From Massalongia carnosa (Eukaryota): a stretch of 64,000 nt of DNA. The notes beneath the pieces were generated by a model, which saw nothing but the letters and a program-made list of their open reading frames with translations, was not told the origin of the DNA and did no database searches. Of this stretch, positions 1 through 64,000 are shown piece by piece. The position numbers were made by a program, and so were the translations under genes. The stretch covers positions 1,798,001 to 1,862,000 of the forward strand of contig OZ287067.1 of the NCBI GenBank assembly GCA_965645245.1, given 5' to 3'. Each line of letters starts with the position of its first letter. Positions within the stretch are counted from its first letter, which is position 1.

Positions 1-1605
1 AATACGCAATTCGATTATTGAAGATTGCCGAAAATAACCCTATTTGTCAAAGAATTCCAAATACATATTCGATAAAATTCGAAAACATCGGTTTTGACAC
101 TAGTTTATGGAACAACAAATATGCCGAATGGAACGAAGACGAAAAACAAACAAATAAACGACATCCTAGTCAGCTCATTCGCGTTCTTCATTCCGTTTCC
201 GACATAGTTCACAAAACTGATGAGATTGAACAATCAAATCATTTTATTAAACCATGGAAATCGCCGTGCAAAATCGAATTTCAAATCGAAAATACAAAGG
301 AATCTGCTAAATCAAGTTATTATTCGACCTTATCCAAAATTCAATCAATGAACTCCGATAAATCCCGAGTTTTACTTTATACGGATGGATCAAAAATCGA
401 ATTTGCAACGTCTGCAGTCACATTTGCGCCAATTATGAGGAATTGGAGTAGTATTATCAATAATTTTGATCGATTTATCGAAAAAGATTGTCTGATCAAG
501 TATCATACGATTTCGAAAAGCTGGAAATTAAGCAAACAGTCAAGCATTAAAAATGCTGAACTGCATGCAATTTTACAAGCAATGAAATGGGTCTATAAAT
601 TGTCTAATACTAATATTTTATCGAACTTGGAAAAAACGATTTGGATTTTTTCTGATAGTATAAACGCGATAAACGAAATTCAGAACTTGAAAAATCATAT
701 TTTCGCAAGACAAATTCGAAAGCTCGCAAAACGCTTATTTGAAAGCAATTATCAGGTGATTTTGCAATGGGTTCCGAGTCATTTGAATATTACCGAAAAC
801 GAAATTGCAGACAAAATAGCAAAGACGGCCCATAATCAAATCCTAGTCGAGTCCTCGGCTATAACATTTGATTATGTAAAAGATCAAATAAATCAAAATA
901 TGCTAACCACATGGACGAATCAATGGCAACAATGCAAATCAAAAGGCAAATACTACGAGAAATTCGAAATGAAACCTGGCATATCGAGATTTTATTATTT
1001 ATCAAACAACTGTTCCAAATTGATATTTGCCACTATTATGCAATTAAAATTCGGACACGGCTATTTTCGATCATATTTACATCGGTTGAAAGATTATAAT
1101 TCGTCAAAATGCTCAAATCGATGCAATCAACGACAAACGCCAGAACACTTGTTATTGAATTGCATTCACTATTTCGATGAAATTCAAAACATGAAACAAA
1201 CCATCGATACTACGATCAACTTGAATATGTTGTTTAATACAAAAATCGGAAATGACATTTTGATTAAATTCATTGTCAATAACAAAATCGCGACTAGAAA
1301 ATGGATACTAGGTCAGCTTGATGACGATATTTTCGAAACTGGAGGTTGGGGAGAGATCGAACAGTAAAATCAGAAACGATTTATGCTGAAACAGTTACGA
1401 ACTTACAAAGATAAATTGTAAAATCGATAATTTTCGATTACTATAGGTTGTTACTAACACGGAGTAAAAATGGGGAAAAATTGACAATACATAGATGGGT
1501 TATAAAGGGTTGATTTATTTGTAATATAGAAACATATCCTAAAATAGTTTAGTGTCATAACCTTAGGTTGAATACACTTAATGAATAAATAAAAAAAAAA
1601 AAAAA
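1..1605 (+). mobile_element. LINE-A (Tad-like non-LTR retrotransposon, subtype A1) copy 1, 3' portion with 3' UTR and poly(A) tail
   Basis: RNase H-containing ORF, 3' UTR shared with the other copies, ending AATGAATAAAT plus A15 at 1591-1605. The 5' part lies outside the window. Confidence 0.92.
18..1367 (+). CDS. LINE-A ORF2 C-terminal part: RNase H and terminal zinc-finger-like motif (partial, frame open to the window edge)
   Basis: YTDGS...NAELHAI...IFSDS...LQWVPSH...NEIADKIAK RNase H motifs; CSNRC...TPEHLLLNC. Confidence 0.9.
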   Translation: MKIAENNPICQRIPNTYSIKFENIGFDTSLWNNKYAEWNEDEKQTNKRHPSQLIRVLHSVSDIVHKTDEIEQSNHFIKPWKSPCKIEFQIENTKESAKSSYYSTLSKIQSMNSDKSRVLLYTDGSKIEFATSAVTFAPIMRNWSSIINNFDRFIEKDCLIKYHTISKSWKLSKQSSIKNAELHAILQAMKWVYKLSNTNILSNLEKTIWIFSDSINAINEIQNLKNHIFARQIRKLAKRLFESNYQVILQWVPSHLNITENEIADKIAKTAHNQILVESSAITFDYVKDQINQNMLTTWTNQWQQCKSKGKYYEKFEMKPGISRFYYLSNNCSKLIFATIMQLKFGHGYFRSYLHRLKDYNSSKCSNRCNQRQTPEHLLLNCIHYFDEIQNMKQTIDTTINLNMLFNTKIGNDILIKFIVNNKIATRKWILGQLDDDIFETGGWGEIEQ

Positions 1606-4052
1606 CAGACTATTCGCTACCAAAATCATATCGAATTATCACATTACTAAATTGTCTTGGTAAAATTGCTGAGAAAATCGTTGCAAATCGACTAGCCTAC
1701 TTCGGCGAAACTTCGAATTTACTAGATATCGAACAGATGGGCGGACGCAAAAATCATTCTGCAATTGACGCAGTAATGAACGTCGTTCATGATATCGAAA
1801 TTGCGAATCGAAATAAAAGCGTTTTATCCTGTTTATTACTCGATGTCAAAGGCGCATTTGACTTTGTCTCGATTAATCAACTGCTAAATGTCATGAAAAA
1901 GCTGAAATTATCTCGCATAATAATTCAATGGGTCAAGCATTTCATGACAAAACGATCGATAAATTTGATATTCGATGAAAACAAAAGCAAAACATATTAT
2001 GTCGAATCAGGAATTCCACAAGGTTCACCAATCTCGCCTATTCTATTTCTGATTTACATTCGTCACTTGTTTCCGAAAATACGAATGAAATTTAATGCAC
2101 ATTCTCCCAGTTTTATTGACGATGTTGCAATATATGTCGAAAATAAAACTGCAAAACAAAATTGCAAAGAAATCGAAATCATAGTCAAAACAGCTTTTGA
2201 TTGGGCCGCATCGAATAATGTCAAATTTGATGACGATAAATCCGAGCTGATTCACTTCGAAAAGACAAGAAATGTATCGAAAGACACATTGGAATTACCA
2301 AACGGGACAATACTAGAACCGAAAAATGTAGACAAATGGTTGGGCGTCTGGTTAGACCGGAAACTGAATTTCAAAAAACACGTCGAAACGCGAATCTCTT
2401 CTGCGAATCGATCGTTTTTTGCAATTCAGAATTTGATGAAATCCGAATGGGGTCTGAAACCGACCGCATGCAGACAGCTCTATTTGTCATGCATTATTCC
2501 TATTTCGGACTATGGCTCAGAAATTTGGTAAAATGGTCAAAAGAAATATGAAAAACTATTTCAGAACCTACAAAATCGAATGATTCGAAAGATTTTAGGA
2601 ACTTTCAAAACCACACCTATTCAGGCGATGGAAATTGAATCACATGTTTTACCAGTAAAACTTCGATTATTAATGAAAAATCAAAAATACGCAATTCGAT
2701 TATTGAAGATTGCCGAAAATAACCCTACTTGTCAAAGAATTCCAAATACATATTCGATAAAATTCGAAAACATCGGTTTTGACACTAGTTTATGGAACAA
2801 CAAATATGCCGAATGGAACGAAGACGAAAAACAAACAAATAAACGACATCCTAGTCAGCTAATTCGCGTTCTTCATTCCGTTTCCGACATAGTTCACAAA
2901 ACTGATGAGTTTGAACAATCAAATCATTTTATTAAACCTTGGAAATCGCCTTGCAAAATCGAATTTCAAATCGAAAATACAAAGGAATCTGCTTAATCAA
3001 GTTATTATTCGACCTTATCCAAAATTCAATCAATGAACTCCGATAAATCCCGAGTTTTACTTTATACGGATGGATCAAAAATCGAATTTGCAACGTCTGC
3101 AGTCACATTTGCGCCAATTATGAGGAATTGGAGTAGTATTATCAATAATTTTGATCGATTTATCGAAAAAGATTGTCTGATCAAGTATCATACGATTTCG
3201 AAAAGCTGGAAATTAAGCAAACAGTCAAGCATTAAAAATGCTGAACTGCATGCAATTTTGCAAGCAATGAAATGGGTCTATGAATTGTCTAATACTAATA
3301 TTTTATCGAACTTGGAAAAAACGATTTGGATTTTTTCTGATAGTATAAACGCGATAAACGAAATTCATAACTCGACAAATCATATTTTCGCAAGACAAAT
3401 TCGAAAGCTCGCAAAACGCTTATTTGAAAGCAATTATCAGGTGATTTTGCAATGGGTTCCGAGTCATTCGAATATTACCGAAAACGAAATTGAAGACAAA
3501 ATAGCAAAGACGGGCCATAATCAAATCCTAGTCGAGTCCTCGGCTATAACATTTGATTATGTAAAAGATCAAATAAATCAAAATATGCTAACCACATGGA
3601 CGAATCAATGGCAACAATGCAAATCAAAAGGCAAATACTACAAGAAATTCGAAATGACACCTGGCATATCGAGATTTTATTATTTATCAAACAACTGTTC
3701 CAAATTGATATTTGCTACTATTATGCAATTAAAATTCGGACACGGCTATTTTCGATCATATTTACAGCGATTGAAAGATTATAATTCGTCGAAATGCACA
3801 AATCGATGCAATCAACGATAAACGCCAGAACACTTGTTATTGAATTGCATTCACTATTTCGATTAAATTCAAAACATGAAACAAAATATCGATACTACGA
3901 TCAACTTGAATATGTTGTTTAATACAAAAATCGGAAATGACATTTTGATTAAATTCATTGTCAATAACAAAATCGCGACAAGAAAATGGATACTAGGTCA
4001 GCTTGATGACGAGATTTTTGAAACTGGAGGTTGGGGATAGATCGAACAGTAA
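1606..4052 (+). pseudogene. LINE-A ORF2 (RT plus RNase H) with premature stops
   Basis: LLLDVKGAFD, GIPQGSPISP and SFIDD RT motifs. In-frame stops end at 2531, 2996 and 3821 where sister copies have sense codons. Confidence 0.9.
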
Positions 4053-4290
4053 AATCAGAAACGATTTATGCTGAAACATTTACGAACTTACAAAGACAAA
4101 TTTTAAAATCGATATTCTTTGATTATTATAGGTTGTTACTAACACGGAGTAAAAATGGGGAAAAATTTCCAATACATAGATGGGTTATAAAGGGTTGATT
4201 TATTTGTAATATAGAAACATATCCTAAAACAGTTTAGTGTCATAACCTTATGTTGAATACACTTAATGAATAAATAAAAAAAAATAAAAA
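1606..4290 (+). mobile_element. LINE-A (A1) copy 2, from mid-RT to poly(A)
   Basis: Begins directly after the poly(A) of copy 1 at 'DYSLPKSYRIITLLN'. Near-identical to copy 1 over the shared 3' region. A-rich tail at 4276-4290. Confidence 0.92.
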
Positions 4291-5510
4291 GATAGTTACG
4301 AAAAAAGTCAAAGTGGTCGCGAGATTTAACCGAACTTCAAAAACCATGTGCAGAAATCGTCGAGAATGGAAGAATTATCCCTCCCGATTTTAGTCATCGG
4401 ACGTTTAAACAGAGTCGATTCGAGTATTTTCATGCATTTCGAAAAGCAAAACAATAAACCTGGTTGACTTTTCTAGAAAATGCAGCAAATAAAGATGTAT
4501 TTACCGCGTATAAATACACTAAACCGCGCATATTCGAAAAAATACCTCCGATTCTACATGAAAACATGCTAAATGTTCAGTTTAATGACAAGTCCGATCC
4601 ATTTTTGTCAGCAATTTACACAAATAACCCATTTATAGACAATAATGTCGAAGATCTGTTAAATCAAGACAGCGAAAATGATGATAATTGGCCTGATTTG
4701 ACCGAAAACGAGTTGAATAATGCGATTAATTTATTTATTACAAATAGAGCATGTGGACCTGATGCAATCAATTTTACAATTGTCAAAAATCGTTTCAATC
4801 GTTGAAAAATGTATTTTTCATTATTTATTCGAAATTTATTCGAATCGGTTATCACCCGTTATACTAGCGGACAGGACTCAGTGCAGTTCTGAAAAAACCT
4901 AATAAATCCGACTATTCGCTACCAAAATCGTATCGAATTATCACATTACTAAATTGTCTTTGTAAAATTTCTGAGAAAATCTTTGCAAATCGATTAGCCT
5001 ACTTCGGCGAAAATTCTAATTTACTAGATATCGAACAGATGTGCGGACGCAAATATTATTCTGCAATTGACGCAGTAATAAACGTTCGAAATTGCAAATC
5101 GAAATAAAAACGTCTTGTCATGTTTTTTACTCGATGTCGAAGGCGCATTTGACTTTCTCTCGATTAATCAACTGCTAAATATCATGAAAAAGCTGAAATT
5201 ATTTCGCCTAATAATTCAATGGGTCAAGCATTTAATGACAAAACGATCGATCAATTTGATATTCGATGAAAAAAAAGTAAAACATATTATGTCGAATCAG
5301 GAATTCCACAAGGCTCACCAATCTCGCCTATTCTATTTCTAATTTACATTCGTCACTTGTTTCCGAAAACACGAATGAAATTCAATGCACATTCTCCTAG
5401 TTTTATTGACGATGTTGCAATATATGTCGAAAATAAAACTGCAAAACAGAATTTCAAAGAAATTGAAATCATAGTCAAAACAGCCTTTGATTGGGACGCA
5501 TCGAATAATG
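4291..5510 (+). mobile_element. LINE-A (A1) copy 3, degraded RT fragment
   Basis: Homologous to the ORF2 region from the end of the endonuclease through RT (ACGPDAI, LLDVEGAFD, SFIDD), with several stops and frameshifts. Breaks at about 5510. Confidence 0.88.
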
Positions 5511-5944
5511 TTAATACTAATAGAATTCTCTAAGTCATGCCTTCGGACGGAGATTAACCTCAAACCTCGGTAGTCAAATTGCCACTATATGGGTGTCACA
5601 TGTGGCATTTTCCTGCAAGCGAAGCCCTAAGTCAAGCTAAACCGTGGGCAATCCCTTACTTTTTTCGTTTTGATTTAGGCTAATTACATATTTTCAATTT
5701 CCCTGCAACAGAATTTCACGAGTTGAACACGAAACACATATGCCAACTACGCGTTAACTACGTTCGAAACACCAAAAAGACACGAAGTACGCGTGATTCA
5801 GTTGAGAAATTCAATCTCCTGGCTACTGCTTTAATTTTATTTGCGCTGGCCGCGAGAGCAATCTCCCAGCCACCAAATTTTGATTGGCCCAATATTCCAG
5901 CTGCTGCTGTGCAAGGCAGACAAAAGACTGTCGAATATGGCCTC

Positions 5945-6214
5945 GTAAAAGGCATAACCAAAGCCAAAATTATTCAGGACATAACCAAAGCCAAATCTAT
6001 TCAAGGCATATCCAAAGCCAAATCTATTCAAGGCACAACCAAAGCAAAAGCTATTCAAGAAATAACCAAAGCCAAATCTATTCGAGGCACAACCAAAGCG
6101 AAATTTATTCAAGGCACAACCAAAGCCAAAGTTATTCAAGGCACAACCAAAGCCAAAGCTATTCAAGGCACAACCAAACCCAAAGCTATTCAAGGCACAA
6201 TCAAGGCCAAAGCT
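5945..6214 (+). repeat. 27-bp minisatellite, about 10 units (consensus ATTCAAGGCACAACCAAAGCCAAAGCT)
   Basis: Directly visible; translates as (IQGTTKAKA)n in one frame. Confidence 0.95.
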
Positions 6215-6453
6215 CATCAAGCTCGAGCGGTACTTCCCCTGAACAACCCAATCGATAGAGGCTGCTAGCAAGATCAAGATAAGGATTTCGTAACCCAAGA
6301 TTCCTAAATAGCGAACTCCTCCAGTCACCCAGGCCAGTCTGAATATGAATCGGACCTAGAAGCCCCAAGCGACTGTGTCCTTTTTGGCCTGATAGTTATA
6401 TCGCCCAAGAGAAGTACCCCCAAAGCAAAGCAAGCATCATCTCGCTGCCCGTG

Positions 6454-9400
6454 ATGATTGACAAAGTCTCCGGCTCCACTTCCCTCTCAATCCTCGAGAA
6501 GATCCCCAAGCTCTCGGATCATGAATAGTACCCGGCATGGAGAAGTTCAATACGGGACAGTTTGAAGATGATCAACCTGTGGACGTGGATAGCAGTCAAA
6601 ACAACCGCGCCCGCGATAGATGCATCTGTAACTGCCACTGAAGCAGCTACCGACGATGTCTCTACCGACGGCGCCTACGCTGCCCTAATAAAGGCGCAAG
6701 CCAGAGCCTTAGAGCAGTACACCGACGGGCACGACGAAGCCTGCACAGAGTTGAGAATAGCATGCGAGGGTAATGCCTACGCGGAAATTGAGGACATGGA
6801 AAACGCCGCAGAAGCCTAGAGCCACCTCGAAAAATCTACAAATCAAAAGGGGCAGGTTTTCTCAACGACACTTTTCGCCAGCTGGACAATCTTGCCCTGG
6901 CCAACTGTAGCGGCTCGGCGGACTACGTCACTCAGTTTCGAGGTATCGTGAACAAGCTCAAATCATTCTCTACCAAGCTGGCTTTGGACGAGAACTACCT
7001 GATCTACCGTTTTCACACCAATCCGGGCCCTGATCACAGCAGCTATTTCGAACGCTATGCCTAAGACCACGACCCGTTTGCTGAGGATGGAACCACCAAG
7101 CATACTCTCAGTCAAGCAATGCAGCACTTCCAAAACACGGTCGCGAACCCAAAGACCGCTGCCGGGGGTGCGATAGTCTCCATGGTCGCACTTCGCCCTA
7201 CCCGTAGACATGGAAATGGTAGCGGCGGCAGAAACAGAACTGGATACGAAAAACAAAATCAGGAATCGGTGCAGCCGACCGCCAATGAGACGGCTGTGAT
7301 CACCAAATCGGTCAAGTACTGCAATCACTGCAAAAGGCCGTATCACACCGAGAAGGAGTATCGAATCAAGCATCCGCACTTGGCAACGCAAGACAGTCAA
7401 CGGTCCAAGACCTGGAAGCGCACCAAAAATGAAGGCGGTAAAAATCCTATAGCCAAGCCCAGCGGCGACAACGACACTGCCAAGCCAGCCTATGTCGCGT
7501 TTATGGTCATGGCTCCCTCTCCTGACGACTCCCAAATCAAATAAATAGCTAAGCTATGGATATGGGACTGAAGCAACAGTCAACACATTTGCCACGACCT
7601 ATCCGCCTTTACCCAGCTAAAAGAAGGGAGCCTCGCGCCAATACAGGGGATCGGGGGTGCATTAACCCCTCGAGGCACCGGTACAGTCTCCCTCTCCTCT
7701 GTGGACGGTCAAGGAAAATACCGCACCTTCCCCCTTTACAACGTCCTGTATATCCCCGAAGGAGGCCTCAACCTGATCTCCCAAGGTCAGCTGCAACGAG
7801 AAGGCTACCTCATGCAAATTGTGCCTCAGGGAATCGAGATCGGCAGCTACGGCATCATGGCACGTCGTCAAGAAAATAACCTGTACATTTTAGATTTGTT
7901 CAACGTTCCACAATCCGCCCTCGCACTTGCTGCTGTCAACAGTGAGGCATTAAAGATGCGGCATGCCCGTCTCGGCCACTTAGGAGAGCAAAACGTGGTC
8001 AAACTCGCCAGCATGTCGCAAGGCATGGACCTTAGCAAGCCGCCTCCCGAAGACTCCTGCGGCCCCTGCGCCGTTGCCCAAATCATAGCGGAACCTCATA
8101 AGGCCCCCATGGAGCCAGCTAAGTAACCACTGGACCTCATCCACAGCGACGTTCAGGGCCCCTTCAAAGAAACAGCCAACGGCGCCAAATACTTGGTTAC
8201 CTTTCACTGTGACTTCGATAGACGGTCTCACGTGTCACTGCTCCGCTCTAAAGATGGGGTGTTTCAAGCTTTCCTCAACTACAAAAAACAAAACGAGTAC
8301 GGAGACAAATGCATAAAACGTTTGAGATCGGACAACGGGGGTGAGTACAACTCCGTTGAATTTGACAGGTTCCGACTCGAAACCGGTATCTGATGGGAGC
8401 CGACTATGCCAGGAAACCCGGAGCAAAACGGCAAAGCAGAGCGCCTGGGTAAAAATTTGCACAAGATGGCTAGCACAATGCGAGTAGACGCGGGGCTAGA
8501 TGAAAAGTGCTGGGCCGAATTGGTACTAATAGCCAATTACCTGCGAAATCGACAACCCACGGCAGGAAGAAACATCACCCCTTACGAATCTCACATAGGC
8601 AGTCCCCCCAAGCTAGGACAATTACGCATTGTAGGGCAAACCGGCTACGCACAAGTGAGAAAGCCTAATACCGGTTGGAAGAAATTCCAGGATCGCGCCA
8701 TCAAGTGCAGATTAGTTGGTTACGAAGGCGATCATATTTATCGAATGGTCACGCCCAAGGGAGTAGTGATAAGGTTCTCCAACTTCAAATAAATAGACAA
8801 CCTTCCCGCGTCGCTGCCTCAGGCCCCTTCAGATCCCCCTTCCCCCGCCCCGCCCCCGCCGCCTCAAATCATCGAAATTGAAGACGACGCTCCCCGTACA
8901 AAAAGGCTTAAGACCTCCCTATCTGATGAGGCCGCCGCTCTCGACTTCCTAGACACTATTGAAGTACCGACCGACGAAGTCCTATCACCCATGCCTACAC
9001 CACTTCCTCCTCCTCCAAAGCCTATCCGGCAAAGAGTCCAATCGGAGGTGCTTGCTAGGCATCCAGAGCTACGAGAATGCTCCCCCGACCCCCTGGCCAT
9101 GCTCGCTCTCCTCGCCCACACCGCAAGCATAGAGCCCTACGAGCCGAAAACCTACAAGCAGGCCGTACGGTGCCGAGATCACCGGGATTGGAGAAAGGGC
9201 ATGCAGGACGAGATCGACTCAGTTAACGCCAATAATAGCTAAAAGCTGGTGTTTATCCCTCCAAACCGACGAGCGCTCCGTGCCAAATGGGTCTACCGCC
9301 TGAAACGTGGAGCCATGGGTGATGTTCTCCGGCACAAGGCACGATGGGTGGTCAGAGGCTTTGAGCAACGAGAGGGCATCGACTTTAACGAAACGTTCGC

Positions 9401-10739
9401 CTCCGTGGTTAAGCCAATGAGCTATAGGGCCCTGTTCGCAATCGCCGCCGCCAACGACTGGGAGATTCACGCCATGGACGTCAAAACGGCTTTCCTCTAT
9501 GGCTGCGTTGAAGAAGATATCTACGTGGAGCAGCCATGATGCTTCGAGGACGGAACCAAACGAGTGTGCAAGCTAAACAAAGCACTCTACGGCCTCAAGC
9601 AGTCCCCACGAATTTGGTACGAGACTTTGACTATCTTCCTGAAGTCAATAGGCTTTCACATGATCAACGCCGACTTCAGCATATTTGCAAAGGAAAGGGT
9701 CATCGTCTCTATTTACGTGGACGATCTAAAGATCACTGGCTCCTCCCCGTCAGAAATCCGATGCATCAAACAGGCCCTCAGCGAACGTTTTCAAATGGTC
9801 GACCTTGGACCTATCAGCTATTATCTGGGAATCTCCATCACTCGGGACCACCCCAACCGAATCCTACGCTTGAGCCAACAAGCATACCTGGAGAAGGTGC
9901 TCCGTGACAACGGTATGTGGGAGACGAATCCAATGGCCAGCCCCGTGGAAGGACGCCTTGAGGCAGCACCAGAAAGCTACCAAGCTACAGAGGACTCACG
10001 CCTGCGGTATCAGTCCGCAGTGGAATCCCTAATGTACGCCATACTTGGGACCAGGCCAGACCTTGCCTACGCTGTCTCGGTGGTCAGCCGTTATTCCTCA
10101 AATCCTACTGAGACGCACTGGAAGGCCGTTAAGCGCATTTTTAGGTACATCCAAGGTACGCTGACCTTACAGCTAACATTTAGAGGTCCCTTGATGCCTT
10201 TAAACGGGTAAACGGATGCAGACTGGGCCGGAGATCACGACACCCGGAGATCCACTTCTGGTTATGTCTTCAACGTCGGCAGTGGTGCCATTAGTAGGTC
10301 TTTAAAACGTCAACCAACGGTAGCACTGTCCTCCTGTGAGGCTGAGTACATGGGCCAGACACAAGCCACCAAGGAAGCTATGTGGCTATCTAGCCTTCTG
10401 GACCAAATCAACCCTCCAGAGGCCCCAGGTACCCACTCCATGCAGCAAATGACTCATAGTGCCAACTTCGCCCTAGCTTGTCTCCCCACCTCGTTTTCTT
10501 TTGTAGCCGTCATCATTCAATGCGACAATCAAGGAGCAGTTACTTTGGCCAAGAATCCCCAGGCCCATGCCCGGAGTAAGCATATCGACATTCAATGGCA
10601 TTAGCAACGGGAGAAAATAGAGGACAAAACGGTGGAATTTCGCTACGTCCCCACTGAGGATCAAGTAGCAGATGGTCTTACCAAGGCCTTATCCAAGGAC
10701 AAGTTCATTGCAATTAGGAATGCATTGGGCCTGGAGTGA
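6454..10739 (+). pseudogene. Copia-1 gag-pol pseudogene
   Basis: IPKL..(Y)PAWR Gag start; CNHC..PYH; HARLGH/CGPC and LRSDNGGEY..PEQNGKAER integrase; [54 protein letters not shown] RNase H. Many stops. Confidence 0.92.
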
Positions 10740-10878
10740 TCAACCTCCAGGTTCACATCACCCGCAGCCTCGCCAACGGCGGTGCAACTCGCCTGCAGCA
10801 CAGCTTGCGGAGTACTCAGCTCATAGTAGTCTCACCTACAGTTGATGTGGGAGTGCTTAACCAGCACCTGAGTGGGAG

Positions 10879-11115
10879 TGTCGAAAGCCGATTAGTCAGT
10901 TGCCTGGTAGCACTACCTGCACTCGATCACGTGACCCTATGTAAATGCAGGGCTAGTAAAGGAGCCTAATAGGCTAGCTCCGAGTAAGCTGCGGGAGCTA
11001 AATCACTAGCTTAGAAGATTAGGGCACCTCAACTGTATATAGAAGGCTTCGCCCACCTAGCTAGAGAATCAAGCAATCTACTACCTATGCTTCGTTTTCC
11101 TATGTGCTTTTGATA
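10879..11115 (+). repeat. Copia-1 3' LTR
   Basis: Starts TGTCGAAA right after the PPT and ends TTTTGATA (degenerate TTTCGACA), where LINE-A sequence resumes. Confidence 0.7.
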
Positions 11116-11230
11116 TATTTATGATGAAATATTTACGAACTTTCAAAGACAAATTGTAAAATCGATTATTTTTCGATTACTAAAGGTTGTTACTAACACG
11201 GAGTAAAAACGGGGCAAAATTTACGATACA
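11116..11230 (+). mobile_element. LINE-A 3' UTR fragment, possibly the remainder of copy 3
   Basis: Matches the 3' UTR at about 1379-1490 (GGTTGTTACTAACACGGAGTAAAAA). Truncated by the opposite-strand copy. Confidence 0.85.
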
Positions 11231-13877
11231 TTTTTTATTTATTTATTAAGTGTATTCAACCTAAGGTTATGACACTAAACTATTTTAAGATATGGTTTTA
11301 TTTTACAAATAAATCAACCCTTTATAACCCAACTATCTATCGTCAATATTGCCCCGTTTTTACTCCGTGTTAGTAACAACCTTTAGTAATCGAAATATCG
11401 ATTTTACAATTTGTTTTTGTAAAGCTCGTAAATATTCCAGCATAAATCATTTCTAATTTTACTGTTCGATCTCTCCCCAACCTCCCGTTTCGATATTTTC
11501 GTCATCGAGCTGACCTAGCATCCATTTTCTAGTCGCGATTTTGTTATCAACAATAAATTTAATCAAAATATTATTTCCGATCAATTGTGGTATCGATATT
11601 TTGTTTCATATTTAGGATTTCATTTGAATAATGTATGCAATTCATCAATAAGTTTTCTGGCGTTTGACGTTCGTTGCAGCGCCCTGTGCATTTTGACGAA
11701 TTATAATCTTTCAATCGGTGCAGATATGATCGAAAATAACCGTGTCCGAATTTCATTTGCATAATAGTTGCAAATATTAATTTAGAACAATTATTCGACA
11801 GATAATAAAAACTCGATTTGCCCGGCTGCATTTCGAATTTCTCATAGTATTTGCCTTTTGACTTGCATTGTTGCCATTGATTCGCCCATGTGGCTAACAT
11901 ATTTCGATTTATTTGACCCTTCACATAATCAAATGTTATTATCGAAGACTCGACGAGGATTCGACTATGTCCCGCTTTTGCTGCTTTATCTGCAATTTCA
12001 TTTTCGACGATTTTCGAATGACTAGGAACCCATTGTAGAACCACCTGATAATTGTTTCCGAATAAGCATTTCGAGAATTTTCGAATTTGTTTTGCGTAAG
12101 TATGATTTGTCAAGTTCTGAATTTCGTTTATCGCGTTTATGCTATCGGAAAAAATCCAAATCGTTTTTTCCAAATTGAAGAGAATATTCGCAATTGTCAA
12201 TTTGTATGCCTATTTTGTTGCTTGTAGTATCGCATACAGTTCAGCGTTTTTAACGCTTGACTGTTTGTTTAATTTCCAGCTTTTCGAAATCGTATGATGT
12301 TTGAGGAGACAATCTTTTTCGATAAAACGATTGAAGTTATCGGTGAAATTGTTCCAATTTCGCGTAATTGGTGCAAATGTGATAGCGGAAGTTGAAAACT
12401 CGATTTTTGATCCATCGGTATAGAGTAAAATTTGCGATTTATCGGCGTTTATTGATTGAATTTTTGATAAAGTCGAATGATAACTTGACTTTGCTGTTTC
12501 TTTTGATCATTCGATTTGGAACTTGATTTTACAAGACGGCTTCCATGGTTTGATGAAATTATTTACTGATTCGAATTCATCAGTTTTGTGAACTATATCC
12601 GAAACGGAATGAAGAATACGGATAAGCTGACTAGGATGAGGTTTACTCGATTTTTTCTCGTCTTCGTTCCATTCAGCATATCTGTTGTTCCATAAACTAG
12701 TGTCAAAACCAATGTTTTCAAATTTCACCGTATAGGTACTGGGAATTCTTTGACAAATAGGATTATTTTCGGCAATCTTCAATAATCGAATTGCGTATTT
12801 TTGATTTTTCATCAACAATCGTAGCTTGGCTGGTAAAATATGCGATTCAATTTCCATCGCCTGAACAGACGTGGTTTTGAATGTGCTTAAAATCTTTCGA
12901 ATCATTCGATTTTGCAGATTCTGAAATAGCTTTTCATATTTCTTTTGACCGTTATACCAGATTTCTGAGCCATAGTCCGAAATAGGAATAATGCATGACA
13001 AATAGAGCTGTCTGCATGCAGTTGGCTTTAGTCCCCATTCAGACTTCATCAAATTTTGAATTGCGAAAAACGATCGATTTGCAGAAGCAATTCGCCTTTC
13101 GACGTGTTTTTTGTAATTTAGTTTTCGGTCTAACCAGACTCCTAACCATTTGACAGAATTTATCGGTTCTAGTATTGTCCCGTTTGGTAATTGCACTTTG
13201 TCTTTTGATGTATTTCTTGACTTTTCGAAGTAAATCAACTCAGATTTGTCGTCATCAAATTTGACATTATTCGTTGCGGCCCAATCAAAAGCTGTTTTGA
13301 CGATAATTTCGATTTCTTTGCAATTCTGTTTGGCAGTTTTATTTTTGACATATATTGCAACATCGTCTATAAAGCTAGGTGAATGAGCATTGAATTTCAT
13401 TCGTATTTTCGGAAATAAGTAACGAATATAAATCAAAAATAGAATTGGCGAAGTTGGTGAACCTTGTAGAATTCCAGATTCGATATAGTACGTTTTGCTT
13501 TTGTGTTCATCGAATATCAAATTGATCGATCGTTTTGTCATAAAATGCTTGACCCATTGAATAACTATACGAGATAAATGCAGCTTTTTCATGACATTTA
13601 GCAATCGATTAATCGAAACAAAGTCAAATGCTCCTTTGGGTAGGCTCGCAACGTTAAACCACCACCACATCACTAAAGCACCACCGCATCATTTAAATTA
13701 CTATTACATTTACTATCACATTATTATATTATTATCACAATAAGTATCGATTGACGACCAGGTGTAGGTGTAATTTGTTCAGTACCAGAGTCAGGTGTGA
13801 CTTTTTTATTCCTGAGTGCATACTTTTCTTTGGCACGTTTAAACAAATCAGTCGATCCTAGCATAGAGCTTGTACAA

Positions 13878-15500
13878 ATGATGATCAACAAATCTACACA
13901 AGACCGCGAGAGACGCAAGAAGGAGCAGGAGAAGACGATAAAGCTCTTGGGAGCAAAGATAGATGAGTATTTAAAGCTTGGCAACAGCTCAGGAGACCCA
14001 GCGGCGCACTCTTTGTTAAATGAGGTAAAAGCCACGTTGCAGACGCAGATCTATATTAACTCGGAAAATGAAGACACCAGCATGGTGGCGGAATCCCTAC
14101 GGGACATAAAGAACGCGCTCAATCGCATGGAAGGCGTTAGAAAGAACAACGAGCCCACCACAAGCTACGCCACCGCGGCAACCCCATCGACATCCCGAGC
14201 CCAAGTCGGGCCCAACCCAACGTACAATCTAAGACACCCAAGACCTCAAAAAACCAAAGAACTATCCCCTAGCGAGGCCAAAAGAGCCCGGGAGGTCACA
14301 CTACGGTTCACCAATGAGGCCGATCGAGAAAGAGTAAGACAGCTGCCCACCCAGGAGCTGGTGGAATCGCTGCAGAAAAATGTCGGAGGAATAGTGGGAA
14401 TATCTCGACTCACAAGCGGGGACATACGGATCCACGCAGAATCAGCAGAGATCAAGAAGACCCTACACGAGAACACCAAGTGGATCACCGCGGTCGCAGC
14501 GTCAGCCACGGTCAAGCGCCGCACCTTTGCAGTACGAGCTAGCGGAGTCAAGGTAGATCATATCGATGCCACCAATCAGAATCAAATTATACAGTATCTG
14601 CAGACAGCTAATGCACGATTACACCCAGGCCTAAAAATCACGAGGATCGCCTGGTCGTTCAGGGCTATCAAAGAAAAGAAGGCATACTCATCGCTTCACA
14701 TAGAAGTAGAGACCCCTGCTATGGCCAACCGCCTCATTAACGAAGGCTTCCTGGTCGACCACGAGATAAAGAACTGCGAAAAATTTGCGAAGAGCTGCAA
14801 GCTGACGCAGTGCTTTAACTGCTACAAATACGGACATATAGGAAAACGTTGCCGCAATCCTACGGCGTGCGGCCACTGCGCCGGCGGGCATCCGACCAAC
14901 GAATGCAACCCGGAAACAACCGGTAGACAGAAGAGATGCGCATGCTGCGACGAGAGAGGCCACGTAGCGTGGGCCCCCACATGCAAACTCAGGATACAAG
15001 AAATGAGCAAGATAGAGAAGGCTAGGAAAAGCTCGTCGCAGCTCTTCGCTACGGGCGACCCGATCGTAGCACGATCATTCATCTTTTCGTCCCAGGCCCC
15101 AACTGACAAAGAAAGCAATGCAGCACTAGGAGAGGCAACGGAAAGCCCCGTCAATGGTATCCCGAAAGTTGCCAGCAGCAAGAAAAGAAAAACCGCCCCA
15201 GCCGGCTCTCATGAAGTATCGCCGGCAGGCCCAAGCCGCCCAACAGGAACGTCGTGGAAGGACACAGAGATCATGAAGCCCATGAACATGCAAAGAGCAA
15301 TGGCAAAGCCCATTCTAGGCAGACCACCCAACACGTCAACGACGATGGCTGCAACACCCGCCCCCACCCGCACAAATCCCGCCGCCCACCCGCTGCAACC
15401 CTCCCCGCCGACCCCCGACACACCTCCCCCCCTCGACGACCAAGGACTAATCACCCGCACCGCTCCTGCAACGGACGTAATGGAAGAAGGATGTTTATGA
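13878..15500 (+). CDS. LINE-B ORF1, Gag-like nucleic-acid-binding protein
   Basis: QCFNCYKYGHIGKRC, CGHCAGGH and CACC...GHVAW..C knuckles. First ATG at 13878. Confidence 0.9.
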   Translation: MMINKSTQDRERRKKEQEKTIKLLGAKIDEYLKLGNSSGDPAAHSLLNEVKATLQTQIYINSENEDTSMVAESLRDIKNALNRMEGVRKNNEPTTSYATAATPSTSRAQVGPNPTYNLRHPRPQKTKELSPSEAKRAREVTLRFTNEADRERVRQLPTQELVESLQKNVGGIVGISRLTSGDIRIHAESAEIKKTLHENTKWITAVAASATVKRRTFAVRASGVKVDHIDATNQNQIIQYLQTANARLHPGLKITRIAWSFRAIKEKKAYSSLHIEVETPAMANRLINEGFLVDHEIKNCEKFAKSCKLTQCFNCYKYGHIGKRCRNPTACGHCAGGHPTNECNPETTGRQKRCACCDERGHVAWAPTCKLRIQEMSKIEKARKSSSQLFATGDPIVARSFIFSSQAPTDKESNAALGEATESPVNGIPKVASSKKRKTAPAGSHEVSPAGPSRPTGTSWKDTEIMKPMNMQRAMAKPILGRPPNTSTTMAATPAPTRTNPAAHPLQPSPPTPDTPPPLDDQGLITRTAPATDVMEEGCL

Positions 15501-18500
15501 AGGACACAAACTCCATTAACATACTACAGTACAACGTCAGAAACGACCGAGTAAGTACAATGATACCACTTTTGGCAGATTCAAACACGCAGGACTACGA
15601 CGTTATAGCAATACAGGAACCATGGCGGAGCACGCACGCCCCGACTACTCTTAGCTCTCACCAAAGCGGATTCCACCTTCTATATCGCCCCGGCGGCGAC
15701 ACACGCGTATGCTTCTACGTCAACGAGAAAATCGACCCGGAAAGCTGGGAAGTAGAATTCCCAACCGCAGACCTATGCACGTTGAAATTGAACGTGAGCA
15801 CCGACAGTGTTACGAGAACGTTGCACATTCATAACGTGTATAACCCGTCCCCGTCTTCTTATTCATCCACAGACAGCCCCTCCACGCTCCCGGCTGTTCG
15901 TCAGCAACTCGCCGCAGATGCACAGCACGTCCTCCTCGGCGATTTCAACCTTCACTATCCATTTTGGAACGGAGTCACAAGGCCAACGCAACACGCAGCC
16001 GCGGACCAACTACTGGATATAGTAGAAGAATTCGATCTCTCACTTACACTGCCCAAAGGGACCGTTACATGGGAGGCTCTGAACTCTTTTAGCACCATAG
16101 ACCTAGTATTTATGTCGGAATTCCTGACGGAAAGACTAGAACACTGCATGTCGAGACCGGAAATGAACCAATCCTCTGATCACATCCCGATTTCCACCCG
16201 CATTCTTCTCGGTAGTGAACAGCTAACGCAAGTCAAGCGCAGAGCATGGAAACTGCTGAACATGGAGAAACTGAGAGAGGCAGAAAGCAACGCCCCGCCC
16301 GTCACCCACCCCCGCTCCGCCGAGGAAATTGACCAGTACGCTCAGACAATCCAAGAGTATCTTCAGAAAATCATAGCCGCCTCCGTCCCCTGGGCCAGAC
16401 CCAGCGAATACGCGAAACCTTTTTGGAACGAAGAATGCAATCGCGCCATCCGTGAGACTCGCAAATTGCGCCGTTCCTGGTCGTCATCGCGTCACATGGA
16501 CGACTGGAAAGCGTACATGAAGTCCAACGACAAGAAGCAAAAGATAATCCGAAAAGCAAAAATGCTCTCATTCCGCAAAGAGATCAGTGCAGTCACCGAG
16601 TCGCCGCTGGGCATATGGAAGCTGGCAAGATGGGCAAAAGATAGAAGCCAGAAGCCCCGCGAGATACCGAAAATGCCGCCACTGAGGCACGGAGGGCAGA
16701 CGGCGGAGACGTTCGAAGAAAAAGCGGAAATGCTGAAAGCCAAGTTCTTTCCCCCACCACCGCCGGCGGACCTGAGCGACATACCTGGGTCATTCTACCC
16801 CGCTGCCGCGGATTGTCCCATGATGATCACAAAGAACGAAGTGATCGCAAACATACAATGCCTCAAGTCCGACAAGGCTCCGGGTCCTGACGGGATCACC
16901 AACAAAATCCTCAAGGCATGCTCTACAAAGCTAGCAGAATTGCTTACCCCTTTATTTCAGGCGTGCGTCACGCAAGCGTATCATCCTCGCGAGTTCAAAA
17001 GAGCGAACACGATAACGCTCAAAAAACCGGGAAAGAAAGACAACACCAGCCCAAAGGCATATCGGCCCATAGCTCTCCTGAACACAATAGGTAAAGTTCT
17101 AGAAGCGGTCATCGCAAAGAAAATCACCCACATAGCGGAACAGCATCGGCTTTTGCCCGACACGCAAATAGGTGCTCGGCGAGGGCGATCCACCGAGTCC
17201 GCACTCGAGCTTCTCACAGAACAGGTATACACCGTATGGGGACAAGGCAACGACAAGGTGGCAACCCTACTCAGCATGGATGTGGCAGGTGCGTTTGACA
17301 CGGTGTCTCACCGTAGGCTAATACACAATCTACGGAAAAGGAAAATTCCGAAATGGATCACAGACTGGACAGCAAGCTTTCTGGAGAATAGGAAAACCAC
17401 ATTAGCAATAAATCGGCGAGCAACCGGGGAGTTCGCAGTGCGCACGGGCATTCCTCAAGGCTCGCCCATTTCCCCTATTCTGTATCTGTTCTACAACGCG
17501 GACCTATTAGAGATATGCCAGAGACCCGGCACGAACACGAGTGCGCTGGGATTCGTAGACGACGTAAACGTGTTGGCATACGGTAAAAGCACGGAAGAAA
17601 ATTGCAGAACTCTTGAAAGAATTCACAGGAAATGCGAATTGTGGGCGACACGGCATGGCTCCGTATTTGCACCGGATAAATATGAACTCATTCATTTGTC
17701 AAGAAATCCAAAGAAATTCAACATGACGGCCACTATTCAAATTGAAACCAATCTGATTGAACCAAAAACGGACATAAGAGTACTGGGCCTACAAATCGAC
17801 ACAAAACTAAAATGGGGAGCTCATATACGGAAGACGCAGGAAAAGATGACGTCGCAGTCGCTAGCGCTCACAAAAATCTCGGCATCCACCTGGGGAGCAT
17901 CCTTCGCAAAGGCCCGGCAGGTCTACACCTCCGTCGTCCGCCCGGCAATGACATACGGAAGCGCCGTGTGGCACACGCCCAAGGAAATCAAGAAAAACAA
18001 GGCCACGATGTCCAAACTCAGTGTCATGCAGAACAAATGCCTACGCACTGTGGCAGGAGCGTTTAAAGCAACACCCGTCGAGGTTCTCGAAGCGGAAACT
18101 TTCATCGCCCCTATGGAGCTACACTTGGATCATCTGCAGATGAAAGCAAGATACCGCCTACGGGCCTCAGGGCAAGCGAAACTGATCACCACTGCCTGCA
18201 GCACAATAGCGAACAAGCTACGAGGCAAGGCAGGACGCAAAAGAATACAACGCCCCACCCTAGGAGATTTAAAACACGAATGGGCCAGCAAGATGCTAAA
18301 CAACGAAGCCCCAGCCGCAATACCGCCGCCGCCCCGACCCTGGTCAGGACCCGACCCTGTCCGTCTCGAGAAATACATCACGGCACGCCGAATTATCGGA
18401 AAGCACGCAAAGACCATTACAGTACGAATCAAGGAGCGTTGGGAGACCAGGTGGAAGGCGTATCAGGACCGCGTTCCCTACCCAACAGAGGCACAGCTCG

Positions 18501-18859
18501 GACCACTCAACAGAACTAGATTGAAGATTCATGACAACTTGATGAAGGCGGAAAGCGCGCTAACCACGCAAATCCGCACTGAGAAAATAGGTTTGGCAAA
18601 CTTCCTGTTCAATCGTCGGGTTCCGGGAGCTATGACTCCAGCTTGCTCGTGTGGCTGGCAGAAACAGACTGCCAAACACATCATATTACACTGCAGACTA
18701 ATCGAAGGCAGATATGAGCTGCTCAGACAATTGGGCACCCACGACTACCGGACGATTACGCGTTCGTCGAAAATGCTGAAAAAGCTAACTGCATGGATAA
18801 TAAAAGCAAACTTGTTAACACAGTTCTCACTAGCATCGCAAATGTTATACGAGATATAA
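15497..18859 (+). CDS. LINE-B ORF2: APE endonuclease, reverse transcriptase, C-terminal CCHC finger
   Basis: ILQYNV, IAIQEPW, GDFNLH, SSDH; KAPGPDGI, DVAGAFD, GIPQGSPISP, FVDD; CSCG..QTAKHIILHC. ATGA overlap with the ORF1 stop. Confidence 0.95.
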   Translation: MKDTNSINILQYNVRNDRVSTMIPLLADSNTQDYDVIAIQEPWRSTHAPTTLSSHQSGFHLLYRPGGDTRVCFYVNEKIDPESWEVEFPTADLCTLKLNVSTDSVTRTLHIHNVYNPSPSSYSSTDSPSTLPAVRQQLAADAQHVLLGDFNLHYPFWNGVTRPTQHAAADQLLDIVEEFDLSLTLPKGTVTWEALNSFSTIDLVFMSEFLTERLEHCMSRPEMNQSSDHIPISTRILLGSEQLTQVKRRAWKLLNMEKLREAESNAPPVTHPRSAEEIDQYAQTIQEYLQKIIAASVPWARPSEYAKPFWNEECNRAIRETRKLRRSWSSSRHMDDWKAYMKSNDKKQKIIRKAKMLSFRKEISAVTESPLGIWKLARWAKDRSQKPREIPKMPPLRHGGQTAETFEEKAEMLKAKFFPPPPPADLSDIPGSFYPAAADCPMMITKNEVIANIQCLKSDKAPGPDGITNKILKACSTKLAELLTPLFQACVTQAYHPREFKRANTITLKKPGKKDNTSPKAYRPIALLNTIGKVLEAVIAKKITHIAEQHRLLPDTQIGARRGRSTESALELLTEQVYTVWGQGNDKVATLLSMDVAGAFDTVSHRRLIHNLRKRKIPKWITDWTASFLENRKTTLAINRRATGEFAVRTGIPQGSPISPILYLFYNADLLEICQRPGTNTSALGFVDDVNVLAYGKSTEENCRTLERIHRKCELWATRHGSVFAPDKYELIHLSRNPKKFNMTATIQIETNLIEPKTDIRVLGLQIDTKLKWGAHIRKTQEKMTSQSLALTKISASTWGASFAKARQVYTSVVRPAMTYGSAVWHTPKEIKKNKATMSKLSVMQNKCLRTVAGAFKATPVEVLEAETFIAPMELHLDHLQMKARYRLRASGQAKLITTACSTIANKLRGKAGRKRIQRPTLGDLKHEWASKMLNNEAPAAIPPPPRPWSGPDPVRLEKYITARRIIGKHAKTITVRIKERWETRWKAYQDRVPYPTEAQLGPLNRTRLKIHDNLMKAESALTTQIRTEKIGLANFLFNRRVPGAMTPACSCGWQKQTAKHIILHCRLIEGRYELLRQLGTHDYRTITRSSKMLKKLTAWIIKANLLTQFSLASQMLYEI

Positions 18860-20872
18860 CTTCTCATTTTCGTCAAGGATTCTAAAGAAAAACGATCACA
18901 GAAAGCAGCCTGTTGCCAGCGAGGCTCCGGAGGTAGTGCGTAGTCTACGGGGTTTTTATTCCTAAGAAGGGTTTTACTTGTATGATAAACATAGACAGCC
19001 CGCATGGGCCGGCCTTCGGCCGGTGTCATATCGGAATAAGAATAAATCAATCAAATGCTCCTTTGAAATCGAGTAATAGACATGATAAAACGCTTTTGTT
19101 TCGGCTTGCGATTTCGATATCATGAACGACGTTCATTACCGCATCGATTGCAGAATGATTTTTGCGTCCCCCCATTTGTTCGGTATCTAACAAGCTCGAA
19201 TTTTCGCCGAGGTAGGCTACTCGATTAACAACTATTTTCTCCGCAATTTTACCAAGACAATTCAGTAATGTAATAATTCGATATGATTTTGGCAGCGAGT
19301 AGTCTGGTTTATTCGCTTTTTTTTAAAACTGCACCGAGTCCTGTTCGCCAGCATAACGAGTGATAACCGATTTGTATAAATTTAGAATAAATAGTAAAAA
19401 ACACGTTTTTCAATGGTTGGAACGATTTTTGAACTATTGTAAAATTGATTGCATCAGGTCCACATGATTTCTTTGGATTAAACAAACTAATCGCATTTTG
19501 CAATTCATTTTCGGTTAAATTCGGCCAATTATTTTCATTTTCGCTGTCTCGATTTGTTAAATCTTCAATATTATCGTCCGTGAACGGGTTTTTTGTGTAT
19601 ATTACTGAGACAAACGCATCGAATTTGTGATCGAATTGAACATTTAACTTGTTTTCATATTGAATAGGTGGTATTTTTCCGAACATGCGCGGTTTAGTGT
19701 ATTTATAAGCTGTAAATACGTCTTTGTTCGCCACGTTTTCGAGGAAAGCCAACCAAGTTTGCTGTTTCGCTTTTCGAATTGCATGAAAGTACTCGATTCG
19801 ACTATGTCTAAATGTTTGATGACTAAAATAGGACGGATTATTCTTCCATTCTCGACGATGTCTACACATGATTTTTCGAAGTACGGTTAAATCTTGCTAC
19901 CACAAATTTTTCGATTTTGCGCATATTTTTGTCTTCGGAATAAACATTTCAGCCGCGTTTTTGATAACGTTTTGCAAATATAACGCTGATTCGTCAAATT
20001 GATAATTGTTCAATAGACTTTGTATTTGGGACTCGTAATTTATTGCATTTTCGTCTAGAAACTTCGCGAATTTATCCCAATCGGCTTTATTGTAGTTGTA
20101 TTTATTCGATAATGCGGTTGCGTGTGACGTCAAGTTCTTGAAAGACGCGATAAGTTCAAATCGAATAACTTCATGATCTGAACCCGTGACTGCGTTTTCA
20201 TCGATTGACCAATTTGTAATTGCGTTTTCGATTTTAGAATTTGCAAATGTTAAATCAATAATAGATGAAGAGTTTCCTAAATGAGCAAAAAATGTATATA
20301 GATCAGGCGTATTTATCAAATTACATTTGTTTATTTTTAACCATTTGACTAGATATTCTGATCGAATTGCTTTTTGAATCTTCGAATTCCACCAGCTATG
20401 ATGTGCATTGAAATCTCCACATATAACAAATTGATCATTTGATATAGGTTGAGATTTGATTAAAAGTCGATCGATTGTATATGTTTCTCGATCGTTTAGA
20501 CTTTTTTCATTGTAAAGGTTAAAGATCTGCACTTTCCAAATTCATCAATTGTAATTTTGATAATTTGCATATCAGAATCGTTAATAAGATCCCTTCTAGG
20601 CGTGCATTGTAATTTTGGATTGCATTTTGTAACGAATATAGCTACTCTCGGCCGATAAGTCGCTATTTTCGGCATAATACATGTGAATGACGGATGGAAA
20701 ATTGTTTTTTGATCTCACGTCCATGGTTCCTGAAATAAAACAATATCAACACGATTTAATACTGCATATTCCAGAAACGAAATCTTTGCATTCGTTGACT
20801 TTGCACAATTATGTTGAATAAATTTGACATTTTGTGTATTTTCGATATTTTTCGGCGAATGTTGTCCCGCCA

Positions 20873-22456
20873 TTAACCAAGCATTAATTCATCATTCGAT
20901 TTTCTAGGATTTAGCGAGATAAACATTTCGCATCCTACATCGATCGATTGATGATTTTTGTTGCAATTGACGCATTTCAGAATTGCATGTGCGCATGCGA
21001 TTTCAGACTTGCATGTTGTGCATTCATGATTATGCGTTTCATGACTTTGTGCGCATATATTGCATTTTGCCGGACTTTTGCATTGATAATGCTTATGTCC
21101 AAATTTCTGACAATTAATACATTGCGTGTTTGGACGAACGGAAGCAAATATTTCCGTGTCACAATGTCTATCCGCGATGTTCACGCCTCTTAACGCGTTT
21201 GACGCTTGATTTTGATTATTGAAAGTCAAAACTACCGACGACGTGACTTTGTTTTGACGATCCCGAGCAAGCCATCTTGGTAAATCGCATAATTGCATAT
21301 TCGAATTGTATTTTTCGATTTCGGTTTGCAAATATTGCATGTTATTATCGAATAACGAGATATTTACTCCGTGTGCTATGACTTTAAACCAGGATTCGTC
21401 TTTTCGAATTCTTTGTGATTCGAAAATGTGTTCCCACGAAGATTTATTGTTCAACAATTCTTCTGCATTGTTGTCAGGGCTAGTGGTGAGAACGATATTC
21501 TGACCGGTTTTGGACTTTTCAACAGTATTGACGATGATGTTTAAATTTGCGTTTTTTAATAGCGCGTTAATTTGATCACGCAACTTCATAGAGTCGATTT
21601 GAGCGTCAGGGTTTTTCGGTGAAATCACGAGTCGTCTGGCCTTGATTGCATCAAATCGATCGACTTTGTTCGAATTATAATTCGAACTTTTCCTTTGAAT
21701 AGTAGTCCAATTTTCGGAGTTTTCGGTTGCTTTTCCAAGCATTTGACTCCATGTACCGGTTGTGCTAACATTGTTACCAGAGACCCCGGTGGCTCCTTTG
21801 CGAATGGTCTGATTTTCGATAATTGAATTTTAATTCAATTAAACAACAGGTTTTTGGATTTTTGGACCGTTCTATAGTGAAGTCATTTGTTGTTGTGACG
21901 TTTTTGAAGAAAGATGACTAGTTTGATCAAGTACTATGCCCATTTTGTAGTTAATTATATCTAAGGATGTTTGTAAATTGATTGATTTTTTCGAAATCAA
22001 CGAATTAACGTTGTCAATTACGATAGCCGTTTGTGGATTTTGGTCGCGTACAAATGATTGCAATAATGCTTTTTTGGCCGACTTTAGAAGCTCAATTGAA
22101 TTTGCCCGCTTGATCGCTTCTTGGCTTTCTCTCGAATTTTCGTCAAATGTTCGTCTTTTATTTCGTTTGATTGGTGGGCTTGATCCAATGTTTAAATTCA
22201 ATGAAGGCATCGGCAAGATAGTGGAAAATGGACCCGATGGGAATTTCGTTGCCTTTGGTGTCGGTGTTGACGGGGCTGATGCATATTCGCGAGTTTGATC
22301 CATAGGTTCAAGACGGGGAAAGCTCCCTATCAACGCTACCGGAGATGGTCCGGGGGAGTGTCGGGGGGGGACCGGGTAGGGGGTCGATAGGGGGGCGGGA
22401 CCGGCTGGGGGTGGATTCCTTGGTATTTTCCGGCGGTTCATTACCGCGTTAAACAT
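20873..22456 (-). pseudogene. LINE-A ORF1 (Gag-like), broken between about 21742 and 21872
   Basis: Pro-rich N-terminus from the ATG at 22456; QCINCQKFGH..QC, CNICAQSH and CVNCNKNH knuckles at the C-terminus. Confidence 0.85.
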
Positions 22457-22494
22457 GATTTTATAAATAAATCGATGTTGCCTTTGCTATATCC

Positions 22495-22765
22495 TGTCAC
22501 GGTAGGAGTCCAATGATCCTATCCGTATGGTGGAACAGTGTTTGCTATCGACTATACTACATGATAATCTGACGAAACGAACACAAGGAGGAAAACAGTA
22601 ACAGCTAGCAGAGATTTCCTTTAACTCCTGAAAAGGGACACTAAACCCAACTCGGTAAGCTCGCAGTCTAACCACAACGATTATCCGCCGGCGCTAAACC
22701 TTAAAGTCCGACTAGGGCAGCCGTCTGTTCAATGAACCTCCACGTCTCATGTTCACACCATGACA
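22495..22765 (-). mobile_element. Solo LTR of the Gypsy-C family
   Basis: Reverse complement of the LTR at 32046-32317; TG...CA ends; TSD TATCC at 22490-22494 and 22766-22770. Confidence 0.95.
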
Positions 22766-22770
22766 TATCC

Positions 22771-23642
22771 CCTTTATCGCCACCAAATAGTTTATTCTGA
22801 CGTTCTCCGGACGTAATAGTCAGAATAGAGAGTTTTTACGCCGATTTACTGGTCTAAAGACTCTTGCTTTCCAAACCCTATTTATTTGACAATAACAAGT
22901 CAAATAAATCCTAGTCGAGTTAAAATAGACCGTTCCTCGCTTAGGCAATAGATCTTATTTAACTCTTTACCTAGACACTACGATATTTGGAATATAATAA
23001 GAATTTTACGATCGAACAGAAATTTTTTTTTTAAAAAATGTTTTTGATCCAGAAATAAGTATCAAGTACAATGAGAGAGTAGGAGACTTCCTATTCTGGT
23101 TAGCCTGAAACAGGGCCTTTGGTTTAACCCTATTTCAGACGTTTTTCCCCTTCGTTTCAGCAGATTGTTGGTCGGCAGTTTAACGTAAATCGAAAAAACC
23201 CAAAATGGAATAGTTTATACGGTACCCGTAACCTTAAACTTCAAATGAACACCAAGAAGTTTTGTTGTCTCGAGAACAGGTTGTACAGTTACGCGACAGT
23301 GATGATATTTTGTAGATAATTTTTGTGATAATAGATGAGATCTATGCGATAATTAAACCGAAGAAATATCGAAAATCGAGCGATTTTTGACGTTGTTGTT
23401 GGTGTTTTTGTGTTTTGTAGATTTTTTGGACGCGCTTTTTGGTGAAGGGGCGGACAGACCGCGAGGAAAACTCTGCAGGAGCAGTGGAAGAGCTCTCCTG
23501 TACCCAATTCTGATGGGTTTTAGCTTCTGGTAGGCTCAAATGAATGAGAAGACTGAGGATAATAAGTTGGGAAAGTTTCAGTATATCAAAATATAGGGTA
23601 CCGATGTTTTGGGGGTTGGCATTTTTCCTTAGGTTGAATGAT
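22771..23642 (-). promoter_or_regulatory. Putative LINE-A 5' UTR and internal promoter
   Basis: Non-coding, contiguous with the ORF1 leader across the solo-LTR TSD. The sense strand begins ATCATTCAACCTAAGG (initiator-like). Only one copy in the window. Confidence 0.6.
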
Positions 23643-24282
23643 GAGATCCGCGTTTCAACGTGTTTTTTTGGAATTTAGTTTTCGGTCTAACCAGACGCCC
23701 AACCATTTGACTACATTTTTCGGTTCTAGTACTGTCCCGTTTGGTAATTCCAATGTGTCTTTCGATACATTTCTTGTCTTTTCGATGTGAATCAGCTCGG
23801 ATTTAGAGTCATCAAATTTGACATTATTCGATGCGGCCCAATCAAAGGCCGTTTTGACTATGATTTCGATTTCTTTGCAATTCTGTTTTGCAGTTTTATT
23901 TTCAACATATATTGCAACATCGTCAATAAAACTGGGAGAATGTGCATTGAATTTCTTTCGTATTTTCGGAAACAAGTGACGAATGTAAATCAGAAGTAGA
24001 ATAGGCGAGATTGGTGAGCCTTGTGGAATTCCTGATTCGACATAATATGTTTTGCTTATATTTAATCAAATATCAAATTGATCGATCTTTCTGTCATGAA
24101 ATGCTTGACCCATTGAATTATTATGCGAGATAATTTCAGCTTTTTCGTGATATTTAGCAGTTGAATAAACGAGACAAAGTCAAACGCGCCTTTGACATCG
24201 AGTAATAAACATGATAAGACGTTTTTATTTCTATTTGCAATTTCAAAATCATGAACAATATTCATTACTGGGTCAATTGCAG

Positions 24283-27200
24283 TGTAGCACGTCGACCTAG
24301 ATAGAAATCTAATAGGGACTATGTACGAAAACTAGTAAGATGAAGAAAGAAAGCTATGTACAGATCGCCGGTTAATAAACACTCATACCCGTGCTAAGCC
24401 TAATGCAGGTTTTCATCACCGTCGTTGAGCTGCTCATACCACGCGTGTTAATAATGTCGCTACAAGCAATGCTTAATCCGTTTTCAGTTAGATAAGGTGA
24501 ATAGCACTACGTCATGTGTTGCCTGAGTTAGAGCGTTGTAATCCGTGACATTACCCCCTTCTTTAGATCGCGAACCGCCTGATCGCGATTAGCGCCATTC
24601 TTGTCAGGTGACGTAATTCCCGTTGACTGTTGTCAACCTGGTGCGAAATTCCACCGTGGTTTGCTAGGATAGCGTAAATAGAAATCCTCCACTATCTCCT
24701 TAGCATTTTCTGTCAGGACTCGGGTGTGGGAGCGCTAAATCCAACGGCTCTTTCCGACCGAAGCTTCGGAGATAAGCTTCTAGAGCCGGATGGAAACTTC
24801 GAGAAGAAGGGCAAACGGGCATATAGATTTCACATTCTTCTTTGTAGATAGATTTCTCTTCTTCATGCTTAGTCTCTTAGGTAGCTGACTACTATTCGTC
24901 TTCCCTGGATAGTGGTTCTTACATTTTCAAATCCATTAGCATCGTACCCATCTGGATCTTCCGGATAGTCCTTCCATTTGACTCGAAATTGCACCTTTCC
25001 TCTTCGCCTTCTGGCATCCAGCACGTCATCAACTTCCCATTCTTCCTTACCTTCTATCACTACCGGAGGGGCTGGATCATTGATCTGCCCTTGTAATGGA
25101 TCCTCCGCGGCGTTTCTCAATAGACTAGTGTGGAATACATTATGAATTTTCATCGATTCGGGCAGAGCTAGCCTGCACGATGACCCAATCATCTTGTCTA
25201 TTCGGTACGGTCCGATCATCTTGTGGTCCAGTTTCTTCGAAGTTCTCTCGGTATGGATATTTTTCGTTGACAACCAAACCATATCGCCCTCTTCATAGCT
25301 GACCTCCTTTCGATTCTGATTAGCCACCCTTTGCTGTCTATCCTGGGACTTCTTTATGTTTTCGTGAACGAACTCCCAGGTTTTCTTCATCCTTTCGGTG
25401 ATATTTTGGGCACGTTCCTTAGCTAACCTTTCTCGAGTAGTATCTGCAGATAGATCAACCACATCGAAACTCATCCTTGGTTCATATCCCTTTGTGGCCA
25501 TAAACGGTGTCAACTTGGTGGAGGCCGATTCGCAAGCATTGGCCGCAAACTCCGCCATCGGTAGTAGTATCACCTAATAATCCTGGAAATAGTTTACATA
25601 GCTGCGCAGGTGTCGCTCCATTTCCTGATTGGCTATCTCGCTCTGGCCATCGGTTTCCGGATGAAATGCTGTTGAGAGTTTGGCCGTTATACCCAGTATT
25701 TTGCACATCGTTTTCCAGACCGCCGATACAAACTGCGGTCCCCGATCGGATACTATGCTACTGGGCAACCCATGGTATTTTCAGACGTTATTGATCAACA
25801 ACTTCGCCGTTGCTTCGCTCGTGGTTCCATGTTCCTCGGTAGTACATGGTATGTAATGCCTTTCCTTCGATAATCGATCTACCACCATAAGAATCGCATT
25901 GAATCCTTCGCCCGACAGTGGAAGGCCCGTTACGAAGTCTAGTGATATATCCTGCCATGGTTGTTCGGGTATAGATAATGGCCTCAATAAACCATTGTAC
26001 TTATCTCTAGGTGCTTTCGCGCGTCTGCACACATGACAATTCCGTACATACCGTTTGATATCCGCTTCCATTTTGGGCCAGTAGTAATTCCGAGTTATCA
26101 TCTCCAAGGTTCGAGCGACGCCAGGGTGCCCTACAGCTGGCTGATCATGAATCTGACGGATTACCTCTAGTTTCAATTCATCCTGTGCGGGCACCTATAG
26201 CTTATTCCGCTTGTATAGCAAGCCGTCCTTGACCTGACAGTCTTTTAACGCCGGCGAGTTTTCCGAGTCTGAATCAAGTCCAGTGCTTGCAGCACTCAAT
26301 GCCTGACGCATATTATTGCAATCCTCATCTGTGACATTGCCCTGCCTTACCTTTTCTTCCAAGGTCTGAACAGTCTCTTCCGTTTCTGTCTCGATGGGCG
26401 CCAGTTCGATGCGATTGCGGGGCAACAGAGTCTGTAGCTGATGCTGTTGGCGTTCGTCCTTCTCATCCTTGGGCTTATCATTGGGTCTCCGGGTTAGAGC
26501 ATCAGCCTTTTCATTATTTTTACCCGTTTGATAAACGATGACGAAGTTGAACTCAGATAGGAGTTCCGCCCATCTAGCCTGTCGACGGGTCAACTTTTTG
26601 GTAGTCATGAAAAATTCCAAACTCTTGTGATCGGTGAAGACCTTTATAGGTATTTCTGTGCCTTCCAATTCTGGTCTCCATTGTTCAAAGCATCGAATGA
26701 TAGCTAACAGTTCTTTATCGTAGATCTCGTAATTGCACTCGGCCGGGCTCATGTTCTTTGAGAAGAAGGCTACCGGATGCAACTCGTCATCCTCACCCAT
26801 TTGGGACAGAATACCCCCACTGACATAATCCGAAGAGTCTGTTTCTAACCAATACTGTAGTTTTGGATCGAAATGAGCAAGAACAGGTGCTTCCACCACT
26901 CGATCCTTCAGGTCCTGGAACCCCTGAGCGCAAGCTTCGGTCCATTCGAAGATCCTATCCTTCTTGGCTAGTGCATTTAATGGTCCAGCTAGTTTGGAAA
27001 AGCCTCGAATGAAGCGCCGATAGAAGTTGCAAAAACCTATAAATGATCGCACCTCGCGAAGACAGGTAGGAACGCTCCATTCCATGATAGCCTTTATCTT
27101 TTCCGGGTCCATCTTGATACCATCCGTGCTGATGATCAGGCCCAAATACTTCGTTTCAGTGACGTGGAATTCACACTTATCCACATCGGCTTGGATGCCT

Positions 27201-30200
27201 GCCTCTCTTAACTTGGTGAGCACTCCCCTTACATGCTGTCGGTGTTGTTTCAGATTTCTGCTATAAATCAGAATGTCATCCAGATAGGCCGTACAAAATT
27301 TGTCTAAGTATTCAAAGAGGACATCATTAATGAAGTGCTGCCACGAAGCCGGTCCTCCAGTCAATCCAAATGGTAACACCTTGTATTTATAGGCCCCAAA
27401 CCGTGAGTTGAAGGTGGTGAGGTCCTCCGACGCAGCCTCCATCCGAAGTTTATGAAAGGCCTGACGAATATCTATTTTGGAGAATATTTTAGCCTCTTTC
27501 AACTGAGCCAACGTTTCCTCGATCAAAGGTATTTGATAACGATCCTTTTTAGTGATCTGATTCAGCCTTCGGTAATCTACGCAGAACCGTAATCCACCAC
27601 TAGGCTTTTTCGCTAACAGAATGGGCGATGAGCATGCGGCATGGCTTGCTTCGATAAAGCCTTTTCTGAGATTGTCTTCTAGATATTTCTTGACAAACTC
27701 CAGTTCTTTCTGGGACATGCTCCGAAGAGGACTATATCCATGATCTTTACCCCCTTCGAGCAGTATCTTGTGATCATGCAATCTATGAGGTGACAACGTA
27801 TCAGAATCTATCTTCGAAAACACGTCCAAAAACTCGTGATACTCCGGCGGCACTACCAACTTTGGATCAGTAGGAGGCCTCGACTCCTTATTCAACTGAT
27901 CGTCTATGTCGTTCATCGAGATCGCATAGACTTTTACCGCCTTACAGTGAGTAAGATATCGGTAGGAGTCTGCACCAATGATGGCTACATCAACCGGTTT
28001 AGATGGTTTCGGATCGATCCTCGGAACTTCCTTTGGGATTGAAGTAGCCTCCGGTTTATCTTCCATGATAGATCGACGCAATATCTTTCGGGGTGAGATC
28101 ACTGTAGTCAACTCCTCATCCGTCGATTTTTAATCGATCGTTTCCAGTTCCTTAGGAGGTTCTATCAACTTAGGAGCACCCGGGTGGGTGCAGTGTCCAG
28201 GCCAGAACATGATTTTATCGCAACTCATGTCCAGAATGACTCCATGCTTTCGCATCCATGGTTTTCCTAGTATTATTTTATGCTGCCCCAGCTGTGTAAT
28301 CAACAGAGGCGAGATTGTTTCCCTATGATTCTGCACGGTGAGGGTAGGATAGATGGCGTGGGTGATAGGTTTACCCAAGCGGCCATCGAAACCTCTCACC
28401 GGCTTCGGTTTCGTCAATCGCTGCGGTGATAGTTGCAGTCGTTCACAAATTGTGCGCACCATCTTTTCATCAATAAAAGCATGTCCTGTAGCACCAGTGT
28501 CTAACAGAGTAACAAGCTCTATTTCTTCCTGATTGCCTAGTTTACATGAAGTAACAAGAGGTTCATCGGTAAACAAATCACCAGGCAAACAAGAGGATGA
28601 GATCAAAAGAGGTTTATCATCGTCATCTCCACTCGCGTCTTCGAGGGAAATCAGTCTTTTTTTTAACTTCGGCTCAACATCTAACTCGTTAATGATGGCT
28701 GTCATTTTTGATTTCTTTTTAGGACAGTCCCTTGAGGGATGTCCGACCTCCTTGCAATTGAAGCACTTCCCTTCCCTGCTCAACCGCTCCCGTTCCGACT
28801 CCGATAGATAGGATCCTACGGTCCAGGACGACAAGGTCGATAGCGATGAAGGGGCACGAGACTCGGTGCGAGCATTTGGTGCCATATAGGTTTTGCTTTC
28901 GGTGGTAGCGGTAGGGGTGTTCGCCGGGACCACTACGCTGGTTGGTTTTTTTCCTTCGGCAAAGCGTTCCATCCTAGCCTTGCTACGATCCACATCCTTC
29001 AAAGCCTGATACATGCGCTGGCAACGCTGAGCGAACGCATATAGGTCGGTTCGTTCGTGATCGCCGGTGGCTAGCTGACGGCGCATATCTAGCTTGAGCT
29101 AGGGTTTCAACTCACCGATTAGGGTAGACTCATTGTGATCCAACTCGGCGGCCAAACGCTGAAACTCCGCCCAAAAGGTATTGAAGTCCTTTTGACCCTG
29201 TCGCAGAGAACGGAATAGGTTCATGGCAGTCTGTTTGCGGTTCGGATCTCCATAAATTCGTTCCAAATGATCAAACATTTCCTCTGCAGTAAGAAAAGGT
29301 TTGATAGCATTTTTTCGGAGACGAGGTTCCAAATGGCCCATAGCCTCTCCGCCGACTCGGTTTTCCACATAGGCCTTTTTAAATAGCTCGGTCGGCATAT
29401 TGGGGGTCTTCATTAGCTGCTAATTTGCTGCGCATTTTAGTCAACCAATGATCGATACTCGGCTCTTTTCCATCGATAAAAACCGGTGGGTCGGGAAGTT
29501 TCATCGACTTCCATAAAGATTCTTCGCTCTGATTGGATCGTGCAGGGGAGCCCTGCAGGTCATGTGGAGGTGGAAATGGTGGTGGTGCATTACTCCCTGC
29601 AGGTGCAGTAGCTGCTGCGGCCATCCGCCGAGCCTCTTCAAGTTCTTCCTTCTGGTATTCAATCATACCTGCTTGGCGATTGATTTGATCTGACTATTTT
29701 CTAAACTAAGCACAAGCTTATTATGTTCCACCACGACCTCCTCATAGTCTGACTTCATGTCTCGTATTATAGCCAAGACTGTTTTGGCATCCTCCTGCAC
29801 CCAGTGCCGAAGATGTTGTACTGTTTCTATCCTCCATCGTGAGTCAGCCCCGGGGCCTTCTTCACCGATGTCTATAGGCGGGATGAGAGACTCCCGTTGA
29901 TAGTAGGTGGGTGTTTCGTTCGCGGATCTAGCCATTTCTATCGCTCTTCCTTACTCAGCTCTGTTGAGTATAGTCCCGTTTCGTTCGTTTTCGGATTGTT
30001 ATCGGATCTACTATCATATGCTGAGGATAGTCCTAGGATTTCGGATCTGGTTCGTGTTTCGGGTGCTGACTGACTGACGGACTGACATACAGTTGGGTGG
30101 ATTGTTTTATATCCTCCACAAGGGATAGCAAGATTTAGAGTGATCTTACTAGTTGTGTAGCACGTCGACCTAGATAGAAATCTAATAGGGACTATGTACG

Positions 30201-30424
30201 AAAACTAGTAAGATGAAGAAAGAAAGCTATGTACAGATCGCCGGTTAATAAACACTCATACCCGTGCTAAGCCTAATGCAGGTTTTCATCACCGTCGTTG
30301 AACTACTCATACCACGCGTGTTAATAATGTTACTACAAGCAGTGCTTAATCCGTTTTCAGTTAGATAAGGTGAATAGCACTACGTCATGTGTTGCCTGAG
30401 GTTAGAGCGTTGTAATCCGTGACA
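24283..30424 (-). mobile_element. Ty3/Gypsy chromovirus Gypsy-B, full-length, degraded
   Basis: LTRs at 24283-24550 and 30156-30424 (about 5 substitutions plus 1 indel by eye); TSD TGCAG; PPT complement TTACCCCCTTCTTT at 24551. Confidence 0.95.
24869..29935 (-). pseudogene. Gypsy-B gag-pol with stops and frameshifts
   Basis: CFNCKEVGHPSRDC; LLDTGATG; LRFCVDYR, YLDD; ETDSS, YDKELLAI; HPG..CHVC, SDRGPQF; GPY and chromodomain EWEVDDVLD..VKWKDY. Confidence 0.92.
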
Positions 30425-32367
30425 TGCAGAATGATTTTTGCGTCCGCCCAGCTGTTCGATATCGAGTAAATTAGAATTTTCGCCGAAGTAGGCTAGTAGA
30501 TTTGCAACGATTTTCTTCGCAATTTTACAAAGACAATTTAGTAATGTGATAATTCGATATGATTTTGGTAGCGAATAGTCTGATTTATTAGGTTTTTTCA
30601 GAACTGCACCGAGACCTGTCCGCCAGCATAACGGGTGATAACCGATTCGAATGAGTTTTGAATAAATCATGAAAAACACGTTTTTCAACGATTGAAACGG
30701 TTTTTGAACAATTGTAAAATTGATTGCATCAGGTCCACATGCTTTCTTCGGATTAAATAAACTAATCGCATTTTTCAACTCGTTTTCGGTCAAATCTGGC
30801 CAATTATCGTCATTTTCGCTTTCTTGATTTGATAAATCTTCCACATTATCGTCTATAAATGGGTTTTTTGTGTACATTGCTGACACAAATGCATCGCATT
30901 TGTCATCAAACTGAACATTTAGCTTGTTTTCGTGTAGAATCGGCGGTATTTTTTCGAATATGCGCGGTTTAGTGTATTTATACGCGGTAAATACATCTTT
31001 ATTTGCAGCATTTTCTAGAAAAGTCAACCATGTTTGTTGTTTTGCTTTTCGAATTGCATGAAAATACTCGATTCGACTATGTTTAAACGTCCGATGACTA
31101 AAATCGGACGGATAATTCTTCCATTCTCGACGATGTCTGTAAATGGTTTTTCGAAGTTCGGTTAAATCTTGCGACCACTAATTTTTCGATTTTGCACAAA
31201 TTTTCGTTTTCGGAATAAACATTTCAGCCGCGTTTTTGATAATGTTTTGCAAATATATCGCTGGTTCGTCGATTTGATGATTATTCAATAAACTTTGAAC
31301 TTGTAATTCGTAGATGGTTGAATTTTCGTCTAGATACTTCGCGAATTTATTCCAGTCGGCTTTATTGCAATTGTATTTATTAGATAATGCGGTTGCATGT
31401 GACGTCAAATTTTTAAAAGATGCGATTAGTTCAAATCGGATGACTTCATGATCAGAACCTGTGACTGCGTTTTCATCGACTGACCAATTTGTAATTGTAT
31501 TTTCGATTTTAGAATTTTCAAATGTTAAATCAATAACAGATAAAGAACTTCCAGAATGGGCGTAGTATGTACATAAATCAGGTGTGTTTATCAAACTACA
31601 CCTATTTAATTTCAATCATTTGACTAGATTTTCTGATCGAATTGCATGTTGAATTTTCGAATTCCACCAGTTATTATGTGCATTGAAATCTCCACAGATG
31701 ACGAATTGATCAGTTGTTTTAGGTTATAATTGGATTAAAAGTCGATCGATCGTTTATGTTTCTCGATCACTTTGACTTTTTTCGTTATAAATATTGAAAA
31801 TCTGCACTTTTCGAACTTCATCAATTGTAATTTCAATAATTTGCATATCGGAATCGTCAATAAGATCCGTTCTAGGCGTGTATTGCAGTTTGGGATTGCC
31901 TTTGTGAAAAATATAGCTACTCTCGAGCGATAAGTCGCTATTTTTAGCATAATACATGTAAATGACGGATATGATATTGTTTTTTGATCTCGTGTCCATT
32001 GTTCCTGAAACAAAACAATATCAATTTGATTTGATAAAGCATATTTGTCATGGTGTGAACATGAGACGTGGAGGTTCATTGAACAGACGGCTGCCCTAGA
32101 TGGACTTTAAGGTTTAGCGCCGGCGGATGATCGTTGTGGTTAGACTGCGAGCTTACCGAGTTGGGTTTAGTGTCCCTTTTCAGGAGTTAAAGGAAATCTC
32201 TGCTAGCTGTTACTGTTTTCCTCCTTGTGTTCGTTTCGTCAGATTATCATGTAGTATAGTCGATAGCGTAACACTGTTCCACCACATGGATAGGATCATT
32301 GGACTCCTACCGTGACATTACGAACACCCTCCCATACTCCAGTGTGGTTTGTTCCCTATTTGCATTC

Positions 32368-33597
32368 ATGTCCTCAGCTTCTCCAGCTCTCGACACCCCA
32401 GGATCTACCTCTCAGCCCCTTCGAGTCCCGATACTCGGAGGAGGCCTCGACCTCACAGCAATAGCAGCCTCTCAGGAAGGATGGGCCCAGTCGGCCTCGG
32501 CTTATCCGAGAGAGTGGTATTGCTACACGCATCGTCTCATCAGTTTCGCTTCCGGAGCCGTGGAGGTTATTGAGGAGAAGAATCGACAGTACAATTTCCT
32601 CGAAACGGAACTCAACAACCTTCGTGCCCAGCTGCAGGCCTCCAATGACGAGCTCATAGCCGCTCGTGGGATGATATCTGTCTTTCGTCAGCAGAGTCAA
32701 GAATATCAGAATCATACTAGCAACAGAGAACCTCGTTCTGAAAAGCTTCCCGACATTCCGAAATTCTCGGGAAACAAGGACGAGCTTCGATCATGGACGA
32801 CTCAACTGAATCTCAAACTCTTTGTCAATGCCGATCGGTTCATGGGTCCCAAGTCCGGCCTCATCTACGCTATTAGTCGACTCGAGGGACTCGCCCTTTC
32901 ACAAGTACAACCATACGTCAGATCGGAACAAGAAATTCTTCTGGATGATGTGGCCGCCTTGTTAACAATGTTGGAGAGAGCTTTTGGGGATCCCGATAAG
33001 AAGGCCACTGCACAACGAGAGCTTCGGTCCCTTCGACAGAAGAATCGGGAGTTTCACGTGTACTTGTCGGACTTTCAGCGACTGATCCCGGACACTAATT
33101 TCGATTCTGAGGCTCAGCGCTCGGCTCTGTTGAATGGTGTCAGCGACGAACTAAAGCAGCTAATGGTAACCCAGGAGTTACCCAGCGATTTAGACGGGTT
33201 AATTACCCTGTTGCAGAGACTCGACACCCGACAACGCAACGTCAATGCTTCGCTTCGTAAGCCTTTCTCGTCTCGTTCCTCTTCGCCTGCCACTGTTGGA
33301 GCCTTGCCCCGTAATCCGCAGTCCGGAGGAGTGGCCCTGCCCCGCGCCGCGTCCCCCGTTCCCTTGTCCTCATCCTCCGCACCCGATCCCATGGATCTCT
33401 CGACTACTAGTCGTGGTAAGTTGCCCTCAGCAGAGGTCACTCGCCGGATGACGGAAGGTCTGTGTCGGTATTGTGGGGAGTCGGGACATTTTGCGTTAAA
33501 TTGTCCCAGGTTAACAAAGGGCCCGAGTAGGCCCAAGAATTCACGTCTCAACGAGACCTCTTTTGCTTCTCCGGAAAATGCGGAGTCTTCGGGATAA
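32368..33597 (+). CDS. gag: Gypsy-C Gag
   Basis: KLPDIPKFSG, LRQ, PMDLS, CRYCGESGHFALNC. First ATG downstream of the LTR is at 32368. Confidence 0.92.
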   Translation: MSSASPALDTPGSTSQPLRVPILGGGLDLTAIAASQEGWAQSASAYPREWYCYTHRLISFASGAVEVIEEKNRQYNFLETELNNLRAQLQASNDELIAARGMISVFRQQSQEYQNHTSNREPRSEKLPDIPKFSGNKDELRSWTTQLNLKLFVNADRFMGPKSGLIYAISRLEGLALSQVQPYVRSEQEILLDDVAALLTMLERAFGDPDKKATAQRELRSLRQKNREFHVYLSDFQRLIPDTNFDSEAQRSALLNGVSDELKQLMVTQELPSDLDGLITLLQRLDTRQRNVNASLRKPFSSRSSSPATVGALPRNPQSGGVALPRAASPVPLSSSSAPDPMDLSTTSRGKLPSAEVTRRMTEGLCRYCGESGHFALNCPRLTKGPSRPKNSRLNETSFASPENAESSG

Positions 33598-36500
33598 GTC
33601 GCCCTCGAAGACTCTTGGAAGGTTCCCCGGTTTCAATTTCAGCGTTTTCTCTGTCAGAAGACTCCTTAGATGGTAGACACCTTGTCATATCTATAGTACT
33701 CTCTGTGGGCAATCGCTCCTTCCGCACCCATGCCCTGATTGATTGTGGTGCCTCGGGTTATGCGTTTATTGATGCATCCTTCGCGCAAAGAAACTCCCTG
33801 TCCCTCACCCCTTTAGCTTGCCCTCGTGTTCTTCAGGTAGTGGATGGCCGCCCTATTGCCACTGGCATGCTCACTCATCTTGTCAAACTTCAACTCAGTA
33901 TCGATGCCCATAGCGAATCTGGTTCATTTCTTGTTACTCAATTGGGTCATTACCCCGTTGTTTTGGGAGTCAAATGGCTTCAGATTCATGATCCCTTCGT
34001 CAGCTGGTCCCGAAACACCTTGACCTTTTCGTCTCGTTATTGTGCAGCGGAGTGCTTACAAGGAAAGCGCTCCCCTCTTGTTGTTCCTGGAATTCCAGAT
34101 CCCTCGGAAGAGTTTCTAGTGAAAGAAACTGCTTCTTCTTCGAATAATATTGCCTCGAAATCTAGTGATCCTTCGGAAGAGTCTTTATCAAGAAAGACTG
34201 CTTCTTCTCTGAACCATACTGTTCCTGAATCTGATAGCCAATCTGACGGCCGTCAAACCCCTCGTGAGGACAAGGTCCCTCTCGAGGTTATCGAACCCTT
34301 CGAGCTTGCCCGAGTTGACATGCCTGTTCAGGATGTCAAACGGGAATCAGTCTATTCCTTTGAACCTAAGAATCCCGCTGTTCGTGCTAGTCTTGAACCT
34401 TTGAAGCCCATGCACTCTGTACTGTCCCCTGTTCAGCCTCCAGATCTGAGTATTCACATGATCGGAGCCGCCCCCTTTTCAACCTTGATGAAGAAGCGAG
34501 AAAACGAGATCTTCACAGCCTCCTTGTACGACATTGACGAAGTCATTCGGACCCGTCAAAGTGTCTTCTTGTCCGCCGCGTCCATGAAAGATGTCGAGAA
34601 GACATTGAAACCTAAGATTCATATCGATCCTGCCCCTATCGTTCCTAAAGAATTTCATGACTTACTGGATGTCTTCTCCAAGACAGAGGCAGACAAGCTA
34701 CCTCCACATCGCCCTTACGACCATAAGATTGTGTTAACCGAAGGGGCCGTTCCGCCCTCAGGTCCCTTGTACAAGATGTCAGCACCAGAATTACTAGTTT
34801 TGCAGAAATATCTCAAGGAAAACCTCGCTAAAGGGTTTATTCGTGCGAGTTCGTCTCCAGCCTCCTCGCCGGTGTTGTTTGCTCGTAAACCTTCAGGAGG
34901 GCTTCGCCTCTGTGTTGATTATCGAGCCCTGAATGCGATCACTGTTAAAAATCGCTATCCCTTGCCCCTGATTCAGGAAACTCTAGACCGACTGGCGAAG
35001 GCCGTCATCTTTTCCAAATTCGACATTGTAGCGGCCTTTAACAAGCTTCGCATGCAAAAAGGACAAGAATGGATGACGGCATTCAAAACTCGATATGGAT
35101 TGTACGAGTACGAAGTAATGCCTTTTGGACTTTGCGGGGGCCCAGGCTCCTTTCAGCATTATATCAACGATATTCTTCGGGAATTTCTGGACGTCTTCTG
35201 CACCGCGTACATCGATGACATTCTGATATACAGCCGATCAGTGAAGGAACATAAGGTTCATGTCAGGAAAGTCTTGGAGGCCCTTCGAGAAGCAGGACTA
35301 CAACTGGATATTGAGAAATGCGAGTTCTTCGTCACCGAGACCACGTACCTAGGCCTAATCATTTCGGATAAAGGTATTCGAATGGACCCTCAGAAAGTCG
35401 CAGCAATTAAGGAATGGCTTTCACCAAAGAACGTTCGAGATATACAAGCTTTTGTGGGTTTTGCGAACTTCTACCGCCGTTTTGTTCGAGGGTTTTCCGA
35501 AATCGCCTCGCCCCTGATCAAGTTAACCAAAAAGAATATAGTCTTTGCCTGGGATGAAAAATGCGAGAAGGCCTTTCAAGCCTTGAAGGACGCCTTTCTT
35601 AGCGATACAGTATTAATGCATTTCGATCCTGAAAAGAAAATAGTAGTGGAAGTCGACGCTTCGGACTGGGTAGTAGGAGGAGTACTCTCGCAATATGACG
35701 ACGAGGGAACGCTTAGGCCGGTGGCCTTCTTCTCCAAAAAACACTCACCAGCGGAGATTAACTACGAAATCTATGACAAGGAACTCATGGCCATTGTTCG
35801 TGCTTTTGAAGAATGGAGAGCCGAGCTTGAAGGAGCTGCTTTTCCCATACAAGTAATTTCTGATCATAAGAACTTAGAGTACTTCATGACAACCAAGCAG
35901 TTGAGTCGTCGCCAGGCCCGTTGGTCGGAATATCTTTCTCGTTTCGACTTCAAGATAGTGTATCGTCCAGGCAAGAGCGGAGGAAAACCTGATGCATTGA
36001 CCAGAAGGTCTCAAGACCTACCTGAAGGGGAGGATGATCCACGATTGAAAGTTCAGCATCAAGTGGTCTTGAAACCTCGAAATTTAGAACTTCTGAGCAA
36101 TGATTTAAACATTCCTAGCCAAGCGGACGATCGTCAAACCGAGCGAGAAGAAGTCGAAAAGACTCTGGAAGAACTCTGGAAAGAGGGTCTGGAGAATGAT
36201 CCTTTTCCGAGCAAGATTCTCGAACTCCTGCGGAATAAGGTCAGTCATTCTAAGGAAATCTCTTTGGCAGAATGCAAAGAAATTCAGGGACGACTACACT
36301 ATCGAGAAAAGATATATGTTCCAGACTCGCATGCACTGAGAATGAGACTTTGCAGAGAAATGCACGACAGTCCCGTAGCCGGACATCCAGGAAGAGCAAA
36401 AACCTTCGATCTAGTTCAGCGACATTACTATTGGCCTCAGTTCTATCAGTTCATAGCGAAGTATGTGAAACATTGTCAGGTGTGCTCTCGAAGCAAGTCT

Positions 36501-37619
36501 TCTCGTCAAGGAAAGATGGGAGTGCTTCGACCATTACCCGTACCTGAGCAACGCTGGCAGGACATCTCCATGGACTTTGTTACTGGTCTCCCTGTTAGTC
36601 AAGGATTCGACGCTGTACTAGTTGTTGTGGATCGTCTGTCAAAGCGACGTCACTTCCTGCCTTGTCATACTAATCTAGACGTTGAGGGCCTCGCGAGGCT
36701 GTTTCTAAAGGATATTTGGAGGCTACATGGATTGCCTCAGACCATTGTATCCGATCGTGGAGTGCTTTTCGTCGCAGAATTTTGGAAAATCTTATGTCAA
36801 CGTCTGGGAATAAAGAGTCTCTTGTCCACTGCATTTCACCCCGAAACCGACGGGCAGACTGAAAGAGTAAATTCTTCAATGGAGCAGTACATCCGTATAT
36901 ATACCGACTACTTGCAGGACGACTGGGTAGACTGGTTACCGCTGGCAGAATTCACGGGAAACAACATGACCTCGGAAACCACTGGGTGTAGCCCCTTCTT
37001 CGCGGAGACGGGATTTCATCCTCGAATGGGATTTGAATCAATAGAACCTTCCCGGTCGCCCGCCAGTCTGAATGCAGAAGGTTTTGCCAACAAGATGCAG
37101 CAAATCAATGACGTACTGCAGGAAGAGATGAAGTTTGCTCAGGCAAGGTACGAGTTCGATGCTAATAGACACAGAGTCCCTGCCCCGGTTTATCAAGTAG
37201 GAGATAGGATATGGCTAAATGCTAAGAACATACGCACTCAGAGACCTGCCCGAAAGTTCGATTGGAAGAATCTGGGTCCATTTGTTATCTCCAAGGTCGT
37301 CAGCAAATACGCATACCAGCTGGCCCTGCCACCAGGCATGAAGATCCATCCAGTGTTCCATGTCTCGCTCTTGACTCCTGTGCCACAAGATCCTCACCCT
37401 GGTCATATCGCTCCCCCTCCACCACCCGTGCTAGTTGATGAAACTGAAGAATACGAAGTCGAAGAGATTTTAGACTCGAAGAAGATACGCAATCGTCTGA
37501 AGTATCTGGTCCAGTGGATAGGCTGGAACGACCCTACCTGGGAGTACGCGGAGTACGTCACCAACGCTCTCGAACGAGTACAGGAATTCCATAAACGCTA
37601 CCCTGACAAGCCTCGCTGA
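33573..37619 (+). CDS. pol: Gypsy-C Pol (PR-RT-RH-IN-chromodomain), -1 frame relative to gag
   Basis: LIDCGASG; LRLCVDYR, YIDD; EVDASD; HDSP..GHPG..CQVC, SDRG; EYEVEEILD..YLVQWIGW. The frame is open from 33573. Confidence 0.94.
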   Translation, partial: GKCGVFGISRPRRLLEGSPVSISAFSLSEDSLDGRHLVISIVLSVGNRSFRTHALIDCGASGYAFIDASFAQRNSLSLTPLACPRVLQVVDGRPIATGMLTHLVKLQLSIDAHSESGSFLVTQLGHYPVVLGVKWLQIHDPFVSWSRNTLTFSSRYCAAECLQGKRSPLVVPGIPDPSEEFLVKETASSSNNIASKSSDPSEESLSRKTASSLNHTVPESDSQSDGRQTPREDKVPLEVIEPFELARVDMPVQDVKRESVYSFEPKNPAVRASLEPLKPMHSVLSPVQPPDLSIHMIGAAPFSTLMKKRENEIFTASLYDIDEVIRTRQSVFLSAASMKDVEKTLKPKIHIDPAPIVPKEFHDLLDVFSKTEADKLPPHRPYDHKIVLTEGAVPPSGPLYKMSAPELLVLQKYLKENLAKGFIRASSSPASSPVLFARKPSGGLRLCVDYRALNAITVKNRYPLPLIQETLDRLAKAVIFSKFDIVAAFNKLRMQKGQEWMTAFKTRYGLYEYEVMPFGLCGGPGSFQHYINDILREFLDVFCTAYIDDILIYSRSVKEHKVHVRKVLEALREAGLQLDIEKCEFFVTETTYLGLIISDKGIRMDPQKVAAIKEWLSPKNVRDIQAFVGFANFYRRFVRGFSEIASPLIKLTKKNIVFAWDEKCEKAFQALKDAFLSDTVLMHFDPEKKIVVEVDASDWVVGGVLSQYDDEGTLRPVAFFSKKHSPAEINYEIYDKELMAIVRAFEEWRAELEGAAFPIQVISDHKNLEYFMTTKQLSRRQARWSEYLSRFDFKIVYRPGKSGGKPDALTRRSQDLPEGEDDPRLKVQHQVVLKPRNLELLSNDLNIPSQADDRQTEREEVEKTLEELWKEGLENDPFPSKILELLRNKVSHSKEISLAECKEIQGRLHYREKIYVPDSHALRMRLCREMHDSPVAGHPGRAKTFDLVQRHYYWPQFYQFIAKYVKHCQVCSRSKSSRQGKMGVLRPLPVPEQRWQDISMDFVTGLPVSQGFDAVLVVVDRLSKRRHFLPCHTNLDVEGLARLFLKDIWRLHGLPQTIVSDRGVLFVAEFWKILCQRLGIKSLLSTAFHPETDGQTERVNSSMEQYIRIYTDYLQDDWVDWLPLAEFTGNNMTSETTGCSPFFAETGFHPRMGFESIEPSRSPASLNAEGFANKMQQINDVLQEEMKFAQARYEFDANRHRVPAPVYQVGDRIWLNAKNIRTQRPARKFDWKNLGPFVISKVVSKYAYQLALPPGMKIHPVFHVSLLTPVPQDPHPGHIAPPPPPVLVDETEEYEVEEILDSKKIRNRLKYLVQWIGWNDPTWEYAEYVTNALERVQEFHKRYPDKPR

Positions 37620-38640
37620 TTCACACCGACTAGGCACTATAAGCCTGCGTGGTCTCAGGCCTCGAAGGGGGGAGCTACTGTCATGGTGTGAACATGAGAC
37701 GTGGAGGTTCATTGAACAGACGGCTGCCCTAGATGGACTTTAAGGTTTAGCGCCGGCGGATGATCGTTGTGGTTAGACTGCGAGCTTACCGAGTTGGGTT
37801 TAGTGTCCCTTTTCAGGAGTTAAAGGAAATCTCTGCTAGCTGTTACTGTTTTCCTCCTTGTGTTCGTTTCGTCAGATTATCATGTAGTATAGTCGATAGC
37901 GTAAAACTGTTCCACCACATGGATAGGATCATTGGACTCCTACCGTGACAATATTCCAAACACGATTGCATTCGATAACTTTGCACAATTATGTTGTAAA
38001 TTTAACATTTTGTTTTTTTTTTTTATTTATTCATTAAGTGTATTCAACCTAAGGTTATGACACTAAACTATTTTAAGATATGGTTTTATTTTACAAATAA
38101 ATCAACCCTTTATAACCCAACTATCTATCGTCAATATTGCCCCGTTTTTACTCCGTGTTAGTAACAACCTCTAGTAATCGAAATATCGATTTTACAATTT
38201 GTTTTTGTAAAGCTCGTAAATATTGTCACGATTCCACCTTTCACCTTTAGGAGCTAAACCTAATCGAGCACCTACGGGTCGGATAACGAGATTCACGAGA
38301 TAGCGCGGAAAACTCTTTCGCGACCGTACTGCATGAGGGCAAGGGAACGCGTTGGTATATAGGGACGGGTCAGACCTTTCGAGTCTTTCTTTTCTCTTCA
38401 TCTTTATTGTTTTCGTTCATGGCGTCCCTATGACTAGCCTCTAGGAAGACCGTAACATTACAATAAAGATCAAACTTCAAACTGTTATCCTATGTGAAGG
38501 ATATAAAAGAATTCACCTGACAAACACGGAGACACCAGATATTGATACCGACACCGAGAATTAAACATCGTAGAGACGAGACGACCACTGACACTGAACC
38601 CAAGATACCAGACACCGATAACCAGATACCAGCTTATAAC

Positions 38641-39897
38641 ATGGCACGATCAACCGGGACCGAGGTCCCAGGACACCGGGACTCGATAATCCCCGAGACT
38701 AGAGAAACAGAGGACGAACTAGAGGTAACGGAGCCTCTGATGATTATAAACCTCCGACAATTGAAGGCATGGATAGAGCACGACCCTCAGGCCGTGTCCG
38801 ACATGCTTCAAAACCTGAAGGGAGCATACAACGACTCCGTTGAACGAGGTAACCGAGCTATTGATATGGCTGAGGGATTCCAAACCAGAATGAACCAGTT
38901 GGAGGGCATGATGTCCTACCAGAAAGAAGAAATAAGAGAATTACAAGGACGGGCCCCCGTGGCCAGCACTGAATTGAGCCGAGAACAGACGCGAGAGCCG
39001 TCTCGCCTACGAACCCCATCCCCTTCCCGTAGCAGCCGTCGCAGCGACAGCGGTAGGAAGAGGTCGATGAAACTGCCTGACCCGCCTATCTTCACCGACG
39101 GAAAGGAAATCTCCATAGACCATTGGCTGACAAAGATGCGGAGTAAACTAGCAGCCAATGATGACCACATGCCGTCGGAACTGCTCAAGAAGGCATACGT
39201 GGAGAACCGGGTAGGAGGAGAAGCAATGGGACACCTAGAACCCCGACTTCGAAAAGGCGCGATGAAGCCCTTTCTGACGGCCGAGGAAATGTTTGACCAA
39301 TTGGAACGCACATACGGCGACCCCAATCGAAAACAAACTGCGATGAACGACTTTCGGTATCTTCGGCAAGGAAGCAAGGATTTCAACACCTTTTGGGCTG
39401 AGTTTCAGCGTCTGGCAGCTGAGCTGGACCATAACGAGGCTACACTAATTAGCGAGTTGAAGCACAAGCTTTCTTGGGGAATGAATCGGCAATTGGCCAC
39501 TGGCGCCGAGGCACCGACCGACCTGTATGAGTTCGCGCATAAGTGTCAGCGCTTGTATCAGGACCTCAAGGACTTGGACCGAAGCAAGGCCAATATGGAC
39601 CGTTATGCGGAAAGTAAAAGGCCCAGCACCACTGCCTCGAGTTCTAGCGCCCCGACCACGACGACCATAACCTCCACCACCGAGACCTATGTCCCTCCCC
39701 GTCACGCCATCACGGCCTCGACCCCCAGGCCCTCTTCCTACATGACGGATGAAGAAAAGGAACGATTGACCAGGGAAGGTCGTTGTTTCTTTTGCAAGGA
39801 GCATGGACATTTGTCCAGAGATTGTGAGCTGAAGAGGAAGAGTCGGCCAGCGAAAGTGCAGAAAATCGCTGAAATTGCTGACTCGGGAAAAGAGTGA
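38641..39897 (+). CDS. gag: Gypsy-D Gag
   Basis: ATG at 38641 (MARS, as in Gypsy-B), KLPDPPIF, LRQG, CFFCKEHGHLSRDC. Confidence 0.9.
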   Translation: MARSTGTEVPGHRDSIIPETRETEDELEVTEPLMIINLRQLKAWIEHDPQAVSDMLQNLKGAYNDSVERGNRAIDMAEGFQTRMNQLEGMMSYQKEEIRELQGRAPVASTELSREQTREPSRLRTPSPSRSSRRSDSGRKRSMKLPDPPIFTDGKEISIDHWLTKMRSKLAANDDHMPSELLKKAYVENRVGGEAMGHLEPRLRKGAMKPFLTAEEMFDQLERTYGDPNRKQTAMNDFRYLRQGSKDFNTFWAEFQRLAAELDHNEATLISELKHKLSWGMNRQLATGAEAPTDLYEFAHKCQRLYQDLKDLDRSKANMDRYAESKRPSTTASSSSAPTTTTITSTTETYVPPRHAITASTPRPSSYMTDEEKERLTREGRCFFCKEHGHLSRDCELKRKSRPAKVQKIAEIADSGKE

Positions 39898-42800
39898 CCT
39901 CCATCAAAGACGCAGATGGAGGTGAACCAGTGTTGATTTCGTCGAGCTGTTTACCTGGTGATTTGTTCACCGATGAACCCCTGGTCATACAATGTAGACT
40001 GGGCAATAGCGAAGAAATAAAAGTGATGGGTCTATTGGACACCGGTGCCACTGGGCATGCTTTTATTGATGAATCAACAGCGCGTGAAGTTTGTGAAAAG
40101 CTTCAGATCTCCCCTCAAAAACTGACAAGACCGAAACCAGTCAAAGGTTTCGACGGTAAACGAGGTAAAGACATTACGCATGCCATTTACCCTACCCTGA
40201 CCGTACAAAATCATAAGGAAACAATAGCCCCTATTCTAATCACGCAGCTGGGGCAACACAAGATGATATTGGGAAAACCATGGATGAGAAAGCATGGAGT
40301 GATTATTGACATGGCCACAGACAAGATAACTTTCTGGCCTGGTTATTGTTCTCATCCTGGAGCTCCTCAGCTGCCCAAGGAGGAAAAGATGATGAGGGAG
40401 TCCGAAGGGGCTAGAACGATCATGAAAATACTGAAACGACCCGAAGAGGCAAGAACGGACACGAAGGAATCAGAGCGGACTAGTCCAGATCAGCTCAGTT
40501 CGTCAGATTTGTTAGCTAACAAAGCTGACGTAGGGCTATCAGGAAGACCAGCAGACTCTGGAATCGAGGATAAGCCGACTCCCGAAGATGAGCCGATAGA
40601 AATGGCGATGATAGGGGCTGCCGCGTACCGACTGCTCTCCAAACAAAAGAATGTCGAGTTATTCGCCATCTCTTTGAAAGACATCGAGTACCAATTGAAT
40701 AAGGAAGACCAGCCACCCACTGACCCGAAGACGGTAGTTCCCTCAGAGTACCACGAATTCCTAGATGTCTTTTCCAAGACAGCATCTGACACTCTGGCAC
40801 CTCATCGAACGTATGATCATAGGATTATTCTGGAAGGAGACAAAGATCACGGACATAGTCCGCTTCGGAGCATGTCACAGAAAGAACTGGAGTTCGTCAA
40901 GAAATACCTCGAGGACAACCTTCGAAAAGGATTCATCGAGGCCAGTCACGCAGCGTGTGCTTCCCCTATTCTGTTGGCCAAAAAGCCGAACGGAGGCCTG
41001 CGTTTCTGTGTCGATTATCGAAGGCTGAATCAACTGTCAAAAAAAGACCGCTATCCCATACCTCTGATAGAAGAAACTCTGGCACAGCTGAAGGAAGCTA
41101 AGGTCTTTTCGAAGATTGATATTCGGCAAGCATTTCACAAGCTCAGAATGGCCATAGAGTCTGAAGACCTGACGACGTTCAACTCTCGTTTTGGTGCCTA
41201 TAAATATAAGGTACTCCCATTCGGACTCTCTGGCGGACCAGCTTCCTGGCAACACTACATCAACGATGTGTTATTCGACTATTTGGACAAGCTTACCTGG
41301 ACGATATCCTGATTTATAGCAAGAACCTGAAGGATCATCGGGAGCACGTCCGATTCGTTCTGATCAAACTTCGGGAAGCGGGACTACAAGCAGACGTGGA
41401 CAAATGCGAATTCCATGTGACGGAAACCAAGTACTTGGGACTGATCATTAGCGTCGATGGCATTCGCATGGATCCAGCTAAAGTCAAGGCCATCCAGCAA
41501 TGGGAAATCCCAACTTGTCTACGTGAGGTCCGTTCGTTCATTGGCTTTTGCAACTTCTATCGACGATTCATCAGAGGCTTCTCGAAAATCGCCAAACCCC
41601 TGAACGCACTGACGAAGAAAGAACGAATCTTTGAATGGACCTTAGCATGTGAAAAAGCTTTTCGGACCCTGCAGAAACAAATAGGCGAAGCCCCAATTCT
41701 GATACACTTCGACCGAGACAAGCAGTGTTACTTGGAAACCGACTCTTCTGACCACGTCAATGGTGGCGTGCTTTCCCAAATGGGGGATGACGGAGAACTT
41801 CACCCGGTAGCGTTCTTCTCCAAGAATATGAGCCCTGCGGAATGCAACTACGAAATCTACGACAAGGAACTGCTGGCAATCATCCGCTGCTTTGAACAAT
41901 GGAAACCGGAACTGGAAGGCACTGATCTACCAGTGAAGATCTTCACTGATCACCGAAGTCTAGAGTATTTCATGTCCACCAAAAAGCTGACCAGAAGACA
42001 GGCTCGCTGGGCGGAGTTCCTCTCGGAGTTCAATTTCGTCATCACCTATCGCCCGGGCAAGAAAAACGAAAAAGCAGACGCTCTGACCCGAAGGCCAAAC
42101 GATAAACCTCAGAACGAGGAAGACGAACGACAACAGCATCAGCTCCAAACGCTGCTGCCCTCGGAAAGACTAGAACTGCAACCCATCGAAGAAGCAACGG
42201 AATCAGATGAAACTCCTGCCCTTGACGACACTGACACTACCACCGATCCCGATCCACAGCCTTTGGACGAAAAGGTAAAACAGGAAAACCTCGAAGATGA
42301 ACTCTGTACGAAGATCAGAAAAGCGCTGACAGACGACGATACTCCCGCGGACAACACCTTGCCAGACACAAAGAATTGTACGGTGAAAGATGGACTGCTA
42401 TATAAGCGAAAACGCTTATGGGTCCCGGACAACAAGGAAACAATTCTCGAAGTCGTACGGCAAATTCATGACCAGATAGCGGTTGGGCACCCCGGAATAG
42501 CAAGGACTATTCAGACGATCTCTCGAAATTACTACTGGCCGAATATGGGCAAAGATGTTCGCCGCTATGTTCGCAGCTGTCACGTTTGCAGACGGGCAAA
42601 AGCACCAAGGGATAAATACAACGGGCTACTGAAACCCTTGCCCATACCTGACAAGCTATGGTCAGACATCACCCTCGACTATGTGACCGGGCTCGCCAAA
42701 AGCAAGGAGCAGTACGACGCCATTCTGATGGTTGTGGACCGGATGTCCAAGGAAAGACACTACATTCCATGCACATGTAGTGACGAAGGAACAATTGCCG

Positions 42801-43747
42801 AGGCTACAGCGAAGCTGCTCATCGACAACGTCTGGCGTTATCACGGACTCCCGAACAGCATATTATCCGATCGGGGCCCCCAGTTCGTGTCAGCGGTATG
42901 GAAGGCATGGTGCAAAATTCTGGGAATCACGGCGAAACTGTCCACCGCTTATCATCCCGAAACAGACGGACAAAGCGAAATAGCGAACCAAGAAATGGAA
43001 CGTCACCTCCGGAGTTTCACCAACTATAATCAGGATGACTGGGCGGACCTTCTCCCGATGGCCGAGTTCGCTGCCAACAGCGCACCGTCGGCCACAACTG
43101 GGCTTTCACCATTCATGGCCACAAAAGGATATGAACCGAGGATGAGTTTCGATCCAGCAGAGCTTTCCGCTTCTTCCACCAGAGAAAGGTTGGCCAACGC
43201 CCAAGCTAGGGCCATCACAGACGACATGCAGAAAGTCTGGAACTTCGTCAAGCAAAGCATGGAGCGAGCCCAGGAAAGGCAAAGAACAGCGGCTGATCGA
43301 CACCGGACGGAAGTATCTTACGAGTTAGGAGACATGGTGTGGTTGTCAACCAAAAACATCAAGACTGAGCGGGCTTGCAAGAAACTGGACCACAAGATGA
43401 TAGGTCCCTATCGAGTCATGAAATTGGTAGGATCATCATGTCAGCTAGAACTTCCACCCTCGATGAAAATACACGACGTATTCCACACCAGCTTGCTCCG
43501 AAAAGCTGCAGACGACCCCCTTCCTGGTCAGATAAACGAACCACCCCCACCGGTAGTAGTCGAAGGTAACGACGAATGGGAACTGGACGACATATTAGAC
43601 GCACGAAAGCGATATCGAAAGATCCAGTTCAAGGTCAAGTGGAAAGGAATTGACGAAGACCTGACGTGGTATGATGCTGACGGCTTCGAAAATGCAGAAG
43701 AACTGGTGAAGGACTTTTATCGACGACACCCTAACAAACCACGTTAA
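39885..43747 (+). pseudogene. pol: Gypsy-D Pol with one frameshifting deletion in RT
   Basis: LLDTGATG, LRFCVDYR. About 10 nt are missing at ~41290 just before YLDD relative to Gypsy-G. RH, IN and chromodomain are intact in 41396-43747. Confidence 0.92.
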
Positions 43748-44530
43748 ACCGCATTTATAACTCAATCTATCACGTGATGAAACGAACGGAGGTAAAGCGG
43801 ACTTTATCGCGGTCAGGTGACTCGCGATCTAAAGCGGAGGGTAGTGTCACGATTCCACCTTTCACCTTTAGGAGCTAAACCTAATCGAGCACCTACGGGT
43901 CGGATAACGAGATTCACGAGATAGCGCGGAAAACTCTTTCGCGACCGTACTGCATGAGGGCAAGGGAACGCGTTGGTATATAGGGACGGGTCAGACCTTT
44001 CGAGTCTTTCTTTTCTCTTCATCTTTATTGTTTTCGTTCATGGCGTCCCTATGACTAGCCTCTAGGTAGACCGTAACAAATATTCCAGCATAAATCATTT
44101 CTAATTTTACTGTTCGATCTCTCCCCAACCTCCCGTTTCGATATTTTCGTCATCGAGCTGACCTAGCATCCATTTTCTAGTCGCGATTTTGTTATCAACA
44201 ATAAATTTAATCAAAAGATTATTTCCGATCCTAGTATTAAACAACATTTTTAAAGTAATTGTGGTATCGATATTTTGTTTCATGTTTAGGATTTCTGTTG
44301 AATGTTCAACTTCTACCAGCATTGCCTAGCCGATAGATTAGATAATATCAGATCTAATCTAAGCGCATAGAGGCTCGGATAAACTATTATCATCTCGCTT
44401 AGCAGAGGTGACCAAGATAAAGGAACAGATTGCTCTGCACTCCGTAGCAACTCTGCATCCTTAACATCATGGTCATACAGGCCCCTATCTTTACATAGTC
44501 ATATAGCCATAGTCATAGACCTATTCAACA

Positions 44531-44542
44531 GGTTATGAGCCC
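44531..44542 (+). promoter_or_regulatory. Copia-2 primer-binding site (internal initiator-tRNA fragment type)
   Basis: GGTTATGAGCCC immediately after the 5' LTR, resembling the copia/Ty5-type half-tRNAiMet site. Confidence 0.7.
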
Positions 44543-44968
44543 GGAAGGGCGCTATCGATCATACAGGAATCGAAGCAATTCTTATCCGCAGCATCACGAT
44601 GCAAAATCATTAGCTGAGCATCATTATCCTTTCTCGAAAAGAACTAGATGGACAATGCAAAGACTAAATCTCTACTTGTTTACAGACCTGAATCAGGCGG
44701 GATTCGCACCCGCAAGTCTAGCTGGTTGAACAGCTTCGTGAAAGCACATCATGACAACCTCTCAATCAGATAGAGACGTTTAACAACAACGCCACCTGAT
44801 CCAGCGTTCCCTACCTACAAAGGGTTATCAGAAAGAGCATGGAAATCATCTACATTATAAGCAGAGAGGCTCTTTGCCAGACTACAAGCATCAGAAGACA
44901 TTCTCTTCATATCAGACCATCAGAATGCTCTCATGCCCGAATATCTGAGAGGCACTCCGGAGGATGAC

Positions 44969-45675
44969 GTTGACCCAGAGGCAGACTCCAGTGGACCAAT
45001 TCCATTGTTTGACCTCTGCTGCATCACCATCCATTTGACTTTTGACCCAGAGGCAGACTCCAGTGGACTAGCTCCAAGGTTTGACCTCTGCTGCATCATC
45101 ACTCATTTGACATTGACCCAGAGACAGACTCCAGTGGACCAGTTCCAATGAGTGACCTCTGCTGCATCATTATTCATTTGACTTTGACCCAGAGACAGAA
45201 CTCCAGTGGACCAGTTCCAATGAGTGACCTCTGCTGCATCATCATTCATTTGACTTTGACCCAGAGACAGAACTCCAGTGGACCAGTTCCAACGATTGAC
45301 CTCTGCTGCATCATCATTCATTTGACTTTGACCCAGGAACAGACCTTTTCACTGAGTTTTGTTCAAAAACCGCGCAGCGCGGCCTTGACCACTCATGAAA
45401 CTCTGATTTCTGCTGAATCATCAATTGACTGACGTTGACCCAAGGGCAGACTTCATTCTGACTTTTGCTGCATCACCACTCAACTTACTTTGACCCAGAG
45501 ACCGACCATCTAAACTATCTTTCAGGGTCCGATTTCTGCTGAATCATCAAATGACTGACGTTGACCCAAGGGCAGACTTCATTCTGACTTTTGCTGCATC
45601 ACCACTCAACATACTTTGATCCAGAGACAGACTTCGGAAATTCAGTTCCAAGGTTTGATCCTTGCTGCATCATTC
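44969..45675 (+). repeat. 71-72-bp tandem repeat (5 well-conserved units) followed by degenerate units including a ~125-bp duplication
   Basis: TGACCCAG anchors at 44971, 45043, 45114, 45185, 45257 and 45329. Duplicated block at about 45406 and 45531. Confidence 0.92.
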
Positions 45676-46115
45676 ATCAACAGACTTTCTGACTAGTCTA
45701 CGCGTATACAGATGGAGTAATCAGACTTCAATTAAGCAGAACGCCTCAATCGGGAAATTCGGAATCCGGAAAAAACCTTATTCCATTTAACAGGCCCGGC
45801 CTATTAAATGGAACGGTCGGACCGTGGTTCCGACAGCCTATCTCCACACCACCAAGTGAAAGTTTCACCATCTGAAGAGAGTTCTTTCATGCGGGTACAA
45901 GCGTTGTGGCAAAGAAAGGAACATCACAGTTTGATGACAAAGGAAAGGAAATGTTTTGTCTATAACTAGATTACATATTCCCAATCTCCTCCATTCATTC
46001 CAGTGCACATCCTACTCCTGCACCAATCTCAGAAACTTAGATACCTTTCAATCTACAGAAGTTTACTAGAGACCTCTTCTTCATCTTCATCTGACTCTCT
46101 TCATCTGACTTCATC

Positions 46116-47051
46116 ATGTCTCTTCCTGACATCAACAGTTCTACAGAGAAGCCTCACCTTCTAGAGAACTCGGAACACTACTCAGCATGGGCTAGTTACA
46201 CCAGAGGTATTCTGCTGAAGAATAACTGTGACACAGCCATTCTGGAAATCCAACCAGAGATCTCATTGGACTCCATCAGAGAGAGCCTCATCGTATCAGG
46301 GTTTACTCCGGCCAGTCTTACTACCAGCATCCTCGTCAAAGAACTTCGGGATGATAAGAACAGACAGAAAACCGAGATGACCAAGGCTATTGGAATCATC
46401 CATGGACTGGTTGCACCATGTCACTACAACCTCATCAATAACAAGACCGCTGCCGAGATGTGGGCCATTCTGAAGAATAGATTCCAGGACGTGGCACCAA
46501 TGAGCATCACGGATGTCATCTTGAGGGTTAGTACGAAAAAGATGAGAGACTTCGACACAGTCAGTCAATACTGTTCAGAGTATGACGGTGCCTTCAATCA
46601 GATCAAGGGCATGTTGATCGAAGAGGTCAAGGTGAACGTCGACTCCATAGAGTTTGTACTTCAGGGAATGCTGCTTGGTAACTGCACAGACAAGTATGAC
46701 CCGCTCATTGCACAACTCCGCAGGGACTGGACGCACGACACCACAAACCTTTCGGAAACAACAAAAATCCTCATAGCCTATGCACGAAACCTAACTGTCA
46801 AGGCTTTTCACACTGGCGCTTCCAACAGAGGTAGAGCACCTATCGGAAGTTGCACCGTTCCAGAGTGTGTAAATAGGAACAGAACACGACATTGGCCAGA
46901 TGAGTGTTTCCAGAAATTCCCCCATCTAAAACGGGCGAGAGGAGACACGGCTGAATCAGGGAGGGTCAAGAGACAAAAGAACTCCAAGCCAGAAGTCACC
47001 ACGTCAACTCCAGGCACCACAGTCACTACAACTCCCACAGTGAGCAGTTGA
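46116..47051 (+). CDS. gag: Copia-2 Gag
   Basis: HYSAW, TAAEMWAILKNRF, CTVPEC...HWPDEC knuckle variant; ends in TGA. Confidence 0.88.
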   Translation: MSLPDINSSTEKPHLLENSEHYSAWASYTRGILLKNNCDTAILEIQPEISLDSIRESLIVSGFTPASLTTSILVKELRDDKNRQKTEMTKAIGIIHGLVAPCHYNLINNKTAAEMWAILKNRFQDVAPMSITDVILRVSTKKMRDFDTVSQYCSEYDGAFNQIKGMLIEEVKVNVDSIEFVLQGMLLGNCTDKYDPLIAQLRRDWTHDTTNLSETTKILIAYARNLTVKAFHTGASNRGRAPIGSCTVPECVNRNRTRHWPDECFQKFPHLKRARGDTAESGRVKRQKNSKPEVTTSTPGTTVTTTPTVSS

Positions 47052-50000
47052 CTCACAGTGGTCATGACTACCACTCTACAGAAGGTCATGACCATCAACC
47101 ATCTCAACAGAGACACCTGGCTACTAGACAGCGCAGCGGACATGCACGTATGCAATCACAGGCCGTCGTTCATCAACTACATAACACGCTCCACAGGTCT
47201 GGCAGGATCTACATCAGATGGCACGTCTCCAGGGAGGGGAATGATCCGGAAAACGTTGGCACTACAGGACGACTCACCCTCGTCAGTGTTAATACTGAAC
47301 AACGTTCTTTTCATTCCACAGTGTCCAGTGAACCTCGTCAGTCTGGCACTACTCAACCAAAACAACATCTACTATGACAATGTACACTGGACCCTATTCA
47401 ACGGGATTAGTCAGAACATCATAGGCTATGTGCCAAGAGTCAATACAAACTTTGTACTAAAGACCTTGGACGCCCCAGACGTGGCTACACATCTTATGCA
47501 GACAGATGAGAGCACCTTTCAGTGGCCGAACACATCAGTCTACCACACGTCAGCCATAACAGACCTGTCAACATGGCATGCGCGTCTTGGTCATTTAAAC
47601 CTGATCACCTGCCGAGCTTTTCTGAAAAGACTCGATGTGTCGTACTCAGACAACGTGAACAAAGATTGGTACTGTTCATCCTGTGAACTCGGAAAGGCCA
47701 CTAAGATATACAACCGGACACCTCAGGAGAGAGCAACAGGCATCTTTCAAAAGGTTCATTCCGATCTAGTAGGACCCATCAAACCAGCAGGACTTCTTGA
47801 AGAACAGTACTTCTTTACCTTCACCTGCGATGCCAGCAGATACACTCATGTGTATACAGGCATCAAGAAGAGCGAATGGTTTGATCATCTGTTGACATAC
47901 TACAGTCTAGCTCAGAACAAGACAGGAAAGAGCAAGCCAATAAACATCTTTCGAACTGATTTCGGCACAGAACTTCGAAGTCTGAAATCGGATGATTGGT
48001 TCCTGAAAGAAGGGATAACGTTTGAACCCTCCGCACCGTATTCACAGGAACAAAACGGTGTGTCTGAACGAACAGGCAGAACTATCATGGACATGACTAG
48101 ATGTACCATCATTGCAGGAGGCATTCCGGACTACCTATGGACAGAGGTGATTTTAGCTATGGTTCACACAAAAAACGTCAGACCTACAAATGCTTTATCC
48201 GGAAAGACCCCATTTGAAATTTACGAGTCAAAGTCACCTCCTCTGAATCATCTGCGAGTGTTGGGATCAACCGTGTATGTCCTCATTCATGAGGAAGAAC
48301 GCAAAGGCGCCAACAGCAAATCGGCCAAATTTCTACCTCGGGCCCAACGCGGAGTCTTGTGTGGGTACGATGGATGCACAATCTATCGAGTCTTTCTGGA
48401 AAAGGACTACAGGGTCATCAGGGTCAAAGATCTGCGCATTCACGAAGACGCCATCTCCAAAGACCAGACCAACGTTCCTACATACGAGGCCATCATGACT
48501 CCCGATACAGTCACTCCATCAAAATCAACAGTCATTTCATCCCCCACAACGATTCCAAAACGTGGACGTGGCAGACCCAGGAAGCATGCTCAGATAGAAC
48601 ACGCATTGTCTCTTCTATCAGACACAGCTTTAGATGAACCCAATCATACTCCTACATACGATGACATAGACACAGAGGATCCACTCGTTCTTCTTGCCAG
48701 AACCTTGGAAAAGGAAGGATCATCAGGATTGGAAGACTATGACGCACTGTCTCAACTCGACATAGCTGAACCTCAGACATACCATCAAGCTATGAAAGGT
48801 CCACATTCCGAAAGCTGGAGTCGTTCCATGGACAATGAACACAACAGTCTTCTCGAGAACGAAACATGGACTCTTGTCAGAACCGAGGATATGGAGCCCA
48901 ATCATACTGCTCTCAGTGGAAAATGGGTATACAAACTGAAACGAGACGTCAATGGAAATATCACACGGTACAAATCCAGATGGGTGGTGAAAGGCTATCT
49001 CCAGCAGTACGGAGTAGATTTCGAACAGACCTATGCCTCCGTAGTGAAACCAATGGCCTTCCGATTATTGTTTGCCATAGCAGCTCATCATGACTTGGAC
49101 ATCGAACAGCTTGATGTCGTCACAGCATTCTTGTATGGGGTAATAGATCAATTGATTTACGTCCAAATGCCCAAAGGATATGAAAAAGCGGGCATGATCT
49201 GCAAACTGAACAAGGCTCTCTATGGCCTGAAACAATCTCCACGCCTATGGTATGAAAGGCTATCCGAATTTCTACTTACCAAGCTGGGTCTGTCCAAACT
49301 TCACGCAGATCATAGTATCTTCTCCTCTTCGGCAGGAATAAGAGGTCCAATTGTTACCTCCTTCGTTGATGATCTGAACATCATAGGTCCAAAGGGATCT
49401 CCTATGATATCTGAAGTCAAGAAACAACTGAACATTGCGTTCAAGATGGTGGACATGGGCCCAATCAGTCATTATCTAGGCCTAAAGGTAGAACGAAATC
49501 GCGATAACAGAACAATCAAACTATCTCAATCTACCTACATCGAAAAGGTCCTGGAGAAGTTTCATATGCAGAACGCGAAAACTACCACCACCCCAATGAA
49601 AGAAGGCAGTCTATTCAGAAATGAATCCCAGGCCTCAGAATCAGACATTAAACAGTATCAAGCAATCGTCGGCTCCATCATGTTTGCTATGATAGAAACA
49701 AGGCCTGACATTGCCTACGCGACCTCAGTGGTCAGCCGACATGCCAAAAATCCTGGCAAATCACACATGGAGGCAGCCAAGCAGATTCTCAGATATCTCA
49801 GTGCAACCAGAGACAGAGGCATTACCTTTGGTGGCGGAGATTTGTCTATACAGGGCTATTCCGATTCTGATTGGGCCGGTGACAAGGAAGACCGCAAGTC
49901 CACCTCCGGATACGTCTTCATGCTGAACAATGGACCAATCAGTTGGGCCTCAAAAAGACAGAAAACCGTTGCCCTCTCATCCACAGAAGCCGAATATATG

Positions 50001-50354
50001 GCACTCACCTTAGCTGCTAAGGAGACCATATGGATACGCTTATTGATGACAGAACTCGGGCTGATGCAGGATGATGCTACTCCGACAGTGAATGTACTTG
50101 AAAGGGAAGGCGCTATAGCATTGAAAGGTGATAATCAGAGTGCTATAGCACTGGCCAATAATCCCGTCTTACATTCAAGGACTAAGCACATCGACATTCA
50201 GCATCACTTCATACGGAATGAGGTCACAGAGGGTCGAATAGACCTTACCTATGTTTCAACAGAACACATGGTAGCGGACGGACTGACCAAACCGCTTACC
50301 CACGTCAAATTCTTCTCCTTCATCAGACAACTTCACATGAATTCATCTAGTTGA
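47052..50354 (+). CDS. pol: Copia-2 Pol (PR-IN-RT-RH), in frame with gag after a single TGA
   Basis: WLLDSAADMH; WHARLGH..CSSC, HSDLVGP, RTDFGTE, QEQNGVSER; LDVVTAFL, LYGLKQSPR, FVDD; YSDSDWAG, DNQSA, TKHIDI. Confidence 0.95.
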   Translation, partial: LTVVMTTTLQKVMTINHLNRDTWLLDSAADMHVCNHRPSFINYITRSTGLAGSTSDGTSPGRGMIRKTLALQDDSPSSVLILNNVLFIPQCPVNLVSLALLNQNNIYYDNVHWTLFNGISQNIIGYVPRVNTNFVLKTLDAPDVATHLMQTDESTFQWPNTSVYHTSAITDLSTWHARLGHLNLITCRAFLKRLDVSYSDNVNKDWYCSSCELGKATKIYNRTPQERATGIFQKVHSDLVGPIKPAGLLEEQYFFTFTCDASRYTHVYTGIKKSEWFDHLLTYYSLAQNKTGKSKPINIFRTDFGTELRSLKSDDWFLKEGITFEPSAPYSQEQNGVSERTGRTIMDMTRCTIIAGGIPDYLWTEVILAMVHTKNVRPTNALSGKTPFEIYESKSPPLNHLRVLGSTVYVLIHEEERKGANSKSAKFLPRAQRGVLCGYDGCTIYRVFLEKDYRVIRVKDLRIHEDAISKDQTNVPTYEAIMTPDTVTPSKSTVISSPTTIPKRGRGRPRKHAQIEHALSLLSDTALDEPNHTPTYDDIDTEDPLVLLARTLEKEGSSGLEDYDALSQLDIAEPQTYHQAMKGPHSESWSRSMDNEHNSLLENETWTLVRTEDMEPNHTALSGKWVYKLKRDVNGNITRYKSRWVVKGYLQQYGVDFEQTYASVVKPMAFRLLFAIAAHHDLDIEQLDVVTAFLYGVIDQLIYVQMPKGYEKAGMICKLNKALYGLKQSPRLWYERLSEFLLTKLGLSKLHADHSIFSSSAGIRGPIVTSFVDDLNIIGPKGSPMISEVKKQLNIAFKMVDMGPISHYLGLKVERNRDNRTIKLSQSTYIEKVLEKFHMQNAKTTTTPMKEGSLFRNESQASESDIKQYQAIVGSIMFAMIETRPDIAYATSVVSRHAKNPGKSHMEAAKQILRYLSATRDRGITFGGGDLSIQGYSDSDWAGDKEDRKSTSGYVFMLNNGPISWASKRQKTVALSSTEAEYMALTLAAKETIWIRLLMTELGLMQDDATPTVNVLEREGAIALKGDNQSAIALANNPVLHSRTKHIDIQHHFIRNEVTEGRIDLTYVSTEHMVADGLTKPLTHVKFFSFIRQLHMNSSS

Positions 50355-50656
50355 GTTCACACCGCGCAGCGCGGTTTTGATCATCAGAACAAGTACTGGC
50401 AGAACTTGAGGGAGGGTGTTGAATGTTCAACTTCTACCAGCATTGCCTAGCCGATAGATTAGATAATATCAGATCTAATCTAAGCGCATAGAGGCTCGGA
50501 TAAACTATTATCATCTCGCTTAGCAGAGGTGACCAAGATAAAGGAACAGATTGCTCTGCACTCCGTAGCAACTCTGCATCCTTAACATCATGGTCATACA
50601 GGCCCCTATCTTTACATAGTCATATAGCCATAGTCATAGACCTATTCAACAATTTC

Positions 50657-52214
50657 ATTGGAATAATGTATGCAATTCATCAATAAGTGTTCTGGCGTTT
50701 GACGTTCGTTGCAGCGCCCTGTGCATTTTGACGAATTATAATCTTTCAATCGGTGCAGATATGATCGAAAATAACCGTGTCCGAATTTCATTTGCATAAT
50801 AGTCGCAAATATTAATTTCGAACAATTATTCGACAGATAATAAAAATTCGATTTACCCGGCTGCATTTCGAATTTCTCATAGTATTTGCCTTTTGACTTG
50901 CATTGTTGCCATTGATTCGCCCATGTGGCTAACATATTTCGATTTATTTGACCCTTTACATAATCAAATGTTATTATGGAAGACTCGACGAGGATTCGAC
51001 TATGTCCCGCTTTTGCTGCTTTATCTGCAATTTCATTTTTGAGGATTTTCGAATGACTAGGAATCCATTGTAGAACCACCTGATAATTGTTTCCGAATAA
51101 GCATTTCGAGAATTTTCGAATTTGTTTTGCGTAAGTATGATTTGTCAAGTTCTGAATTTCGTTTATCGCGTTTATGCTATCGGAAAAAATCCAAATCGTT
51201 TTTTCCAAATTGAAGAGAATATTCGCAATTGTCAATTTGTATGCCCATTTTATTGCTTGTAGTATCGCATACAGTTCAGCGTTTTTAACGCTTGACTGCT
51301 TGTTTAATTTCCAGCTTTTCGAAATCGTATGATGTTTGAGGAGACAATCTTTTTCGATAAAACGATTGAAGTTATCGGTGAAATTGTTCCAATTTCGCAT
51401 AATTGGTGCAAATGTGACAGCGGAAGTTGAAAACTCGGTTTTTGATCCATCGGTATAGAGTAAAATTCGCGATTTATCGACGTTTATTGATTGAATTTTT
51501 GATAAAGTCGAATAATAACTTGACTTTGCTGTTTCTTTAGATCTTTCGATTTGGAACTTGATTTTACAAGACGGCTTCCATGGTTTTATGAAATTATTTA
51601 CTGATTCGAATTCATCAGTTTTGTGAACTATATCCGAAACGGAATGAAGAATACGGATAAGCTGACTAGGATGAGGTTTACTCGATTTTTTCTCGTCTTC
51701 GTTCCATTCAGCATATCTGTTGTTCCATAAACTAGTGTCAAAACCGATGTTTTCGAATTTCACAGAATAGGTACTGGGAATTCTTTGACAAATAGGATTA
51801 TTTTCGGCAATCTTCAATAATCGAATTGCGTATTTTTGATTTTTCATCAACAATCGTAGCTTGGCTGGTAAAATATGCGATTCAATTTCCATCGCCTGAA
51901 CAGGCGTGGTTTTGAATGTGCCTAAAATCTTTCGAATCATTCGATTTTGCAGATTCTGAAATAGCTTTTCATATTTCTTTTGACCGTTATACCAGATTTC
52001 TGAGCCATAGTCCGAAATAGGAATAATGCATGACAGATAGAGCTGTCTGCATGCAGTTGGCTTTAGTCCCCATTTAGACTTCATCAAATTTTGAATTGCG
52101 AAAAACGATCGATTTGCAGAAGCAATTCGCGTTTGGACGTGTTTTTTGTAATTTAGTTTTCGGTCTAACCAGACTCCTAACCATTTGACAGAATTTTTCG
52201 GTTCTAGTATTGTC
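50657..52214 (-). CDS. LINE-A ORF2 fragment (RT C-terminus plus RNase H), open but 5'-truncated; last codons at 44107-44295
   Basis: KWLGVWLD, YTDGS, NAELYAI, FSDS, WIPSH. Confidence 0.85.
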
Positions 52215-52413
52215 TTTAACATTTTGTGTATTTTCGATGTTTGTCAACGAATGCTGTCCTGCCATTACAAAGCGGCTAATTCGTCAGTCGATTTTCGAAC
52301 ATTTAACGATATAACTATTTCACAGTTTTCATCATTGGATTGATGATTCTTGTTGCAATTCGGGCATTTGTCGACGACGTGTGCAAAAGCAATTTTTGAT
52401 TTGCAAATTGTGC

Positions 52414-53443
52414 TGTAATACGGATGGCGCTAGAGGGATACGTGATCGCCTATGGCGGTTGCGGGATTAACCAGCGTGGACTATGCCGTAGTACGAAGTC
52501 GCATAAGCCGTCGAGGCTGACACACTGCCATCTTGCCCCGAAACTTCGGAGTTAATGTTATGACGTTCTTGACTACTTACAGATCAAACACCTGTCGAGG
52601 CCGTAGTGGTAGATTACCATGGAGTGTAAGGCGGACTCCTGTGGAGACGCCGAGGAACTCTATATGGAATCTACTGGCCTACTCCGAGCTACTGGATCTC
52701 TTGATGGATCAAGAGAGGTAGCAGGAGGCACGGCTCGCTGGATGCAGCTTGAGCTAGGCTCCCCGGTGTAAACTTCAGCTTCAACCTTTATTACTACGTT
52801 GGTAGTGATGTCGGCTGAATGAATCTACATGACCTCGTTGTCTAGACCTTGTATCTAGAGGCAGGTCCGCAGTGTAGCGAGGTATTCAGTCGGAGGTAAC
52901 CTTCCATCACTAGGTAGTGGTGACGGCGAAATGAAGCTACATAGCCTGAGGTATGTAGTGAGGGATCTAGCCGGGGGTAGAATTGTTCTACCTTGCAAGG
53001 GAAGATCTAGAAGGCTGCTCGAGGCTGACTAGATGATCCAGCGAACGCCGAGTTCGTTGATGGATCCTGAGGGATGGTTGGATGTAATGCGATAAAGTCG
53101 GATGTGGATTGCAAGGCTGTAAGGCTCGCAAGGCTCCTAAGGCTTGCAAGGCTCCTAAGGTTCCAAGGCTCCCAAGGCTATAGGCTTGGGGTGAGTAGGA
53201 TAAATATCAGAACGAATCTTGTAGTATTCGTTAGCAATTAGTCTTTATTCTATAAACAACCTACGTTTGGGTCTCGGACGAGATCTCTTGGTCTAAGCAC
53301 TTCCACATCCATTAGTTCTTTGGATCACGTATACACTCGGATACTAGCACGTAGTAGCTATCTTCCACCTCTCACGCTGAGCATTTCCCCTTTCGAGATC
53401 AGTGTCGCTCGTGATAAGCTTACTGGTCTCGTAGCCCATTACA
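52414..53443. mobile_element. 1030-bp non-coding insertion, probable large solo LTR
   Basis: TGTAAT...ATTACA inverted ends; 5-bp TSD TGTGC at 52409-52413 and 53444-53448; LINE-A ORF1 resumes in register. Confidence 0.85.
53110..53187 (+). repeat. Short degenerate tandem repeat of AAGGCT-core units (8-10 bp)
   Basis: GCAAGGCTGTAAGGCTCGCAAGGCTCCTAAGGCTTGCAAGGCTCCTAAGG... Confidence 0.8.
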
Positions 53444-54295
53444 TGTGCATTCATGATTGCGTGTTTCATGGTTTTGCGCACATATGCTGCATTTCGCTTG
53501 ACTTTTGTATTGATAATGCTTGTGTCCAAATTTTTGACAATTAATAAATTGTGTGTTTGAACGAACGGAGGTAAATATTTCCGTATCACAATGTCGGCCC
53601 GCGATATTGACTCCTTTTAACGCGTTCTAGGCTATATTTCGATCATTAAATGTCAAAACAACGGATGATTTTATCTTGTTATGATATCAAGGACTGGGTT
53701 AGGGATTGAACTAATGTTTCAAAGACTGGGATTGGGTGATCAAGATATCTTTATTAATGAAGCTATAGCTAGGGGATGGTTTGCTATACAAGACGCCGGA
53801 CGAGGAGTCAACTATTTACAGGATATGTCCACTTTTTATACCTGAGCCAGCCCCTTCTTTCTCATGTTTTACCTTCACCCTAGATGAGAGATTGTCAGGG
53901 TCCTGGCCTGACCCGACATGCTCTGGTGGTCACGGGACAGCGTGACTCGCCTAAGCAGTAGCGCGCGTCGCTTGACTGGCTAGCGCGCCCACGGTAGATT
54001 ATGTTTAGGAGTTCAGCGATGATTATTCTTTTCTTTCCTTCCTTGTAGTTAAATTCTAGTTCATAGCTACTGAATAATATCAGGGCAAGCTGCCTGACAT
54101 AATTTAACTACCTTTAATGCTTATTAGTACTCTTCCAGTCTTCTAGAACTTTCAGCACATTTAGAAAGGGACAACGACCTGCTCCTTTAGCTTTCCAGAA
54201 CGACCACTCGTGAGAATTCGAGCTGGTCCTCTCTCCAGAACCTTTAGAACTTCCAGAATCGAAAGACAGAGCTCTTTCACCTCCAGAACACAGTC

Positions 54296-55901
54296 ATGAG
54301 TTCGAAAACTCCCCTGACTGCTCGAAAGGCCGGCGCTCCTCGCGAAGACGCTCAAGCAGGCCCTGCTTTTAACACTCGCGCCCGTTCCATGTCCCGTCAT
54401 TCGGCTCGTTCTGATAGTATGCCAGGGACGTTTGAAGACTCCGAGCTTACACCCGGTGAGCAGATGGGAGACGAGACAGAATGCACACTAGAAAAGACCC
54501 CGAAGGCTGGGCCAGGAAATGAGAAGGAAGGGGCTCGCGAGATTGACATCTCGGAACATCTATACTACGAACGAGAAACTCGGAAACATCCCGCACGATA
54601 CAAAATTCGCAACCTAGAAGACTTCCGAAATGCCGTCCTAGACGAGAACGAAGGTCCTCGTTGGTATGAGTTTTTGTCTAGAGCAATTCCCTATGACAAA
54701 ACACTGTACGAAAAAAGCTTCGGGCTTCATGAGAAGCTTATCAAGACCAAGAAGCATTTAGAACAATATAAGCAGATTAATGACCGTTTCGCTGACGATA
54801 AGGATGAAGACGAACGCCAAATCCTTCTTGCTCAGGAAGAGCTTTCGCATAAAGAAATTGAGTTGGAAGAAGCCCTCCAGGCCCAACAGGACTTACAGAA
54901 AGAGAAGGAGAATCTTGAGCGACGGCTAGCAGCTCCGACTCCTCTCGTGGCCAACGGGAGGACACTGCTACAACCCAGAGCACCACTATAAATCCCCAGA
55001 ACTGGCGTCCACGTGGCATTCACCCCAGCAAGCCTCTGAAAGGCGAAGACGCTGAGGAATATAGTCCTTGACAATACTCACTCCGAAACAAGCTTAATAC
55101 CGATTCTCCGCTTTACGCCAACGAGGGCGAAAAGGTCAGTTATGCTCTATCGCAAATGGAAGCGCCTATCTTTAGGGCTATGCACTCCTGGGTCGTCGAC
55201 ATGGGTGACTCTCTCACCATTGACGCTCTGTTCGACGAGATCGAACATTATATGGGCATACATCTCCAGAGTCGAGATGCCAAGAAAGAACTCATCACCA
55301 TCACAATGAAGAGTGGTGAAAAAGCGTAAGCGAGTATTATCATCGAATTTTTAAGCTTTGGCAAAAGGCCAAAATCCCCATCGACGAGAGGATAGAGAAG
55401 TTTCTTGTAACATTGAAGCCAAGCATCTCTAATTCACTGATGGGTTCAGTTTTCACCGACTTTCGTCCCTTGCTCGACGAAGCTAGGAGAATCGAAGAGC
55501 GACGCAAGGATGTCGCTCACTACTTTCCTCGGCCAGAGAAGTCTGGTCCGTCAAAGAACTCTGGTCGCGAAGGCAAGTCCTCGAGTGGACAAACATCCAT
55601 TTCCGATTCTCGTCAATCGAGTGCAAAAGAGAAGAAGTCGGGTGATCATCCAAACTCCAAGTTCAGCGCCACGATAGTCAAACCCGCTGGTTGGATAGGG
55701 GTTTGGTACGATCCTGACCCCAACCCCAAAAAGTTGGAGAAGGAAGAGCGAGAGACATTGTCGCGTCAGGGACGCTGTTGGGCATGTCGGGGGTCAGGTC
55801 ATCGAGGAAACGACTCGATCTGCCCTTAATTTAAAGAAAAGAAGCTTAACACTACAAGAATTGTTGAGATAGACTCTGACTCCGAGTCGGGAAAAGCTTA
55901 G
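54296..55901 (+). pseudogene. gag: Gypsy-F gag, disrupted
   Basis: Fragments at 54296-54991 and 55413-55829 (CWACRGSGHRGNDSIC) in different frames; premature TAA at 55827-55829. Confidence 0.75.
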
Positions 55902-55992
55902 TCCTTGATCAAAATCGCGATCAAGGACGTCTTAAGAAAGATGTCATTTGTGAAATTGGTAGCGCTGAAATGAAGACAGTAAGGGTCTCTAG

Positions 55993-58900
55993 TTGTGCTG
56001 TCTCGATACTGAAAAGAAGATCGAGGGCAAGCATCTAGTATTTAAAACTAGCATAGCTGGAATTAAAACTCGTTTACTTGTTGATAATGGAAGTGAGGCT
56101 GAGCTCATTGATGAATCCTTCGCGCGTGTAAATAAACTGAACACCTCCAAATTAGAAACGGGGGTTAAACTGACCCTTGGAAACGGAGAGGTTGCCCAAC
56201 TTCTCACGAGGACCGCCCTAGTCGACGTCAAAATCGGGGATCATCAAGAACAAGTCCTTTGCTATGTAGCAAAACTGGACGTGTACGCGGTTATTCTAGG
56301 AGATGGATGGCTACAAACTCACAACCCCAGCATTGACTGGAAAGAGCGAATTATGAAATTTAACTCTGCCGATTGCTTGGAAATGGGATGCCTTTCGCGT
56401 GGAATAACCTGCACCGAATTTGCTGTTGGAAGTAGGGCAAAGAATAGGATCGGAACAAAAGACGATATCGAAGTCCTTCCGGTCAATGCGAAACATTTCT
56501 TTCGGATGGTTAGGAAGAAAGATCACGAGGGATACTTATGGACTCCCCGAGAACATAAGACCTTCTGTGCCACAACCACTGGGGCCGTCACCTCAAAGGA
56601 TTACGACAAGTTTATGAAAGGCAAACCCGAGTACTCCCGCGAAGAATTGTTGAAGAAAATTCTCTCAGAGTATCATAGCATGATAGAAGTCTTTATGAAG
56701 CATAAAGCAGACGAACTACCGGAACATCGTAAGGAGGATCACGAGATCAACCTCATGGACGGAAAAGAACCCCCTTATGTCAGGAACTATAAGCCTATGT
56801 CAGAACAGGAGTTGGAAGCTGTCAAGAAGTATATTGACGAACATATGGGAAAGGGATTCATTCGTCCCAGTTCGTCGACAGCAGCTGCTCCAGTCCTTCT
56901 AGTTCGAAAACCAGGTGGTGGACTGAGATTTTGTGTGGACTATCGAGCCTTGAATGCCATCACAGTAAAGAATCGATATCCTATTCCCCTAATTAACGAG
57001 ACGCTCGGAAAACTCTCGCAGGCAAAACGCTTCACGAAACTAGACGTTATTACGGCATTCAATCGTCTTCGAGTAAAAGAAGGACATGAATGGCTTACCG
57101 CTTTTAACACAAGATATGGCCAGTTCGAATATCTGGTCATGCCTTTCGGTTTATGCAATGCTCCAGGGACTTTTCAGAGTTATATAAATAATTCGGTTCG
57201 GGAATATTTAGACGTCTTTTGTACTGCTTATCTGGATGACGTCTTGATCTACAGTGATAATGAGGAAGAACATTCAGATCACGTCTTGAAGCTTCTTAAA
57301 CGCTTGGGGGAACGAGGACTCCAAGTTGACATTGACAAATGTGAATTCTCGGTGACTAAAGTAAAGTACCTCGGACTTATAGTCACCACTGAAGGAATAC
57401 AAATGGATTCCGAGAAGATTGAAGCGATTTTGAAATGGGAAACTCCGGAGTCCGTGAAGGACGTGCAAGCTTTTTTAGGCTTTGCAAACTTCTATCGACG
57501 ATTCATATCAAAGTTCTCTCAGCGTACAAGGTCTCTGACGGAATTAACAAAAGGAGAACAAATAACGACCAAGTCGGGCAAGAAGAGAACCCGATATAAC
57601 GTGTTCACCTGGACCGAAGATTGTAAAAAAGCTTTCGAAGATTTGAAAGAGGCCTTCACTACTGCACCAGTGTTAGCGCACTATGATCCTTCTCTAGAGA
57701 CATGGATAGAAACAGACTCTTCGGATTTCGTCACTGCCGGAGTCTTATCTCAGATGCATGACGGAGTGCTCAAACCGGTAGCATATTTCTCCAAGAAGAT
57801 GACACCGGCCGAATGTAATTACATGATATATGATAAGGAACTCCTCGCTATCATAAAGAGCTTCGAGGTCTGGCGGCCCGAGGCAGCAAGTGCTGCGCCT
57901 GACCAGCCAATCAAAGTTTATACTGATCATAAAAACCTGGAACACTTTATGACGACAAAGCAACTGAACCGCAGACAAGCCCGATCGGCTGAATTCCTTT
58001 CGGAGTTCAATTACAAAATCATGTATCGACCGGGCAGACAAGGCGAAAAGCCGGACACACTTACTCGACGTTCTCAAGATCTTCCAAAAGGGTTTGACGA
58101 CTCTCGACAACAACATCAATTCCAGACATTGCTACAGGAGCATCAACTAGACGATGACGTAAAGAAGGCTTTATCAGTGATCTTCTGTGCAAACACAAGA
58201 ACAAATGACACTGACGAAGAAGCTGAGGAACCCCAGGCCATCGAGGACGATGAAGAGGCTCAGGGTCAGATTTTAAATGAAAATCCGGTGAAAGAACTAG
58301 GCGACGATTCGGAAGAAGATCCATCAGCGAAACCTCTAGAAGAACTAATTGAAGAAGCTTATGAAAAAGATGAAGTAGTTCAAGACATAATCGCTGCCAA
58401 AACACGAGAACTTCGCAAGCTTCCATCGCATCTTATAAAGAAAGGGATCAAATTAGCCATGGGAGATCTCAAAGTGAAAGATGAAAGACTATATGTCAAA
58501 GATAGGCTGTATGTCCCAGATCATGAACCCCTTCAATTATGCCTGTTGCAGAAACATCACGAACCTCCTCTGCAAGGACACCCGGGATATAAAAGCATGT
58601 ATCAGTCACTGATGGAAAACTACTTCTGGTTCGACATGAAGGATCACTGCAAAAGATACGCAGTGAACTGCTCCATTTGTCGAAGTTCAAAATCATACAA
58701 TGTCAAGAAACAGGGCTTACTGAATCCTCTACCCATACCGAACAGAAAATGGACAGACGTCTCTTTAGATTTTGTGGAGTTTTTGCCGGAATGTCGGCGA
58801 AGGAATAGAGTGTATCAACACATATTAGTGATAGTAGACCGTCTAACAAAAAAACGATTATACGAACCGCTTACGTCACTCTCCACCGACGAATTAATGG

Positions 58901-59961
58901 ACGCCATGTCTCGACGACTCTTCTCCTCGTATGGCTTTCCATTGTCAACGGTAAACGATCGAGGCAGTCAGCTGACTGCTCATCTGTGGAAAAGAATTTG
59001 TGAAAGATACGGAGTAAAGATAAAGTTCTCTTCAGCGCATCATCCAGAAACGGATGGTCAAACTGAGAATGCAAATAAAGTAATGAAGAACTACCTTCGA
59101 TCATACATCAATTATGCTCAGAACAACTGGGTCGACTATCTTTCAGATGCCGAGTTCGCCGTCAACAATCATGTTAACGTTTCGACAGGAATGACACCAT
59201 TTTTCGCAGATCACGGCTTTCATCCTCGTTCGGGAATAGAGCCTCCAGGAACATATGAAGAAAAGGGAAAAGCCGAGATACTTCATGCTGACAAAATAGT
59301 CGCTCGCCAGGAAGCAATGCGAGAATGGTTAAGAAATCAGCTAACATGGGCCCAGGAAGAACAAACACGACATGCTAACAAAGATCGTCAACCGCACCCA
59401 GAATACAAAGTGGGCGATTTAGTGTACGTTAATGCTAAACATTTCGCATCAGAGCGTCCAAGTCGTTCCCTCGGGTTTAAAAACGTTGGTCCCTGGAAAA
59501 TTGTTAGGATAATCGATAACAAGGCATATGAGCTGGACATACCACAGCATTTAAAGAATGTGGGACTCACCCCAATATTTCATCCATGGAAGTTGCATCT
59601 CGCTCCGTCCAATCCGTTCCCAGGGCAAGTACTGCCTCCCGGCCCACCTGTCTTGATCACCGAGAACGATAAGGAGGCAACACATGAAGAGTGGGAAATC
59701 TTAGAGATAGTGGACTGTCGAGAGACAAGGAAATTTGGGGTACAGTATAAGGCTACATATATTGGAAATTGGGACGAATGGAACGCTGACCCACCTTGGC
59801 AACCATGGACCGACTTCAGAAAGTCTATCGAAAAGGTTCTGCAATATCATAGAGAACATCCTCGAAAACCGAAGGCGCCAGAGGACCTCACAGGGATGGA
59901 TCAGACGATCGATAACGTCAGACCATCTACGGAAACCGTAGATGGACCCGATGAGGCTTAG
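55993..59961 (+). CDS. pol: Gypsy-F Pol (PR-RT-RH-IN-divergent chromodomain)
   Basis: LLVDNGSE; LRFCVDYR, YLDD; ETDSS; HPG..CSIC, NDRGSQ; GPW; EEWEILEIVD. Confidence 0.93.
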   Translation: MCCLDTEKKIEGKHLVFKTSIAGIKTRLLVDNGSEAELIDESFARVNKLNTSKLETGVKLTLGNGEVAQLLTRTALVDVKIGDHQEQVLCYVAKLDVYAVILGDGWLQTHNPSIDWKERIMKFNSADCLEMGCLSRGITCTEFAVGSRAKNRIGTKDDIEVLPVNAKHFFRMVRKKDHEGYLWTPREHKTFCATTTGAVTSKDYDKFMKGKPEYSREELLKKILSEYHSMIEVFMKHKADELPEHRKEDHEINLMDGKEPPYVRNYKPMSEQELEAVKKYIDEHMGKGFIRPSSSTAAAPVLLVRKPGGGLRFCVDYRALNAITVKNRYPIPLINETLGKLSQAKRFTKLDVITAFNRLRVKEGHEWLTAFNTRYGQFEYLVMPFGLCNAPGTFQSYINNSVREYLDVFCTAYLDDVLIYSDNEEEHSDHVLKLLKRLGERGLQVDIDKCEFSVTKVKYLGLIVTTEGIQMDSEKIEAILKWETPESVKDVQAFLGFANFYRRFISKFSQRTRSLTELTKGEQITTKSGKKRTRYNVFTWTEDCKKAFEDLKEAFTTAPVLAHYDPSLETWIETDSSDFVTAGVLSQMHDGVLKPVAYFSKKMTPAECNYMIYDKELLAIIKSFEVWRPEAASAAPDQPIKVYTDHKNLEHFMTTKQLNRRQARSAEFLSEFNYKIMYRPGRQGEKPDTLTRRSQDLPKGFDDSRQQHQFQTLLQEHQLDDDVKKALSVIFCANTRTNDTDEEAEEPQAIEDDEEAQGQILNENPVKELGDDSEEDPSAKPLEELIEEAYEKDEVVQDIIAAKTRELRKLPSHLIKKGIKLAMGDLKVKDERLYVKDRLYVPDHEPLQLCLLQKHHEPPLQGHPGYKSMYQSLMENYFWFDMKDHCKRYAVNCSICRSSKSYNVKKQGLLNPLPIPNRKWTDVSLDFVEFLPECRRRNRVYQHILVIVDRLTKKRLYEPLTSLSTDELMDAMSRRLFSSYGFPLSTVNDRGSQLTAHLWKRICERYGVKIKFSSAHHPETDGQTENANKVMKNYLRSYINYAQNNWVDYLSDAEFAVNNHVNVSTGMTPFFADHGFHPRSGIEPPGTYEEKGKAEILHADKIVARQEAMREWLRNQLTWAQEEQTRHANKDRQPHPEYKVGDLVYVNAKHFASERPSRSLGFKNVGPWKIVRIIDNKAYELDIPQHLKNVGLTPIFHPWKLHLAPSNPFPGQVLPPGPPVLITENDKEATHEEWEILEIVDCRETRKFGVQYKATYIGNWDEWNADPPWQPWTDFRKSIEKVLQYHREHPRKPKAPEDLTGMDQTIDNVRPSTETVDGPDEA

Positions 59962-61038
59962 CTTCGAATAAGGGATTATTCGTTTCTTTAGTCAAGAATT
60001 GGTTGAACGGAGCGAATTATTCACGACTCCGAGACGTCGTCCATAGAAGGGGGGGTAGTGTCAGGGTCCTGGCCTGACCCGACATGCTCTGGTGGTCACG
60101 GGACAGCGTGACTCGCCTAAGCAGTAGCGCGCGTCGCTTGACTGGCTAGCGCGCCCACGGTAGATTATGTTTAGGAGTTCAGCGATGATTATTCTTTTCT
60201 TTCCTTCCTTGTAGTTAAATTCTAGTTCATAGCTACTGAATAATATCAGGGCAAGCTGCCTGACAGAGATTTTGGTTATGGTGGCGGCGATAAGGTGGAG
60301 CGATAAGTGGGCCCGTGGATGTGATCGTTCTAGCGATAAGAGGGTATAGTGGAGTGAGGAGATTGGTGGAGTAGAGTAAGGGGTTTATTCAGACTCATAC
60401 CGAGGATGAATCTGAATAGGCTTTCAGGTGGCTTTTACCTCGATCGCCGCTTGACGGTTCGGTAATCATTAGGTTTTAACTCAAACTTTATTTCATGACA
60501 TATGACGATCACGTGCTAGCTATCTGGGAACATCGCATAATTGCATGTTCTAATTGAGCTTTTGAATTTCGTCTTGCAAATATTGCATGTTTTCATCAAA
60601 TTTTGCAATATTTACACCGTGTGCGACGACTTTGAACCACGATTCGTCCTTTCGAACTATTCGTGGGTCGAATAAATGCTCCCATATTGATTTATTGTTC
60701 AATAAATCTTCAGCAGTGTTATCAGGACTAGTAGTCAGAACGATGTTTTGAACCGTTTTGGACTTTTCGACCGTGTTAACAACGATAGTCAATTTCGCGT
60801 CTTTAAAAAGCGAATTGATTTGGTTTCGAAGCAACAGTAGATCGATATCGCCGATTTGAGCATTCGGTGTGATTATCAACCGTCGAGATTTGATCGCCTT
60901 GAAATCTTCAGTATTATCGAATTTGTTCGCATTCGAATTATTGTTGTTGTTATTATTATTTTTTTTGGATCGAGGAACGGTAGTCCAATTTTCGGAATTG
61001 ACAGTCGCTTTTCCGAGCATTTGGCTCCATGTTCTAGC

Positions 61039-64000
61039 TGTTATGATCTACCTAGAGACAAGTCATAGGGACACTAGAAACGAATACAATCAAGATGAAG
61101 AAGAAAAGATCAATTGTAAGACAAATCTCGCTCCTATATAGTCCAGCGGCCCCTAGCCCTCGACCGACTCGTGGAAGGATCTAGAAGGTTCGAGCATTGA
61201 CCAGCTATGGAAACCGTGAATGCCGCGATGAGTCTAGCGCGCACACGCGATCCCGTGACTTCGGCTTGTGGCTTGTTCCGCTCCGGTCTACCGAAGTAGT
61301 GCCGAGTAGAACCGTGACACTACCCCCCGCTTTAGATCGCGAGTCACCTGACCGCGATAATGTCCGCGTTATCTCCGCTTAATCTGAGACTAAGTGACCG
61401 ATGCGATTAGTGCGATCATCGCGGTTTATTTGGGTTTCGTTGATGGAAGTCATCCACCACTTCTTTTGCATTTTCGAAACCTTCGGCATCATACCATGTC
61501 AGGTCCTCGTCAATTCCCTTCCATTTGACCTTGTATTGCACCTTTCGGTACCTCTTTCGTGAGTCCAGAATGTCATCAAGTTCCCATTCTTCGCTACCTT
61601 CTACGACTATGGGTGGCGGTGGCTCGTTTATCTGACCTGGGAGTGGGTCGTCTGAGGCCTTTCGAAGCATGCTGGTATGGAAGACATCGTGAATTTTCAT
61701 TGATGGTGGCAATTCTAGTTGACAGGATGACCCTACTAACTTCTTGACTCGATAGGGTCTAATCATCTTATGGTCCAATTTCTTGGACGTTCGTTCTGTC
61801 TTGATATTTCGAGTAGATAACCATACCTTGTCGCCTACTTCATATGAGACGTCTCTTCGGTGTCGGTCAGCTGCTGTTATTTGCCTTTCTTGGGCCTTTC
61901 CCATATTTTGTTTGACGAAATCCCAGATTTTCTTCATGTCCTCGGTAATCGCTCGGGCTTTTCCATTGGCTAGCCTTTCCCTTGTTGATTCTGACGACAG
62001 TTCGATTGGGTCGAAACTCATTCTTGGTTCATAACCTTTCGTGGCCATGAATGGTGACAATCCGGTAGTGGCCGATGGTGCGCTGTTTGCGGCAAATTCC
62101 GCCATTGGAAGAAGGTCCGCCCAGTCGTCCTGATTATAGTTCACGAAACTCCGAAGGTGACGTTCCATTTCCTGATTCGCGATTTCACTTTGTCCATCTG
62201 TTTCTGGATGATAGGCTGTGGACAATTTCGCTGTGATTCCAAGGATTTTACACCAGGCTTTCCAAACTGTTGATGTGAATTGGGGGCCCCGGTCCGATAC
62301 TATGCTGCTTGGGAGTCCAAGATAGCGCCATACGTTGTCCACTAGGAGTTTTGCTGTGGCCTCGGACGTAGTTCCTTCTTCATCACATGTGCATGGGATA
62401 TAGTGTCTCTCTTTGGACAGTCGGTCTACTACCATCAGGATGGCGTCATTTCCATTGCTCTTCGGGAGGCCGGTAACGTAGTCTAGGGTGATGTCCATCC
62501 ATGGTCTTTCTGGTATGGGTAGCGGTTTCAGCAGTCCATTATACTTGTCCCTTGGGGCCTTGGCTCGTCGACACACATGGCAATTTCGCACATAGCGGCG
62601 TATGTCCTTGTTCATGCCTGGCCAATAGTAGTTCCGGCCGATTACATTCACCGTTCTGGCCATTCCGGGATGCCCTACCGCCACTTGGTCGTGTATTTGC
62701 CGAATAACCTCTAGGATGGTCTCTTTCTTGTCCGGCACCCATAAGCCCTTTCGTTTGTATAGCAGTCCGTTCTTCTCGGTGCAGTTCTTTATGTCCGGTA
62801 GAGAGTCGTCATCAGAGTTTCCTTCCTTTATCGCGTTTCGTATTCGGGTGCAGAGTTCGTCTTCGAGGTTTTCCTGTTTGATTCTTTCGTCGAGGGTCGG
62901 GAGTTCGGGGTCGGGTTCATCGTTCCGTGTCGTTTCTTCTGGTTCCGTCGCTTCTTCAATGGGCTGAAGTTCCAATCTTTCCGGGGGCAGTAGCGTCTGC
63001 AATTGGTGCTGCTGCCTTTCATCATCATCGTCGTGGGGCTTATCGTTTGGCCTTCGGGTTAGCGCGTCTGCTTTTTCATTTTTCTTTCCAGGCCGGTAGG
63101 TGATGACGAAATTGAACTCCGAAAGGAACTCCGCCCATCGGGCTTGCCGTCTAGTTAGTTTCTTCGTGGTCATAAAATACTCCAGGCTACGATGGTCGGT
63201 GAAGATTTTCACTGGTAACTCCGTGCTTTCGAGTTCCGGCTTCCATTGTTCAAAGTATCGAATGATTGCTAGCAGTTCCTTGTCATAGATTTCGTAGTTG
63301 CATTCTGCTGGGCTCATGTTCTTTGAAAAGAAGGCTACCGGGTGAAGTTCTCCGTCGTCTCCTATCTGGGACAACACACCTCCATTGACATGGTCCGAGG
63401 AGTCCGTTTCCAAGTAGCACTGCTTGTTCCGGTCGAAATGTATGAGGACTGGGGCTTCACCGATCCATTTCTGTAACGTCCTGAAAGCCTTTTCACATGC
63501 TGGGGTCCACTCGAATATCCGTTCTTTCTTTGTAAGGGCGTTCAATGGTTTGGCAATTTTTGAAAAACCCCTGATGAACCGATGATAGAAATTGCAAAAA
63601 CCAATGAACGACCGAACTTCACGTAGGCAGGTGGGGGTTTCCCATTCCTGAATAGCTTTGATTTTGGCCGGGTCCATGCGAATGCCATCAACTCCTATGA
63701 TCAGTCCCAGATATTTCGTTTCCGTCACATGGAATTCACATTTGTCTACGTCAGCCTGAAATCCGGCCTCTCGAAGCTTTGTCAAAACGGCCAGCACATG
63801 TTCCCGATGCTCTTTCAGGTTCTTGCTATAAATCAGAATGTCATCCAGGTAAGCCGTGCAGAATTTGTCCAGATAATCGAACAACACATCATTGATGAAG
63901 TGCTGCCAGGTCGACGGTCCTCCGGAAAGTCCAAACGGTAATACCTTGTATTTATAAGCGCCAAAACGGGAGTTGAACGTGGTCAGGTCTTCAGATTCCA
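61039..64000 (-). mobile_element. Ty3/Gypsy chromovirus Gypsy-G, 3' half; continues beyond the window
   Basis: 3' LTR at 61039-61319 (TGTTA...TGACA) next to the PPT complement CTACCCCCCGCTTT. Interrupts LINE-A ORF1. Confidence 0.92.
61416..64000 (-). CDS. pol: Gypsy-G Pol, partial (RT-RH-IN-chromodomain)
   Basis: YLDD, ETDSS, YDKELLAI, SDRGPQF, EWELDDILD..VKWKG. Close paralogue of Gypsy-D Pol. Confidence 0.93.
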   Translation of the reverse strand, partial: ESEDLTTFNSRFGAYKYKVLPFGLSGGPSTWQHFINDVLFDYLDKFCTAYLDDILIYSKNLKEHREHVLAVLTKLREAGFQADVDKCEFHVTETKYLGLIIGVDGIRMDPAKIKAIQEWETPTCLREVRSFIGFCNFYHRFIRGFSKIAKPLNALTKKERIFEWTPACEKAFRTLQKWIGEAPVLIHFDRNKQCYLETDSSDHVNGGVLSQIGDDGELHPVAFFSKNMSPAECNYEIYDKELLAIIRYFEQWKPELESTELPVKIFTDHRSLEYFMTTKKLTRRQARWAEFLSEFNFVITYRPGKKNEKADALTRRPNDKPHDDDDERQQHQLQTLLPPERLELQPIEEATEPEETTRNDEPDPELPTLDERIKQENLEDELCTRIRNAIKEGNSDDDSLPDIKNCTEKNGLLYKRKGLWVPDKKETILEVIRQIHDQVAVGHPGMARTVNVIGRNYYWPGMNKDIRRYVRNCHVCRRAKAPRDKYNGLLKPLPIPERPWMDITLDYVTGLPKSNGNDAILMVVDRLSKERHYIPCTCDEEGTTSEATAKLLVDNVWRYLGLPSSIVSDRGPQFTSTVWKAWCKILGITAKLSTAYHPETDGQSEIANQEMERHLRSFVNYNQDDWADLLPMAEFAANSAPSATTGLSPFMATKGYEPRMSFDPIELSSESTRERLANGKARAITEDMKKIWDFVKQNMGKAQERQITAADRHRRDVSYEVGDKVWLSTRNIKTERTSKKLDHKMIRPYRVKKLVGSSCQLELPPSMKIHDVFHTSMLRKASDDPLPGQINEPPPPIVVEGSEEWELDDILDSRKRYRKVQYKVKWKGIDEDLTWYDAEGFENAKEVVDDFHQRNPNKPR

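Follow-up and report, generated by a model that had tools for sequence, protein, structure and literature searches.

A gene-free retrotransposon nest built on copies of one AT-rich LINE in Massalongia carnosa: a candidate transposon-cluster centromere

When a long stretch of a fungal chromosome appears to hold nothing but retrotransposons, the question arises of what it is built from and whether it marks a particular part of the chromosome. The window considered here (the whole 64,000-nucleotide stretch analyzed, from contig OZ287067.1 of Massalongia carnosa) is almost certainly part of a gene-free retrotransposon nest larger than 64 kb, in which the oldest layer is made up entirely of copies of a single AT-rich fungal LINE (LINE-A). 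A structure of this general kind is already known. The map (Table 1) was based on self-blastn of the window, sensitive blastn of the leftover segments and junction read-outs. After removal of the inserts, about 17.6 kb (27.6% of the window) is left, all of it LINE-A and without host gene or unique spacer, as the initial annotation had proposed. This layer comprises six to seven LINE-A copies, as recognized by self-blastn and by sensitive blastn of the leftover segments. It has received about 11 younger inserts of at least eight other families, namely five Gypsy and two Copia elements, a single GC-rich LINE (LINE-B) and three solo-LTR-like pieces. Ten of the 11 lie in LINE-A and one in a solo-LTR-like element, in agreement with the earlier statement that every LTR-type insert and LINE-B sits in LINE-A or in something inside it. 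The inserts had also been described as flanked by target-site duplications (TSDs), which holds for nine of them (ten insertions if LINE-A copy Z is counted) but fails for Copia1; across the ten TSD-bearing insertions, LINE-A resumes at the exact position at which it was interrupted. Nesting reaches three layers (Gy3 or Copia2 within Z, itself within Y), and GC content is 0.32-0.38 in LINE-A versus 0.46-0.51 in the inserts. Identity within LTR pairs is 98-100%, and LINE-B is intact. The LTR inserts represent at least six different families, none of which occurs twice as a full element. Some younger insertions were later removed, leaving the three solo LTRs.

Table 1. Retrotransposon features of the window (positions from the first nucleotide of the window)
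Feature	Position	Strand	Description
LINE-A copy A1	1-1605	+	Subfamily 1; 3' part with Pfam RNase_H and A-rich tail; cut at window start
LINE-A copy A2	1606-4290	+	Subfamily 1; from ORF2 aa ~519 across RT and RNase H, ending in its own tail
LINE-A copy W	4312-5514	+	ORF2 aa ~325-728; ends at Copia1 region
Copia1	5515-11116	+	pol remnants in several ORFs; RVT_2, rve, Pol_BBD, gag_pre-integrs, SH3_retrovirus
LINE-A fragment W2	11117-11230	+	3'UTR piece; adjoins R tail; 89% identical to 1379-1491
LINE-A copy R	11231-13638, 19051-22494, 22766-~23639 (span 11231-23639)	-	Subfamily 2; full length, ~6.7 kb of own sequence
LINE-B	13639-19050	+	GC 0.51; within R; 15-bp TSD TCAAATGCTCCTTTG
Solo LTR, Gy1 family	22495-22765	-	TSD TATCC; in R 5' region; 97.8% identical to Gy1 5' LTR
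LINE-A copy Y, part 1	23640-24282, 30425-32045, 37951-38012	-	Within span 23640-61038; six pieces in total
Gy2 (Gypsy 2)	24283-30424	-	LTRs 98.15% identical; TSD TGCAG; several frame breaks
Gy1 (Gypsy 1)	32046-37950	+	LTRs 99.27% identical; TSD ATATT
LINE-A copy Z	38013-38223, 44079-44295, 50652-52214 (span 38013-52214)	-	Subfamily 2; 5'-truncated; within Y, 12-bp TSD CAAAATGTTAAA
Gy3 (Gypsy 3)	38224-44078	+	LTRs 99.16% identical; TSD AATAT; RT split over two frames
Copia2	44296-50651	+	LTRs 100% identical; TSD ATTTC; within Z
LINE-A copy Y, part 2	52215-52413, 53444-53684, 60501-61038	-	Within span 23640-61038
Solo LTR, ~1.03 kb	52414-53443	.	TG..CA ends; TSD TGTGC
LTR-like element, ~440 bp	53685-53892, 60266-60500 (span 53685-60500)	.	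TSD TATGA; split by Gy4
Gy4 (Gypsy 4)	53893-60265	+	LTRs 100% identical; TSD GAGAT; pol 1322 aa, open
Gy5 (Gypsy 5)	61039-64000	-	Related to Gy3 (78%); runs off window end

LINE-A encodes an endonuclease, a reverse transcriptase (RT) and RNase H. The scaffold had been ascribed to one LINE family, and one family it is, but split into two subfamilies, whose members are 92-97% and 98-99% identical, against 81-86% across the two; divergence among paralogous copies is 2-15%. A1, directly behind whose tail A2 begins, is 97.45% identical to 2686-4290, and W is 92% identical to Y at 30425-31179. R retains the order 5' region, ORF1 and ORF2 (endonuclease, RT, RNase H), and contigs bridge both breaks made in it by LINE-B and a solo LTR. 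Its 5' end probably lies near 23625-23639, where similarity stops and one contig joint occurs. No TSD was found for R, whose flanks are non-contiguous (plus-strand LINE-A 3'UTR on the left, minus-strand LINE-A RT region on the right). Y, the oldest layer, runs from the RT back to ORF1, is 75-86% identical to R, and hosts Gy2, Gy1, Z, two solo-LTR-like elements and Gy5. Z is 97.8-99.0% identical to R. Outside the window, intact ORF2 relatives are represented by P0030 and P0045 (1337 aa each, with Exo_endo_phos, RVT_1 and RNase_H), to which the window copies show 93-99% (subfamily 1) and 90-96% (subfamily 2) identity; amino acid identity is 98.7% for A1 with P0030 and 94-96% for R with P0045. 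LINE-A has relatives in Pezizomycotina, and any relatives of the TE proteins that bear a name are remote (Podosphaera aphanis, 32%).

Among the inserts, LINE-B carries a 581-aa ORF1 and a 1214-aa ORF2 with endonuclease and RT but without RNase H; the latter is 100% identical to P0070 across 92% of its length and 26% identical in amino acids to LINE-A ORF2, and the empty LINE-B site is present in all four public contig runs. Copia1 aligns to the pol of Copia2 in tblastn (43% over 565 aa, 28% over 446 aa). No LTR pair was detected for it, the best local alignment between its two ends scoring 18 whereas shuffled sequences average 19.3 and reach 25, and the LINE-A pieces flanking it are separated by 1.84 kb when placed on the LINE-A element. 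The upstream ~2 kb of Copia1 (5515-7556) is unclassified and contains a 27-bp tandem repeat in ten units (TRF). In Copia2, gag and pol share one frame with a single stop codon between them, and the gag (441 aa) and pol (1362 aa) of Gy1 are both open. The ~1.03-kb solo LTR has no other family member in the window, and the ~440-bp LTR-like element inside which Gy4 lies has no similarity to other window LTRs in sensitive blastn. All five Gypsy integrases had been said to end in a chromodomain. Pfam Chromo (PF00385) recovers four of them, at 31.9 bits in Gy1, 30.2 bits in Gy5, 27.8 bits in Gy2 (cut short, profile positions 1-29 of 53 only) and 24.7 bits in Gy3, slightly below the 25.1 cut-off, whereas Gy4 gives no Chromo match even at E<=10 and has a chromodomain-like C-terminal tail only by alignment to the other Gypsy elements.

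Searches for host features gave consistently negative results. A Pfam scan of 81 of the 147 stop-to-stop ORFs of at least 80 aa, the other 66 all lying within LINE-B, Copia2 or Gypsy elements, returned no non-TE family at the cut-off; the only non-TE matches were Spt20_SEP (17.0 bits) and FANCI_HD1 (17.4 bits), both below it. The window contains no tRNAs, Rfam matches or telomere repeats, and a tandem-repeat search (TRF) found no satellite, only small repeats confined to TEs. A segment of 874 bp (22766-23639) matches nothing else in the window. Since it is covered to LINE-A depth in public contig sets, and contigs in three of four runs connect 22488 with 22765, bridging the solo LTR, it is assigned to the LINE-A 5' region rather than to unique spacer.

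The rise in GC from the oldest layer to the inserts is what an isochore mutated by RIP would produce if later inserts had passed through fewer RIP rounds, as in Cladonia rangiformis, and the same GC pattern is described for RIP regions in PMC12542154. This explanation was rejected for the window and is very improbable. In every LINE-A piece the RIP indices point in the opposite direction (TpA/ApT 0.51-0.60, (CpA+TpG)/(ApC+GpT) 1.22-1.49), so that RIP was not seen. Changes between LINE-A copies are not mainly transitions (Ts/Tv 0.7-1.9), and opposite changes are balanced in run X1 (160 C>T and 136 G>A versus 161 T>C and 171 A>G). Moreover, intact 1337-aa ORF2 proteins are known for both subfamilies, and because the full-length relatives P0030 and P0045 are so alike to the window copies, the AT-rich composition belongs to working elements. 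AT-richness is thus a property of LINE-A itself and not of RIP. The window is also free of CpG depletion, and with neither this nor RIP the sequence bears no methylation footprint.

The initial annotation had regarded LINE-A as locus-restricted, which in the strict sense does not hold. Three LINE-A ORF2 protein clusters have 204, 126 and 32 members (362 together), and the 47 members listed come from contigs of 19 distinct lengths (one of 37 kb and at least 18 contigs of 1.27-3.77 Mb), which may stem from more than one assembly; LINE-A is therefore not confined to one locus. It is strongly clustered in the window, with its six to seven copies in 64 kb, and one LINE-A cluster per chromosome is possible. 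Summed word depth in public contig sets, which is not a copy number, is 624,000-727,000 for LINE-A bins in run X1 and 717-1042 in run X4, compared with 31,000-93,000 and 60-152 for LINE-B and 3,000-6,500 and 7-17 for Copia1. With a depth far above that of every other element compared, LINE-A may equally be dispersed widely. Of the 15 contig joints listed, seven, all from run X1, lead from the LINE-A 3' end (4283-4290) into other, internal parts of LINE-A. Each of these seven is carried by one contig, and in four the shorter side has under 30 letters, a class of joint often unreliable at the likeness setting used.

LINE-A also nests within itself: Z lies in Y with a TSD, R lies in W2, and A1 and A2 each end in a tail that adjoins an internal LINE-A position. 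The Zepp LINE of Chlorella vulgaris may be comparable in inserting into its own earlier copies and so forming nested clusters, but Zepp is an algal element tied to chromosome ends. The younger inserts show a weak preference for LINE-A over earlier inserts, with P=0.006, 0.045 or 0.21 depending on the inserts counted. Under a sequential random-insertion model, 5.8 of 11 inserts are expected in LINE-A versus 10 observed (the first value), and the nine inserts with verified TSDs give the second. None of the four visible LINE-A 3' junctions places a LINE-A copy inside an LTR element, which lends no support to targeting of the region as such over targeting of LINE-A DNA. The proposal that a local chromatin state attracts chromoviruses found no specific support, as two Copia elements and LINE-B, all without a chromodomain, landed in the same layer as the Gypsy elements; relaxed selection accounts for the pile-up no less well than targeting by chromodomains. 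A general sink likewise fits the diversity of LTR families, none repeated in full, better than a dedicated centromere-seeking LTR element. In the proposed mechanism, LINE-A would accumulate where its own copies already sit, since these gene-free copies of 33% GC would offer many AT-rich sites to an AP-type endonuclease. Once such a block had formed, each further insertion would be harmless, allowing LTR elements and LINE-B to pile up, with binding of chromodomains to heterochromatin as a possible further contribution in the case of the Gypsy elements.

Gene-free sequence, a lower-GC LINE layer and young nested retroelements match the traits of published fungal transposon-cluster centromeres, and a centromere reading of the window is accordingly plausible. 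The favoured identity of the block is the transposon-cluster centromere or pericentromere of its chromosome (probability roughly 0.4-0.45), and the whole explanation, combining the LINE-A nest, the pile-up mechanism and this candidate identity, falls somewhat short of an even chance. Some doubt about the substrate itself comes from two junctions without the expected duplication, R between W2 and Y and Copia1 between W and W2, as might follow if the assembly had fused or collapsed repeat copies that lie apart in the genome. Such an artefact is highly improbable, because a mis-join would not yield matching TSDs on both sides of ten insertions with LINE-A resuming at the exact interrupted position, and the paralogous copies are not identical.

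A far stronger competitor, itself below even odds, is an ordinary non-centromeric transposon island, in which retroelements pile up at no cost in a gene-free, poorly recombining stretch of a RIP-free, repeat-rich ascomycete. LINE-A would then form the base layer only as the most abundant and oldest family, and this block would be one of several on its chromosome. The mixture of arrivals with and without a chromodomain and the number of insert families suit this account, as do the random expectation of more than half of the inserts in LINE-A (the excess being weakly significant), the summed depth of LINE-A far above that of the other elements, the 362 members of its three clusters, and the lack of a satellite or other centromere hallmark in the window. 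In a lichen fungus, PMC12542154 reports one large region per chromosome together with 'a few additional, somewhat smaller' TE islands. On the other hand, side-by-side copies of a single LINE family represent tighter clustering than abundance alone suggests, and within the 64 kb neither a gene nor any further old element occurs. Moreover, where fungi with small chromosomes have been tested, their largest gene-free TE cluster has usually proved to be the centromere (10.64898/2026.09.17.752431).

The candidate centromere can be set beside several known systems. Transposon clusters, the commonest centromere type reported in fungi, were described in 34 of 49 Darwin Tree of Life fungi, with young nested insertions predicted (10.64898/2026.09.17.752431). 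The window shares their high TE density, lack of exons and young nested insertions, but the atlas calls rely on Hi-C and between-chromosome consistency, whereas the likeness drawn here is one of sequence. The Ramalina siliquosa example in that atlas is a Gypsy cluster with 0.22 nesting layers, compared with a recurring LINE and three layers here. In wheat powdery mildew (Blumeria graminis f. sp. tritici), centromeres of 0.68-2.4 Mb are practically gene-free, lower in GC than the arms and furnished with 189-bp and 197-bp tandem repeats, CentA and CentB (PMC6587952). Powdery mildew centromeres had initially been described as marked by one specific Tad-type LINE; the account in PMC6587952 instead gives enrichment in 11 non-LTR families. 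The window resembles them in being gene-free and lower in GC, in non-LTR enrichment, in showing no RIP-type decay and in having a LINE as its AT-rich layer. It differs in its single LINE family with two subfamilies, its lack of a satellite and the size of the LINE-A-bearing contigs (only 1.3-3.8 Mb), and Blumeria centromeres are genetically defined, whereas the window is a candidate read from sequence.

Centromere-like regions of Erysiphe necator accumulate young TEs (PMC10470754) and, like the window, are large, repeat-rich and nearly gene-less, gathering low-divergence young LTR retrotransposons. They are reported to hold less non-LTR sequence than the arms and to contain rolling-circle elements, in contrast to the LINE base layer of the window, in which no rolling-circle element was seen. 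In Mucor circinelloides, a fungus without CENP-A, pericentric regions are marked by Grem-LINE1 (10.1101/706580), an L1-clade element with a zinc-finger ORF1 and without RNase H, unlike LINE-A with its RNase H and its relatives in Pezizomycotina. The two systems are nevertheless alike in consisting of gene-free regions (15-75 kb in Mucor) marked by one non-LTR family, which in Mucor is exclusive to them.

The whole window is accounted for by a nested set of retroelements, as established by self-comparison and a more sensitive pass over leftover segments. Five Gypsy elements occupy 42.6% of it, the LINE family of the base layer (LINE-A) 27.6% (about 17.6 kb), two Copia elements 18.7%, the GC-rich LINE-B 8.5% and solo-LTR-like pieces 2.7%. 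GC content is 0.33-0.35 at 1-6000, 12001-14000, 20001-22000 and 30001-32000 and 0.41-0.54 in the remainder, and all low-GC stretches belong to one non-LTR family, LINE-A. The initial annotation reported no host gene or unique spacer, and this is borne out, with all 64 kb assigned to transposable elements and transposon domains alone exceeding the Pfam cut-offs. No non-transposon Pfam family exceeded the cut-off among the 81 of 147 ORFs (at least 80 aa) that were scanned, the other 66 lying inside LINE-B, Copia2 and the Gypsy elements. The window contains no tRNA genes, Rfam matches, telomere repeats or satellites, its tandem repeats being short ones within elements. In being gene-free and transposon-dense over tens of kilobases, it resembles the transposon-cluster centromeres of fungi.

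Retroelements of the window, with strand, host element and target-site duplication (TSD)
Feature	Coordinates	Strand	Inserted in	TSD	Remark
LINE-A A1	1-1605	+
LINE-A A2	1606-4290	+			5'-truncated
LINE-A W	4312-5514	+			5'-truncated
Copia1 region	5515-11116
LINE-A W2	11117-11230	+
LINE-A R	11231-~23639	-			full length, about 6.7 kb
LINE-B	13639-19050		R	15 bp
Solo LTR, Gy1 type	22495-22765		R	TATCC
LINE-A Y	six pieces between 23640 and 61038	-			old copy
Gy2	24283-30424		Y	TGCAG
Gy1	32046-37950		Y	ATATT
LINE-A Z	38013-52214	-	Y	12 bp, CAAAATGTTAAA	5'-truncated
Gy3	38224-44078		Z	AATAT
Copia2	44296-50651		Z	ATTTC
Solo LTR, 1.03 kb	52414-53443		Y	TGTGC
LTR-like element, ~440 bp	53685-60500		Y	TATGA	span includes Gy4
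Gy4	53893-60265		LTR-like element, ~440 bp	GAGAT
Gy5	61039-64000		Y		extends past window end

All of the base layer is LINE-A, as previously proposed, but what had been described as one family divides by identity into two subfamilies. Copies A1, A2, W and Y share 92-97% identity, R and Z share 97.8-99.0%, and identity across the two subfamilies is 81-86%. The sole segment lacking a match elsewhere in the window, 22766-23639, can be assigned to the LINE-A 5' region, because its contig depth in two public contig-set runs (324,000-344,000 in X1 and 132-197 in X4 over 22677-24000) is comparable to that of LINE-A ORF1 (274,000-310,000 and 181-241, respectively, over 21343-22676) and one contig runs from ORF1 over the solo LTR into this segment. 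With regard to the encoded protein, Pfam detects an AP-type endonuclease, a reverse transcriptase (RT) and an RNase H domain on the ORF2 of window copies, and two full-length ORF2 relatives in a public protein collection (P0030 and P0045, 1337 aa each) carry Exo_endo_phos at 28-237, RVT_1 at 520-771 and RNase_H at 1005-1159, the endonuclease, RT and C-terminal RNase H order expected of a Tad1-like ORF2. Window copies are 93-99% identical to P0030 and 90-96% to P0045. A further database protein, P0001, reaches just 98% identity in a tblastn comparison with the window and was therefore rejected as a marker of the contig that carries it. LINE-A also displays the hallmarks of non-LTR elements, including the absence of LTRs, an A-rich tail at all four visible 3' ends, 5' truncation and a 12-bp TSD around Z. 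The closest named relatives of its protein are from ascomycetes, at 20-32% identity (32% in Podosphaera aphanis). Domain order and host group together suggest that LINE-A is a Tad1-like element.

Ten insertions show a matching TSD on both sides, with the host element continuing in each case exactly where it was broken off. Public contigs bridge two of the empty sites, joining 13623 to 19051 in four of four runs (15 letters at the joint are ambiguous, as many as the TSD has) and 22488 to 22765 in three of four; LINE-B and the Gy1-type solo LTR are thus true insertions. LTR-pair identities are 98.15% (Gy2), 99.16% (Gy3), 99.27% (Gy1) and 100% (Copia2 and Gy4), and LINE-B ORF2 matches a database protein at 100% identity across 92% of its length, which makes the inserts far younger than the oldest layer of LINE-A. 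Besides insertion adding elements, LTR-LTR recombination also removes them here, as indicated by three solo-LTR-like remnants in 64 kb. The closest named relatives of the LINE-B protein occur in Bipolaris and Rhynchosporium (38-40%), and those of the Gy1 pol in Morchella, Aspergillus and Fusarium (55-59%). Taken with those of LINE-A, these relatives place the host in the Pezizomycotina; an Atlas search with the Copia2 pol yielded no informative taxon. LINE-B ORF2 comprises an endonuclease and an RT without an RNase H domain; PF00075 is present in its less closely related fungal relatives, which are 1270-1300 aa long. In Copia2, the gag (46095-47051) and pol (47052-50354) ORFs lie on the + strand in the same frame with one stop codon between them; the stop may be subject to programmed readthrough, or it may have arisen by mutation very recently. 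Tandem repeats lie upstream in both Copia sequences, 72 bp x5 and 126 bp x2 in Copia2 (44965-45344 and 45410-45673) and 27 bp x10 in the Copia1 region (5949-6221).

The description of the inserts as TSD-flanked holds for these ten insertions but not for the Copia1 region or LINE-A copy R. The Copia1 region has recognisable pol domains, and neither an LTR pair on comparison of its ends nor a TSD was found; its LINE-A flanks are separated by 1.84 kb when placed on LINE-A coordinates. A stretch of about 2 kb within the region (5515-7556) gave no Pfam match. The same was true of the ORF at 7065-7541, searched for a gag nature, for which weak Atlas leads (0.87-0.88) point to clusters with zf-CCHC or Retrotran_gag_2 in 13-20% of members. 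For R, a search for left-flank words near the 5' end returned just 8-10-mers of no weight. At its tail R meets the 3'UTR of a + strand LINE-A, and at its 5' end the RT region of Y on the - strand, so that its junctions (11117-11231 and ~23633-23640) involve two separate LINE-A copies in opposite orientations. Target deletion during insertion and later rearrangement are both possible explanations for the missing TSD.

A further proposal was that all LTR-type insertions and LINE-B land in LINE-A or in something already inside it, and 10 of 11 inserts lie in LINE-A itself. Early insertions must fall in LINE-A if the base layer consists entirely of it. A sequential model, with random order and each insertion uniform over the sequence already present, expects 5.8 of 11 in LINE-A (P = 0.006). 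The P value is 0.045 when the model is confined to the nine inserts with verified TSDs and 0.21 with the six large elements. Any preference of the inserts for LINE-A DNA over earlier inserts is at most weak. The related suggestion that the local chromatin attracts chromoviruses has no specific support: the two Copia elements and LINE-B also land in LINE-A, and chromodomain targeting is therefore not needed for the pattern.

Gy1-Gy4 have the chromovirus layout, with protease, RT, RNase H and integrase in order, LTRs and a 5-bp TSD, and Gy5 is clipped by the window end. A chromodomain at the end of all five Gypsy integrases had been described; Pfam recovers it in four, one of them below cut-off, while that of Gy4 is recognised by alignment only. 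PF00385 scores above cut-off in Gy1, Gy5 and Gy2 (truncated) and 0.4 bits below it in Gy3, whereas Gy4 gives no match to the profile at E<=10 and aligns with the others. At what we take to be the aromatic-cage positions, judged by eye, Gy1 and Gy2 appear to retain all three aromatics, presumably the type that binds methylated H3K9, and Gy3 and Gy5 seem to lack the third. A distinction between type I and type II chromodomains is drawn in PMC3059260. In Gy2 the chromodomain (24872-25198, - strand) reaches only position 29 of the 53-position profile, from its start, when the frame ends, and the same element has one in-frame stop at 28130, between its gag/protease and RT ORFs.

AT-richness in fungal repeats is readily attributed to RIP, which is indicated by TpA/ApT of about 0.89 or more and (CpA+TpG)/(ApC+GpT) of about 1.03 or less. 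Every LINE-A piece shows values of 0.51-0.60 and 1.22-1.49, respectively. Because both indices run opposite to the RIP signature, RIP is ruled out as the source of LINE-A AT-richness. Differences between LINE-A copies have a Ts/Tv of 0.7-1.9, change classes in run X1 are symmetrical (C>T 160 and G>A 136 vs T>C 161 and A>G 171), and intact ORF2 proteins are known for both subfamilies (P0030 and P0045). Low GC in the window is a property of LINE-A itself, which corrects a common assumption whether or not the locus is a centromere. The observed/expected CpG ratio is 1.4-1.85 in LINE-A and 0.6-1.0 in the inserts, about 1.0 in most; CpG is not depleted, and the sequence therefore bears no mark of long-term cytosine methylation. 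A CpG excess in 33%-GC LINE-A (e.g. 1-5514, 11231-13638 and 30426-32045) is unusual for an AT-rich element.

Outside the window, a LINE-A ORF2 fragment retrieves three 90%-identity clusters of 204, 126 and 32 members, and the LINE-B ORF2 cluster has 19. The 47 LINE-A members listed lie on at least 19 distinct contigs, 18 of them of 1.27-3.77 Mb and possibly from more than one assembly. LINE-A had been viewed as locus-restricted, a view that in its strict sense is contradicted by this spread over 18 Mb-scale contigs; the family extends beyond the window locus to many large contigs, perhaps to all of them. In X1 and X4 alike, summed word depth over LINE-A, which does not equate to copy number, exceeds that of the Copia1 region by a factor of 30-100 and that of LINE-B by a factor of 5-10. 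In seven of the 15 joints listed (203 further ones exist), the LINE-A 3' end (4283-4290) is linked to internal LINE-A positions, each of the seven resting on one X1 contig and four having a shorter side of <30 letters; such joints would mean that LINE-A lies inside LINE-A elsewhere too. Runs from ten organisms contain at least some LINE-A words; no RNA run was among those listed, which has no bearing on expression. In two runs from other organisms (X2 and X6), contigs over 4001-24000 cover the LINE-A parts alone (16/30 and 15/30 bins), with no cover over LINE-B or the Copia1 region, a contrast that may be a selection effect because the runs had been picked out by their LINE-A words.

The layers of the window are clear, proceeding from an old LINE through a young LINE to very young LTR elements. 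Copies R and Z, 97.8-99% alike, lie within older LINE-A. The most recent inserts, however, are of LTR type and represent many families, and none of them has a LINE-A copy within it. The structure is that of a self-nesting LINE-A cluster which afterwards turned into a sink for other retroelements, with the three solo LTRs pointing to some turnover within it. On the architecture described here, we estimate a probability of about 0.4-0.45 that the window is a centromere or pericentromere. An ordinary transposon island is also a serious candidate, at somewhat below even odds: islands of this kind outside centromeres are reported in fungi (PMC12542154), and the content of the window alone separates neither structure from the other. 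RIP and assembly error, even taken together, are very improbable explanations.

A more specific version of the centromere reading, which we regard as rather unlikely, would make LINE-A a centromere-seeking Tad1-type LINE of a RIP-free, small-chromosome ascomycete. Such an element would both insert into and carry centromeric chromatin, forming one self-renewing nest per chromosome, with both subfamilies active and with chromoviruses and others as secondary lodgers. If true, it would represent a LINE-built centromere in Pezizomycotina outside the powdery mildews, and intact LINE-A could be used to study how non-LTR elements find centromeres. Should the window be a centromere of any kind, it would provide a clean, fully resolved fungal example based on a single LINE family and would help to distinguish targeting of centromeric chromatin by a non-LTR element from mere survival in it; apparently intact LINE-A copies exist elsewhere in the genome. 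Should it not be one, it is a well-documented yet ordinary transposon nest.

The architecture of the window is the same as that reported for several fungal centromeres. Wheat powdery mildew centromeres are gene-free, lower in GC and enriched in 11 non-LTR families (PMC6587952), Grem-LINE1 marks pericentric regions in Mucor (10.1101/706580), and a survey of 325 genomes describes transposon-cluster centromeres in 34 of 49 fungi (10.64898/2026.09.17.752431). The kind of structure is already known, and what is specific to this window is that one LINE family alone makes up the base layer in a non-Blumeria ascomycete and that RIP is clearly absent.
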